DNA of 63,981 bases, counting the filler, from Octopus bimaculoides (lineage: Eukaryota), in the NCBI RefSeq assembly GCF_001194135.2. It is 5 parts of 3 records of this genome, joined end to end, with 100 filler letters (N's around TTAATTAATTAA, not from the genome) between each part and the next. Parts side by side here need not be neighbours in the genome. Positions count along the whole stretch, not along the records: positions 1 to 30,009 come from NC_068985.1; 4 more parts are not named here. The stretch is one strand, 5' to 3'. The notes beneath the pieces were generated by a model. It saw only the letters and a list, made by a program, of their open reading frames with translations, was not told the origin of the DNA and ran no database searches. Below are positions 1-63,981 of the stretch, in pieces; position 1 is the stretch's first letter, and each line of letters begins with the position of its first letter. The translations under genes were made by a program, and so were the position numbers.

Positions 1-1354
1 TGTACAACTTCATCTTTAGACATGAATTCTCTTTTAATATTGGAACCTACATTTGGACTTCATTTCAATTAGTTTCATTTCTGAACCACATTACAAGTTT
101 TATTCTTGGCTTAATGCATGGTACCAGACCATTAATATTTAGTAAAGACAGAAATTTTGGTTTCAAATTTTGGCACAAGGCCTGTAATGTCAATTGGTAC
201 TTATTTTATCGACCCTCAAAAGAAAGAAGATGACTTTGTTGAGATATAAACTCAGAAAGTGAAGATGGACAAAATGCCACTAAGCACTTTGCCTGGCATA
301 GTAATAATTCTGGAAGCTCACCGGTAAGACATATATGTCCTGATTCTTTGACAGCCAAAGAAACACAGAAATACAGAACACATGTTACTGTGGACCTGTT
401 TACTTCAGTAGAGTGTTTAAGTACTCAATAATGACGCCAGACTGAAGTTTATATTCTGGTGGTCCTTGTGGTCAAAATGGACACCATACAGATTAAAGAA
501 CGAAAGCTACATAACCTTCATAAAAGAGGATCACACCCTCAACAGGTCTGAGGTGTAGAATTTCACTTGGGGCATTTGCTTGCTCATTTCCATATGCATA
601 ACAATTTGTCTCTTTGTTAAATATTATCAATTAAGCTCCAAAGATAACCTTGCAGCATGTAGAGTCCATTGATTTTGGCTCTTGTTGTACATCATAAGAA
701 CATATTCCCAAAGATGATCGTGTCTCTGAAGACTGTTCCTTAGGATTCACTTTAGCCATATTCCTGACAATAGCATCTGGCTACACTAGCAGTCTAGGCA
801 TGACTTTTGGATTGGCAAAGACAAAAAGAAATTAAATTTTTTTTTTTTGTCAGAACATAAGGTATAGCAACTGAGAAGTGAAAACCATTTTAACTGACCA
901 GCTGTGGCTACTTAACTCTTTGGCATTTAAAGCAGTTATATCCAGCCCGAATGTTCCATCTGATTTATGTTGAAGATAGCCAGATCTGACATTTCACACC
1001 TACCCTACAATCTCATTCTAAAAATAAACAAACATCTCATGAAATATGCAAAGCTACAAGATAAACCATGATCAATTCAAAATGATGTGAATAAAGAAGC
1101 TTTACATTTCCCAGAGTAATCTGATTGCTAAACGGTTAATCATTGTATATTTTTTTAGTATCATCATATTTAATGATGCATATTTTTATGTCCATGTAGA
1201 GTGTATTATTTTCAAAATACAACGCATAAGAATTTAAAGATAATCATCAGTCCTCAGTCCCTTCTTGTCCAACATAGTTCTCCATGCAATAACACAGGAT
1301 ATATATATCTTTTTTATATTTGTTTCGGTCATTAGACCGTAGAACCTCCAAGTC

Positions 1355-2130
1355 ATGGTGATGCAAGCACAACAAAACTGGTTGTCAAGCAGTGGTGTAG
1401 GAGGAACACACAGACACGCAGTCATACCTTTGCTGGCAACTAATGGCCTCTCGCTCAGGGTGAAAGGTAGACTGTATGATGCATGTGTGCGAACTGCCAT
1501 GCTACATGGCAGGGAAACATGGGCCATGAATGCTGAGGACATGCATAGGCTTGAAAGAAATGAAGGTAATATGATCTACTGGATGTGTAATGTCAGTGTG
1601 CATACACAACAGAGTGTAAGCACCCTGAGAGAAAAGCTGCATAAGAAGCATGAAATGTGGTGTACAAAGGAGGCATCTGTGTTGGTATGGTCATATGTTA
1701 CGTATGAATCAAGACAGCTGTGTGAAGAAGTGCCCCTCCCTAAATGTAGAAGGAACCTGTGGAAGTGGTAGACTCGGGAAGACTTGGGATGAGGTGGTGA
1801 AGCATGAACTTCAAACATTGGGCCTCACAAAGGCAAAGACGGGAGACCGGGACCTTTGTAGATATGCTGTGGCTGAGAAGACCTAGCAACTAAAGTCAGA
1901 TTGCAGCCACACATGTCCAGCCCTGTTAAGAATACCCCTGATGCGTCAAGCGATATGATATGCTTGAGAAGAACTGTTGCGTCAAGTAAAACCAATATCA
2001 TAGCTGTGGCCAGTGCCCCCTGACTGGCTCCCATGCCAGTGGCTTGTAAAAAGCAGCAACTGAATATGGCCAATGCCAGTACCCCCAGACTGGCTCCTGT
2101 GCTAGTGGCACGTAAAAAGCACCATTCCGG
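1355..2130 (+). mobile_element. RTE-clade LINE 3' fragment (ORF C-terminus plus 3' UTR), decayed
   Basis: VKGRLYDACVRTAMLHG.ETW, WYGHMLRM and GKTWDEVV motifs across frameshifted ORFs 1355-1771 and 1650-1886. Confidence 0.85.
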
Positions 2131-2334
2131 ATGGGCCGGGGGCTTTCCCTGTCTTCATACTCTTGATTGCTTTATCTACCAAGGTACTGTCAATTCGGAT
2201 AACTACTCCCTCTGTTGGGTCGACATTCGGCAGACTCTCTTTCTACCATTCATTCTCTTTATTGAGCAACCTTTCATAGTGGCGTCTCCAAACCTTTTTC
2301 TTTGCAGCCTCATTTAGTGCAAGTGAACCATCAT

Positions 2335-2835
2335 CTATACAGAGACACATTTCTCTCCTACGACATAATGATTCTCTCTCACTCACTGTCTTCCAACACG
2401 AAATACTTGAAGTCTTTGGTCCCCACGGTGCAGAACATTGGCAATTTTTTTCTTATCTGCTTCCCCTCTGGCTAAATAAACCTGTCTCCTAGATTCCCTT
2501 CTGGCAGTCTGATACAATTTCCTGCTACCTCCATTCTTACAGTCTTTCCAAGCCTGTTTCTTTTGCCTGATAGCCCTATCTACCATATTATCTTGGGTCG
2601 AGAAGGGACTTTGCACCATCCACAGATCTGGTCAGAGGCTCTCAGAGGATTGTCCTGTAGAAACCTCCAGTTGTCTTCCACATTATGTGATGCTATATCC
2701 CCTTCTATTTTGTCAAAGGCGTTGAGTAATACATCTCTAAATCTCTGTCCATTTGCAGGATTTTTAAGCTTCCAGACCCTTCTCCTCCAAGCTAGTCTTC
2801 TTCTGGGCATCCATTTAGCTCTGATCCCGAAGTTA
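2335..2835 (-). mobile_element. RTE LINE internal ORF fragment
   Basis: Frameshifted ORFs 2383-2619 and 2580-2810 (DRAIRQKKQAWK...YQTARRESRRQVYLARGEA) resemble the region between endonuclease and RT. Confidence 0.65.
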
Positions 2836-3350
2836 CTAAATGCTATGTATTACGTTTAAAATTTTAGTTTAACAGCAATTCTTCGATAAGATAGGTTATG
2901 ATTTTATTTTAAGAAATAATGTTAAATGTTTTTCGATAACATATTTATTTATTGTTAAAACAAGTCTTTTTTTTATATATTTATTTGATATTTATTATAA
3001 TACGTACATTGATTTTTTTATTATTATTATTTTAATTTTATTTTAGAAATGACAAGTGACTATATTTTTGGATAGATTTAATTGTAGATCGATTTGATTA
3101 TTAATTGAATTATTAATCAATTGGTTTTATTAGTTATCTATTTGAAAATATAGCCACGAAACGTGTGTAGTCATTTTATACCATTTACAAGTTATTCTTT
3201 TATGTACTTTATTGATTTTTAGAATAAGCTTTTTATGACATATTTATTTTCTAGAGGGTGTGAATTACATTCTTCATTATTTAATTATTTAATAATGGTT
3301 TTTCTCTAAATTATATACATTAATATCATTATATATATATATATATATAT

Positions 3351-3545
3351 GGGAGAATATACAAATAATAACAACAGACGAGGACAGGTGGTGTAAATAA
3401 CAAAAGTATATATTAGTATGACGCTCGGGAATACGGAAAGTCTTTGACGTTTCGAGCTACGCTCTTCAACAGAAAGAATACGGAGACAAGGAGAAAAACA
3501 CGGAGAAAAAAAATTGAATAGTGTTCAGTCAACGGTCAATCATAT
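3351..3545 (-). mobile_element. Small (TA)n-flanked element carrying the hammerhead-like motif, probably Penelope-derived
   Basis: Bounded by TA microsatellites on both sides; truncated relative at ~41990-42080. Confidence 0.5.
3441..3477 (-). ncRNA. Variant or degenerate hammerhead-like motif
   Basis: Minus strand TCTTT-CTGTTGA-A-GAGC-GTA-GCTC-GAAA-C-GTC-AAAGA; stems I and II pair; core has A6 to U change and an extra A. Confidence 0.45.
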
Positions 3546-3650
3546 ATATATATATATATGATTATATTGTGGACACATTTATACATCACAATCTCCTCAT
3601 TTCAATAAAGCAAAAATCCAATTTAAACAAAATGTATTAAAAATATTTAC

Positions 3651-3709
3651 TTAGCTCTTTCTTTGTCAATATCTTCATTGTCCAGGTCGTTCAAAAGATC
3701 TCTGTAACG
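3651..3709 (-). CDS. Novel repeat-protein gene, long exon A1 (59 nt; RYRDLLNDLDNEDIDKERA+AA)
   Basis: Minus-strand acceptor ttttgaatatttatag and donor gtaaat; phase 0 to phase 2; open frame; paralogous to exons at 16157 and 25285. Confidence 0.85.
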
Positions 3710-4574
3710 CTATAAATATTCAAAATAAAAGTATATGTTTAGAATCTTTATAATAAAATTAATGATTTAACATCTGTAGTTTTATTTTACTATGTAATTG
3801 ACACTTCAATCAAACTGGATATTGCCTGACTTCCTGAAGCAATTGGTTGTTTTGCTTCTCTACATCCACAGCAACATCAAATTTCAGACGTTTGATTCAA
3901 AAACAGACACAAACATTGGAATAATTCCAGAACAAATTCTTTCAACCAACTTTATACTGTAGGAAAATTAAAGTAATAATTTCTAAACAAAGCACAAGAT
4001 CACACATTTTGTAGGAGTCTAGTTATTTGCCCACAGAACTCAACTAATAAAGGAATGTGGTTTACTACTTAGGGTTTTAACTTCACAATTATAAAGTAAT
4101 GGCTTTGGTTCCTGGACCAAGAGGTACATTATGCCCCTGAGTAAAACAGTTCAGTATATTTCCCTCAGTCAACTTAGCTGACAATATGCAACAACTGAGT
4201 GGTGCTGGAGCACTCTCTCAATCCAATTATCATGTCCTCACTGTTAGGTGAAAGTAGGATGGTTGAGAAGTTGTTTGTATTGAATTGTCACTGAATAGAC
4301 ATATAAAACACTAAGTGAAAATATAGTTTCATGCTACCAGGTCATACTATTTTGTGTGAGATAGCTATGAGGTTATTTTTCTAAATACTTGACTAATATT
4401 ATTTTCTCAAGCCTGGAAAAGTGAAAGACAAAATTGACAAATTTGGGATTCAAAATCAGGCAATAACCCTCCAATTCATTAAAAGAAGTGGCAAAATATT
4501 TATTACACCTTGAATACAATTAAAAAAAAAATTAAAAGTTCTGCATATACTAGATATTGCAGTATCCAGATATA

Positions 4575-4962
4575 CTCTCTTTACTCTTTACTTGTTTCAG
4601 TCATTTGACTGCGGCCATGCTGGAGCACCGCCTTTAGTCGAGCAAATCGACCCCAGGGCTTATTCTTTGTAAACCTAGTACTTATTCTATCGGTCACCTT
4701 TTGCTGAACCGCTAAGTGACGGGGACATAAGCATCGGTTGTCAAGCGATGTTAGGGGGACAAACACAGACACACAAACACACATATATATACATATATAC
4801 GACGGGCTTCTTTCAGTTTCTGTCTACCAAATCCACTCACAAGGCTTTGGACGGCCCGAGGCTATAGGAGAAGACACTTGCCCAAGATGCCACGCAGTAG
4901 GACTGAACCCGGGACCATGTGGTTGGTAAACAAGCTACTTATCACACAGCCACTCCTATGCC
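4575..4962 (-). mobile_element. tRNA-derived SINE, abundant family 1
   Basis: Head gtggctgtgtg..aagtagcttg, internal TA tract, tail cagtcaaatgactgaaacaagtaaaagag; short TSD tatact; empty site in the paralogous intron at ~17030. Confidence 0.88.
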
Positions 4963-6952
4963 TATACTATTTGTGTAAAAAAAAAAAAAAGAAGACAAAA
5001 TGTTATCACTTTCAGCAACCTTTCTCAATCAGAACTGACCATTATTAAGCTTTACTGATTGAATGCACCCATATCCAGCCTGAATATTCTAACTGTTTTA
5101 TATTCACACCAACTACATCTGACTTCCCAACTACATCATCAAGTCTCTTCCTCTTAATGCTGCATCAAATTACCAATATTGAAAAGATGTGTAGAATTCC
5201 AAAACAAAGTAGAGAAGTAAAATATGTTTGGAGAATGAAATAAATCTAATCTCTAGTCCCTAACAGAGAAGGACCCTCACAGAAGGCAGCATATAATCAT
5301 TTCATTTGTTTAATTATAGGAACTAAATTGTCATCAATTATCATCTCTGAAATAGCATCAGCTTATATGAAGTTCTTCAATTTCAGACAATGATCCAAAA
5401 GAAAGATAATACTTTTATGATTTTTTTATAAGTTTCTCAAATGAGGCAAGTTAGTTTCCATGACATTTTGGTAGCCCTGCCTCAGACTTGTAAGAATTTC
5501 AGTGTAGGATGTTCAGCCTGAATAACTGAAGGTAAAAAATGAAACCCAAACTGTTGGTAATCTTTATCACCACATGAGTGAAAATGAGGAATTGTACATT
5601 AAATGTTTCTGCTGCTGCTGCTACTACTGCTACTGCTGCTGCTACTTCCATCGACAACCAAAACCATTACTACTACTACCACTACATTCACCAGAGGACT
5701 ATTGCTTTGTCAACTGACATTGTTGCAAGTGTCACCTGTGATTAGGCTGCGGCCCAATTTTAGACAACATGAAGAGATTATCTGTTGAATTAATCCCAAC
5801 ACTGACATGAATTGAAGTAGAGGAAGGACAAACTCTGAATAAAAATTAAAAAAAACACCACCTGCACTGGATTTGATCCTATGACTTAAGAGTATGCAAT
5901 CCAATATTTTATTCCCACAACCATAGCATTTCTGCAGGTGTATATACTTTGGCAGTTTATAATTAAATAATACCAGATTTAGTAACAAATTAGTTACTTT
6001 TAGCTCTGTTTTAATTGTTTAGCCCTAGGTCAGTCCTCCTCCAGTAGACCTATTATCCCAGAAGAACGTTTCTTATGACTAAACCCAAAAAGGATACTTT
6101 TGCAGGGCCTCCATCACTGGTAGGAAAAGGTGAGGATGGAACCATTGATTGTTTGGTATCATCAGACCATTTATCTCAAGTGAATGCTTACTACAGGAGG
6201 AATTCCACCGAATGCATCACTGGTACAGCTGATGGTATTAGAATGGAGTAGGGATCAAATCTAACACCAAAGAACAAGTAAAGTTCATGCAAAAGAGCTT
6301 GCTGCTACCAAATTTCATACACGACATTTGGCTTAACCCCAGGTTAGGGGTTGAGTATTGAGATTGAACCTGAAATCACACAATTCCTAAGAAAACTTTT
6401 TAAATGCATATCAATGCTTGTGCCTGCTTTGTGGCTGTGAAAGTGGATGGCTGTATTTTAAATGGGAGTGAGTATTGTTGGGTGGGTAAAAACGTTCAAT
6501 TTGAAACCACATGGTTCCTGATTCAATCCCAATGCACAGCACCTTGGGCAAGTGTTTTCTACCACAGTTATTGTTTGACCAATTCCTTGTGAATAAAATT
6601 TGGTAGATGGAAACTGTGTAGAAGACCAGCTGTTGCATGTACATTGAAGCCTCCCTCTGTCTACAGCACAATGTTATCTAAGGAAAAGACAAAGGCCAAT
6701 ACAGTTTCACAGTATGGCTGTGAGAAGGGAAAGGGCAGGATGAGATATCACAAGGCATCCAATCAAGTGTTTTAACAATCCTGGACTGCTATTATTATTA
6801 TTACCAAATTCAAAAAGGGAAAGGTACAATTAACTGCATTGATATTTGAACTCAGAATGTAGACAACCAAGACAAATACCGCAAAGCCTTCTACATGATG
6901 CTCTTATCACTCTGCCAATATACTGCACAGTAAATAAATCATATCAACTAAC

Positions 6953-6986
6953 CTCGCGTTCTTTAAAGTGTCTCCCTACCAGTTCC
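6953..6986 (-). CDS. Novel repeat-protein gene, short exon (34 nt; G+ELVGRHFKERE)
   Basis: Acceptor tgtttcttttgcag, donor gttagt; phase 2 to 0; same length and invariant TTT codon as the five other short exons. Confidence 0.85.
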
Positions 6987-7629
6987 CTGCAAAAGAAACA
7001 AACATATTTTTATCATATTGTAATCACCATCATTACTTCTACATTAGCTCACAAAAAGAACCATTACAGAATTATTATTTTGTGTTTGTACATTTTAATA
7101 TTTTAATCTAAATCTACAATTCATTTGAATAGGTTCAATCTCTAATTATCACCAGGCATCATATTTGTTGATGTCTGTAGTGTATCAATCTGGAATGTAT
7201 TTGAATTATAAGTCATTTGAAGACCTTCATCCATCAATAATCTTTAGAGAACGTTGAAGGTTTTTGCAGATTTTCTTCTAAATATATTTGAACGAGTTTT
7301 TATGGACATTTATAGGTGAATAGTATTATTCTTTCTACTTTTTTTTTTATTATCATTGCTGGTGCACATGAATGTTTTAGATTCAGAATCAGTGTTCTTG
7401 ATAATTGGTCACAAGGAGTTTCCTTAGATGTCAAGGACCTTTCTTACAATCCTTGCTCTTCCCAATACAGCAGATTTCAGAATTGATGCAATTCTGGTTT
7501 TGTTCTTGACAATTGCTGATCATTTCAATGTGAACTGGGGAAAGAAATAATCTTGAACAGAAAATTCCTCCCCTGTCTCTGTTCTGTGTGTGTATGGAAT
7601 AGGCTTGAACCTTCTTTTCCTTGCAGTTA

Positions 7630-9385
7630 ATCATCATGATTGTTTAACATCTGCTTACCATGCAGGCATGGGTTGGATGGTTTGACCGAAAACTGGTAAG
7701 CCAGGGAGCTGCATCAAGCTCCAACCTGATTTGGCAAGGTTTCTATGGCTGAATGCCCTTCCTAACATCAATCACTCCAACAGTGCAGTGGGTGCTTTTG
7801 CATACCACTGGCATGGGTGCCATTGATATGATACCAGCATCAGCCATGTCTATGATCTCACTTGGCTTAACGGGTCTTCACAAACACAGTATATCACCAA
7901 AGGTCTTGCTCACTTGTCACTGCCTCCGTGAAGTCCAATGCTTGAACAGTATTTTTTACATGCGACTGGTATGAGTGCCAGTTAGATGGCACTGGCATTG
8001 GCCACAACTATGATCTCACTAGGCTTGTCAGATTTTCTCAAGCACAGCATATCGCCAAAGGTCTCAGTTACTTACCATTGCCTCTGTGAGGCACAACTAT
8101 CAAAGATCATGCCTGATCACTTCGGCCCATATCTTTCTGGGTCTGTTTCTTCCACAGGTTTCCTCCACCATTAGAGGGCAGCACTTCTGGCCTTGTCCAT
8201 GAGCATCATATGACCATACCCATGCAGTCATCTCTCTTGCACACCATATCTGATACCTCTTATACCCAACTTTTCTGTCAAGATGCTTACACTGTCGTGC
8301 ATGCACACTGATATTACACATCCAGTAGAGCCTACGAGATTCATATCTTACAAGCCTATGCATGCCCTCGGCAGTCACTGTTTCACTGCCATGTAGCATG
8401 GCTATTTGCACCTAAGCATCATACAATCTTCCACAGCAGAGGTAGGAGCTCTTTGAACTTTGCTCAGCCTATTCTTCTTCTAACGGCTATGTACTTGGAG
8501 CATCTGACTTGGCCACCTACCTTCCACACACAAAAGCTATTTTCCCTGTTAACCTTCCTCTGATATTGCTGCACATCTTATGTGTCTATAGCTTACACTG
8601 GATACAACTTATGGAGTTTCTACCTTCATATTTTCTACAGATCGAGCAGGGCCATCTACCTAAAGGGATGTGTGATTTGTCTGTCTTTCTACTTACTAAG
8701 GCTTTGGTTTTTGGTACGTTAACTCTAAGGCCCTTCGATTCTAGACCTTGCTTCCACACCTGAAACTTTTCTAGTTCTGGAAGTGATTCAGTTATAAGAA
8801 CAAGGTCATCAGCATAGAGGAACTCCCAGGGGCAGCCTCTCTTGAATTTCTCAGTTATTGCCTAGAGGACTATGATAAACAAGAGGGGGCTGAGGACTGA
8901 TCCTTGGTGAACCCCTACCCCTACCTGGAATTCTTCGCTATACTCGTTGCCAACCCTCACCTTACTGACCACATCCCTGTACTTGGCTTGTACAGCTCTC
9001 ATCAATCACTAGTCAATCCCTAGTTTCTGCATTGACCATCAGATAAGAGAATGAGGGACCATGTCAAAGGCTTTTTCCAAGTCAACAAAAGCCAAGTACA
9101 AAGGATTATCTTTGGTTAGGTATTTCTCCTGCAGCTGTTTTACCAGAAATATAGCATCAGTGGTGTTATTCTCAGCACAAAACCCAACTGCATCTCATCC
9201 AGACTAACTCTCTCGCTAATTAGTTGGGTTATGACTCTCTCTGTGACTTTCATTAATTGATCCAACAATTTGAAACCTCTGTAATTATTTCTAAAGCAGC
9301 ACCTTTACTTTTGTAGCAGTTGACTATGGTGCTGCTACACCACTCATTGGGTATGACTCTTTTGTGTACCATCTGGTTAAATATA
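7630..9385 (-). mobile_element. RTE LINE fragments (RT domain ~8780-9385, C-terminus ~8100-8500, 3' UTR with GAT-type tail)
   Basis: Minus-strand remnants of the KAFD and GVHQGSVLSPLLF motifs; AMLHGSET; same family as 1355-2130. Confidence 0.8.
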
Positions 9386-9600
9386 TACAAACAAAAATAG
9401 TATATTTAAAGTTGCATAACCAGGACTTACTGCAGTTGAAACATATATATTTAATGTTGTCTCATATCAACAATGTCATGGCTTCTACTATTTCCCAGAT
9501 TTATACATCCTGACATCATTACAATATTTATATACATCACAGCTTCTACATAATTAAAGGTAAAAATTAAATTCAAGCAGAATCTTATAAAATTACTTAC

Positions 9601-9665
9601 AGAGCTTCCTTCTTTTTTATAGAGTATGGATAGTTCTGCATTTCCTTTTCGAAATCTTCATATGA
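9601..9665 (-). CDS. Novel repeat-protein gene, long exon B1 (65 nt; SYEDFEKEMQNYPYSIKKKEA+CT)
   Basis: Acceptor ttgtaatcgtttctag, donor gtaagt; phase 0 to 2; paralogous to 20171 and 27799. Confidence 0.88.
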
Positions 9666-10040
9666 CTAGAAACGATTACAATAAAAGCATTTGTTGTAAC
9701 TTTATAATAAAAGCAATGATTTGACATTAATAATTCTATTTTGGACTGGTTACGACTCTTCAATGAAACAAAACATTACCTGACTCACAGAAACACTTAA
9801 ACAGAAAAAAAGCTTATCCTTTTCTCTATACATTCTAACTTCCAGTAAAGAGCTGAAATCATTGACTGATGGGGGATATTGCCTAACTTGAGAAGTGATG
9901 CAGTAAAGGGATGTAACACAATACTACAAGGCATTTAATCTTGCACTGTCAACTGATTTTGATATTCCTTTCTTAAAAGAAAATTCTATGCACTCACTAA
10001 AAGATAGCAGCAAATATCTCCCTGAAACCTTGCAGAAAAA

Positions 10041-10427
10041 AGGCATGGCTGTGTGGTAAGAAGTCTGTTTCCCCAACCACAAAGTTACAGGTTCAGTCCC
10101 ACAACATGTAACCACAGGCAAGTGTTTTCTACTATAGCTTTGGGTTGACCAAAGTCTTGAAAGTGGATTTGGTTACAGAGACCGAAAGAAGCCTGCCACA
10201 CATGTGTGTGTGTGTGCATCTTTGTTTGTCTTGAACCACTGCTTGACAATCAGTGCTGGTGTGCTGATGCCCCGATAACCTAGCAGTCCACCAAAAATGA
10301 TCAACAGAATAAGTACCAATCTTAAAAACAATAGGTACAGGGGTTGATACATTCCACTAAAAATTATGAAAAGTGGTACCCCAGCATGGCCACAGTTTAG
10401 TGACTGAAACAAGATGAAAGGTGAAAG
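10041..10427 (+). mobile_element. SINE family 1
   Basis: Same head and tail; matching insertion at 28240-28612 in duplication unit 3. Confidence 0.8.
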
Positions 10428-11486
10428 ATATATTGTATATTGCTGTATCAAGATACACAGTGAGTCCATTAGCTTCTATTCCAAAGGAAGAATGGGTACT
10501 TCTCCTACCAGCCACAAACTTTACCTCTGCCTATCAGAAAAAATTGTTGTATGTTGTGTTATCGGATGTGAAAAGATGGAAAGCTATGTTGACCTCAGCA
10601 CAATTTTGAATACAGAAATTAAAGAAAGGTGTTATGCTGTCATTTGATTGCTCAGCTAAATCTTCATCAACTATCATCCTTAAAATGTCTTAAGCAAGTT
10701 TGTTAGAAGGGGCAGGTAAGTTTCCTTGATATTTTGGTAGCGCTGTCTCAGACTTGTAAGAATTTCCAACCTCAACATCTGAAGGAAAAAACAAATGGAT
10801 GGAGAGGGAACTGCTGATTTGGTCCAAATGCATGAAAGTGAGAGAATTCATACAAAAGAAGCAGATGGTGGTGTTAAACTGGGTGGTATGCAAGGCCTGT
10901 AGCCAGTTTTCCTGATAAAACAATGGACTTTGATGAGAACCAAACAGCTGGTCATCTTATGTCCATATGAATGAAAATAACGACCTGTAGATTGGAAATC
11001 ATCATCATCATCATAGTTTTAACTTCCACATTTTATAGCTTTCGCGGGTTTGGCAGAATTCATTCATGTAGATGTTTTTTATAATGTGTTTCTTTGGTCA
11101 TTAGACTCCCATGGAAAGACAATTGGAGCTAAACAACAATAACTGTAATAACCACAAACAACAATAACCACAAACATCACAATCAATGCTGCTGCAGCTA
11201 CTGGTGGTGGTGGTGGTGGTGGTGATGGTGCTGCTGCTACCCCCCACTATTTTAAAAAAGGAATACCACCAGCATTTCACTTTCAAAAGCAAAGCAATGC
11301 TAAATCTAAAAACGACTGTTAAGGGCTCTGGTTTGAGATAAAATAGAGATGAGAGATAACAAGCCTGTGATCAGGATGCTTGTCTGTTTCAGCTCACATT
11401 AACAGAGGATCTACTAACTTATTTCCAACAGCTACACAAACTCAATATGCTGCCTCGTACAAAATAAATAAATAAGAAGAACTAAC

Positions 11487-11520
11487 CTTGTTACTTCCAA
11501 AATGTTTTTTTGCTATCATC
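11487..11520 (-). CDS. Novel repeat-protein gene, short exon (34 nt; G+MIAKKHFGSNK)
   Basis: Acceptor tttatttctttcacag, donor gttagt; phase 2 to 0. Confidence 0.85.
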
Positions 11521-14254
11521 CTGTGAAAGAAATAAAGGAACACATTATTATCACTATCGTGATAATCACCACAATCTTTACATCTTCAGACAAAGACAAA
11601 ATCCATATGATTATAATATTTTGTACAATTAATTCCATCTTTAGACATGAATTCTTTTTTAATGTTTGAACTTGGATTTGGAGTTCATTTCAATTACTTT
11701 AATCTCTGAACCTCATTAGGAGTTTTATTCTTGCCTATTAATATTTATCTCTCAGCAAAGACAGAAATACTGGTTTCAAATTTTGACACAAGGCCTGCAA
11801 TTTCGGGGGAGGGGTAAGTCAACTATATCAACTCCATTGATCAACTGGTACTTATTTTATCAACCTTGAATGGATGAATGGCAAAGTTAACCTTGGCAGA
11901 ATTCCTACTCAGGACGTGAAGATCGACAAAATGCTGCTAAGTATCACCACCATACCAAACACAGAAATATTGAACTGATGTCACTTCTGGCCTTACTAAT
12001 TGCATTATTGGTAAGACATATATGTCCTGATTCTTTGATTCTCATCAGTTTCCCACTTTGGAATTACGAAATCTTCATTCTATAGCATTATATTCATTCA
12101 TTTCTCACTCCATATGTAATCATTAACGTTTTTCAATATTCTTCCATCCCAACCTTTAGAACTTCGCAGTGTTTCGTGTACAAGGCCTTCCATAAATGCA
12201 TGGCATGTTATAAATGCAGTTTTACTGTTCCAACTGAAACAATGCAGATGGAGATGCATAAAATATACATTTTCATCTCAAAAGATGAAGTTAATAATCT
12301 GAAAATCTTATAATCACATCTGCAATAACTCATCTCAANNNNNNNNNNNNNNNNNNNNNNNNNNNNNNNNNNNNNNNNNNNNNNNNNNNNNNNNNNNNNN
12401 NNNNNNNNNNNNNNNNNNNNNNNNNNNNNNNNNNNNNNNNNNNNNNNNNNNNNNNNNNNNNNNNNNNNNNNNNNNNNNNNNNNNNNNNNNNNNNNNNNNN
12501 NNNNNNNNNNNNNNNNNNNNNNNNNNNNNNNNNNNNNNNNNNNNNNNNNNNNNNNNNNNNNNNNNNNNNNNNNNNNNNNNNNNNNNNNNNNNNNNNNNNN
12601 NNNNNNNNNNNNNNNNNNNNNNNNNNNNNNNNNNNNNNNNNNNNNNNNNNNNNNNNNNNNNNNNNNNNNNNNNNNNNNNNNNNNNNNNNNNNNNNNNNNN
12701 NNNNNNNNNNNNNNNNNNNNNNNNNNNNNNNNNNNNNNNNNNNNNNNNNNNNNNNNNNNNNNNNNNNNNNNNNNNNNNNNNNNNNNNNNNNNNNNNNNNN
12801 NNNNNNNNNNNNNNNNNNNNNNNNNNNNNNNNNNNNNNNNNNNNNNNNNNNNNNNNNNNNNNNNNNNNNNNNNNNNNNNNNNNNNNNNNNNNNNNNNNNN
12901 NNNNNNNNNNNNNNNNNNNNNNNNNNNNNNNNNNNNNNNNNNNNNNNNNNNNNNNNNNNNNNNNNNNNNNNNNNNNNNNNNNNNNNNNNNNNNNNNNNNN
13001 NNNNNNNNNNNNNNNNNNNNNNNNNNNNNNNNNNNNNNNNNNNNNNNNNNNNNNNNNNNNNNNNNNNNNNNNNNNNNNNNNNNNNNNNNNNNNNNNNNNN
13101 NNNNNNNNNNNNNNNNNNNNNNNNNNNNNNNNNNNNNNNNNNNNNNNNNNNNNNNNNNNNNNNNNNNNNNNNNNNNNNNNNNNNNNNNNNNNNNNNNNNN
13201 NNNNNNNNNNNNNNNNNNNNNNNNNNNNNNNNNNNNNNNNNNNNNNNNNNNNNNNNNNNNNNNNNNNNNNNNNNNNNNNNNNNNNNNNNNNNNNNNNNNN
13301 NNNNNNNNTAGCAATTTGTGAAAATATCTCAATTTCAAATTTCAATCTAAAAAAAAAAAAGAGAAAAATAAATTCATTCGTCCACCTACCCATCATATCC
13401 AGCCACTATTTGTTGTCAGGTTAGAGTATCACATCTATAGGGTCTAATCAGAAATGACCATCACTAGACTGCCTGACTGGATTTCCAAGAATGACCAACT
13501 GAGACAATATTCTTGCTCCAACCCTAGGTCTCCTTGAAGAGTTCATCTAGTGATTCTTTCCTGCAACATTCTAATGCAGTACCAGAGATGAAACTCTTCA
13601 ATGAGCAGAAGAAGAAGTTTGCCCTAAAGAGACTCCCTAGCCTCCAAGCTATGCACCTTGTCAAGTAACATTACTCTAGAGACCTTTTGGTACACTGTGG
13701 CATGAAAAGTTGCAGCAGAGACAGTAAAAAACCTAAAAACTAAGTCATATAAGAACTCTGGGTTTAAGCTAGACTCTGATATTAGGTTGACCAATAAAGT
13801 ACAAGATGGTATCAAAAAGTTTCCAGACTAGTTCTGTAGCATGCCAACAAATAGCAGTACAAAGTTACACATGCAGTGAGAGCTAGCAGTGACCTTTATG
13901 AGGCAGTGTGCAGATTGACATCTCAGTGTTTACTTTGTAAATTGTGGAATTTGTGTTTTTGTGATCACATGTATATTGTAGTCTGCGATTTTTTGTCAAT
14001 GGATAGGAAATTGGAACAAAGAGCCAATGTTTAGATATATAGATCTTTATATTGGTTTCAAATTTTGGCTCAAGACCAGCAGCTTTCTGAGAAAGCTAAG
14101 TCAATTACAATAACCCCAGTGGTCAAATGTTATTTATTCTCTCAATCCCAAAAGATGAAAAGCAAAGAATTTGAACCCAGAATGTAAAGATGCATGAAAT
14201 ACCAGTAAGCATTATGCTAAAGACTGCCAGCTTACCACCTTATATATGTATCTC

Positions 14255-14498
14255 TATTGTTATCATATTGTTATCATATTGTTATCATATTGTTATCATA
14301 TTGTTATCATATTGTTATCATATTGTTATCATATTGTTATCATATTGTTATCATATTGTTATCATATTGTTATCATATTGTTATCATATTGTTATCATAT
14401 TGTTATCATATTGTTATCATATTGTTATCATATTGTTATCATATTGTTATCATATTGTTATCATATTGTTATCATATTGTTATCTATATTGTTATCAT
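14255..14498. repeat. 11-bp minisatellite (TATTGTTATCA)n, ~22 copies
   Basis: Direct reading; explains the 11-aa periodic ORFs at 14190-14549. Confidence 0.95.
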
Positions 14499-15144
14499 AC
14501 TTATGCATCACAATTAGAGTGGAGTGAAAAATGCAACTTTCGAAATTAGTAACCAAGAACCGATATTTTGTTGCAAATTTGTGTTTAAAGAAAGGTGCAT
14601 AAAGATGTTTGTAATTAAATATTTTTTTCAGGCTTTGCAATGTAATTGAAAATTTTAAAAATCTCTATTTTTGGTTGAATTTTAGATCTTATGGATTATA
14701 AGTTGTAAGGAATACATATTTCTATGTAGCAGAATGCAAAACAGTAAATATAGTATCCTTAAGAGGTTGCATACCAAGTTTCAGTACAATTGACTAATAT
14801 CCTGAGGTTTCGCATTGACTATAAAGAGAATAGGAATGCGGACTTCTCTCCAGCGACACTGCAACAGTGGTTGCGTGTGGACAAACGTCGTACGTGTGTG
14901 AAGTTTTCTGCTTTGCTCCTTGACTTTAGGTCATTGTATTAAAATTAATGATCATTTTAAATTTAGTGTTGTTTACATTTAGTGAGGACTCATAAGCCAA
15001 TAATACATCGTGATACTGACTGCCCAATATTTGGTATTCTATGTGATTTAGTGAGCAAGTTTTGCCAACTTACAAGGACGTACTAAAATGTGTTTTATTT
15101 GAACGAGAAAAAAAAAAGAAGAATGTAGTTAAGAAAGATCCTTT

Positions 15145-15665
15145 AATTAAACAAATTGTCAAGATTGTAGCAGAAAAGATAATTCTTCTTTAGCAAAGGT
15201 ATCCATCCTTTGTGTTATGATTGAGTCAGTTAAACCGAAAATCTTTATCTAAAGTACCAAGCATTACTAAAATTTGTGAAAAATAGAAAAAATGTGCCAT
15301 TGTTTCAAACAAAGTGTAACGTGTTTAAAAACAATGCAACAAAAGATTTATTCGACATTTCCTGTTGCAAGTTCAACTCCTTTAAAAACTGTAGTTATAG
15401 TAGAGACAAAAAAAGTACCATAGAGAGAATAGGATCAATGGACAAATTGAAAAATGATCATTGATAGAATAGATCAAGCAGTATCTAAACAGAACATGCA
15501 GAGGCTAATTAGAAAGAATCAGTCAGATCACAGTCACCTTTCTATGTCAGCAAAGGAAAGTTTCAGATTTTTGGCTTAACTGGCTCAATCATAACACAAG
15601 GGATGGATGCTTTTTGCCAAAGAAGAATTATCTTTTCTGCTACAATCTTGACAATTTATTTAATT
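15145..15665. mobile_element. MITE-like element with ~100-bp terminal inverted repeats
   Basis: 15145-15244 is the reverse complement of 15565-15665 at ~90% identity. Confidence 0.75.
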
Positions 15666-16156
15666 TATTTTAATGTGTGTGTAATCTAGACCTCATGTAA
15701 CAAATATATTTAGTGACCTAGTTAAAAAAATAAAGAATACAAAGTCGAGAAGTCTACTTATTTCACACAATTTTGAAATTTCAAGTGCATTGTGGAGCCT
15801 GAAGATATAAATGTTAGTGCTTGAGATTTTAACACTCTGGTTTTTAAAGGATTTCACAAAAGAAAATTGATTTGTAACAAAGAATTTAGAAAATAAAATG
15901 AGGAATGGCAAATGAGTTATAAATTGATTTTTTGCTCATTATTCAAAATTTCAAGTGGGCTGCGGGGCCTCAAGATGTAAATTTAAGAACTTCAACTTTT
16001 AACACAGTTGTTTTTAAAGGAGTTTGCAATAAAAGATATATTCTTGAAAAGATATTTTGAAAATCTGTGTAAAAAGTACCTTTTTGCTCCACTCTAATTG
16101 CTGTGTCTTTATTGCAATAAAGTAAAAATTGAACAAAATGTAATAAAAATATTTAC

Positions 16157-16218
16157 TTAGCTCTTTCTCTGTCAATATATGGAAGACTGCACAGTTTATT
16201 CCAAAAATGTCCTAAACC
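16157..16218 (-). CDS. Novel repeat-protein gene, long exon A2 (62 nt; GLGHFWNKLCSLPYIDRERA+AA)
   Basis: Acceptor ttttgaatatttatag, donor gtaaat; phase 0 to 2. Confidence 0.85.
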
Positions 16219-18352
16219 CTATAAATATTCAAAATAAAAGTATATGTTTAGAATCTTTATAATAAAATTAATGATTTAACATATGCAGTTCTATTTTACC
16301 ATGTAACTGACGCTCCAATCAAACTGGATATTGCCTGACTTCCTGAAGCAATTGGTTGTTTTGCTTCTCTACATCTACAGCAACATCAAATTTCAGATGT
16401 TTGATTCAAAAACAGACACAAACATTGGAATAATTCCAGAACAATTCTTTCAACCAACATTGTACTGTAGGAAAATTAAAGTAATAATTTCTAAACAAAG
16501 CACAAGATCACACATTTTTCAGGAGTCTAGTTATTTGCCCACAGAACTCAACTAATAAAGGAATGTGGTTTATTACTTAGGGTTTTAACTTCACAATTAT
16601 AAAGTAATGGCTTTGGTTCCTGGACCAAGAGGTACATTATGCCCCTGAGTAAAACAGTTCAGTATATTTCCCTCCAGTCTACTTAGCTGACAATAAGCAA
16701 CAACTGAGTGGTGCTGGAGCCCTCTCTCACTCCAGCTACCATGTCCTCACTGTTGGGTGAAAGGTAGGATGGTTGAGAAGTTGTTTGTATCAAATTGTCA
16801 CTGCATAGACACATAAAACACTTAGGGAAAGTATAGTTTCATGCTACCAGGTCATATTATTTTGTGTGAGATAGCTATGGGGTTATTTTTGTAAATACTT
16901 GACTAATAAATATTTTCTGAAATCGGAAAAGATGAAAGACAAAATTGACAAATGTGAGATTCAAAATCAGGGAATAATCCTCCACTTCATTAAAAGAAGT
17001 GGCAAAACATTCATTGGATCTTGCAGTATCCAGATATTTGTGTAAGGAAAGAAGACAAAATGGTGACAGCTTCAGCAATATTGATGAAAGACAAAATTGA
17101 ATACTGTAGAATTCTTTCAAGTGTTCCCCTGTCCACTACATTCACAGCCCAAGTTTCACAACCTTTAGCATTGCTTTTCATACAGAGGTATCATATAATC
17201 AACCTTTCATTCTTGAAAGTGAGGTTTCTTGTTACCAACAGATGTAAAAGTTCTTTAATCTTCCTCCAGTTAATTAGTATTCTTGCAACAATACTTTCAG
17301 AGCATCCTTTTCCACGGCTAATTTCATTGCCTAGATTATAGAAACTATTTACTATTTCTAAGGAGACTTACTATTTACTGCACTTGCACATCTGCCACAA
17401 ACCTATTCCATTTTCTTCTGTTAACTTCCCTGTGATCCCACTGCACCTCCTATGTGCCCATAATCTGCAATGAGCATATGATAAGGGATCTCTATCTACA
17501 CCCGTGTACTTCTGGCCATTTACCTAAACGAATTAGTGTTCTGCCTGTTCTCCTCCTAATTAGAACTTTAGCCTTTGCTAAGTTATAAAAATAGAATACA
17601 TTTTTGTCTTTGAAATCAATGGTGCTGTGTGGCTGAAAATGTTTTTTTTATGGAAGACCAGGTGTTGCCTATGCATGTAATCCTTTGCAATGCTATAAAC
17701 TAGCACTTTGTCGGATACAATGACAAGAGTTCCAGGTGATCTGATCAACGGAACAGTTTGCTTTTGAAATTTATGTGCAAGTGGCAGAGTACCCCACAGA
17801 CACACATACTCTTAACGTAGTTCTCAGGGAGAGTTAGTGTGACACAGAATGTGATTAAGTTGGCTGCTTTTGAATTACAGATAGAACTCATACTTGTCAG
17901 CTCAGCTGAGTGAGCTAGTGGAACATGAAATAAAGTGTCTTGCTCAAGGACAATATGCCGTTGGGTATTGAGTTCATGGCCTTATGATCAGGAGCTGAAT
18001 ACCCTGATCACTAAGCCACATACAATCCTCTACCTCACCATACTAACAGTGTAGCCAAGGGAAATGTGAAGACTGATACAACTTGGTTTCAGTATCATCA
18101 GATGTTTCTGTCAGTAGCTAAAAAAAAAACAACAAAACAAACCAGAAAACCCTCATCTGAAGCTTTGTCAGTCTTTGTAATCCATTGCTCTCAGCTGGAA
18201 CTACTATTATCAAACAAAAAACAATGAAAATTAAAGTCACTTTTAAATGTTTGGAACTAAAACAAATACTGCAAGGCATTCTCTCTGACGCTCAAACTAA
18301 TTGGTCAATATAATGTCATACAAAAAAATAAATAAATAGAGTACCAACTAAC

Positions 18353-18386
18353 CTTCATGCATCTAAAATTTTTTCCTGATAATTTC
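18353..18386 (-). CDS. Novel repeat-protein gene, short exon (34 nt; G+KLSGKNFRCMK)
   Basis: Acceptor tatttcttttgcag, donor gttagt; phase 2 to 0. Confidence 0.85.
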
Positions 18387-19145
18387 CTGCAAAAGAAATA
18401 AGCACACATCTTCATTTCACCATCATCACTATCATCAAAAATAACTGCTATGGTTTCATATATGTATAAAAAAACATTATTTACATTTGACGGATATTTG
18501 TCCTCATCTTGTTTGTTGTTAACACAATGTTTTGACTGATATACCCTCCAGCCTTCATCAGGTGTCTTGGGGAAATTTCAAACCTGGGTTCTCATTCCTA
18601 AGGTATTTTTCTATGTTATTATTATTATTCAGATCACTGCCTGGGGTCGAACTAGGAATCTTAGAGCTAGTAGTCCGTGCTCTTAACTACTACGCCATAT
18701 GCCCGTGGGCATATCCGTCATATGTAACTAATGTAAATAATTTCTCATTTCTTAATAAAACTGTATAAAAAAAGTTTCCATATGTCTTAAACAAGCCATG
18801 TTGATGGCACTTTCAAACCTGCAGACATCTTCGAGAACTAGTAATGTTCCTTGGTAAAAATGCTATGTCAAGGATTACTGGTACTTTTCAAATATCACTG
18901 TGCAAAAAGTTCTCAAGAACAGAGCACTTAATTTGTTGCCATTGGTACCCAGAGATTCCTTGAAGAATGTCATCAATCTACCCTGCTACTAGTTCATTAG
19001 TTCTTTATAAATTACAAATGTAAAAATTCCACCAGTTGCATTATTCAGCAGCAGGTGGGTGGCTGTGAGCATTTGACAACATTCCAGATGCTAGGCACTA
19101 ACTACTGGATGCAGTTTAAAGTCATACACAGAATTTTTAGTTAAA

Positions 19146-19955
19146 TATGAGATAGTTTGAAAATATTCATGGACTAGTTCTGCAGTATGCCAACAGATGG
19201 CAGCACATGATTGTGTGCACAGTGACAGCCAGCAATGACCTTTATGAGACAGTGTGCCAAGTGACATTGCCGTGTTTTCTTCACAAGTTGTGAAATTTTG
19301 TGCTGAACTTGGGAAGTCTGCTACAGAGACATTGAGCATGCTTTAGCAAGCTTACAGTGATGGGGAAATGGCTTGTGCACAACGTTTGGAGTGGTACAAG
19401 CGCTTCTGAAGGGATGACAGAGCTACATCTCAATCAAGAGCATGTTCATCATTTTGTTGATATATGTGGTATTGTGCATTGAGAATTTGTCCACCGAGGC
19501 TGGACCATTGAGAGTTCTACAGCAACATTTTGAAGCATTTGAGAGAGGACATTTGGCAAAAGCAACTGGATCAGTAGAGTGCTAAGAATTGGATTCTTTA
19601 TGACAACAATGCACCCTGTTACTGAGCTCTCCTCACTCGTGAGTGTCCCACCAAAAATTGCTTCTACACCTGCCCTATTGACCAGATTTAGCACCTGTGG
19701 ACTTTATCTCTTCCCCAAGATGAAAATGCAACTCAAAGGTCACCGTTTTTGAGATCAAGAGCGAGTTGCAGAAGATCCTCAAGTTGTTAATGGAAAATGA
19801 CTTCCAGACTGGATTCCAAAAGTAACAGGAATGCTGGGACCAGTGTATTGCAGTGCAAGTTGACTATTTTGAAGAAGATGATGTTAAAACTTTGGTAAAT
19901 AAGTTATATTTTATTAAACATAACTAGTTTGGGAACTCTTTGAGACCACTTTGAA
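19146..19955 (+). mobile_element. Mariner transposon remnant with degenerate terminal inverted repeats
   Basis: Remnants of EWYKRF, the DNAP motif and PDLAP.DF.LFPKMK..LKG.RF; TIR-like ends (aaaatattcatggactagtt / aactagtttgggaactctttgagaccac); related 5' end at ~13800-13990. Confidence 0.8.
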
Positions 19956-20170
19956 AATAGAAATAAAAAGGTGTAATAAGCTAAAGTTGGACTTACTGAA
20001 GTGGAAATACTGAATATAGAATTCATTATCTCTTACATCAACCTTGCTAGAGATTCTCTTGCTATTTTCTGCTTATACATCTTTATATCATTATCACTTA
20101 TACATCAATGTCTTCTCATTTAATTAAGAATAAAAATGAAATTTAAAAAAGAAGTTAGAAAATTACTCAC

Positions 20171-20235
20171 TTTGCTTCCTTTGGGAGAACACTGTTTGGA
20201 AAATTACGTATTTCTTCTGCAAAATCTCTATATTC
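20171..20235 (-). CDS. Novel repeat-protein gene, long exon B2 (65 nt; EYRDFAEEIRNFPNSVLPKEA+AA)
   Basis: Acceptor ttgtaaacttttctag, donor gtgagt; phase 0 to 2. Confidence 0.88.
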
Positions 20236-21986
20236 CTAGAAAAGTTTACAATAAAAACATTTGTTGCAAATTAATGATAAAAGTTTTGTTTAGGTGTTTA
20301 AATTGATGTGGGATGGTGTATGGGGTGAGTTGTGGAGATGATAAATGAAAATATGTTTCTTGGATTATGTGAAGTAACTGAAGATTTTATTGTCGCACAT
20401 TAAGTCAAAACTACATTAGCTTTTTCCAGATAACAACAGTAATAATTACATAATTACATAATTACATAATTACAGTAATAATTACATACTGAGACGAAGA
20501 TACTGCTTGGAGTTTAAGTCAAGCCATTCATACAGTAACATGTGGCTTCCCCAACACAACAGGAAACAATTATGCTATATCCATAGTGACAGAATTTCCT
20601 GCCATCTGATGTGATTAGAATAGAGACACACCTCACTCAGCTGTGTCAACATTCTGCAATTAATTACTGCCAAAAGAAGCCTTTTTATAAGGCTTAGTTA
20701 GATTAGCTTCATGCACTTGCTTGATGGAGCTGGGGTAATTCCAAGTTAGTGGTCTCAAGGGTGTTATTGTGTATACAGCTGTCCAGGTCCACTAGTGCGC
20801 TCCACTGTTGGTAGTCCTGTGTCAGCTCCTCTGTATCCTCTAAGGTGATGTCAAGCCTCTAGAGATCTTCCCCAATCACATCTAGCCATCTTGTATGGGG
20901 CCTGCCTCAAGGCCTCTTCCAGCCCGCAGTTGTTGTGTCAAATGAGACTAAAGCTTTGATAGGATGATCTAGTGGGAGATGGAGGACATGTCTATACCAG
21001 TGCATACAATGGATAGCTATGAGGTGAGAGGCTGCAGACTAATGCATGAGCACATGCAGTTCTTTGTTGTATATGTGACTAAGCCATGAGCCTTTTCAAT
21101 TTCTAACATGTAGCCACAAACTTTGTAGGTGTGACATAGTCTTCATATATGTCCACAGTACTTGATTTGTACATAATCTATGAACCTTGAAAGGATGAGT
21201 CGCAAAACTGACCCCTGTAGGGTCTAAAAGGAAAAGGGATGTAAATGGTCTGCAAGTAATCAATGACATCCCAAGTAATAAAATTGAATAGGATTCATTA
21301 TAGAAACAATGAAAATCTTTGTCTTTGATTAACTTCAACCAAGAAAACAGTTTCTCTTTCATTTAACAAAGTCAACAGCCGTAGCAATAATAGACACAAA
21401 AAGCAGAAGATGATTGCTGCTGTGGTTACATCTATCATAACTAGTTGCACTGTTCATATAAGAACTTGTTGCCAGTTCATATTCGAACCTGTAAGAAAGC
21501 CACTTTATTTTGTCAAAGAGAAAATCCCTCACTGTAGACAAATAAGTGTAAATACATTGAGTCAGCTCAGAGCTCCATAACCAGACTGCAGGATTCATGC
21601 ATTTCCATGTGGTTATCTCCTCCTCAGCAACAGAGACTAGAAAGGTAGATACTGAACACTGATACGAGAGACAGGTCCCTCTTAGAATATTCCCATAACC
21701 GTTCAACAGCTCCTCATAAATAAAATACAGGGTGACAATGTAAAACAGTGATGTCACCTCATATGTTAAAATAGGATTCACCCTCCCACCAAGCAAATAT
21801 CTGATAAACCTAAAATGACTGTTAAAAACTTTGGCTTGATAGGGAGATAAAACGGATGTGAAGTAACTAGTCTGCAGTTATTATGCTTGTTTATTTCAAG
21901 TCACATTACCAAATAACCTATTTTCAACAGTTACAGAAACACAATATGCTACCTTGTACAGAAATAAATTAATAGTATGAACTAAC

Positions 21987-22020
21987 CTTGATACTCTGAA
22001 AATATTTTTTCACCATATCA
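21987..22020 (-). CDS. Novel repeat-protein gene, short exon (34 nt; T+DMVKKYFQSIK)
   Basis: Acceptor tttatttcttttgcag, donor gttagt; phase 2 to 0. Confidence 0.85.
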
Positions 22021-22432
22021 CTGCAAAAGAAATAAATAAAAACACATTATTATCATTATCATCATTTTTATATCTTTAGACAAAGAGAAACATCATAAGA
22101 TTATAGCTTTTTGTACCATTAAATTTCGTATTTGGACTTGAATTTTTTTTTTTTTTTTTAAGATTTGAACCTAGATTTAGACATCATTTCAATTAGTTTC
22201 ATTTCTGACCTCATTAGGAGTTTTATCTTGGCTATATACATAGTATCAGACTAATGGTATTTGTCTCTCATCAAAGACAGTAATATTGAGTATGTCAATA
22301 CTGGCCTTACCAATGGTAAGAGGAATAGGTACCGAATCTTTGATTCTCATTAGTTTTCCACTTTTGAATTATGAAAACATTCCTTAGAATTATATTTATT
22401 GACACACACACATCACATACATACACAAACAT

Positions 22433-22476
<44 letters not shown>

Positions 22477-22639
22477 NNNNNNNNNNNNNNNNNNNNNNNN
22501 NNNNNNNNNNNNNNNNNNNNNNNNNNNNNNNNNNNNNNNNNNNNNNNNNNNNNNNNNNNNNNNNNNNNNNNNNNNNNNNNNNNNNNNNNNNNNNNNNNNN
22601 NNNNNNNNNNNNNNNNNNNNNNNNNNNNNNNNNNNNNNN

Positions 22640-22675
<36 letters not shown>

Positions 22676-23679
22676 TGCATATATGTATTTTTTTAAAAGC
22701 TGTATATTTTCTCATATAATCATACAAACATGAGCCTATGTACTCAATGAATATATAGATATACATATAAATTTATAGTAAGAGGAGGGATATAGTATCC
22801 AGGCAGATACTGAATTTCTCTATGTAAAATGCCAATGCTGGTTCCTTCAGATGGTGTGTTTTATAGCAAATTTCCTTTAATTCCCATCCGATGTTACAGC
22901 CTTTCCTGGCTACATAGAATGTAAAGTACAACATTGATAACAAGGAGAATGAAGAATTTGAACTTCAACCTTTATGTTTAGTTACAGTTGGTTTATTCGT
23001 AATAATTGTCCAATGTGATTAGATTGCATTAAATGCATATTGTTGCATATTTATATGCATCGATTTATGCATTATTAGTATGATCTCTTCAGGATGTATA
23101 AATATGACATTGTTCAAAGCGGAATTTTCCTCTGTTATTAGTCTGAATTAGGTTTGGTAACAGTAGCAGTAAACCATGACATTCATTCAATGAGTTGTTA
23201 TTCATAACTGACTGTTTGGGTAAAATTCAGCAACACCAGCAGCAGTGTTTGTTGAAGTTGGCAAATTTTCTTGGGCCATTGGGGAGTGGTTATTTATAGT
23301 ATACTTTTCTTTACAATGATCCTACATTCTTTATAGTCACATGGTTTTTTGATGGATTTCAAAGTTGGTTATACTATTTGAATTTTTTGTAAAGGTTATT
23401 AATAGTAGTAGTGGAAAATTACTAAGCAGTAGGCACCACATGGCTAATAAAGACAAGTAGTCAGTGGTAATTTAAATTTTTTTAAACTTATTATTATTAT
23501 TATTAGTAATATTTATAGGATTGAAGTTACTCCTCTAGAAAGTATAGAAGCAAATAAAGAAGTGTGCCATTGTTATCAAATGAACAATATTTCAACATCT
23601 CGTGTGTATTTCACAGGTTCAAAAATAAACTTGTCAATCTACTTCATTTTGGTAATATTTATAGGATTGAGGTTACCCT

Positions 23680-24065
23680 GCTGGTGCTGGTGCAACATAA
23701 AAAGCATCCAGTGCACACTGGAAAGTGGTTGGTGTTTGGAAGAACATCCAGCTGTAAAGCAGACTACACAAGCACTGGTACCACATGAGAAGCACCCAGG
23801 CCACTTCGTAAAGTAGTTAACATTAGGAAGGGCATCCAGTCATAAAAACCATGCCAAAACAAACCTTGCTGGTGCTAGTGCCATGTAAAAGGCATCCTGT
23901 CCACTCTGTAAGGTGGTTGACATTATGAAATGCATCCAGCTATAAAAACAATGTCAAAACAAACAGTAAAGCATGGAGCAGTTCTTTGGATTGCCAACTC
24001 CTGTTCAAACTGTCTGACCAATACCAGCTGGGAAAATGGATATTAAATGATGATGATGATGATAT
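23680..24065 (+). mobile_element. RTE 3' UTR-derived fragment
   Basis: aggaagggcatccag...catg...gatgatgat tail, as in 30700-31042. Confidence 0.7.
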
Positions 24066-24069
24066 ATGA

Positions 24070-24123
<54 letters not shown>

Positions 24124-24169
24124 GCACACACATACATATACATGTGTGTGTCTGTCCCCTACCATCACT

Positions 24170-24720
24170 TGACAACTGGAGGACTATGATGAATAAAAGG
24201 GGACTGAGGGTTGAACCTTGGTGGACCCCCTACTTCTACCCGGAATTCTTCACTATACTCATTGCCAATCCTAACCTTACTAATGGCCTCTCTGTATAGG
24301 ACCTGTACAGCCCTTATTAACCATTCATCAATCCCCAGTTTCTGCATCGCCCACCAGATAAGGGATCGGGGGACCCTATCAAAGGCTTTCTCCAAGTTAC
24401 AAAAGCTAAGTATAGGGGTTTATCTTTAGCTAGGTATTTCTCCTGCAGTTGTCGAACTAGGAATATGGCACCAGTGGTGCTTCTACCCGGCACAAAACTG
24501 AACTGTATCTCATCTAAGCAGACTTTCTCTCTAATGAGATGGGCTGTGACCCTCTCCGTGACCTTCATCACCTGATCCAGTAGTTTGATACCCCTGTAGT
24601 TATTTCTATTTAGAGCATCATCTTTACTCTTGTAGCAGTTGACTATGGTGCTGCTATGCCAGTCATTGGGTGAATTACCTGGTTTACACTGCGGATGACT
24701 AGGCCATAGCCCACACCACC
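24170..24720 (-). mobile_element. RTE LINE reverse-transcriptase fragment
   Basis: FVPGRSTTGAIFLVRQLQEKYLAKDKPLYLAFV and MEKAFDRVPRSLIWWAMQKLGIDEWL...EFRVEVG. Confidence 0.9.
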
Positions 24721-25050
24721 AGATGTCTTAAGCATAAATGGCACCCATGCTGGTGACATGTAAAACGAACCCTTGGAATGTTGGGCCCCATGGAGAAGAT
24801 GACAAGTGACTGAGACTGTTGATAATATGTCATGCTTAAAAAGACTCAGTTGCAGCTGGTGTCGGTGTCACTTAAATGGCATGTGAAAAGCACCCATTAC
24901 ACAGTTGAAGTGGTTGGCGTTAGGAAGAGCATCCAGCCACAGAAATCATTCTAAATCAAACAGGAACTTTGTGCAGTTCTCTGGCTCATCAGTTTCAGTC
25001 AAACCATCTAACCCATGCCAACATGGAAAGCACGCCATCACCGCCACTAC
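24720..25050 (+). mobile_element. RTE 3' UTR-derived fragment
   Basis: gtggttggcgttaggaagagcatccagc...aacccatgcc family motif. Confidence 0.65.
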
Positions 25051-25284
25051 CATTGTCGTCACCATCAAAGTAAATAAATTAATAAGATGTTTAATAAAAG
25101 CTGCATAACTAGGACTTACTGAAGTTGAAATACTGAATATATATCTTTAGTATAGACTATCATGGCTTCTCTAAATATTTTTAACACATAAATCCTTAAA
25201 TCATAATCACATTCATATATCACAGTTTCCTCATCTAATTGAAACCACTACCAAACTTGAACAAGACATAATAAAATTACTTAC

Positions 25285-25346
25285 TCATTATCTTCTCTGT
25301 GATACTTTTGAAGTTCATAGAGTTTCTTTGAAAACTTTCTATAACC
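25285..25346 (-). CDS. Novel repeat-protein gene, long exon A3 (62 nt; GYRKFSKKLYELQKYHREDN+GA)
   Basis: Acceptor ttttgaatatttgcag, donor gtaagt; phase 0 to 2. Confidence 0.88.
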
Positions 25347-27000
25347 CTGCAAATATTCAAAATGAAAGCATATGTTTAGACTTTATAATAAAATTAATGA
25401 TTTAACATATGCAGTTCTATTTTACCATGTAATTGACTCTTCAATCAAACTGGATATTGCCTGACTTCCTGAAGCAATTGGTTGTTTTGCTTCTCTACAT
25501 CCACAGGAAGATCAACCTTCAGATGTTTGATTCAAAAACAGACAGAAACGTTGGAATAATTCCAGAACATATTCTTTCAACCAACATCGTACTGTAGGAA
25601 AATTAAAGTAATAATTTCTAAACACTGCACAAGATCACACATTTTGTAGGAGTCTAGTTATTTGCCCACAAAACTCATCTAATAAAGGAATGTGGTTCAC
25701 TATTTAGGGTTTTAACTTCACAATTATAAAGTAATGGCTTTGGTTCCTGGACCAAGAGATACATTATGCCCCTGAGTAAAACAGTTCAGTATATTTCCCT
25801 CCAGTCTACTTAGCTGACAATATGAAACAACTGAGTGGTGCTGGAGCACTCTCTCACTCCAGCTACCATGTCCTCACTGTTGGGTGAATGGTAGGATGGT
25901 TGAGAAGTTATTTGTATCAAATTGTCAATGCATAGACACATAAAACACTTAGTGAAAGTATAGTTTCATGCTACCAGGTCATACTGTTTTGTTGGGTAGC
26001 TATGGGGTTATTTTCCTAAATACTCGACAAATATTATCTTCTGAAATCTGGTAGGATGAAAGACAAAATATTTATGTATATGTTTGTGCATTTGAATTTG
26101 TCCCCCTACCATTGCTTGACAACCAATGTTGGTGTGTTTAGATCCCTGTAACTTAGCAATTTGTTAAAGCAGACTGATAGAATAAGTACTTGGCTTACAA
26201 AAAATAAGCCCTGGGAAATAGCAGGATGAGATATTACAAGGCATCCAATCTGTTGTTTGAACAATTCTGAACTGCTGCTATCATTATTAAATTCAAAAAG
26301 TGAAGACAAAGGTAGTGTCACCACAAGCATGGCTGTGAGAAGGGAAAGAGCAGGATGAGATATCACAATGCATCCAATCAGGACTGCTACTATTTTTATC
26401 AAATTCCCAAAGTGAAAGGTACAATTAACTTCATTGATATTTGAACTCAGAATGCAGACAACCAAGACAAATACTTCAAAGTCTTCTATCTGATGCTCTA
26501 ATCACTCAGTGGATCTTTTCTGTTTGGTTTCATGTTTTGGAATTTTAGAATTAAAAGATTTTCAAATTTGTTATGTAATTTTTCATGTTGAATCTGGTGA
26601 TGTTCTTCACTTTTTCCAGAAAGATTTTGAGGAATGACATACTAGATAATGGTAGTCCTAGAAAACTTTTGGTCATAGGTCTGACTGATAAAAACATTCC
26701 TCTTCAGTTTTCACTTTCTCCATCATATTCGAGTTGGTGACAAATGGGTAAGCAGACTACACAACAACTTGGCTTGTTACTATTCATACAGGAAACACTA
26801 TGTCTGTGGCATTTGACAAGCTAAAATTACCCAAAATTCATTTCTTATTTTAAGGCAAAAATGAATTTCATTTCCACCACATCAATACACCAAATGTGAA
26901 TCAAGTGGAACAAAATTAAAGGAATTGAAAAGTGAAAGCCAAACAGAAACAACCCAAGTCAGCCAATACACTGCACAGTAAATAAATCATATCAACTAAC

Positions 27001-27034
27001 CGTATAATTTTTAAAGTATTTTTCTGCAAGTTTC
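27001..27034 (-). CDS. Novel repeat-protein gene, short exon (34 nt; G+KLAEKYFKNYT)
   Basis: Acceptor tgtttcttttgcag, donor gttagt; phase 2 to 0. Confidence 0.85.
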
Positions 27035-27798
27035 CTGCAAAAGAAACAAACATGTATTTTCATCATGTCATCACAATCATAATAGTTATTTCTACATCAA
27101 CTCACAAAAAGAAACTTTATGTCAGTACAACATACAAGCAGTGGTGCATACATCACATAAAAAACTCAAATGCTAATGCCATGTATAAAGCAACTGGTAC
27201 AGTCTGTAAAGTGGCTGGCCCGAGGGAAAGCATCCAACTGAAGAAACCATGCCAAAACAGATGACTAGAGACTGCTGTAGTTTTCTGGCTTGCCAGCTTC
27301 TATTAAACAATCTGACCCTTAACAGAGACTTATGTGGAACCAGCACAGGTGCATTTTATGTGCCACTGACACAGGTGCTTCTCACTTGGCAATGAGAAAG
27401 GAAAATTTTAATTTTAATCAGTGTTTAAAACGTTTATTGTTCAATTCATTTCAATGTGAACTGTGGAAAGAAATGATTCTGAATTGAAATCCCACCCCCT
27501 TATTCTGTTTCTCCCCTGTCTCTGTTCTGTGGGTGTATGGAATAGGCTTGAGCCTTTTGTCTTGCAGTTAAGTACATACAAACAAAAATAGTGTATTAAA
27601 AGTTGCATAACCAGGACTTACTGAAGTTGAAATACTGAACATATAGATTCCATGTTGTCTCATATCAACAATGTCATGGCTTCTCTTACTATTTCCTACA
27701 TTTATATTTCCTAATATCGTTATCATATTTATACAACACAAGCTCCTCATAATTCAAAGTCAAAATCAAACTTAAGCAGATATTGTATAATCACTTAC

Positions 27799-27863
27799 TT
27801 GGCATCTTGACTTCCAATATCCATTTTATACTTATTAATATCCCCTTCGAAATCTTCATATGA
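27799..27863 (-). CDS. Novel repeat-protein gene, long exon B3 (65 nt; SYEDFEGDINKYKMDIGSQDA+AA)
   Basis: Pyrimidine-rich acceptor ending ctag, donor gtaagt; phase 0 to 2; visible inside ORF-track entry 27791-28009. Confidence 0.88.
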
Positions 27864-28239
27864 CTAGAAAAAATTACAATAAAAGCATATGTTGTAACTT
27901 TATAATAAAAAGCAAATGACTTAACATTAACAGTTCTATTTTGGACTGGTTTTGACTCTTCAATGAAACAAAACATTACCTGACTCACAGAAACACTTTC
28001 AAAAAACAAAACTAATCCTTTTCTCTATACATTCTAACTTCCAGGAAAGAGCTGAAATCATTGACTGATGGGGGATATTACCTAACTTGAGAAGTGATGC
28101 AGTAAAAGGATGTAATATAATACTACAAGGCATTTAATCTTGCATTGTCAACTGATTCTGATATTTCCTTCTTAAAAAGAGATTCTATGTAGCCACTAAA
28201 AGATAGCAGCAAATATCTCTCTTACAACTTTAAAAAAAA

Positions 28240-28612
28240 AAGCGTAGCTTTGTTATAAGAGGCTTGTTTCATAAACACATGGTTGCAGGTTCAATCTCAC
28301 AGCATGCCACCTTGGCAGGTGTTTTCTACTCTAGTGTCGGACTGACCAAAGTTTTGAGAGTGGACTTGATTGACAAAAACTGAAGAGGCCTGTCATATGT
28401 ATGTGCATGCATACATGTGTGTGTTTGTGTGTGAGAGACATGTTGTGTCTGTGTTTGTCCCCACCCACTACTTGATAACTGGTGTTCGTGTATTTATGTT
28501 CCCATAACTTAGCAGTTCAGCAGCAATAACTAATAGAGTAAGTACCAATTCCACTAAAAATTCTGAAAGAAAGTGCCTCAGCATGGCCACAGTCTAACGA
28601 CTGAAAAAAAGT
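28240..28612 (+). mobile_element. SINE family 1
   Basis: Same position relative to the long exon as 10041-10427. Confidence 0.78.
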
Positions 28613-29058
28613 AGTCCTCAAAAGATATAAGAATTCATTCACGTAGATGTTGTTTTTACAGTGTAAGGATTTAATGTGTTTCCTTGGTCTTTAGACTCTC
28701 ATGGAAAGACAATTGGGACTAAACAACAATAACTGTAATAGTAACAACAATAACCACAAACATCACAACCAATGCTGCTGCTGAAGCTACTGGTGGTGGT
28801 GGTGCTGCTACCCACCACTATTTTAGAAAAAGAAGACCTTCCAGAAATTCACCTTAAAGAGCGAAACAATGATAAATCTAAAAACGACTGTTAAGGGTTC
28901 CGGTTTGAGATAAAACAGAAATGAGAGATAACAAGCCTGTGGTTAGGATGCTTGTCTGTTTCAACTCACATTAACAGAGGATCTACTAACTTATTTCCAA
29001 CAGCTACACAAACTCAATATGCTGCCTCGTACAAAATAAAAAAGTAGTGAGAACTAAC

Positions 29059-29092
29059 CGTGTAACTGCCAAAATATAATTTTGCTAGAAAT
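29059..29092 (-). CDS. Novel repeat-protein gene, most 5' visible short exon (34 nt; A+FLAKLYFGSYT)
   Basis: Acceptor ttcttttgcag, donor gttagt; phase 2 to 0; no start codon exon found upstream. Confidence 0.83.
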
Positions 29093-30009
29093 CTGCAAAA
29101 GAAAGGGATATACATCATCATCACTAACATCATCATAATAATAAAAAAAAAATCATAAGATTATAATTTTTTGTGCAATTAATTTCATTTTTAGACTAGA
29201 CCTTAAGATTCACATTAACCATATTCCTGCCAATAGCATCTGGCTACACCACCAGTCTATGCACATCATTTTTGAATTGGCAAAGAAAAAAACCTGTTTT
29301 CTTTTTTCAATTTTTTTTTTTTTGTTGGAATATGAAGAGAATATTGCAATTGAGAGATGAAAACCATTTTAACTGACCAGTTGTGGCTATTTTAAACTCT
29401 TTGGCATTTAAAAGGGTTGTATCCAACCCAAATGTTCCACCTGCTTTATGTTGAAAATAGCCAGATCTGATATCTCACACCTACCCTACAATCTCATTCT
29501 ACAAATAAACAATTATCTTATGAAATTTTCAAAGCTACAAGACAAACCACGGTCAATTCAAAATGATGTGCATAACGAAGCTTTACATTTCCCAGAGTAA
29601 TCTGATTGCTAAACGGTTAATCATTGTATATTTTTATAGTATCATCATATTTAATGATGCATATTTTAATGTCCTTTTAGACTGTACTATTTTCAAAATA
29701 CAACTCATAAGAATTTAACAATATAATTTGTCATAGATTATTTTATACACATTTGTATTGAACTTAATTTCAAACTGAGAAAGCTGAGATATATCCATGA
29801 AATACAGGAAAATATTGATTGAATCCATCAAATGATTGAGTTTGAATTTTCAAATGTAGCTTAAAAAAGTATTTAATTGATCTTCTGTTCTCAACACTTT
29901 TTGATAATAGCAATTTGTGAAAATATCTCAATTTTAAATTTCAAACTAAAAAAAAAAGAGAGAAAAATAAATTCATCCGTCCACCTACCCATCATATCCA
30001 GCCACTATT

Positions 30010-30109
30010 NNNNNNNNNNNNNNNNNNNNNNNNNNNNNNNNNNNNNNNNNNNNTTAATTAATTAANNNNNNNNNNNNNNNNNNNNNNNNNNNNNNNNNNN
30101 NNNNNNNNN
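30010..30109. other. Unsized assembly gap (N44-TTAATTAATTAA-N44)
   Basis: The same 100-bp filler recurs around 42828, 58422 and 62676; it gives stops in all frames and is not biological sequence. Confidence 0.9.
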
Positions 30110-30151
30110 ACACACGCACACATGTGCATACACTCATACATGCATGCACGC

Positions 30152-30189
<38 letters not shown>

Positions 30190-30699
30190 AAACAAAGGCA
30201 AACACACGCATGCATGCATACACGCGCACACACCTGAACACACACATGCACATACACTTGTGCATGCACACATATGCACATATACACACACATGCGCACA
30301 CACACACTCAGCCCGGTCCTGGATTCAAACTCACAGCCTCACGATCGTAAGCTTGACGCTCTAACCACTGAGCCATGTGCCTTCACACACACACTTATAT
30401 ACATGAGAAAGGTTGAGTTCAATTAGAACATTTTTACTTTGTGGGGATCCGGAGTTAGATTTCTAATAAAGATTTTTCATATTAAATTTGTAGCTTGCTT
30501 TTGCAAGTATTTTATTAAAATAATGAAAATTATACAAGCATAAGGTGTGTTATGAGCATTTATAGAACACGTGTCCTATATAAACTCAACAAACAATTAA
30601 AGATGGGGAAATGTTAAAAATTAAAAAAATTTTAATCCATGCATATGAACATTTCGAATGATAACACCTGCATGTAAGAAAACATGGAAGAGATTAAAT

Positions 30700-31042
30700 T
30701 GGTGCCCAGCGTTGCCTTCCTGGCACGTGTAAAGACATTCGAGCGATATCGTGCCAGTGCCGCTGGGGACTGGTTCCTGTGCAGGTAGCACGTAAAATAC
30801 ACCATTTTGAGCGTGGCCGTTGCCAGTACTGCCTGACTGGCCTTCGTGCCGGTGGCACGTAAAAAGCACCCACTACACTCTCTGAGTGGTTGGCGTTAGG
30901 AAGGGCATCCAGCTGTAGAAACTCTGCCAAATTAGATTGGAGCCTGGTGTTGCCATCCGGTTTCACCAGTCCTCAGTCAAATCGTCCAACCCATGCTAGC
31001 ATGGAAAGCGGACGTTAAACGACGATGATGATGATGACGATG
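30700..31042 (+). mobile_element. Young RTE 3'-end copy with (GAT)n tail
   Basis: CpG-rich and near-identical to fragments at 40552-40650 and 54825-54880; ends gcggacgttaaacgacgatgatgatg. Confidence 0.85.
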
Positions 31043-31854
31043 AAGAGAAGATGTTAAAAGTTTTTAAAGATTTTAATCCATGCATACTGTCGTTTCAAAT
31101 GGTAACACCTGCATGCAAGAAAACATGGAAGAGATTAAATTGATTATAATTATAATTAAATTAATTTAATTACATATTACCATTCTCCTCAGTGCAAAAA
31201 TGAACGACACATCAGAATAGTTGTAACAGATGAAAATTGTGCTATTACAGGAGACTACATTGAGTCTGTGTCGCATAACTCATTCAGACATGTGTTTGTG
31301 TGTGTGTGTGTGTGTGCGTGTGTGTGTATGAAATAATTGAGTGTCGGACCTCACGGCGAACAGGTGACTGAGTTTCTTTCAAGTGTTGGGCCTCATGTAT
31401 ATGTGTGTGTATTTGTGTGTGAATGTAGATGTCCTATATCTTTGGAATATTTATGCTTTTAATTATTTTTGTTTAATGACAGAGATCTTTTATCTCGGCT
31501 AATTTCACAATGCGTAAACAATGAGGTGAGATGGGGGTGGTTGTATATACAAGTCTACTATTGTGATTAGAAAAATAATTAAAAGTCGACAATTTTAATT
31601 TGTTAACTGGCGAGGGTGTTGTGTGCGAGAGAAGTACGACGGCAAGGCAATTAAACCAGAAGGCAGGTTTTAGGAAATACTAGTTCGTTAGAGCGTAAAG
31701 TTTATGAATATTGATTAGGCTTTTGGATAGGGTCTAGGTGGATGTTAATTAGTTGCCAAATAACATTTAGGGAGAAAATGGTGCAAAAAAAAAAAAAGAA
31801 ATATATCTATTTTATATAATGAGTAAAGTAGCTTGTTTTAAACTCTTTATAGAG

Positions 31855-32121
31855 TATAGTCCGCCCTTGAGTATAATACGCAGGGGATTTTTAGAGGGTT
31901 GTACCTCTGAAAAACCTAGACCTTGTGTATAATACGCACCCCTTCTCTAACTTGAGTCAAGGAGGTCTATATAACGTCCTTGGTTTGTAAACATACACGG
32001 TAACGTCCTTTATTATTATTGTATATATAACATAATGCAAACGTGTAGCTTTTTTATGCACTTTGTTTGCAGAAAATAAAGAAATAACAGTAATAACGTC
32101 AGTGAAAAATAAATATTAAGT
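31855..32121. mobile_element. Possible pogo/Tigger-like terminal fragment
   Basis: Repeated gtataatacgca motif (gagtataatacgcagggg, gtgtataatacgcacccc) resembles pogo-type subterminal repeats; no ORF. Confidence 0.3.
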
Positions 32122-32834
32122 NNNNNNNNNNNNNNNNNNNNNNNNNNNNNNNNNNNNNNNNNNNNNNNNNNNNNNNNNNNNNNNNNNNNNNNNNNNNNNN
32201 NNNNNNNNNNNNNNNNNNNNNNNNNNNNNNNNNNNNNNNNNNNNNNNNNNNNNNNNNNNNNNNNNNNNNNNNNNNNNNNNNNNNNNNNNNNNNNNNNNNN
32301 NNNNNNNNNNNNNNNNNNNNNNNNNNNNNNNNNNNNNNNNNNNNNNNNNNNNNNNNNNNNNNNNNNNNNNNNNNNNNNNNNNNNNNNNNNNNNNNNNNNN
32401 NNNNNNNNNNNNNNNNNNNNNNNNNNNNNNNNNNNNNNNNNNNNNNNNNNNNNNNNNNNNNNNNNNNNNNNNNNNNNNNNNNNNNNNNNNNNNNNNNNNN
32501 NNNNNNNNNNNNNNNNNNNNNNNNNNNNNNNNNNNNNNNNNNNNNNNNNNNNNNNNNNNNNNNNNNNATAATAATGGTTTCAAAGTTTGGCACAAGGCTG
32601 GCACAGGACATGCTCAACTGGCTTAGGTCAAACAATTGACAAGCAAATCTGTGGTATTGAGCAGAATATTTGCTGTAGGCCATCTTTTTATACCAAGACA
32701 AAACAATATACATGATAACCCTTCCAATCAGTTAACATCAAAAGCCATGAGAGCCACTGCCTGGTACTGCATCCATGCATTATAATAATAATAAGAAGAA
32801 GAAGAAGAAGAAGAAAGAGAAGAAGAGTACATAC

Positions 32835-33065
32835 TTGAATGGCTCCGATGATGTAGAAGGCATTCTTGAGTCTACTCTCCCTTTGTAAGATAAGCAACTG
32901 GTCAGGAGATGGTGGCACAGTGACTGCAGTCATGTTGTTATGGCTTGAATTCAGATTCTGTATGAGATAGCCATCGATGAACGGTGAACAGTCAACATTT
33001 AGCAGGAATGGTTCAGCGACCATCGGACTTAAGAAAGCTCCCATACCATAAGAAAAGTGCATGGC
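32835..33065 (-). CDS. MFSD4: MFS transporter MFSD4-like internal exon (AMHFSYGMGAFLSPMVAEPFLL...NAFYIIGAIQ)
   Basis: 231 nt, phase 0 to 0, acceptor ctctttattctacag, donor gtatgt; recognisable MFSD4-family motif HF.YG.GAFLSP..AEPFL following the SPFLQ exon. Confidence 0.85.
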
Positions 33066-33102
33066 CTGTAGAATAAAGAGAAATATACATATGTATGTAA
33101 GC

Positions 33103-33140
<38 letters not shown>

Positions 33141-33146
<6 letters not shown>

Positions 33147-33358
33147 AATAATAAATGGAGCAAAACGCATGTCAATGAAAGTTCCTTTAATTCCTACATA
33201 TATGTTTCGAAATAAATGATAGTTCTTTCACAAAGAAGAAAGAGCTGTTGGGGTTCCTCATTTATTTCTCTTCAGGGAGTTAGTGTTATTTTGCTACCTC
33301 TGGTAACTATTAACGTATTTAAATTATCGAAAGTTTTAATAACTGAGATAATATTAAT
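33141..33358 (-). mobile_element. Small hammerhead-bearing element (retrozyme/Penelope-terminal-like)
   Basis: 5' segment (attaatattatctcagtt...gttaatagttacca) and 3' tail (gcgttttgctccatttatt) are shared with 53115-53580; ends in (TA)n. Confidence 0.6.
33190..33280 (-). ncRNA. Type I minimal hammerhead ribozyme motif
   Basis: Minus strand: ACTCC-CTGAAGA-GAAATAAATG...CATTTATTTC-GAAA-C-ATATAT-GTA-GGAAT; complete core, 10-bp stem II closed by G-C, palindromic stem III, GUA cleavage triplet. Confidence 0.8.
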
Positions 33359-34270
33359 NNNNNNNNNNNNNNNNNNNNNNNNNNNNNNNNNNNNNNNNNN
33401 NNNNNNNNNNNNNNNNNNNNNNNNNNNNNNNNNNNNNNNNNNNNNNNNNNNNNNNNNNNNNNNNNNNNNNNNNNNNNNNNNNNNNNNNNNNNNNNNNNNN
33501 NNNNNNNNNNNNNNNNNNNNNNNNNNNNNNNNNNNNNNNNNNNNNNNNNNNNNNNNNNNNNNNNNNNNNNNNNNNNNNNNNNNNNNNNNNNNNNNNNNNN
33601 NNNNNNNNNNNNNNNNNNNNNNNNNNNNNNNNNNNNNNNNNNNNNNNNNNNNNNNNNNNNNNNNNNNNNNNNNNNNNNNNNNNNNNNNNNNNNNNNNNNN
33701 NNNNNNNNNNNNNNNNNNNNNNNNNNNNNNNNNNNNNNNNNAGCTCCCATGGTTACCGAGATAATCTACTATAATAATACTCTTGTGTTTATGAATGAGA
33801 AGGGAAGGGGTGATAGATGAATAAGGAAGGAAGGGGGGTGATGTCATACTTGGTAGTGGGATGATGAAAATTGTACGCTGAAAAAAATAAATCAAACAGC
33901 ATTTCAACTCTGTGTGAATTATAAGATCATAGGATGTGTTATAAGGACTAAAGATCTCAAGTTAGAACACAAAGCATGTGGAAAGTAGAAAGTCAGACAT
34001 TTTACAGTCTTAAACGGACATACTAAAATTAGAGACAATGTTCAATGGATCCAAAAGTTTCATCGACGGGCCTTTTCGGAGACGTGTCAGTTAATATGAC
34101 ATGAATTTCAAATTTTAAAGGAACCAGACTCTCCCCTTATCAGGATACTCCACAACACAAAAGACACCATGAAGACAATACAAAAGAGGACAACTCACAT
34201 AATCATGTTCCAGTCAATTCGGAAAATCTTAGACATTATAGTTATTCCCATTATATAATAGTTATGAATA

Positions 34271-34665
34271 TTGTTGTTGTTGGCACTCCGTCGCTTACGA
34301 CATCAAGGGTTCCAGTTGATCCGATCAATGGAACAGCCTGCTCGTGAAATTAACGTGCAAGTGGCTGAGCACTCCACAGACACGTGTACCCTTAACATAG
34401 TTCTCGGGGATATTCAGCGTGACACAGAGTGTGACAAGGCTGACCCTTTGAATTACAGGCACAACAGAAACAGGAAGTAAGAGTGAGAGAAATTTGTGGT
34501 GAAAGAGTACAGCAGGGTTCGCCACCATCCCCTGCCAGAGCCTCGTGGAGCTTTTCAGGTGTTTTCGCTCAATAAAACACTCATAACGCTCGGTCTGGGA
34601 ATCGAAACCGCGATTCTATGACCGCGAGTCTGCTGTCACTAACCACTGGGCCATTGCGCCTCCAC
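34271..34665 (-). mobile_element. tRNA-derived SINE family 3 with (CAA)n tail
   Basis: Minus-strand head gtggaggcgcaatggcccagtgg...ggtttcgattccc; imperfect TSD agttatg(a/c)atat. Confidence 0.88.
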
Positions 34666-35384
34666 AGTTATGCATATCAACCCATTAGGATAAACCAGTA
34701 TATCCAGTTAAAGGCCTGTGCAACGTCTCATTCAGACCAATCCGTTATGGTATTTTTATTGTATTTTTTAAATTCCATTCCCATGCTTATCCAAAACTAG
34801 CCATCCCTAGTTCAAGTCATACTAATTACATCCTTGCTACGTAATATAACATCTACTTGTATTTACTTCATTAATTATAGTATAATTTTGAATTATATTT
34901 TAAATTTTATTTTACAAATTTTAAATTAGTTCGTATTACAACTTTTCTTTATTAATGCTCTTATTCTTAGTCTTATTTTTATTTTTAAACTTCCTCAAAA
35001 ATGTCGAGTTGATCTTATGCATGCAAGCCGGAATAGCATCAATAAATTTATTCAACATGGCATGATTTCACACTCCGCAAAAAATTCCAAATTTTATTTA
35101 AGTTGCTTTGCAGGAAGGACTGTTCCAACGAAGTCACGTATTGTCCTTGCCTTTGAAACGCGGAGTAGATGGAACAGGGACAACTGACGAAGGGTTATAC
35201 TCTTTATGTTGCATGTCTCGTTTTTCTGTTTTTTTCTGTTGTTCGAAAAAAGTTCGTTTTCTGTTTTCGTTTTTATATTTTCGTTTCTCATTGTGTTTAA
35301 CGTTTTTTTGATGTCCTGTACCCATATATGCATGTATGTATACATATAGATGTAGGTATGTACATATATGTAGGGATATATGCA

Positions 35385-35415
<31 letters not shown>

Positions 35416-35895
35416 NNNNNNNNNNNNNNNNNNNNNNNNNNNNNNNNNNNNNNNNNNNNNNNNNNNNNNNNNNNNNNNNNNNNNNNNNNNNNNNNNNNNN
35501 NNNNNNNNNNNNNNNNNNNNNNNNNNNNNNNNNNNNNNNNNNNNNNNNNNNNNNNNATATATTTGTGGATCTTAAAATGTTTCATGAGTCTTCTGTTAGA
35601 TTTGCAGACCTTATGGCACACGATCTCAGATCAGGTCACTTGCTATGCAAGTACATCTCCTATATTTATATATTCCTTATGCATTCCAAAACTGAGTTAC
35701 AGATTTTGACGTATGGGGTATCAAAAGATTTAGTACTATTTGGGCTACAAATTAAACTTGAATTCCATTCACATATTTGCATTTCAAAAATTCAACATTA
35801 TAATCTATAATCTTTTCCGTAAACTATGTGACGTCACATTTTCCCTCTGTGTGTACCTCAAAAGACATCAATCATCAAGGCTCACACTCACTCAC

Positions 35896-35942
<47 letters not shown>

Positions 35943-36799
35943 GTCTCTGTCTCTCTCTCTTTCTCTCTCTGTCTCTCTCTCTCTCACATGCGCGCACTCG
36001 CGCACGCACACATACACAGCCATTTCATATACACGTACATACATCTTTCACTTTCTTTCTCTGTGGTTTTCAATTTCTCTTCAAATAAACTTCTACACAA
36101 TGAGCGGGAGAAACAAAAGATGATCTACGATTGCCAGACGATAATTATCGCAGCGGTTGCAAGGTATTTACAGTTACATATTTACCTTTAAATTAACATA
36201 CATATATATATATATATATAATGTGTGTGTGTATGTATGTATGTGTGTGTGTGTGTGTGTTTTCATATAATATCTACCAAATGTATTGGTGAGATAAAAC
36301 ATGTAATCGTTACCAAAATAGCAAAAATTCGTCCACAATGGTCCATAGTAAGCTCCTTATGGATCGATCTCCTTGGTTATATATCAAAAATGTATATATA
36401 TAGATATATATATATATATATAAATTTATCTATAATAATTATTGTGGGATTTATTGTTTAACTCGCAGTTTATACATGTGCTTCTGTTTGGTTAATTTAT
36501 TATACTGCAAACAAAAATAAAACCATACTACATACAACTGCTTACAAAAATAGGGATTAATGTATAATTTCGATTGAAAAGATCCTTTCTCTCTGTGTTC
36601 CTTATTTTATTGTTTACAATATTGAAAAAAAAAAATGCCACCAAAGCAAGGAGGATTGTAGAAAAAAATGAAGGCAAGAGTTTGAAGAGAGAAGATAGGA
36701 TTTTCTCAAGATTTTCTCAAGATTTTCTCAAGATCAGCAAATGCATGTTTGCAGCAATTAATGCTGGATCATTAAATCAATGTTTTAATAATTAGATGG

Positions 36800-37110
36800 A
36801 GGTCCGGTAGAATTGATCTCAGAAACAAACTACGTACAAATTCGTTCTTCACAACTCCTGAAGCTGTTTTCAGATATGATCCATCCCATTCTTATATAAA
36901 AATGATGGTATGTGCTGCTCAGGCGGTCAGGTAACATTGCCAGCCCTACCAGCTCCTTCTCAACCTCTTATGGAACTTCTAGAAGGTTCCAGAAGGCACT
37001 TCCATCCAGTCAAAGGATTTTCTGAACAATTTCAGACAATACAACTCTGCATTTTAAATGACATCGTTTACTGCATCTAAGAAGATCCGATGGGGTTGAT
37101 ATTTACAAAT
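36800..37110 (+). mobile_element. Helitron Rep/helicase N-terminal fragment
   Basis: MCCSGGQVTLPALPAPSQPLMELLEG, then after a frameshift DFLNNFRQYNSAF*MTSF, a typical Helitron Rep motif. Confidence 0.75.
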
Positions 37111-37213
37111 GACCTGGAAATAAAAATCCCCCCAAAATCCTGGAATGGGTGTAAAACAATGTGTAGGAAACGAATGGGGGGAAAAATGCGCGCAAAGCAA
37201 CAGGAAGATGGAC

Positions 37214-37466
37214 AGAGAGGACTTCGGAAAATTCACAAGATTCGAGTTTTTCCCTCATAACTTTTAGGAAAATGGGGGGTTTTTTCAACGAAATTTCATA
37301 GAAATACCATTCAAATGGCATACATTACGATTATAAAGAAATTTGTGGGCAAAATGTTTTCCAAGCGGGTGGGGAGAGGACTTCGGAAAATTCACAAGAT
37401 TCGAGTTTTTCCCTCATAACTTTTAGGAAAATGGGGGGTTTTTTCAACGAAATTTCATAGAAATAC
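37214..37466. repeat. ~93-bp direct repeat (37214-37307 / 37374-37466)
   Basis: gagaggacttcggaaaattcacaag...catagaaatac occurs twice, ending at a gap. Confidence 0.85.
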
Positions 37467-38002
37467 NNNNNNNNNNNNNNNNNNNNNNNNNNNNNNNNNN
37501 NNNNNNNNNNNNNNNNNNNNNNNNNNNNNNNNNNNNNNNNNNNNNNNNNNNNNNNNNNNNNNNNNNNNNNNNNNNNNNNNNNNNNNNNNNNNNNNNNNNN
37601 NNNNNNNNNNNNNNNNNNNNNNNNNNNNNNNNNNNNNNNNNNNNNNNNNNNNNNNNNNNNNNNNNNNNNNNNNNNNNNNNNNNNNNNNNNNNNNNNNNNN
37701 NNNNNNNNNNNNNNNNNNNNNNNNNNNNNAACATTTCATTGAATACACCTGAAACGTAACAGGTAAAACTTTGGTCTGGCTTGAAGTGGTAAAGCATCTC
37801 GGCTTTGTTCCTGACTAAAAACAGATTTGTCTTTCATTCCAGTTGCCCTTTGTTGACATTTGAAATGGATGTCCAAAAGTTTCATATTCTTGTTGTAATG
37901 CTTACAGACAAACAGACAGAGAGAGAGAAAGGGAGTGGGCGCATTGAATACAAAAGAACTTCAAAAACGCAAAATAAAAAAAAGAACGAAGGACTTGTTT
38001 AC

Positions 38003-38198
38003 CTGAAGAAATGGTGAGACATTGTTTTTGAAGAGGTTGATCATCCCAAGATTGGAAATGCAGTCGATGCATCCCATGCACAGCCCCATCAACATGACGA
38101 TGAGCACCAGACTGGCAAGACCGGTGCACGACGGGATGACGAACATGGTCAATGGCATGCCGACCATGGCGAGGAAGAGTAGGAAGGCGACGGCGCAT
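38003..38198 (-). CDS. MFSD4: MFS transporter MFSD4-like internal exon (A+CAVAFLLFLAMVGMPLTMFVIPSC...MGCIDCISNLGMINLFKNNVSPFLQ)
   Basis: 196 nt, acceptor ttctttcctttccag, donor gtaaac; MGCID..N...SPFLQ motif typical of the MFSD4 family; in frame with the 32835-33065 exon. Confidence 0.88.
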
Positions 38199-38232
38199 CT
38201 GGAAAGGAAAGAAGAAAAAGAATAGAAATTAA

Positions 38233-38265
<33 letters not shown>

Positions 38266-38343
38266 AATTATCACCACCATCATTATCATCATCATCATCA
38301 TCATTCTTATCGTCATCCTTGTTCCACCAGTATATAAGAGAAA

Positions 38344-39030
38344 ACTGGAAAAGGTACCTAGACAATTGTTTTATCATCTGGAATGAAACCTACGATAAAC
38401 TCCTGGATTTCAAATCCACATTGAACAATATAAACCCCCAACATCCAATTTACAATGGAATGTAGCAAGGAACAGCTCCCATTTCTGGACATTTTGATTT
38501 TAAAAAGTCCAACAACCAAATTGCGGCCGATATTTTCTACAAACCAACAGACTCAATACAGTATCTCCTTTTCAGTTCATGCCATCCTAAACACACCAAA
38601 ATAAATATCCCATTCAATCTAGCAAAAAGGATCTGTACAATTGTATCTGACACAACCACTCGGGAACTTCGCCTACAAGACCCCAAAATAACACTCATTG
38701 AACGTCAGTACCCACCGACACTTATAGAACATGGAATTAAATGTGCCAAGAAATTGGACACAAGCACACTAAGGACAAAAAAACAGAACACCACACCTCA
38801 CCTTAAATCACTCCCATACTTATTGACCCACGACCCCGGAAACAATGAAGCATACAACACAATTATACAAAATCTCCCTCTGCTCACTCAAGACCCGAAA
38901 ATGAACAGCATCCTAAATACACACAGACTACTAAAATGCAAAAGACAAGACAAATCCCTCAAGAGACCCCTAACAAATGCAAAACTATACTCAATATAAA
39001 TGATACCTACAGTTAAAAAACGCAGATGAC
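38344..39030 (+). mobile_element. Penelope-like retroelement RT fragment
   Basis: WKRYLDNCFIIW...QFTMECSKEQLPFLDILI...YKPTDSIQYLLFSSCHPKHTKINIPFNLAKRICTIVS with frameshifts. Confidence 0.85.
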
Positions 39031-40710
39031 CTAATTGTTTTTTTGTTTTTTTTTCCTACTATAGGCACAAGGCCTGAAATGTTTGGGGAAGGGGCAAGTC
39101 GATTACATCGACCCCAGTACTCAACTGGTACTTAATTTATCGACCCCGAAAGGATGAAAGGCAAAGTCGACCTCGGTAGTGGGTGCTTTTATGTGCCACC
39201 GGCATGAGGGCCAGTCACGCTGTACTGGCTACGGCCACGCTCAAATGGTGTGGAATTTATGAAAATATAATTAATTCTTTCCAGCACTGAAAAACCAATC
39301 AAAAATAATTTTTGATGGGTTTTAAAACCAGAAAGGTATAGTTACAAGTAAAATAACAATTGTAAAAAAAAAGAGAATGCAAAAGAAATATGTAAACTGG
39401 TTTTATTAACTAAATTACCTTAAAGATGCGCCGATTTGTGTGCTCGTACTGCGGATTTCCGCTCGTACTTCAGGACATTAGTTCACATGAGTCTCAGGTC
39501 ATACAGCAAATTACTTGTACAATGGGGCACTTATACTGTAAGGTTCTACTGTGTACATATATATATATATACACACACACATACATACATATATATATTT
39601 ATATGTGTGTGTGTACACCTGTTTGTATCTCTCTCTCTTGCTTTCGCTAAGTCTTTCCTTTCTTTCTCTATTTCTCCCTTTCTATATATATATATATATA
39701 TAATTATTTACAATTTATATATGAATATATATGTACTTATATATAGTTTTAAACACGTATGCATATATACACATATATATATATATATGCATATGTATAT
39801 ATATANNNNNNNNNNNNNNNNNNNNNNNNNNNNNNNNNNNNNNNNNNNNNNNNNNNNNNNNNNNNNNNNNNNNNNNNNNNNNNNNNNNNNNNNNNNNNNN
39901 NNNNNNNNNNNNNNNNNNNNNNNNNNNNNNNNNNNNNNNNNNNNNNNNNNNNNNNNNNNNNNNNNNNNNNNNNNNNNNNNNNNNNNNNNNNNNNNNNNNN
40001 NNNNNNNNNNNNNNNNNNNNNNNNNNNNNNNNNNNNNNNNNNNNNNNNNNATATATATATATATATATATAGATAGGTAGATAGATAGATATAGATATAT
40101 ACATATATAGATATATACATATATAGATATATATATATATATATATATATATACGTGTGTGTACATATACATATTCATATATATGTGCATATAATGTCTG
40201 TGTGTGTGTGTGGTGGGGGATGCATGTGAGTTTGTCTTTTTGATCAGCTCAATATGATATTTGCCAAGCATTAAAGATTCATGAGAGGGGGGGGTGGAAA
40301 CAAACAACTTTTCATCCATCAAGGCTGCGTTATTGAAAACCAATAACACCAGCGACAACAACAACAACATCCATGTTAACAAGACTCAGAGTCACAACAG
40401 CAAAGTCCATAAAAGCTGCAAATATGCTAAATGAACATTTTTTTCTGTTTTCTTAATGTAGATGCATACATGTGTAAACAGTGACATGCAATCAATGCAC
40501 ACAAATATGCAGAAATGCACATTCATATATGTCTGTATGTATGTATATATCATCATCATCATCGTTTAACGTCCGCTTTCCATGCTAGCATGGGTTGGAC
40601 GATTTGACTGAGGACTGGTGAAACCAGATGGCTGCACCAGGCTCCTATCTGATTTGGCATATATGTGTATATATATATATATATAGATAGATATGTATAT
40701 ATATGTATGC

Positions 40711-40755
<45 letters not shown>

Positions 40756-42087
40756 TATACATACATATATATATGCTTCAGGCAAAGGATACCTTAGTTA
40801 CATGAAGTTTACATTGCTGTTAGAAGGAGAAGGAGGAAGAGGAGAAGAAGAGGAAGAGGAAACTGGCTCTTATGAGCTAGGCATGGCTCAGGAAGGACCA
40901 AACAACAACAACAACAACAATTAGTGGCTGTGTGGTAAGTAGCTTGCTTACCAACCACATGGCTCTGGGTTCAGTCCCACTGTGTGNNNNNNNNNNAAGT
41001 CCTGGGGCTCGATTTGTTCGACTAAAGGCGGTGCTCCAGCATGGCCACAGCCAAATGACTGGAACAAATAAAAGAATATAGAAAAGGCACAAAGCAAATG
41101 GATATTTATACATTTCACTCCAGTTACTTTCCACGTATTTCTGATAAATTTGGAGAGTTCCCTAATGCAAAATCGTGATTATTAATTGATGCCATAATTG
41201 TTAAACTGAATAAAGAACAGCCGTCTTTCTTTATCTTCCTCGGAGAATCAGCATACCGGCTGCCAAGCAGGAAATTTGACCAAAAGTGTAGTGGTCATTA
41301 CAAGGTCATCTATTTTCAGCATTCATTTTGTCAGTGGTTACAGGAACAGAGAGCTTCTATTGAAGTAAGCATCAAAGTCCTACACATGAGGTGCGTTCCA
41401 GAAGTTTTGAACATTTTTTAGGAGAGGCAGTTATAACTGTTCTAGATTATTGTGGGTTTAGCTTTGTTGTTTGTTGTTGGCAATCCGTCGCTTACGACGT
41501 CGAGGGTTCCAGTTGATCCGATCAACGGAACAGCCTGCTCGTGAAATTAACGTGCAAGTGGCTGAGCACTCCACAGACACGTGTAACCCTTAATGTAGTT
41601 CTCGGGGACATTCAGCGTGACACAGTGTGACAAGGCTGACCCTTTGAATGATATAAAACAGAACAGGGATAGAGAAGAAAACTATCACAATTGGGAGAGG
41701 AAGAGGAAACCGGGAAATTGGCTCTTATGAGCCAGGCATGGCTCAAGAAGGACCAAACCACAACAGCAACACCAACAATTAGTGGCTGTGTGGTAAGTAG
41801 CTTGCTTACCAACCACATGGTTCTGGATTCAGTCCCACTGCATGGCACCTTGGGCAAGTGTCTTCTACTATAGCGTCGGGCCGACCAAAGCTTTGTGAGT
41901 GGATTTAGTAGACAGAAATTGAAAGAAGCCTGTCGTATATATGCGTGTGTGTGCATGTCTGTGTGTGTGTGTATAGTTCAAATTTACAGAAAACAAAAGA
42001 TGGAGACAGGTGAAGGAATAACAAGCAGGTGTGTTAGTTTAACACTCAGGAAGAATGGATAAGTCTTTGATTGTTTCAAGATATATA

Positions 42088-42128
<41 letters not shown>

Positions 42129-42130
42129 GC

Positions 42131-42171
<41 letters not shown>

Positions 42172-42710
42172 TACACACACACACATATATATATATATAC
42201 ATATATACTTACACTTTCAGACTCAAAAATATAAATACGTATGCATGTGAATATATGTATGTACGTATGTATGTATGTATGAATTAATTAATTAAGGCTG
42301 CACACATCAGCATATGTCAGATAATCCAAATTAGAAACGAAGTTATATGTCACTAATTGTTGCCATCTTTGTGATGTGTAATTAAATCTGTAAGACCAAG
42401 AGTAAACAAATCTCTGCTTATTTCTCTGTGGACAGTAAAACCTAATTCATCAAGTCACCTGTATCCAATCGATCACCTGTTGGTCACCTGGAAACTTGAT
42501 TAAATGACAAGACTGCATGATACGTTGGGCATGTGTCATCTAGTATGGCCTGGACCACTCGAAGCTTTTGCGTGTGGATATGGTACATGGAAACTGAAAG
42601 AATCCCATCAGGTGTGACTGTGTGGTGAGAAGCTTGCTTCTTAACTACACTGTTCTGGGTTTGGTCATGCTGTATGTGTATGTTTGTACCTGTCTATATA
42701 TATATATATG

Positions 42711-42742
<32 letters not shown>

Positions 42743-42904
42743 AATATGCAAATACGCATATTTACACATACATATATACATATNNNNNNNNNNNNNNNNN
42801 NNNNNNNNNNNNNNNNNNNNNNNNNNNTTAATTAATTAANNNNNNNNNNNNNNNNNNNNNNNNNNNNNNNNNNNNNNNNNNNNGAAAAAAAATTCACCTC
42901 CCCT

Positions 42905-42952
42905 AACTTTAAACCCTAACCCTAAACCCTAACCCTAATCCCTAACCCTTAA
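42905..42952. repeat. Short interstitial telomere-like (CCCTAA)n tract
   Basis: ccctaactttaaaccctaaccctaaaccctaaccctaatccctaaccctt next to a gap. Confidence 0.7.
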
Positions 42953-43901
42953 TAAAATATGGGAAAAGCTGGAGATGAATGTTTTGAAAACATTCTGAAC
43001 TATCTTTCAGAATGGTTTACTTTTCAATGAAATATCATTTGGTTATTTTTCATGTTTTTATTCAATTTATCTGCAATTTTCTTCTTGTATTAGATGGATA
43101 ACCCACCCTCCATTCGACTACTTACGACTAACGCAGGCGCATGTGCAAATTTGTGACATGCACACTCCCAGAACTCGGATCCACACTTCTTCAGTAATGC
43201 CAAATTTTGAAACTGAGTTTGCACCCCCTAAGAAAATTTTGTTCCCGGGCCACTGGCCACTTCCTCACAAATAACAGAGTCAACATTGTTTAAAACTCCA
43301 ATCAGCCCTCTTATTTGTTGTGGGCTGAGAAACCACATAGAGATTATTTCATTAATTTGAAATATATACATAGTACTCTAGTATGAAGTGCAGCTGTTTC
43401 AGCTTTTCAGAGATAAAGTTTCTGGCTCAGGAAAGGAGAATTAGTCATTGAAGGCTTTCAACAAAAGGCAAAGCCAATCTCAACAGGATTTGAATTCAGA
43501 AACTACAAAGTCAAAACTAAATACAGTAATTCATTGAAGTTGGTTTTCTATTGTATAGTTTATTTGCAGTTCCCTTTATATTAAAATATTAGAATTAATA
43601 TCTAGAAATATTAAAGAGAGAATGATGTAATTTATTCCATATCCAATATTTGTTTCTGTATATAATACAAAATTCAGATTTTCTTTAATTTTGTTGGAAT
43701 TCAAGAAGTAAAGCTAATGAATCTTTGTTGATTCTTGAAAAGAAATTTGAAGTAATTAAAATAGTAATTCATACAATTATTTGATGTTTGCTTCAATGAT
43801 GCACAGCTAGATTAATGTCATTGAGATAAGAAAAGCCAATGTTCAATGGCATCTTATTCAAAAGGGTAGGCTGAATATATACCTTGCTTTTTTCTTTGTA
43901 G

Positions 43902-44065
43902 GCGTAGGGGTGGTTGTGTGTTAAGTAGCTTGCTTACTAACCACATGGTTCCGGGTTCACTCCCACTGCGTGGCATCTTGGGAAAGTGTCTTCTACTATA
44001 GCCTCAGGCTGACCAAAGCCTTGTGAGAGGATTTGGTAGACGGAAACTGAAAGAAGCCCGTCGTA

Positions 44066-44154
<89 letters not shown>

Positions 44155-44375
44155 ATGTATATGTTTGTGTGTCTGTGTTTGTCCCCCAACATCGCTTGAC
44201 AACCGATGCTGGTATGTTTACGTCCCTGTAACTTAGTGGTTCGGTTAAAGAGGCCGATAGAACAAATACTAGGCTTACAAGGAATAAGTCCTGGGGTTGA
44301 TTAGCTCGACTAAAAGGTGGTACTGAAGCATGGCCACAGTCAAATGACTGAAACAAGTAAAAGAGTAAAAGAGAG
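43902..44375 (+). mobile_element. SINE family 1, full length with expanded (TA)n
   Basis: Complete head, body and tail; further partial copies at ~6474-6650, 26105-26200, 40922-41075, 41781-41940, 44565-44775, 46012-46170, 48900-49320, 58136-58350 and 63786-63912. Confidence 0.88.
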
Positions 44376-44768
44376 AGTATCACAATTTAACAAAGTGTTA
44401 TTGTAATAAATTGACATGTTTTCATATTCTATATACAGGTTGGGGTTTCTAATCCATTATGTATTTGCGTGTCATTCAACCATGTCCTTTAGATGTGTTA
44501 GCAATATGAATGTAAAAATCTGAGTTAGAAAATGGCTGATAATGCTTTTATTGTCTATCTTTAAGTGGTTTCAGTCATTATATTGCGGCCATGCTGGGGC
44601 GTTATCTTGAAAGGTTTAGTTGAACAAATCAACCACAGTACTTACTTTGTGTTAAGCCTGGTTGTTATTCTATCAGTCTCTTTTTGCTGAACTACTAAGT
44701 TATGGGGATGTAAACACCCCAACAACTGTTGTCAAGTGGTGGTGCAGGACATGCACAGACACAAATAT

Positions 44769-44816
<48 letters not shown>

Positions 44817-46939
44817 NNNNNNNNNNNNNNNNNNNNNNNNNNNNNNNNNNNNNNNNNNNNNNNNNNNNNNNNNNNNNNNNNNNNNNNNNNNNNNNNNNNN
44901 NNNNNNNNNNNNNNNNNNNNNNNNNNNNNNNNNNNNNNNNNNNNNNNNNNNNNNNNNNNNNNNNNNNNNNNNNNNNNNNNNNNNNNNNNNNNNNNNNNNN
45001 NNNNNNNNNNNNNNNNNNNNNNNNNNNNNNNNNNNNNNNNNNNNNNNNNNNNNNNNNNNNNNNNNNNNNNNNNNNNNNNNNNNNNNNNNNNNNNNNNNNN
45101 NNNNNNNNNNNNNNNNNNNNNNNNNNNNNNNNNNNNNNNNNNNNNNNNNNNNNNNNNNNNNNNNNNNNNNNNNNNNNNNNNNNNNNNNNNNNNNNNNNNN
45201 NNNNNNNNNNNNNNNNNNNNNNNNNNNNNNNNNNNNNNNNNNNNNNNNNNNNNNNNNNNNNNNNNNNNNNNNNNNNNNNNNNNNNNNNNNNNNNNNNNNN
45301 NNNNNNNNNNNNNNNNNNNNNNNNNNNNNNNNNNNNNNNNNNNNNNNNNNNNNNNNNNNNNNNNNNNNNNNNNNNNNNNNNNNNTAAGGGAATTTCCTTA
45401 AAATTTGATTAAAATCAAAGAGAGAATTCAAAATAGAATAACTTCAATGTAAAATAGAATTAATGAAATTAAAGAGAAAGAAAAGAAATTTCCATCTAAA
45501 AGAAGTGAGTTATAAAATTGTTCTCAAATAACAACCCAGAAAAGATTATTTAAGGAAATTTGGTTTTGTTTAAATGGTAAAAATAAAATTGGGTTTTAAT
45601 ATCAAATTGCATTTTACTACTCTGCTATACAAGTTAATAATAGTACTAAAATATGCAGAATGGCAGTATGATTTCATCTGATAAGATAATTTTTATGTCA
45701 AAGTTTAACAATATTATTATACTCAAGTTTACAAATGCAAATCACTTCAATTTTTATGTAAAAAAAAATTGAAACAAGGAAATTAAAATTAGGAAGTAAA
45801 ATTGAAAAACCATCGAGGATTAACATTTTGATGTTTAATATGAAACATTTTGCAACAGACAATTTTTTCAAATTATCTCTGATTAACTATAACGTTTTTT
45901 TTTTGCTTTTTTTTTTTACCAAAAAGCATATAAATTGTATAACAAATTTAAATTTATGTAATGAAATGGCGATTTATGAAAAATTGATATTAAAATTTCA
46001 TACAATAAAGTTGTGGTTAGGTGGTTTGCTTCCCAACCACATAGTTTTGGGTTCATTCCCATTGTGTGGAACTTTGGCACCTTGAGCAAGTGGCTTTGAG
46101 TTTTCTATAAAGTTATCCAAAGCTTTCTCAATGGACTTGGTGGATGGAAACTGAAAGAAGTCTATCATATGTGTATATATGTATATGTATGTATGTACGT
46201 ATATATATATATATATATNNNNNNNNNNNNNNNNNNNNNNNNNNNNNNNNNNNNNNNNNNNNNNNNNNNNNNNNNNNNNNNNNNNNNNNNNNNACGGGGC
46301 TTAGAAAAACTGAAGAATTGCTGCATTAGGTGAGTGAATCTGAGGAGGGAAATGTTGAATAAAATCATAATTAATTAATCTTCCTGTATTTTCTGTTATC
46401 GAAAGCCAGAAACTTTTCAGCAACCCCTTGTATGAATGTATGTATGTATGTATGTATGTATGTATGTATGTATGTATGTATGTATGTATGTATGCATGTA
46501 TGTATGCATGCATGTATGCATGCATGCATGCATGTATGTATATGTATATATATGTGTGTGTATGTGCATGTTTGTGTGCTTGTGCCTCCTAAACATGTTG
46601 TCAATTGTTAGATGTAAATGAGTATCACTGCCACACAAGCAATGTCATTTATTTCAAATCTTTTATGAACACACGTTGGTAATGAGAAGAAATCAGCTTG
46701 TTTGGAAACAAATAAAGGTTAGTTAGTGACAAGAAAAGCATCAAGCTGTAAAAAATCTGCCTCAAGGAAACCTTATCTGACCCATGTGAGTATAGAAAAT
46801 GGATGTTAAAATGCTGATGATCCTTTTAGATCATGTATCATGTGCAAGTTAAAATAGTAGGCTTAAAACTTTTCCAAGGAAATAAACTTACTAGTATATT
46901 ACCACATGAGTAGGTAATTGAGGAAAAATTCATATGTGT

Positions 46940-47432
46940 CGACTGGTATGGTCATGTGTTGTGCATGGATGAGGACAGCTGTGTACAGAAGTGCTGATCT
47001 CTAACTGTGAAGGGAACCTGAGTAGGAGGTAGACCCAGGAAGGCATGGGACAAGGTAGTGAAGCATGATCTTCAAATGTCGGGCTTTACAGAGGGAATGA
47101 CAAGTGACCAAAGCCTTTGGCGATATGCCGTATTCGAGAAAACTCATCAAGCCAGCGAAATCATAGTCATGGTCGATGCTGGTGTCATGTAACTGGCACC
47201 TGTGCTGGTGGTATGTAAAAGTATCCTTGTTGGTGGCATGTAAAAAGCACCCATTACACTCCTGAAGTGCTTGGCATTAAGAAGGGTATCCAGTCATAGA
47301 AACCATGCCAGATCAAACTGGAACTTGGTGCAGCTCTTCAGCTTACCTGTTCCAGTCAAACTGTCTAACCCATGCCAGCATGGAAAGCAGATGTTAAACG
47401 ACGATGCTAATGAGGATGATGATGATGACGTT
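46940..47432 (+). mobile_element. RTE LINE 3' end
   Basis: WYGHVLCMDEDSCVQKC...GRPRKAWDKVVKHDL remnant, followed by 3' UTR and GAT tail. Confidence 0.8.
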
Positions 47433-47710
47433 CAGTAAGCACCCTGAATACAATGTCAATAGCAAGTCTAAACTAACAGAGTTGTTCTCAGATTCTTCCT
47501 AGAGAGCCACCATGGTTAAACAAAAAGGTCCATTTACACATCAGAGTTGAAGGTTTGTTTTAAAAATATATGAATGTTAAATCATTCATGATTTATCTAA
47601 AGAGCTGTTAAGCAGTTTTCAAATCTATTAAATATTAATGAAACTTTTTAGTTGCTATCTGCTTGAAATATTACTGACTCTATCACTTCCTCCTTTTCAC
47701 TGATTCTTAT

Positions 47711-48097
47711 TTGTTGTTGGCACTCCGTCACTTACGACGACGAGGGTTCCAGTTGATCCGATCAACGGAACAGCCTGCTCATGAAATTAACGTGCAAAGT
47801 GGCTGAGCACTCCACAGACACATGTACCCTTAACGTAGTTCTCGGGGATATTCAGCGTGACACCGTGTGACAAGGCTGACCCTTTGAATTACAGGTACAA
47901 CAGAAACAGGAAGAAAAAGTGAGAGAAAGTTGTGGTGAAAGAGTACAGCAGGGTTTGCCACCATCCCCTGCCGGAGCCTCGTGGAGCTTTAGGTATTTTC
48001 GCTCAATAAACACTCACAAAGCCCGGTCTGGGAATCGAAACCGTGATCCTATGACCGCGAGTCTGCTGCCCTAACCACTGGGCCATTGTGCCTCCAC
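47711..48097 (-). mobile_element. SINE family 3, young copy with 15-bp TSD
   Basis: TSD cactgattcttattt at 47698-47712 and 48095-48109; partial copies at 41465-41650, 17720-18020 and 30310-30385. Confidence 0.9.
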
Positions 48098-50139
48098 TGA
48101 TTCTTATTTAGATGTTTGCTAACCATCAATTCTAGAATTTCTAATTTGATGCAGATAACTAACAATATTATTTTCATTAGACACAAGGCCAGAAATTTTG
48201 TGAAAGGAGTCAAATCGACTACATCGACCCCAGAGCATAACTCATATTCATTTTATCATCCCCAAAAGGATGAAAAGTGAAATTAACTTTGGTGGCATTT
48301 GAACTCAGAACCTGATGAGCAATGAAATGCTTCTGAGTATTCTGTCGAGTACAATGAAGATTCTGTCAGCTCATCACCTTTGTAGATAACTAATAATGAT
48401 CTCCAGGCACAAAATCTAAAATATTCTCCTTTCAGGGATCTTTATTATATTACATTGTTACCCATCAGCATGACAGAAATATACTTTTGCCATTGTGAGT
48501 TATAGCAAGAAATTAATTATTGGTATAATAACTTTAAATTATCCTTTTTACAAAATTTCATGATGCATATATAAAGTAATAAAAAAGAATTTAATTTTCA
48601 AAATATAAATGTTTATTGAATTAAAAGAAAATTAAAGCAAATTTATGTTATCAATAACAATAAGAGTGTTTACCTATCAATTAATTACAGCTGAAACATA
48701 TTGATTAATTCCAAATGAAATAGCATATTTATGTGACCAAGCAACCAAAAATAAATACCATTAATACTTACAATGATGATGATATTTAATATACTTTCTT
48801 TTCACACACATATACATATTTATATAATTGTATCTTAGTCACTATACTATATATATTGTAATCTCTCTCTTTCTTTGTCTTTCCATATATATTTTTTTAA
48901 TTGCTTCAGTCATGTGACTGCAGCCATGCTGGAGCAATGCCTTGAATGGTTTTTAGTTGAACAAATTGACTCCAGGACTTTGTTATTTTTTAAGCCTAGT
49001 ATTTAATTCTATTGGTCCCTTCTGACAAACTGCTAAGTTACAGGGATGTAAACATGTCAACACCTGTTGTCAAGGAAAACAAACACAGACACAAAGACAC
49101 ACACAGAGATATAGTCATACATACATACATACATACATATATATATATGCTTGTGTGTGTGAGTGTGTGTATGTATGTATGTATATGAGGAGCTTCTTAC
49201 AGTTTCTGTCTACCAAATCCACTCACAAGGCTTTGGTCAGCCTTGTCCAAGGTGCCATGCAGTGGGACTGAACCCAGAACCTTGTATTTGAGAAGCAAGC
49301 TTCTTACCCAACAGCAACACATGCATCTGTGTGTGAGTGTGTGCGTGTGTGTGTGTGTGTGAATGTTGAAACACATAAATTCGCATAATGTCCCTCCCAA
49401 GACACAAAAAGATATACACTATCATACTTATATGTATGTGTGCCTATTGCTTTCTGGTTTATAGACTCAACCCGATGGAGATGTCTACTCCTACAACTGA
49501 AGCAAAGTTACCTTGAGTGTTTGTAACCTACATTGATTCACTGGCCTGTGGTGCAAATTCAGGGCACCCTATACCACCCTTAGTCTATACAATCAGCCTA
49601 ATGCAATCTACAGGGTATTTGGTTTATATCTGTTGCTTATCTTTCACAACCATTGGAGCACAAAGCACTCCTCATGAATGCAGGTTCATGCGATCTGTAA
49701 ACAGTTTTGAGAAAAAGAAGTATATACATGCAATGCACATATGCATACTGAATTCGTAAAATGGAAGAAGAATAAAAATGCAATGCACATGTCAAAATAA
49801 AATGGAAGAGAAGAATAAAACCAGTTATAAGATGGTCTGCATGCCATGTCTGACAACAATATCATGGAGCTTTGCTGCAATTTTCTTGTGCCTATTTTTT
49901 TTCAGGAACAGCTTGATTTGTTGAGTGAACAGTCAATGGCATTGGCGAGCATAAAGATTTAAGTTACAGTTGAGAAAAATTGAGCTGACATGGAGAACTT
50001 GAAGCAATCTGAATATTGGAAACAAGTTATCTGTATCATGATGTGCTACACCAGGTATCAAAATGCCAACATCATGACTGCTACTCAATGATCCGTGACC
50101 ACTGTAAAAGCTTGCCAACAATCTGTGATGTCCCATGTA

Positions 50140-50770
50140 TCATAAAAACTAAATTCCCCACAAATTGTAATGGTCTTTGGGTATATCTCCAGTGAGAAAG
50201 ATATCCTGCCACCCCATATCTTTGAGAAGATGTGGGGTGGCATATCTTACCTTAAGCTCAATTCATACAGCTATGTGGAGCTGCTGGAGACTGTGATCAG
50301 ACCTTAGCTGGAGAGGGTTATTTGCTGGAAGGCCAGATGATTAGTAGCAGGATTCAGCTCCTTGCCATACCTCCAGAAAAAGTGAAACGTGATTGCTGGA
50401 GAATTTTTATGACTTCTCCAGCCTCAATTTCTGGCCTCCTTATTCTTCCAATTGTAATCCCATGGAGGAATATGACTGGGGCATAGTTGAGAAAGACTCT
50501 AACAGTTCTGTGAGCAACACTAAGGTCAAACTGGTGGCTAAGATCAAGGAGGTGTTTGAAGATCTACTCAGTGACAAAGGAAAATGCATGCACCAGTTTC
50601 TGGAGATACCTTAAAGCCAATGGTGGCTACTTTGAGTAAACTTTTATCTCTGAGTCATAATCTATTTGATAAATTTTGCTTTTTTTTTCTTAATTTTCAT
50701 TTTTGAATAGGATATTGTGTTTTCTTTTCCTTTTATGTAAACTGTCAAATTTAGCAAGAACACCCTGTAA
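50140..50770 (+). mobile_element. Tc1/mariner-superfamily (maT/DD37D-like) transposase remnant
   Basis: VMVFG.ISS...PPHIF, QDSAPCHTSRK...NFWPPYSSNCNPME; 37 residues between second D and third acidic residue; ends caccctgta. Confidence 0.75.
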
Positions 50771-53066
50771 ATGTAACAACAGAAGTAGAACTATAGGAAA
50801 CAAACAAGCTTTTACTACCATGCTTTCGATGTAAACAGACGTTAGTCATCTGGTATTATTTTCATTTCTTTCCCCCTTTCTTTTAGTTCTTTTATTTTTC
50901 TTTTCATAAAAGCCATAATCTCAAACATTTGATCCTTTTCCATTTCTCTCCAGTTTGCATGTTAATTTTCATTGAATACACTCCCTGAGTGATATTGTTT
51001 CATTTTAATTTTACTATACATTTTCTGCCATGTATCTTCTCTTTCTCTTTCTCTATGTCTCTCTCTCCTTCTCTCTCTCTCTTTCTCTATGTGTGTGTTG
51101 TGTGTGTATGTGTGTGTGTATGGACAGAGTATCAATATATGTATATACAAAGTTACTATGTCTGCTGTTTCCTTATAAAGATGTGGTTTTCGCTAGGAGC
51201 TATAATTTGGAATAAGGAGAACAAAAGACTCACTGCTATGTCTTGCAGATTGCTACAAGGCTCACCACTCAGTGTGAGTATTCATCATATTCCAAGCATT
51301 ACTTCCAAATGGAAACATTGCATCCATAGAAAATAGGTTGTGGTTAAAGTAGTAGAAATAATAAGAGGGAAAGGAGAAGGCAGAGAATAAGCCAGGGAAG
51401 TAGTAATAGTGGAAAGCAATGATAGAGTTGACAAATTATTAGTTATAGTTGTATAGGAGGTGTAGTAACAGTTGTACATGTTGTAAACGATGAGAGAAAG
51501 AAGGAAAACAAATAATTCCATATAAGGTGGCATGACATTTTAAATGTAAGCAAGTAACCAATCAACAATGATTGTCATTAGTACTGATATCAGTAAAAGC
51601 TCTAGACTCATTTCTTGATTTACTCTCTTTAGTGATATACATTATAATAGGCCAAAGCTTAATCATGCACAGTTTTATTACACTTTTAATACCATATAAT
51701 GAAATACTTCATAATTTTGAATCACTTAAACTTCTATTTGTAATTAATATACCATCTGGGTTTTTCACTTATCAAAACTGACTTTCAACATCCTTTTCTT
51801 CCATTTATTCATGTATAACATCCTCAGACTGGCAAAAGCCGTATCACAGCCCATCATATTCTCAACCTCTTCATTCATTCTTCATTAGCAATATGACAAT
51901 AATTTTCAAGCAAGACCATCAACAAATTTAGCAAATTTAATGAAGCAGAACTAATATGTGTCATATTGGAAGGAATAGATTGAAAACATTTTGTAAATAG
52001 AATAGTGATTTAGGAAAATGTGGAATGAAAGGTGTCAATCAGCTAAAGATATTATTTTTAAATATCTCATTTCAGTAGGTTACATTGAAGCTTTTCCTTG
52101 TAGTTAGGAAATTATCATGTTAAATTTCATCATAGCTTTTCAGAGTCATGTGAAGAAAATATTCCTTTCACTAGATTATCTTTTGAGCTGGGGTTCTTTG
52201 TGACAAAACATTTGAGTGTTAATCAAGGGTGATTGATTCTCTTCTTTTATCAGACTCCATTCTGTAATTTTCTGAATAAAAGCAAGATTCAAGTTCAATT
52301 TTTGTTGGTGATTATCCTCAATATTTATTGCATGGGATGTATTTCATGTAAAGGTATTTGATCAGTAGAATAATTAGAGAAGTTAATTGCCTTTGTTTGA
52401 AAAGTAAGAAGTAATGTCCATAATTTTTGAGAAATGGTCTTAGAGATTGTTGAGAATAATGTATTAAATTATATTGTTCAGAAAGCTTAGTGGAGCAATT
52501 TCTTCCTATGCTTGGCAAATTTAGACATAAAAAAGGAAAGTATATGAGATGGAAGTAATGCAAGAAGATTAAGTTCATCCCATGCCATGCATTAGAAAGG
52601 GAAATTAGAATCAAATTAAAAATGGATTAAAGTAAACTAACGTTGGTACTATTGTTGTAATCACCCGGTTTCAGACATAGTTGTAAATCAAACAATCACT
52701 GAATTTCATAGGTACTAATATAAAGCTTATTAGTATATATAAGCAACTGAGATAATCTATCATCTCTATCATCTTGTCATTTCTGTACTTGTAATATACT
52801 TAGTCCCTGATAAAGACTTTGGAGTTTACATTTAAATCATCTGAGCACAACTATGTGTTTCCTTTATATTGAGTATCTCTAGATCTTACCTGTTGACTAT
52901 ACATATGTGTGTGTGTGTGTGTGTGTTTGTGCATGTGTATGTGAGCGTGTGTGTGTGTATGTGTGTGTGTGTGTACATGTGTATGTGTGTGTATCTATGT
53001 TTGAGTATGTATGTGTATATATCTATATATGTATATATATGAGTGTTTGTATGCATGCATATATAC

Positions 53067-53099
<33 letters not shown>

Positions 53100-53114
53100 T
53101 ATTAGTTTATGTAT

Positions 53115-53577
53115 ATATTAATATTATCTCAGTTTAAAAAAACATTTGACAATGTAAATATGTTAATAGTTACCATAGGTAGCAAAAATTACACGAAAAA
53201 TTACACTTTTGACTTAGCAATTAGCTTACGACTTTAGCTTACTTTACTGTGATCTATTTTGCCCTCCTCCCCACTTTTTAATCATTTAATTTAAACCTTT
53301 AGCATTACTTTTATAGCCCCCTCCCTTTATAACTCTATGTAAACAAGCATTCTTACTTCTAACAGTCACTTACTTGGCCATGTAATATTATAGGTTGTAA
53401 GTCACCTCATCATTTTGCATTTGTCTTGCTTTTATATGTTGATTCCCTGATGATGAATATATGTGGAATTCCAGCAGTTCTTACTTCTTTGGAGGAGAAC
53501 ACACATATATTTTGAAACATGTGTAGGAATTAAAGGATCTTTTATTTATATGCGTTTTGCTCCATTTATTGTTATTA

Positions 53578-53580
<3 letters not shown>
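53115..53580 (+). mobile_element. Longer copy of the hammerhead-bearing element
   Basis: Homologous ends to 33141-33358 with ~250 bp extra internal sequence; (TA)n on both sides. Confidence 0.6.
53442..53530 (+). ncRNA. Type I minimal hammerhead ribozyme motif (paralog of 33190-33280)
   Basis: ATTCC-CTGATGA-TGAATATATGTG...CACATATATTTT-GAAA-C-ATGT-GTA-GGAAT; stem I perfect; base of stem II non-canonical (T.T). Confidence 0.72.
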
Positions 53581-53625
<45 letters not shown>

Positions 53626-53774
53626 TAAAAGTAGGGAGTGTGCTGCATACTTAATAAATAAAAAACTGCATTTTAAATAAACGACAGATAAAAAAATGTA
53701 TACATATACTGAGTGTACAACCGGATGGGACACAGACACAGAAGGTCCTTAATTCTTCATCAGTGGTAATATAT

Positions 53775-54560
53775 ATATCATCATCATCACCATCATTTAA
53801 CGTCTATCTTCCATGCTGGCATGGGTGAGACGGTTTGACAAGATCTTGTCAGGCAGAAGCCTGTACCAGACTTCTATAACTGTTTTCACAGGAATTTTAC
53901 AGCTGGATGTCCTTACTAACACCAACCACTCAGCAGAGTGGACTTAGTGCTTTTTACATGGTGCAAGCACGGGCAAGGTCAGTTTTGGCAAAGTTTTTAC
54001 AGCTGGATGCCCTTCCAAATGCCAACCACTTTACAGTGTGGACTGGGTGCTTTTAAGTGGCACCTGTACTGACAGGGTCATCAAGTACTTGCAAAACAAA
54101 AAAAAAATTCTTTCAAGCGGGGAAGGGGCATTGGAGGAGGTGATCTTGTGTCGGATGATGAAAGGCTATAGTGAGGCAGAGAGACAGAAACGAGTGTCTT
54201 GCTGTAGAGGAGGTACAAGGTTACCCAGCTGGAGAGAGAGAGATAGACAGAGATAGATAGACAGAGAGAGAGAGAGAGACAGACGGACAGACAGACAGAC
54301 AGACAGAGACAGAGACAGACAGAGACAGAGAGAGACAGAGACAGAGAGAGAGAGAGACAGAGAGAGAGAGAAAGAGAGAGGGAATAAAGACAGAAACAGG
54401 TGTGCTTCCCCAAAGGAAAAAATACATGGTTACCCAACCTGAGGGATGTGCAAGAGAAGGAGAGAGAGAGGGAGATAGCAGGATAAAGATGGTGGCAAAG
54501 TGTCAGGCATATGCAATGATACAGTGAGACAGGGCATGAGTGGAACATGCTGGCTGGAAG
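53775..54560 (-). mobile_element. RTE 3' UTR fragment with GA/CT microsatellite
   Basis: catcatttaacgtc...ccatgctggcatggg...cagctggatg motifs. Confidence 0.65.
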
Positions 54561-54883
54561 CTAGTGGATAGCAATGATACAGTGGCACAGAGCCAAGAGG
54601 AAAGGATTGGGGAGTGGGAAGTAAGCTTAGTGCAGGAAGTGGAAATTTCAGGAAGAGAAGAGATGTAGTTTGGTTTGTTGCGGTAGGGTGTGTAAGAAAT
54701 TTTCTTGTTAAGTGTGGGTGGGACACACAGTGCTTCTAGAACTCAGTTTCACTGATGAGGACAGGTCTTCTCAAGAAATTCATATCGTCAGACATCTTGG
54801 TCTATTGTCATATATATATATCATCATCATCATCATCATCATCGTTTAACGTCCGCTTTCCATGCTAGCATGGGTTGGACGAG

Positions 54884-54918
<35 letters not shown>

Positions 54919-55139
54919 GCTTAAATGTTTCTATAAATATATGAGTGATGGAAAATGGAATCACTACAATTGTTCTGACACATTTTTTACACCTGTATTA
55001 CATTGGCAAGATGTGTTGTGTAATCAGAAAAAATACAATTGTAATCAAAATACAAAATACAGAAAAAAAGAAATAGACAAAAATAGTGGGGTGTCAGGTT
55101 GACTATAAGTTACAATTGTATCTTCACAGTCCATGTGAA

Positions 55140-57110
55140 GTTGTATTGCATTTTCTCTTCCTTACATTTCAAGACCAGGTCAATGAGTAATTTGCAGTGT
55201 CTCTTGTTAATGTTTTTAAATTATGCAATGTGGTTCTGATATCAATGTCTGAAGCAACTGGAAGTCACAACAATGTATATAAGTGCATCTGCTAGTGTTC
55301 TAACTATACATTTGTACATCATGCTCTTATGAAGGCATTCATTTTCCAGGGGACATGCATTCATGTCCTTTTGATTACAATTCTTTACTACCCTATTCTC
55401 TATTTGGTAGCAACCAATCCTTCCATTTCTATTTTTTTCTTTATTGTTTTTTTGTTACTAGTAATGCCATTGACATACACTTCATTGCTATCCTTGTTGT
55501 TGCTTCTAGTACTACTGTTATTGAGACTTTTAGCATTTTTGTTATTACTTATAATACTTTTGCTATCATCTATAGTATCATTTTTATTAGAATTATTTGG
55601 ACAGCTTGATTACTTTCTTCTTTACTATTGCAATCTTTATTTGAAGAATCATTTTTATCTTTCACCCCATTAATGGTGTTAGTGATCTGCTGGCTTAGCT
55701 TCTTATTGTTGAATTTATGAATGTAGTATTCTAAGTTATTAGATGTTGCATACAATAATTTCAATAATTTCACCTTATGTCTATTAAAGACCTTGTGGCA
55801 CTTATCAAATTTACAAAAGTGTCTATTCAATGCAGAAAAGAAGTCCCTAGCAATCTTGGATGATACAAGTAATCCCAAAATTGAATTATACCACAAAACA
55901 TTGCATTTTTTATTCTTGTTGTTCAGTCTATTATGACTATTATAATCTGCATTTGGGTCACTATCTCAGGAATTCCAGTTGGACTTATAATTAATATTTA
56001 GATTAGTCTTATGTTCCCCCTTTAGTTTCAGTCATTATTCCACTTTCTCTTTTTCCTAGGTTAAGACAACCACTTTCATCTATTTCATGTTTATAATTTC
56101 TTCTTCTAAATATGGACTAGGGTTATTATTTTTGTTGCTATATTCAATAAGATTATTATTAACTATGTTTTTGATTTTCTCAGTATATTCAGCCTTTGCT
56201 AATGCTACATTGTTATAATGTGCAAAGTAAATCAAATATCATTTCATTTGATGAATGTCTAGATATCCAATTGGATATATTGTTTATAATTCCTTTTATA
56301 ATAGAGGGTGAGTGACTAAATGTTTTGTTGTCATACCTTATATTTTCATTCAGTTTATGGTATGGTTTAAATAATCCGGTATCCAGACTAAATGTTACAT
56401 CAAGAAAATTTACCTCATGCTAAGAATTTTCAATAGTGACAAGTAGTTAAAATTTTTTTATGAATTTAAATAGTTGCATCTTATTTCTCTCCATTTCTAC
56501 TTATAGAATACTACTTATAATAATTTGAAACTATTTTTCTTCTCTAATCTTTTGAACCATCCAATAATGTCTAGTCTATCTGATCATACTACATGTTTAA
56601 TCTTAGATCTAAGATTCAGTAGTATTCTATCAATGATATTTTTACTGATCCTACCTATATCTGATTTGGAGGGGCATATTAGTCTAACAGTAGAGTCATT
56701 GTCAAAATTAATTCTAGGTTTTCTGGGGACTTATAGTTCAGTTTTATCTTCTATTCCTAGTACAGAAACTATTTAAAAGCCTTTACTATTTTGTACTAGT
56801 TCATGTATATCTAGGTGCATGCTTATATTTACTATGAAGTTCTCTCATGATTATTTTTTTTTAAAGAGTGTGGTATCAACAACACAAATTACAGTTTTAT
56901 CAACCAGTTCTAAGATGCCTGGTGTTCTTTTTTCTAAACTTTTGCTGGTGCTGGTTATGCCATCTTGGATATTTCCTAAATTTTATATTTCTTATAATCT
57001 TATGCAGCTCCTCCTCAAAGGGTGACAGGTGTTGATTGGGTGGCAGTTTCTCAGGCATTTAAATTCATGCTTTACTGTATCCTCAAATTCCTGAGAAGCA
57101 TTTGTTCTAC
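55140..57110 (-). mobile_element. Penelope-like retroelement, degenerate RT and downstream region
   Basis: VNFLDVTFSLDTGLFKPYHK...SIIKGIINNISNWIS and WYNS...FFSALNRHF...HKVFNRHKVK segments match PLE RT thumb and linker motifs. Confidence 0.75.
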
Positions 57111-57149
57111 TCTTCTTATCAAAGAAGGACAGCTTCATAAAGAAGTGCA

Positions 57150-57681
57150 ACTCTCTAACTATGAGAATAGCTCCCTAAAGAAAGACTGATCTCTAGCTTT
57201 GGAGGGAACCTGTGGAAGGGGTAAACCCAGGAAGAAATGGGATGAAGTGGTGAGAAATGATCTTCAGGGGTTCAACCTTACAAAGGAGATGACAAGGGAC
57301 TAAGACTTCTAGTGATTTGCTGTGCTTCAGAAGACATACTAAGCTAAATAAAATCATAGTCATCCACACATACAGGAATGTCCTTTACAGGCACAACTCC
57401 CACTTCTCCTGACACACACACACAAACATAATTTTGTCCTCTGGCAACACTCACCACAATTCAGCTCTCCAAAATCCCAAGCACCCACTGCAGGCCTCTA
57501 GTTCTTCTCACCATTACTTGCTATCTCTAAATATCTCCCCTTATAACATCTCTATCATATTTGCATTACTTATATCCAGCCATTCTTCCTTGAGAGCAGA
57601 CCCTCTCTCTTGCTCTTTCTCTGTCTGTCTGTCTCTCTCTGTCTCTCTCTCTCCCTCTCTCTCTTTCTCTCACTATGACTG

Positions 57682-57725
<44 letters not shown>

Positions 57726-58020
57726 ACCTCCCTCCACTTCCTTGTCCTACTGAGATAGCCAAGTATCTCCTTTGACAATCTCATAGGTGGTGGTGGCATG
57801 TAAAAATCCCCTGTGCTGGTGTCACATAAAAAGTACCCATGCTAGCAGCACGTAGAAAGCACCCAGTACACTCTGTGAAGTGGTTGGCATTAAGAAGAAC
57901 ACCCAGACGTAGAAACTTTGCCAAAAGAAATGACTGGAACCTGATGCAGCCCTCCAGGTTACCAACACCTGTCAAACTGTTCAAACCATGTCAGCATGGA
58001 AAACAAACATTATGATGATA
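57150..58020 (+). mobile_element. RTE LINE 3' end, decayed
   Basis: EGTCGRGKPRKKWDEVVRNDL remnant, then 3' UTR ending catggaaaac...gatgat. Confidence 0.7.
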
Positions 58021-58477
58021 ATATATACATAAATGCATGTATGTATATATATATATGGGTTTATTTGTGTGTGTCTGTGTGTGTGTGTGTGCACGTGTCT
58101 ATGCACATGTGTATACGTGCATGTGTACATATATGACTCTTTTACTCTTTTACTTGTTTCAGTCATTTGACTGTGGCCATGCTGGAGCACCACCTTTAGT
58201 CGAGCAAATCGACCCAAGGACATATTCTTTGTAAGCCTAGTACTTATTCTATCGGTCTCTTTTTGCCGAACCGCTAAGTTACAGGGACGTAAACACACCA
58301 GCATCAGTTGTCAAGCGATATTGGGGGATAAACACAGACACACAAACACACATACATATATATATATTTTCCTTTATNNNNNNNNNNNNNNNNNNNNNNN
58401 NNNNNNNNNNNNNNNNNNNNNTTAATTAATTAANNNNNNNNNNNNNNNNNNNNNNNNNNNNNNNNNNNNNNNNNNNN

Positions 58478-58508
<31 letters not shown>

Positions 58509-58529
58509 CATATACATATATATACAGAT

Positions 58530-59330
58530 GCATATATGGGTACGTCACCAACAGTAAATAACATGAAATGCGAAAACAAATGAGTTCAATACGCAAACAA
58601 CGAGAGAAACAAATGGAAAAGAGGACAAGTAACATAAAGAAAGATCCTTCATCAGTTGTCGGCTGTCTAGCAACTCCTCATTTCGAGCATTGAATGACAA
58701 TATGTGTCTTCGAAGACAGTTTCTCCCATAAGTACCAAAAGAAAAGTCAGGGTTTATGGAGGGTCAAAGTTGGAAACAAAAGCAGAACAGCGTTGACATA
58801 CAAGGAAACTGAACGAAAACGAACATGGAGGGTCGACGAAAACGAGAGTAAAATAGCGATCGCTGGAGAAATATTTTCTTTCAAAAAGAGACGTGATAGG
58901 AGAGAAAGATAGAATACGTCCAGTCCTTAGGAGAGTCCTGAAGGAAAAAAAAGATGATCACGTGAAGAAAAGAAAGATGGACGGTGGTCACGTGTGAGCA
59001 ACGAGAGAGTGACAAAGAGAAAGAGGGAGAGAGACAGAGAGACAGATAGAAAACCGTGAAGGGGAGAAAACAGTATAGAGTAGAGTCACATCAAAAAATT
59101 ACGATAAACTTACTTGGAAATGGATGCGTAGCGTTCAATCAAATAATAATACAAATAAGATATACACATGCATATATGGGTACAGGACGTAACAAACACT
59201 AAACAACATGAAATACGAATACAAATGAGTTCAGTACGCAAACAACGAGAGAAATAAATGGAAAACTGGACAAGTAACTAAAAGAACGACCTTTCATCAT
59301 TTGTCGGCTGTCTATCAACTCCTCATAATA
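58530..59330 (-). mobile_element. (TA)n-associated element with ~160-bp direct terminal repeats, possibly Penelope-derived
   Basis: 58530-58690 and 59160-59330 are direct repeats; relatives at 35100-35345 and 62330-62520 share the tcctgtacccatatatgc end. Confidence 0.5.
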
Positions 59331-61324
59331 TATATGAATGGATATAAACGCAGGATATCCATAAGCAAATATTTGTATATAATTTTGAATATTTTTCAGA
59401 AATTTCGTTGTTTCGATTGCTCACTCAATCTCTTTAGTGTGGAAAATAGTTGTGATATATATATANNNNNNNNNNNNNNNNNNNNNNNNNNNNNNNNNNN
59501 NNNNNNNNNNNNNNNNNNNNNNNNNNNNNNNNNNNNNNNNNNNNNNNNNNNNNNNNNNNNNNNNNNNNNNNNNNNNNNNNNNNNNNNNNNNNNNNNNNNN
59601 NNNNNNNNNNNNNNNNNNNNNNNNNNNNNNNNNNNNNNNNNNNNNNNNNNNNNNNNNNNNNNNNNNNNNNNNNNNNNNNNNNNNNNNNNNNNNNNNNNNN
59701 NNNNNNNNNNNNNNNNNNNNNNNNNNNNNNNNNNNNNNNNNNNNNNNNNNNNNNNNNNNNNNNNNNNNNNNNNNNNNNNNNNNNNNNNNNNNNNNNNNNN
59801 NNNNNNNNNNNNNNNNNNNNNNNNNNNATATATATATATATATATATATATATACAAGTGTTTATCAGTACAGCTTCATCCCAGGTTTTTATCAGTACAG
59901 AATATAGCAGGAGTTTAGCAGAGCGATTGTCCAACTATTATTTTACGAATCATGTGGACGCGTGGCGTACTGGTTAGGATGCTCTAGTTCGTGGTTTTTG
60001 ATTCCCGGACCCAGGCGATGCGTGGTGTTCTTGCACAAAACCCCTAATTTACACGTAGATCTGCGATCACTTCGTCGTCTGACATGATCACAAAGTGCAC
60101 ATGTATAGCAATCTCAGTTTGATGAAGAGAGGGAGCTCATTACTACAAACAAATCATTCGTGCAGGTAGTTCATCAACTAACTGCGGAATCGTCTTTTCC
60201 GACGCAAATCGTCTTTTCCGGCTCGAATCGTCTTTTCCGACTCGAGAGGCCAAGAACTCTTGTAACCGCTGTCGGCACGTAGCGATTGAGTCGACGTACA
60301 ACACAGGTTAAATATAGTATACGACACAGAACACACAAACACACACACAGGCACACATATACACATACACACATGCACACAGACACACATATACGCATAT
60401 ATGTACATGTATATGTATACATATATGTATATGGATATATAATATACGTATATACCCATATACATATATATACACAAACATTCATATATATGTATATATA
60501 TATATATTGATACGAGAAGACATGAATATGTATGTATGTATACATATAAGATCGGAAGAGCGTCNNNNNNNNNNNNNNNNNNNNNNNNNNNNNNNNNNNN
60601 NNNNNNNNNNNNNNNNNNNNNNNNNNNNNNNNNNNNNNNNNNNNNNNNNNNNNNNNNNNNNNNNNNNNNNNNNNNNNNNNNNNNNNNNNNNNNNNNNNNN
60701 NNNNNNNNNNNNNNNNNNNNNNNNNNNNNNNNNNNNNNNNNNNNNNNNNNNNNNNNNNNNNNNNNNNNNNNNNNNNNNNNNNNNNNNNNNNNNNNNNNNN
60801 NNNNNNNNNNNNNNNNNNNNNNNNNNNNNNNNNNNNNNNNNNNNNNNNNNNNNNNNNNNNNNNNNNNNNNNNNNNNNNNNNNNNNNNNNNNNNNNNNNNN
60901 NNNNNNNNNNNNNNNNNNNNNNNNNNNNNNNNNNNNNNNNNNNNNNNNNNNNNNNNNNNNNNNNNNNNNNNNNNNNNNNNNNNNNNNNNNNNNNNNNNNN
61001 NNNNNNNNNNNNNNNNNNNNNNNNNNNNNNNNNNNNNNNNNNNNNNNNNNNNNNNNNNNNNNNNNNNNNNNNNNNNNNNNNNNNNNNNNNNNNNNNNNNN
61101 NNNNNNNNNNNNNNNNNNNNNNNNNNNNNNNNNNNNNNNNNNNNNNNNNNNNNNNNNNNNNNNNNNNNNNNNNNNNNNNNNNNNNNNNNNNNNNNNNNNN
61201 NNNNNNNNNNNNNNNNNNNNNNNNNNNNNNNNNNNNNNNNNNNNNNNNNNNNNNNNNNNNNNNNNNNNNNNNNNNNNNNNNNNNNNNNNNNNNNNNNNNN
61301 NNNNNNNNNNNNNNNNNNNNNNNN

Positions 61325-61362
<38 letters not shown>

Positions 61363-62561
61363 GGTGTGTGTGTCAGAGGGAGAGAGAGAGCGAGAGTGGG
61401 GTAGACAAATATATGAATACAATGATTTCACTTAGGCATCACGAAACTAATTACTAGCTGTTGGAACTTAATATTTATTTGCTCCAGAGTAAAGCTTTAG
61501 GCATTTACAGAGTGTAATGTTAATTAATGTATAAAAAGAGAACAGGAGTCACGTAATTACCTTCATCAATTTACACCTGTTTCTGCTACGAAAAGCTGTG
61601 CATTCTGAAATGAATGCTTGTGCGACGTCCCTTAGCTCTCACAGAACCATTAATATGACGTATATGTTTATTTCGCAAATCATTTAAATACACGCATACA
61701 CACAAACACACACATACGCACGCACAGGCTCATACCTACACACACATATGCCCATACACACACAACGACATACATACTTACACACATATATGTGTGTATA
61801 TAAATCAATAACTATACACATATGCATAAAAGAAGTACATGAAATGGAAAATGCTCAAAAGTGTGTAAGATTTATTTATATTTATATCAATACACTTAAC
61901 CGGTTTCAAATTTGTTTGATTACTGTTTAAGTTTAAGTTTTGAGATACGTGGTCCGTGTCACAATTTGCATCGTTTATGTATGTGTGTATGAACGTTTGT
62001 ATAGTATCTTCTGTTTTTGATTATTTGAATTCTACCTCTGAAAAGGAAGCTTGTTTCTAACAAAGATGCAAAATTCCATCGTAGGAATGTCGAAAACAAA
62101 AAGAATGTGACATTTTAAACTTTAGGAAAGTCTTGCATATTTTTACAGTTTCACTTACAGATTGTGTTTGTAATGTACGAATAATGTGCTTGATTTCATT
62201 TTCTATACCTATGTAGGAATGTATGTATGTATGTATGTATGGATGGATGGACTAAAAAGTCACATTCGATCACAGCACCGTTAAGTTAAACTTCGTGCAA
62301 TGGCCATACTCGATAACGAAAGGCAGCCATCATGTATGTATGTGCCCTATTCTTCGAAACGCCAGTGTTAGAATGGGGGTAGCTGATGAAGGAAAATGTT
62401 CTCTATGTGGCTTGTGTGCGTTCTGTACTCTGGTTATTATTATATTTTTGTCTACGTTTTGTTTACAATGTCCTGTACCCAGTTATGCACCTATATACAC
62501 AGGTGGACGTAGGTATGCACATACCTGTACGTATATATGCATATACTCATTTATTATTTGT

Positions 62562-62631
<70 letters not shown>

Positions 62632-63163
62632 NNNNNNNNNNNNNNNNNNNNNNNNNNNNNNNNNNNNNNNNNNNNTTAATTAATTAANNNNNNNNNNNNN
62701 NNNNNNNNNNNNNNNNNNNNNNNNNNNNNNNTATATATGGATATTCTTGTACTTCAGATGCTGTCGAAAAGCCGTGCTCGCCAATCAATCAAGATCAATC
62801 TATAAAACCAGAGCTGTTCAAAAAGCTGTCAAACGTAGATGCTTTTGTACATCAAAATAGATTGAGCAAAGTGAACTATTGTTCACAAACTAAAGATTAC
62901 ATATCTTCGGCAAAGTATCTCCTGGCTGGCAAGAACACTCTTCAAACTTGCAATCTTAGCGTTTCTCATATGTATATAGATGTACGTACATAGCGTGTGT
63001 GTATGTATGTATGTATGCATGCATGCATGTATGTATAATATTAATAAAAGACATGTTTTGTACTGGCAAATCAATCAAACTGCCTTGTATGTTCCTAACT
63101 GCAATTCTTATGAAAGTTTTAAAGTACAAATCTTATGTTGCAATACCTGTTCTGGCTTTTATC

Positions 63164-63206
<43 letters not shown>

Positions 63207-63981
63207 GGCGGTGAGCTATCACAAGCGTTAGCACGCCGGGCGAAATGCTTAGCAATATTTTGTCTCTCGCAACGTTCTTAGTTCAATTTCCGCCGAGGTC
63301 GACTTTGTCATTCATCCTTTCAGGATCGTTAAAATAAGTACCAGTGAACACTGGGGTCGATGTAATTGACTCGTCCCTTCCCACAAAACGGCTGCCCTTG
63401 TGGCAATATTTGAAACCATTGTTATTAAGGCGGTGATCTGACAATCTTTAACACACCGGACAAAATCCTTAGCGGTATTACGCGCATCGCTACGTTCCGA
63501 GTTCAAATTCCGACAAGGTAGACTTTGCCTTTCATCCTTCCGGTATCGATGAATTAAGTATCAGTGAAAGACTGAGGTCGATGCAATGGCTGCCCTTGTG
63601 GCAAAATTTGAAACCATTATTATTATTATGGCAGCGAGCTGGCATAATCGTTAGCACGCTGGACGAAATGATTAGCGGCATTTCGTCCGTCTTTATGTTC
63701 CAAGTTCAAATTCCGCTGATGTCGAGTTCGCCTTTCATCCTTTCGAGGTCGATAAATTAAGTAACAGTCACGCACTGGGATCCCCCCAACATCACTTGTG
63801 TGTTTACGTCCCCGTAACTAAGCGGTCCCGCACAACTGACCGATAGAATAAGTACTTGGCTTACAAAGAATAAGTCCGGCGCTCAATTTGCTCGACTAAA
63901 GGCGGTGCTCCAACCAACATTTATATTGGCGATTATTAGAGAGGCGAGCTGGCAGAATCATTAACACGTCGGACAAAATAC
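63207..63981 (+). mobile_element. Head-to-tail cluster of tRNA-derived SINEs with Meta-domain-like core (family 2)
   Basis: Three copies plus a fourth start: ggcggcgagctggcagaatcgttagc...gtcgactttgcctttcatcctttcg.ggtcgataaattaagtaccag; minus-strand relatives at ~170-300, 11760-11945, 14050-14240, 39060-39178 and 48180-48370. Confidence 0.8.

What the first reader, a model, noticed from the sequence alone, without database searches (positions are those of the whole stretch)
3651..29092. Hidden 12-exon gene encoding an unrecognised ~33-aa tandem repeat protein
Six 34-nt exons (phase 2 to 0) alternate strictly with six 59-65-nt exons (phase 0 to 2) on the minus strand, all with AG/GT ends. Spliced in order they give 582 nt without a stop: xFLAKLYFGSYT-SYEDFEGDINKYKMDIGSQDAK-KLAEKYFKNYT-GYRKFSKKLYELQKYHREDND-DMVKKYFQSIK-EYRDFAEEIRNFPNSVLPKEAK-KLSGKNFRCMK-GLGHFWNKLCSLPYIDRERAK-MIAKKHFGSNK-SYEDFEKEMQNYPYSIKKKEAL-ELVGRHFKERE-RYRDLLNDLDNEDIDKERA. 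An invariant Phe (codon 7 of every short exon) and a mostly conserved Y-x-x-F-x-x-x-(I/L/M) pattern suggest a small amphipathic helical module (inference). The exons are too short for the ORF track, and I cannot match the repeat to a known family.
Basis: partly seen in the sequence, partly recalled or inferred. Interest (0 to 1): 0.92.

Follow-up and report, generated by a model that had tools for sequence, protein, structure and literature searches.

The report
Octopus helical-repeat gene fragment, already annotated

Summary
Observation confirmed. All 12 minus-strand exons exist at the stated places, with AG acceptors, GT donors, alternating phases 2-0 and 0-2, and 582 nt without a stop.

Interpretation partly right. 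The gene is not hidden. The spliced peptide is 100% identical to RefSeq XP_014787007.2, "uncharacterized protein LOC106881217" of Octopus bimaculoides.

It is not a complete 12-exon gene either. Assembly gaps bound the window on both sides, and the same exon pairs continue upstream. The Octopus sinensis ortholog (LOC115212235) is 1,935 aa and spans about 310 kb. It has four N-terminal UBA-like domains, about 33 of these repeats, a C-terminal domain and an Ala/Lys/Glu-rich tail.

The 34-nt plus roughly 60-78-nt exon-pair design also holds for most repeats in Argonauta hians.

The repeat is still unrecognised. It has no Pfam or PDB sequence match and no Foldseek match. AlphaFold2 predicts two short helices per repeat.

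Homologues were found only in Octopoda. The function, an elongated helical scaffold possibly linked to ubiquitin, is inference.

One side finding is unexplained. A roughly 700-nt intron segment before every second long exon is 90-95% identical across at least 7 units, while the adjacent exons are only 47-71% identical. This suggests intron homogenisation by gene conversion.

The parts
29059..29092 (-). Exon 1, short type (34 nt, phase 2 to 0), encodes (K)FLAKLYFGSYT
27799..27863 (-). Exon 2, long type (65 nt, phase 0 to 2), SYEDFEGDINKYKMDIGSQDA. It is closer to the neighbouring upstream unit than to its positional ortholog, so it was probably converted.
27001..27034 (-). Exon 3, short (34 nt), KLAEKYFKNYT
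25285..25346 (-). Exon 4, long (62 nt), GYRKFSKKLYELQKYHREDN
21987..22020 (-). Exon 5, short (34 nt), DMVKKYFQSIK
20171..20235 (-). Exon 6, long (65 nt), EYRDFAEEIRNFPNSVLPKEA
18353..18386 (-). Exon 7, short (34 nt), KLSGKNFRCMK
16157..16218 (-). Exon 8, long (62 nt), GLGHFWNKLCSLPYIDRERA
11487..11520 (-). Exon 9, short (34 nt), MIAKKHFGSNK
9601..9665 (-). Exon 10, long (65 nt), SYEDFEKEMQNYPYSIKKKEA
6953..6986 (-). Exon 11, short (34 nt), ELVGRHFKERE
3651..3709 (-). Exon 12, long (59 nt), RYRDLLNDLDNEDIDKERA. The RefSeq model ends here by reading through the donor (AA|GTAAAT read as AAG TAA). The ortholog continues with further repeats.
3710..4407 (-). Copy of the ~700-nt homogenised intron element directly upstream (in gene sense) of exon 12
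16219..16918 (-). Copy of the same intron element upstream of exon 8
25351..26042 (-). Copy of the same intron element upstream of exon 4
12339..13308 (.). Assembly gap inside the intron between exons 8 and 9
22477..22639 (.). Assembly gap inside the intron between exons 4 and 5. It is bordered by an (AC)n microsatellite on one side (TRF) and by a TA-type dinucleotide run on the other, the latter read from ORF translations only.

Best explanation
**What it is (shown).** The window is an internal 30-kb piece of one very large protein-coding gene of Octopus bimaculoides, on chromosome record CM046605.1 at about 4.70-4.74 Mb, minus strand. RefSeq already annotates this piece as LOC106881217, a fragmentary model cut by assembly gaps. 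The intact ortholog, O. sinensis LOC115212235, encodes 1,935 aa. It has four UBA-like domains, about 33 tandem repeats of 31-33 aa, a C-terminal domain with no family match, and an Ala/Lys/Glu-rich tail.

**Gene structure (shown).** Each repeat is encoded by an exon pair: 34 nt followed by 59-65 nt. Both outer boundaries are in phase 2, so every pair is a 93-99-nt in-frame module. The pairs alternate between two types, A (33 aa) and B (31-32 aa). This gives a 4-exon, roughly 65-aa higher-order unit, of which the window holds three.

**How the array evolved (inferred).** It grew by tandem duplication of these modules through recombination between similar introns. The six repeats in the window were already individually distinct before the O. 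bimaculoides / O. sinensis split.

**Protein structure (predicted).** Each repeat forms two short alpha-helices. Helix A is roughly xxAKKLAxKYF and spans the long-to-short exon junction. Helix B is roughly xYxDFxxEL. A Pro-containing loop follows. The conserved aromatic and aliphatic residues are inferred to form the helix-helix core; no model coordinates were available to check this.

**Function (inferred, low confidence, about 0.25).** The roughly 1,100-residue array is a long alpha-helical spacer or multivalent protein-binding scaffold between the UBA-like heads and the C-terminal domain. It may act in a ubiquitin- or p97-type adaptor role.
For: **Identity**
- The spliced peptide is 100% identical, at 100% coverage, to XP_014787007.2.
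- The window equals L001:11283-41291 reversed and is flanked by N runs on both sides.

**The array continues beyond the window**
- More exon pairs lie upstream in L001.
- More lie in the next RefSeq locus, LOC106881215, about 9 kb further up on the same strand.
- Window 11-191 and 730-1237 match the intron regions that precede exons 1, 5 and 9. The next short exon therefore falls in the left-hand gap.

**Ortholog**
- P0003 scores E 1.4e-275 and is 1,935 aa.
- It has about 31-33 repeats and Pfam UBA_4 and UBA_8 matches above threshold.
- The gene spans 310 kb.

**Positional orthology**
- Repeats 2-6 match their positional partners at 64-78% identity, against at most 53% for any other repeat.
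- The two lineages split about 34 Mya (PMC10700109).

**Real coding exons**
- The splice and phase pattern and the chance tests support this.
- The same exon-pair structure, with the same 34-nt short exons, holds for most repeats in Argonauta hians.

**Structure**
- AlphaFold2 gives mean pLDDT 77.5 with two helices per repeat.
- Conserved positions are L2, A3, Y6, F7, Y13, F16, F40, Y46 and L53.
Against: **Missing evidence**
- No transcript evidence could be examined here.
- The inter-repeat arrangement in the model is uncertain (pTM 0.43).

**Signs of weak constraint**
- Identity to the ortholog is only 68%.
- Non-synonymous and synonymous differences between paralogous exons are of similar size. 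Most positions are therefore weakly constrained.

**The functional reading rests on parts outside the window**
- The UBA-like domains lie outside the window.
- The SEP-like resemblance in the C-terminal domain is not supported by Pfam.
- It is only a 20-residue BLASTP match, E 0.017.
- That domain's model is unusable (pLDDT 38.8).

**Uninformative searches**
- Two word-indexed homology searches returned nothing, not even the known relatives.
Confidence: 0.85

Rival explanations
1. One reading: a self-contained, previously unannotated 12-exon gene encoding a protein of about 193 aa.
For: The 12 exons splice cleanly into an open frame. The current RefSeq model is only 207 aa.
Against: - RefSeq already holds the model.
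- Exon 1 begins and exon 12 ends in mid-codon.
- The model's Met lies inside an upstream B-type long exon. Its stop is read-through of exon 12's donor, a sequence that exon 8 uses as a normal donor.
- The window is bounded by gaps.
- The ortholog runs straight through this region as residues 1152-1345 of 1,935.
Confidence: 0.03
2. The array, or this part of it, is decaying or non-functional. On this view the exon-like modules are still predicted by gene finders but are not under protein-level selection.
For: - Differences between paralogous exons are about as frequent at non-synonymous as at synonymous sites.
- Identity to the O. sinensis ortholog is only 68%.
- No expression data were available here.
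Against: - The frame is open over 582 nt, with a chance probability of about 5e-6.
- All 24 splice sites and all phases are intact.
- Hydrophobic core positions are conserved across 23 double repeats from three species.
- The exon-pair architecture and 34-nt exon length are kept in Argonauta.
- Repeats match one-to-one across a split of about 34 My.
Confidence: 0.05
3. The repeat is a very divergent member of a described helical repeat or domain family. Candidates are TPR-like repeats, or a truncated derivative of the protein's own UBA-like domains.
For: - There is a weak TPR_18 match, E 0.019 and 15.6 bits.
- Each unit of about 33 residues is predicted to form two helices.
- The 'IDKERAK-LAxKYF' start resembles, by eye, the 'TDExxAKxxLxKxxW' helix of the UBA-like domains (my inspection).
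Against: - The TPR_18 score is below Pfam's cut-off of 21.9 bits.
- No family is hit by more than one of 23 double repeats.
- hhalign against a consensus TPR gives probability 0.06. Against the four UBA-like domains it gives 0.08.
- The profile search of the PDB gives nothing better than E 0.019.
- The best Foldseek hit has E 2.6 and TM at most 0.23.
Confidence: 0.12
4. An alternative for the intron/exon contrast only. On this view the units were amplified recently, and the exons then diverged explosively under diversifying selection. The introns were not homogenised by gene conversion.
For: - Exons are 47-71% identical while the flanking intron is 90-95% identical.
- pN is 0.35-0.55 and is usually at least as high as pS.
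Against: - Synonymous differences in the same exons, pooled pS about 0.3, are roughly five times the intron divergence of about 0.06.
- Other intron parts of the same units are saturated at 47-58% identity.
- The repeats were already distinct before the split of about 34 My.
- Similarity decays gradually at both ends of the element, like a conversion tract.
- Exon 2 shows a post-speciation conversion signature.
Confidence: 0.2

Closest known systems
RefSeq LOC106881217 (XP_014787007.2, O. bimaculoides) and its ortholog LOC115212235 (XP_036358878.1, O. sinensis), both named 'uncharacterized protein'
   Same: The first is the same gene, with a 100% identical peptide and the same junctions. The second is collinear, with 68% identity over residues 1152-1345.
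   Different: The O. bimaculoides model is a gap-truncated fragment of 207 aa. The upstream neighbour model LOC106881215 lies on the same strand and carries the same kind of repeats, so it looks like another piece of the same gene. Searches by gene and protein identifier found no paper that mentions these genes.
Alpha-hairpin tandem repeats (TPR, 34 aa; also HAT, PPR and Sel1-like repeats)
   Same: Repeats of about 33 residues that are predicted to form two helices, with conserved hydrophobic positions.
   Different: - There is no TPR signature or significant match.
- The helices are shorter, about 12 and 10 residues, with an 8-residue Pro-containing loop.
- Units alternate between 33 and 31-32 aa.
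- There is no Foldseek match to any solenoid.
p47/NSFL1C-type adaptors (UBA-like domain followed by a SEP domain)
   Same: The ortholog has N-terminal UBA-like domains (Pfam UBA_4 and UBA_8). It also has a short C-terminal motif, LDLILYKNGVLFDGG...GERP, that resembles the first hairpin of the p47 SEP domain (BLASTP E 0.017 over 20 residues; query verified as p47).
   Different: - Neither a SEP nor a UBX domain was detected by Pfam.
- There are four UBA-like domains instead of one.
- A repeat array of about 1,100 residues is inserted between the ends.
- None of these parts lies in the window.
Genes built from symmetrical-phase exon modules, such as the 99-nt ankyrin-repeat exons or the nebulin super-repeats (my own knowledge, not tested here)
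   Same: There is a fixed exon set per protein repeat, and every module is in frame. This favours tandem expansion by unequal recombination. A higher-order unit is also present.
   Different: Here each repeat is split into two exons of 34 and 59-65 nt. The split falls in the turn between the two helices. The paralogous introns are far more alike than the exons.

Membership tests
Spliced protein-coding gene | Canonical AG/GT boundaries, compatible phases and an open frame beyond chance | tested here: met
   6 sites against 0.12 expected; probability about 5e-6.
Spliced protein-coding gene | Exon structure conserved in other species | tested here: met
   The Argonauta hians locus L003 shows the same 34-nt short exons alternating with phase 0-2 long exons of about 60-78 nt in most repeats.
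Spliced protein-coding gene | Transcript reads across the junctions | not testable with these tools
   No RNA-seq resource was available. The RefSeq model exists, but its supporting evidence could not be inspected.
RefSeq LOC106881217 / ortholog group of O. sinensis LOC115212235 | Identical or collinear protein sequence | tested here: met
   100% identity and coverage to XP_014787007.2. Repeats 2-6 each match their positional ortholog best.
TPR repeat | Score above the Pfam gathering cut-off, or profile similarity to the 34-aa TPR consensus | tested here: not met
   TPR_18 scores 15.6 bits against a cut-off of 21.9. None of 23 double repeats hits a TPR family. hhalign probability is 0.06.
UBA-like domain (PF14555 / PF22566) | The repeats in the window match the UBA-like profile | tested here: not met
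   There is no Pfam hit in the window peptide. hhalign of the repeat profile against the protein's own four UBA-like domains gives probability 0.08. The ortholog's N-terminus does match, but it lies outside the window.
SEP domain (p47 family), in the ortholog's C-terminal domain | Pfam SEP match or SEP fold | tested here: inconclusive
   There is no Pfam hit at E up to 10. BLASTP against the p47 SEP domain gives a 20-residue match with E 0.017. The AlphaFold2 model has pLDDT 38.8 and is unusable. The profile search of the PDB shows no SEP protein.
Any solved fold (PDB) | Significant Foldseek or sequence match of the repeat region | tested here: not met
   The best Foldseek hit has E 2.6 and TM at most 0.23. 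phmmer and the profile search against the PDB give no significant hit.

The most novel reading that the evidence does not exclude
The repeat is a new alpha-helical repeat family restricted to Octopoda, or to cephalopods. It forms an array of about 1,100 residues in a giant protein that carries UBA-like domains. The array shows an unusual evolutionary regime. Long intron segments are kept 90-95% identical across at least 7 tandem units by ongoing gene conversion. The 60-nt exons they abut are kept different, which would imply selection for diversity among repeats, for example a multivalent scaffold with distinct binding sites.
Probability: 0.45. Interest if true: 0.45.

Novelty: new member of a known kind. 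Interest (0 to 1): 0.3.

Why it matters
For annotation, several short 'uncharacterized' RefSeq loci of O. bimaculoides (LOC106881215, LOC106881217 and probably others) look like pieces of one gene of about 1,900 aa that assembly gaps have broken up. The same seems true in Argonauta hians.

For biology, the gene adds a lineage-restricted helical repeat that no family database describes. It is attached to UBA-like domains, which makes it a candidate octopod innovation in ubiquitin-linked scaffolding.

The contrast between near-identical introns and strongly diverged exons within one tandem array is a clean natural case for studying gene-conversion tract limits and selection on repeat diversity.

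None of this overturns current knowledge. It is a modest finding, mostly descriptive.

Tried and rejected
**Searches that gave nothing**
- Two word-indexed homology searches, with the 495-aa old model and with the repeat profile, returned nothing, not even the known relatives. They are uninformative rather than negative.
- The C-terminal domain of the ortholog gave a poor AlphaFold2 model (pLDDT 38.8), so no fold search was run on it.
- The N-terminal 383 aa of the ortholog has no PDB sequence relative.
- DNA of the O. sinensis gene could not be fetched because its range is too long. Orthologous dN/dS and the intron phylogeny could therefore not be done.
- Searches by gene and protein identifier found no paper.

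**Ideas tested and dropped**
- SEP domain: not supported by Pfam or the PDB profile search, and only weakly by BLASTP.
- The repeat as a UBA-like derivative or as TPR: rejected.

**The conserved intron element**
- It has no ORF, no Rfam family and no unusual RNA stability (z -0.78).
- It has no counterpart in the Argonauta locus. It is therefore not a deeply conserved functional RNA.
- A TE insertion is unlikely. All copies sit at the same position relative to the exon, and similarity decays gradually at both ends.

**Other**
- The N-terminal exons of the old 495-aa RefSeq model map to repeated intron sequence and are probably spurious.
- Staggered MAFFT alignments of overlapping repeat segments (A2, A3) were discarded in favour of an in-register 8-row alignment.

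Full report
**1. The observation**

The window is AT-rich (GC 36%) and has two internal N runs.

With their flanks they show six 34-nt exons and six exons of 59-65 nt. Each follows a pyrimidine tract and an AG. The donors are GTTAGT for all short exons and GTAAGT, GTGAGT or GTAAAT for the long ones.

Short exons start with the third base of a codon, and long exons end after the second base. Each short-plus-long pair is therefore 93-99 nt and in frame. The spliced 582 nt has no stop.

This is far beyond chance:
- The short-exon pattern occurs 6 times, all on the minus strand, against 0.12 expected.
- One of 200,000 random same-length segment sets is stop-free.
- DNA profiles of the exons find exactly these 12 sites.

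**2. The assembly gaps**

Both gaps lie in introns, between exons 4 and 5 and between exons 8 and 9. The phases match across them. The O. sinensis ortholog has the corresponding repeats directly adjacent, so no exon is expected in the gaps.

Frame alone cannot exclude a hidden pair, because a pair is a multiple of 3 nt. The smaller gap abuts an (AC)n microsatellite.

**3. What it is**

The spliced peptide is 100% identical to XP_014787007.2, 'uncharacterized protein LOC106881217' of Octopus bimaculoides, 207 aa. The gene is therefore annotated, not hidden.

The window equals CM046605.1 at about 4.70-4.74 Mb, reversed, and is bounded by N runs on both sides.

The RefSeq model is a fragment:
- Its Met lies inside an upstream B-type long exon (KYEDFLEDMFCLPSIDTERA).
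- Its stop is read-through of exon 12's donor, the same AA|GTAAAT that exon 8 uses as a donor.

Another 4-exon unit lies upstream in the fetched locus. The next RefSeq locus, LOC106881215, lies about 9 kb further up on the same strand and carries the same kind of exons.

Window 11-191 and 730-1237 resemble the introns that precede exons 1, 5 and 9. The next short exon should therefore sit in the gap just beyond the left edge.

**4. Relatives**

A full HMMER scan of 1.84 billion representative proteins, using the older 495-aa model as query, found five relatives:
- the 1,935-aa O. sinensis protein XP_036358878.1 (E 1.4e-275)
- three fragmentary Argonauta hians proteins
- the O. bimaculoides neighbour model

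All are octopods. No hit at E up to 0.001 came from any other animal, although I could not check which cephalopod proteomes the library holds.

The O. sinensis protein has:
- four UBA-like domains (Pfam UBA_4 and UBA_8, above threshold)
- about 31-33 repeats between residues 384 and 1442
- a C-terminal domain with no family match
- an Ala/Lys/Glu-rich tail

Its gene spans 310 kb.

Window repeats 2-6 each match their positional counterpart, residues 1185-1345, at 64-78% identity. The best match to any other repeat is at most 53%. The repeats were therefore already individually distinct before the two lineages split about 34 Mya (PMC10700109).

**5. Exon architecture across Octopoda**

In the Argonauta hians locus, most of the 26 mapped exons alternate in the same way. 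Short exons of 11 codons plus one base, with GTTAGT or GTCAGT donors, alternate with long exons that end in phase 2.

The split of each repeat into a 34-nt exon and a longer exon is therefore old and conserved. This is independent evidence that these are real exons.

**6. The repeat**

An alignment of 23 double units from three species gives this consensus:

xLAxxYFGxxxxYxxFxxExxxxPxxxxxxxAxxLxxxxFKxxxxYxxFxxxLxxxxxIDKExAx

A-type units (33 aa) alternate with B-type units (31-32 aa).

AlphaFold2, run with an 8-row in-register alignment, gives mean pLDDT 77.5 and pTM 0.43. It predicts two helices per repeat. One spans the long-to-short exon junction and ends at the conserved Phe. The other starts at the conserved Tyr of the long exon. 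A Pro-containing loop follows.

Nothing known matches:
- Pfam gives only sub-threshold, inconsistent hits.
- The PDB gives nothing by sequence or by profile.
- The best Foldseek hit against the PDB has E 2.6.
- hhalign against a consensus TPR gives probability 0.06. Against the protein's own UBA-like domains it gives 0.08.

The repeat belongs to the broad class of alpha-hairpin tandem repeats but to no described family.

**7. How it probably works**

Shown: this is a modular gene, an internal piece of a giant protein, and it encodes a two-helix repeat.

Inferred: the array expanded by unequal recombination between similar introns, since every exon pair is an in-frame module. The protein is a long helical scaffold or spacer linking the UBA-like heads to the C-terminal domain.

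A ubiquitin- or p97-adaptor-like role is suggested only by the UBA-like domains and by a weak SEP-like motif in the C-terminal domain (BLASTP E 0.017 over 20 residues against verified p47 SEP). Pfam, the PDB profile search and the structure model do not confirm SEP. I put this functional reading at about 0.25.

**8. An unexplained feature**

Paralogous exons are much less alike than their introns.

The ~700 nt upstream of every B-type long exon is 90-95% identical among four copies in this locus and at least three in the next one. Parts of it reach 99%. The adjacent exons are 47-71% identical. Other intron parts of the same units are saturated at 47-58%.

Synonymous differences in these exons, pooled at about 0.3, are roughly five times the intron divergence of about 0.06. 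Non-synonymous differences are 0.35-0.55.

The element has no ORF, no Rfam family and no unusual fold stability. It has no counterpart in Argonauta. Similarity decays gradually at both ends.

Exon 2 is closer to the neighbouring unit's exon than to its own ortholog.

The best reading is lineage-specific concerted evolution of introns by gene conversion, with the exons kept distinct. Recent amplification followed by explosive exon divergence is less likely, but it cannot be excluded without O. sinensis genomic DNA, which could not be fetched.

**9. Verdict**

The 'hidden gene' claim is not. The 'unrecognised repeat' claim holds with the tools available.

The gene model is already public, and searches by gene and protein identifier found no paper on it. 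The repeat is a new member of the alpha-helical repeat class, so far seen only in octopods. Interest is modest, 0.3. Its value lies in correcting the annotation, in a candidate new repeat family, and in the intron/exon divergence contrast.

Noticed in passing
window 3710-4407, 16219-16918, 25351-26042 (also L001 9322-9976; L002 6303-7008, 23008-23503, 34039-34589): A ~700-nt intron segment directly upstream of every B-type long exon is 90-95% identical across at least 7 tandem units, while the exons it abuts are only 47-71% identical. It has no ORF, no Rfam hit, no unusual RNA stability and no counterpart in Argonauta.
   Followed up: partly
window 27799-27863 (exon 2): This exon resembles the long exon of the upstream neighbouring unit, and that unit's O. 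sinensis ortholog, more than its own positional ortholog. This suggests a gene-conversion event after speciation that included an exon.
   Followed up: partly
window 1355-1771 (+) and 8100-8411 (-): Two ORF fragments with motifs that I recognise as typical of LINE reverse-transcriptase C-termini (…LHGRETWAM…RLERNE…YWMCNV…). They form an inverted pair at about 72% identity and look like decayed retrotransposon copies in introns.
   Followed up: no
window 4550-4953, 10046-10452, 28244-28545, 26069-26215, 6505-6616: An interspersed repeat occurs in both orientations within the introns at 68-75% identity. One copy holds a tRNA-like 'GGTCCCGGGTTCAG' stretch, which suggests a tRNA-derived SINE.
   Followed up: no
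window 14255-14499: A nearly perfect 11-bp tandem repeat (TATTGTTATCA, 22 copies, 99% matches) sits in the intron between exons 8 and 9.
   Followed up: no
window 22402-22476 and 24062-24150: An (AC)n microsatellite abuts the smaller assembly gap. A nearby low-complexity stretch (probably a dinucleotide repeat, not inspected) gives sub-threshold Rfam hits to mir-297 and mir-466 on both strands. These look like repeat artefacts, not miRNA genes.
   Followed up: partly
window 16950-17015 (L001 24277-24342) and L001 9187-9255, 5580-5633, 44574-44627: The N-terminal exons of the older 495-aa RefSeq model (MEIRKNRLLFNDKSLSLE, CNEYFATSFNEVEDYCLILNLTF) map to sequence that recurs in several introns of the array. 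They are probably spurious exons.
   Followed up: partly
window 15145-15244 and 15565-15665: An inverted repeat of about 100 nt with 91% identity, arms about 320 nt apart, in the intron between exons 8 and 9.
   Followed up: no
L003 28728-29098 and 38262-38632 (Argonauta hians): Two short exons (ELTKEYYGSHE, KRAKEYYGSHE) and their flanks are 95.7% identical. This looks like a recent duplication or conversion within the Argonauta array. The Argonauta gene also seems split into several partial models (Ahia01_000159400, 159500 and 159800).
   Followed up: no
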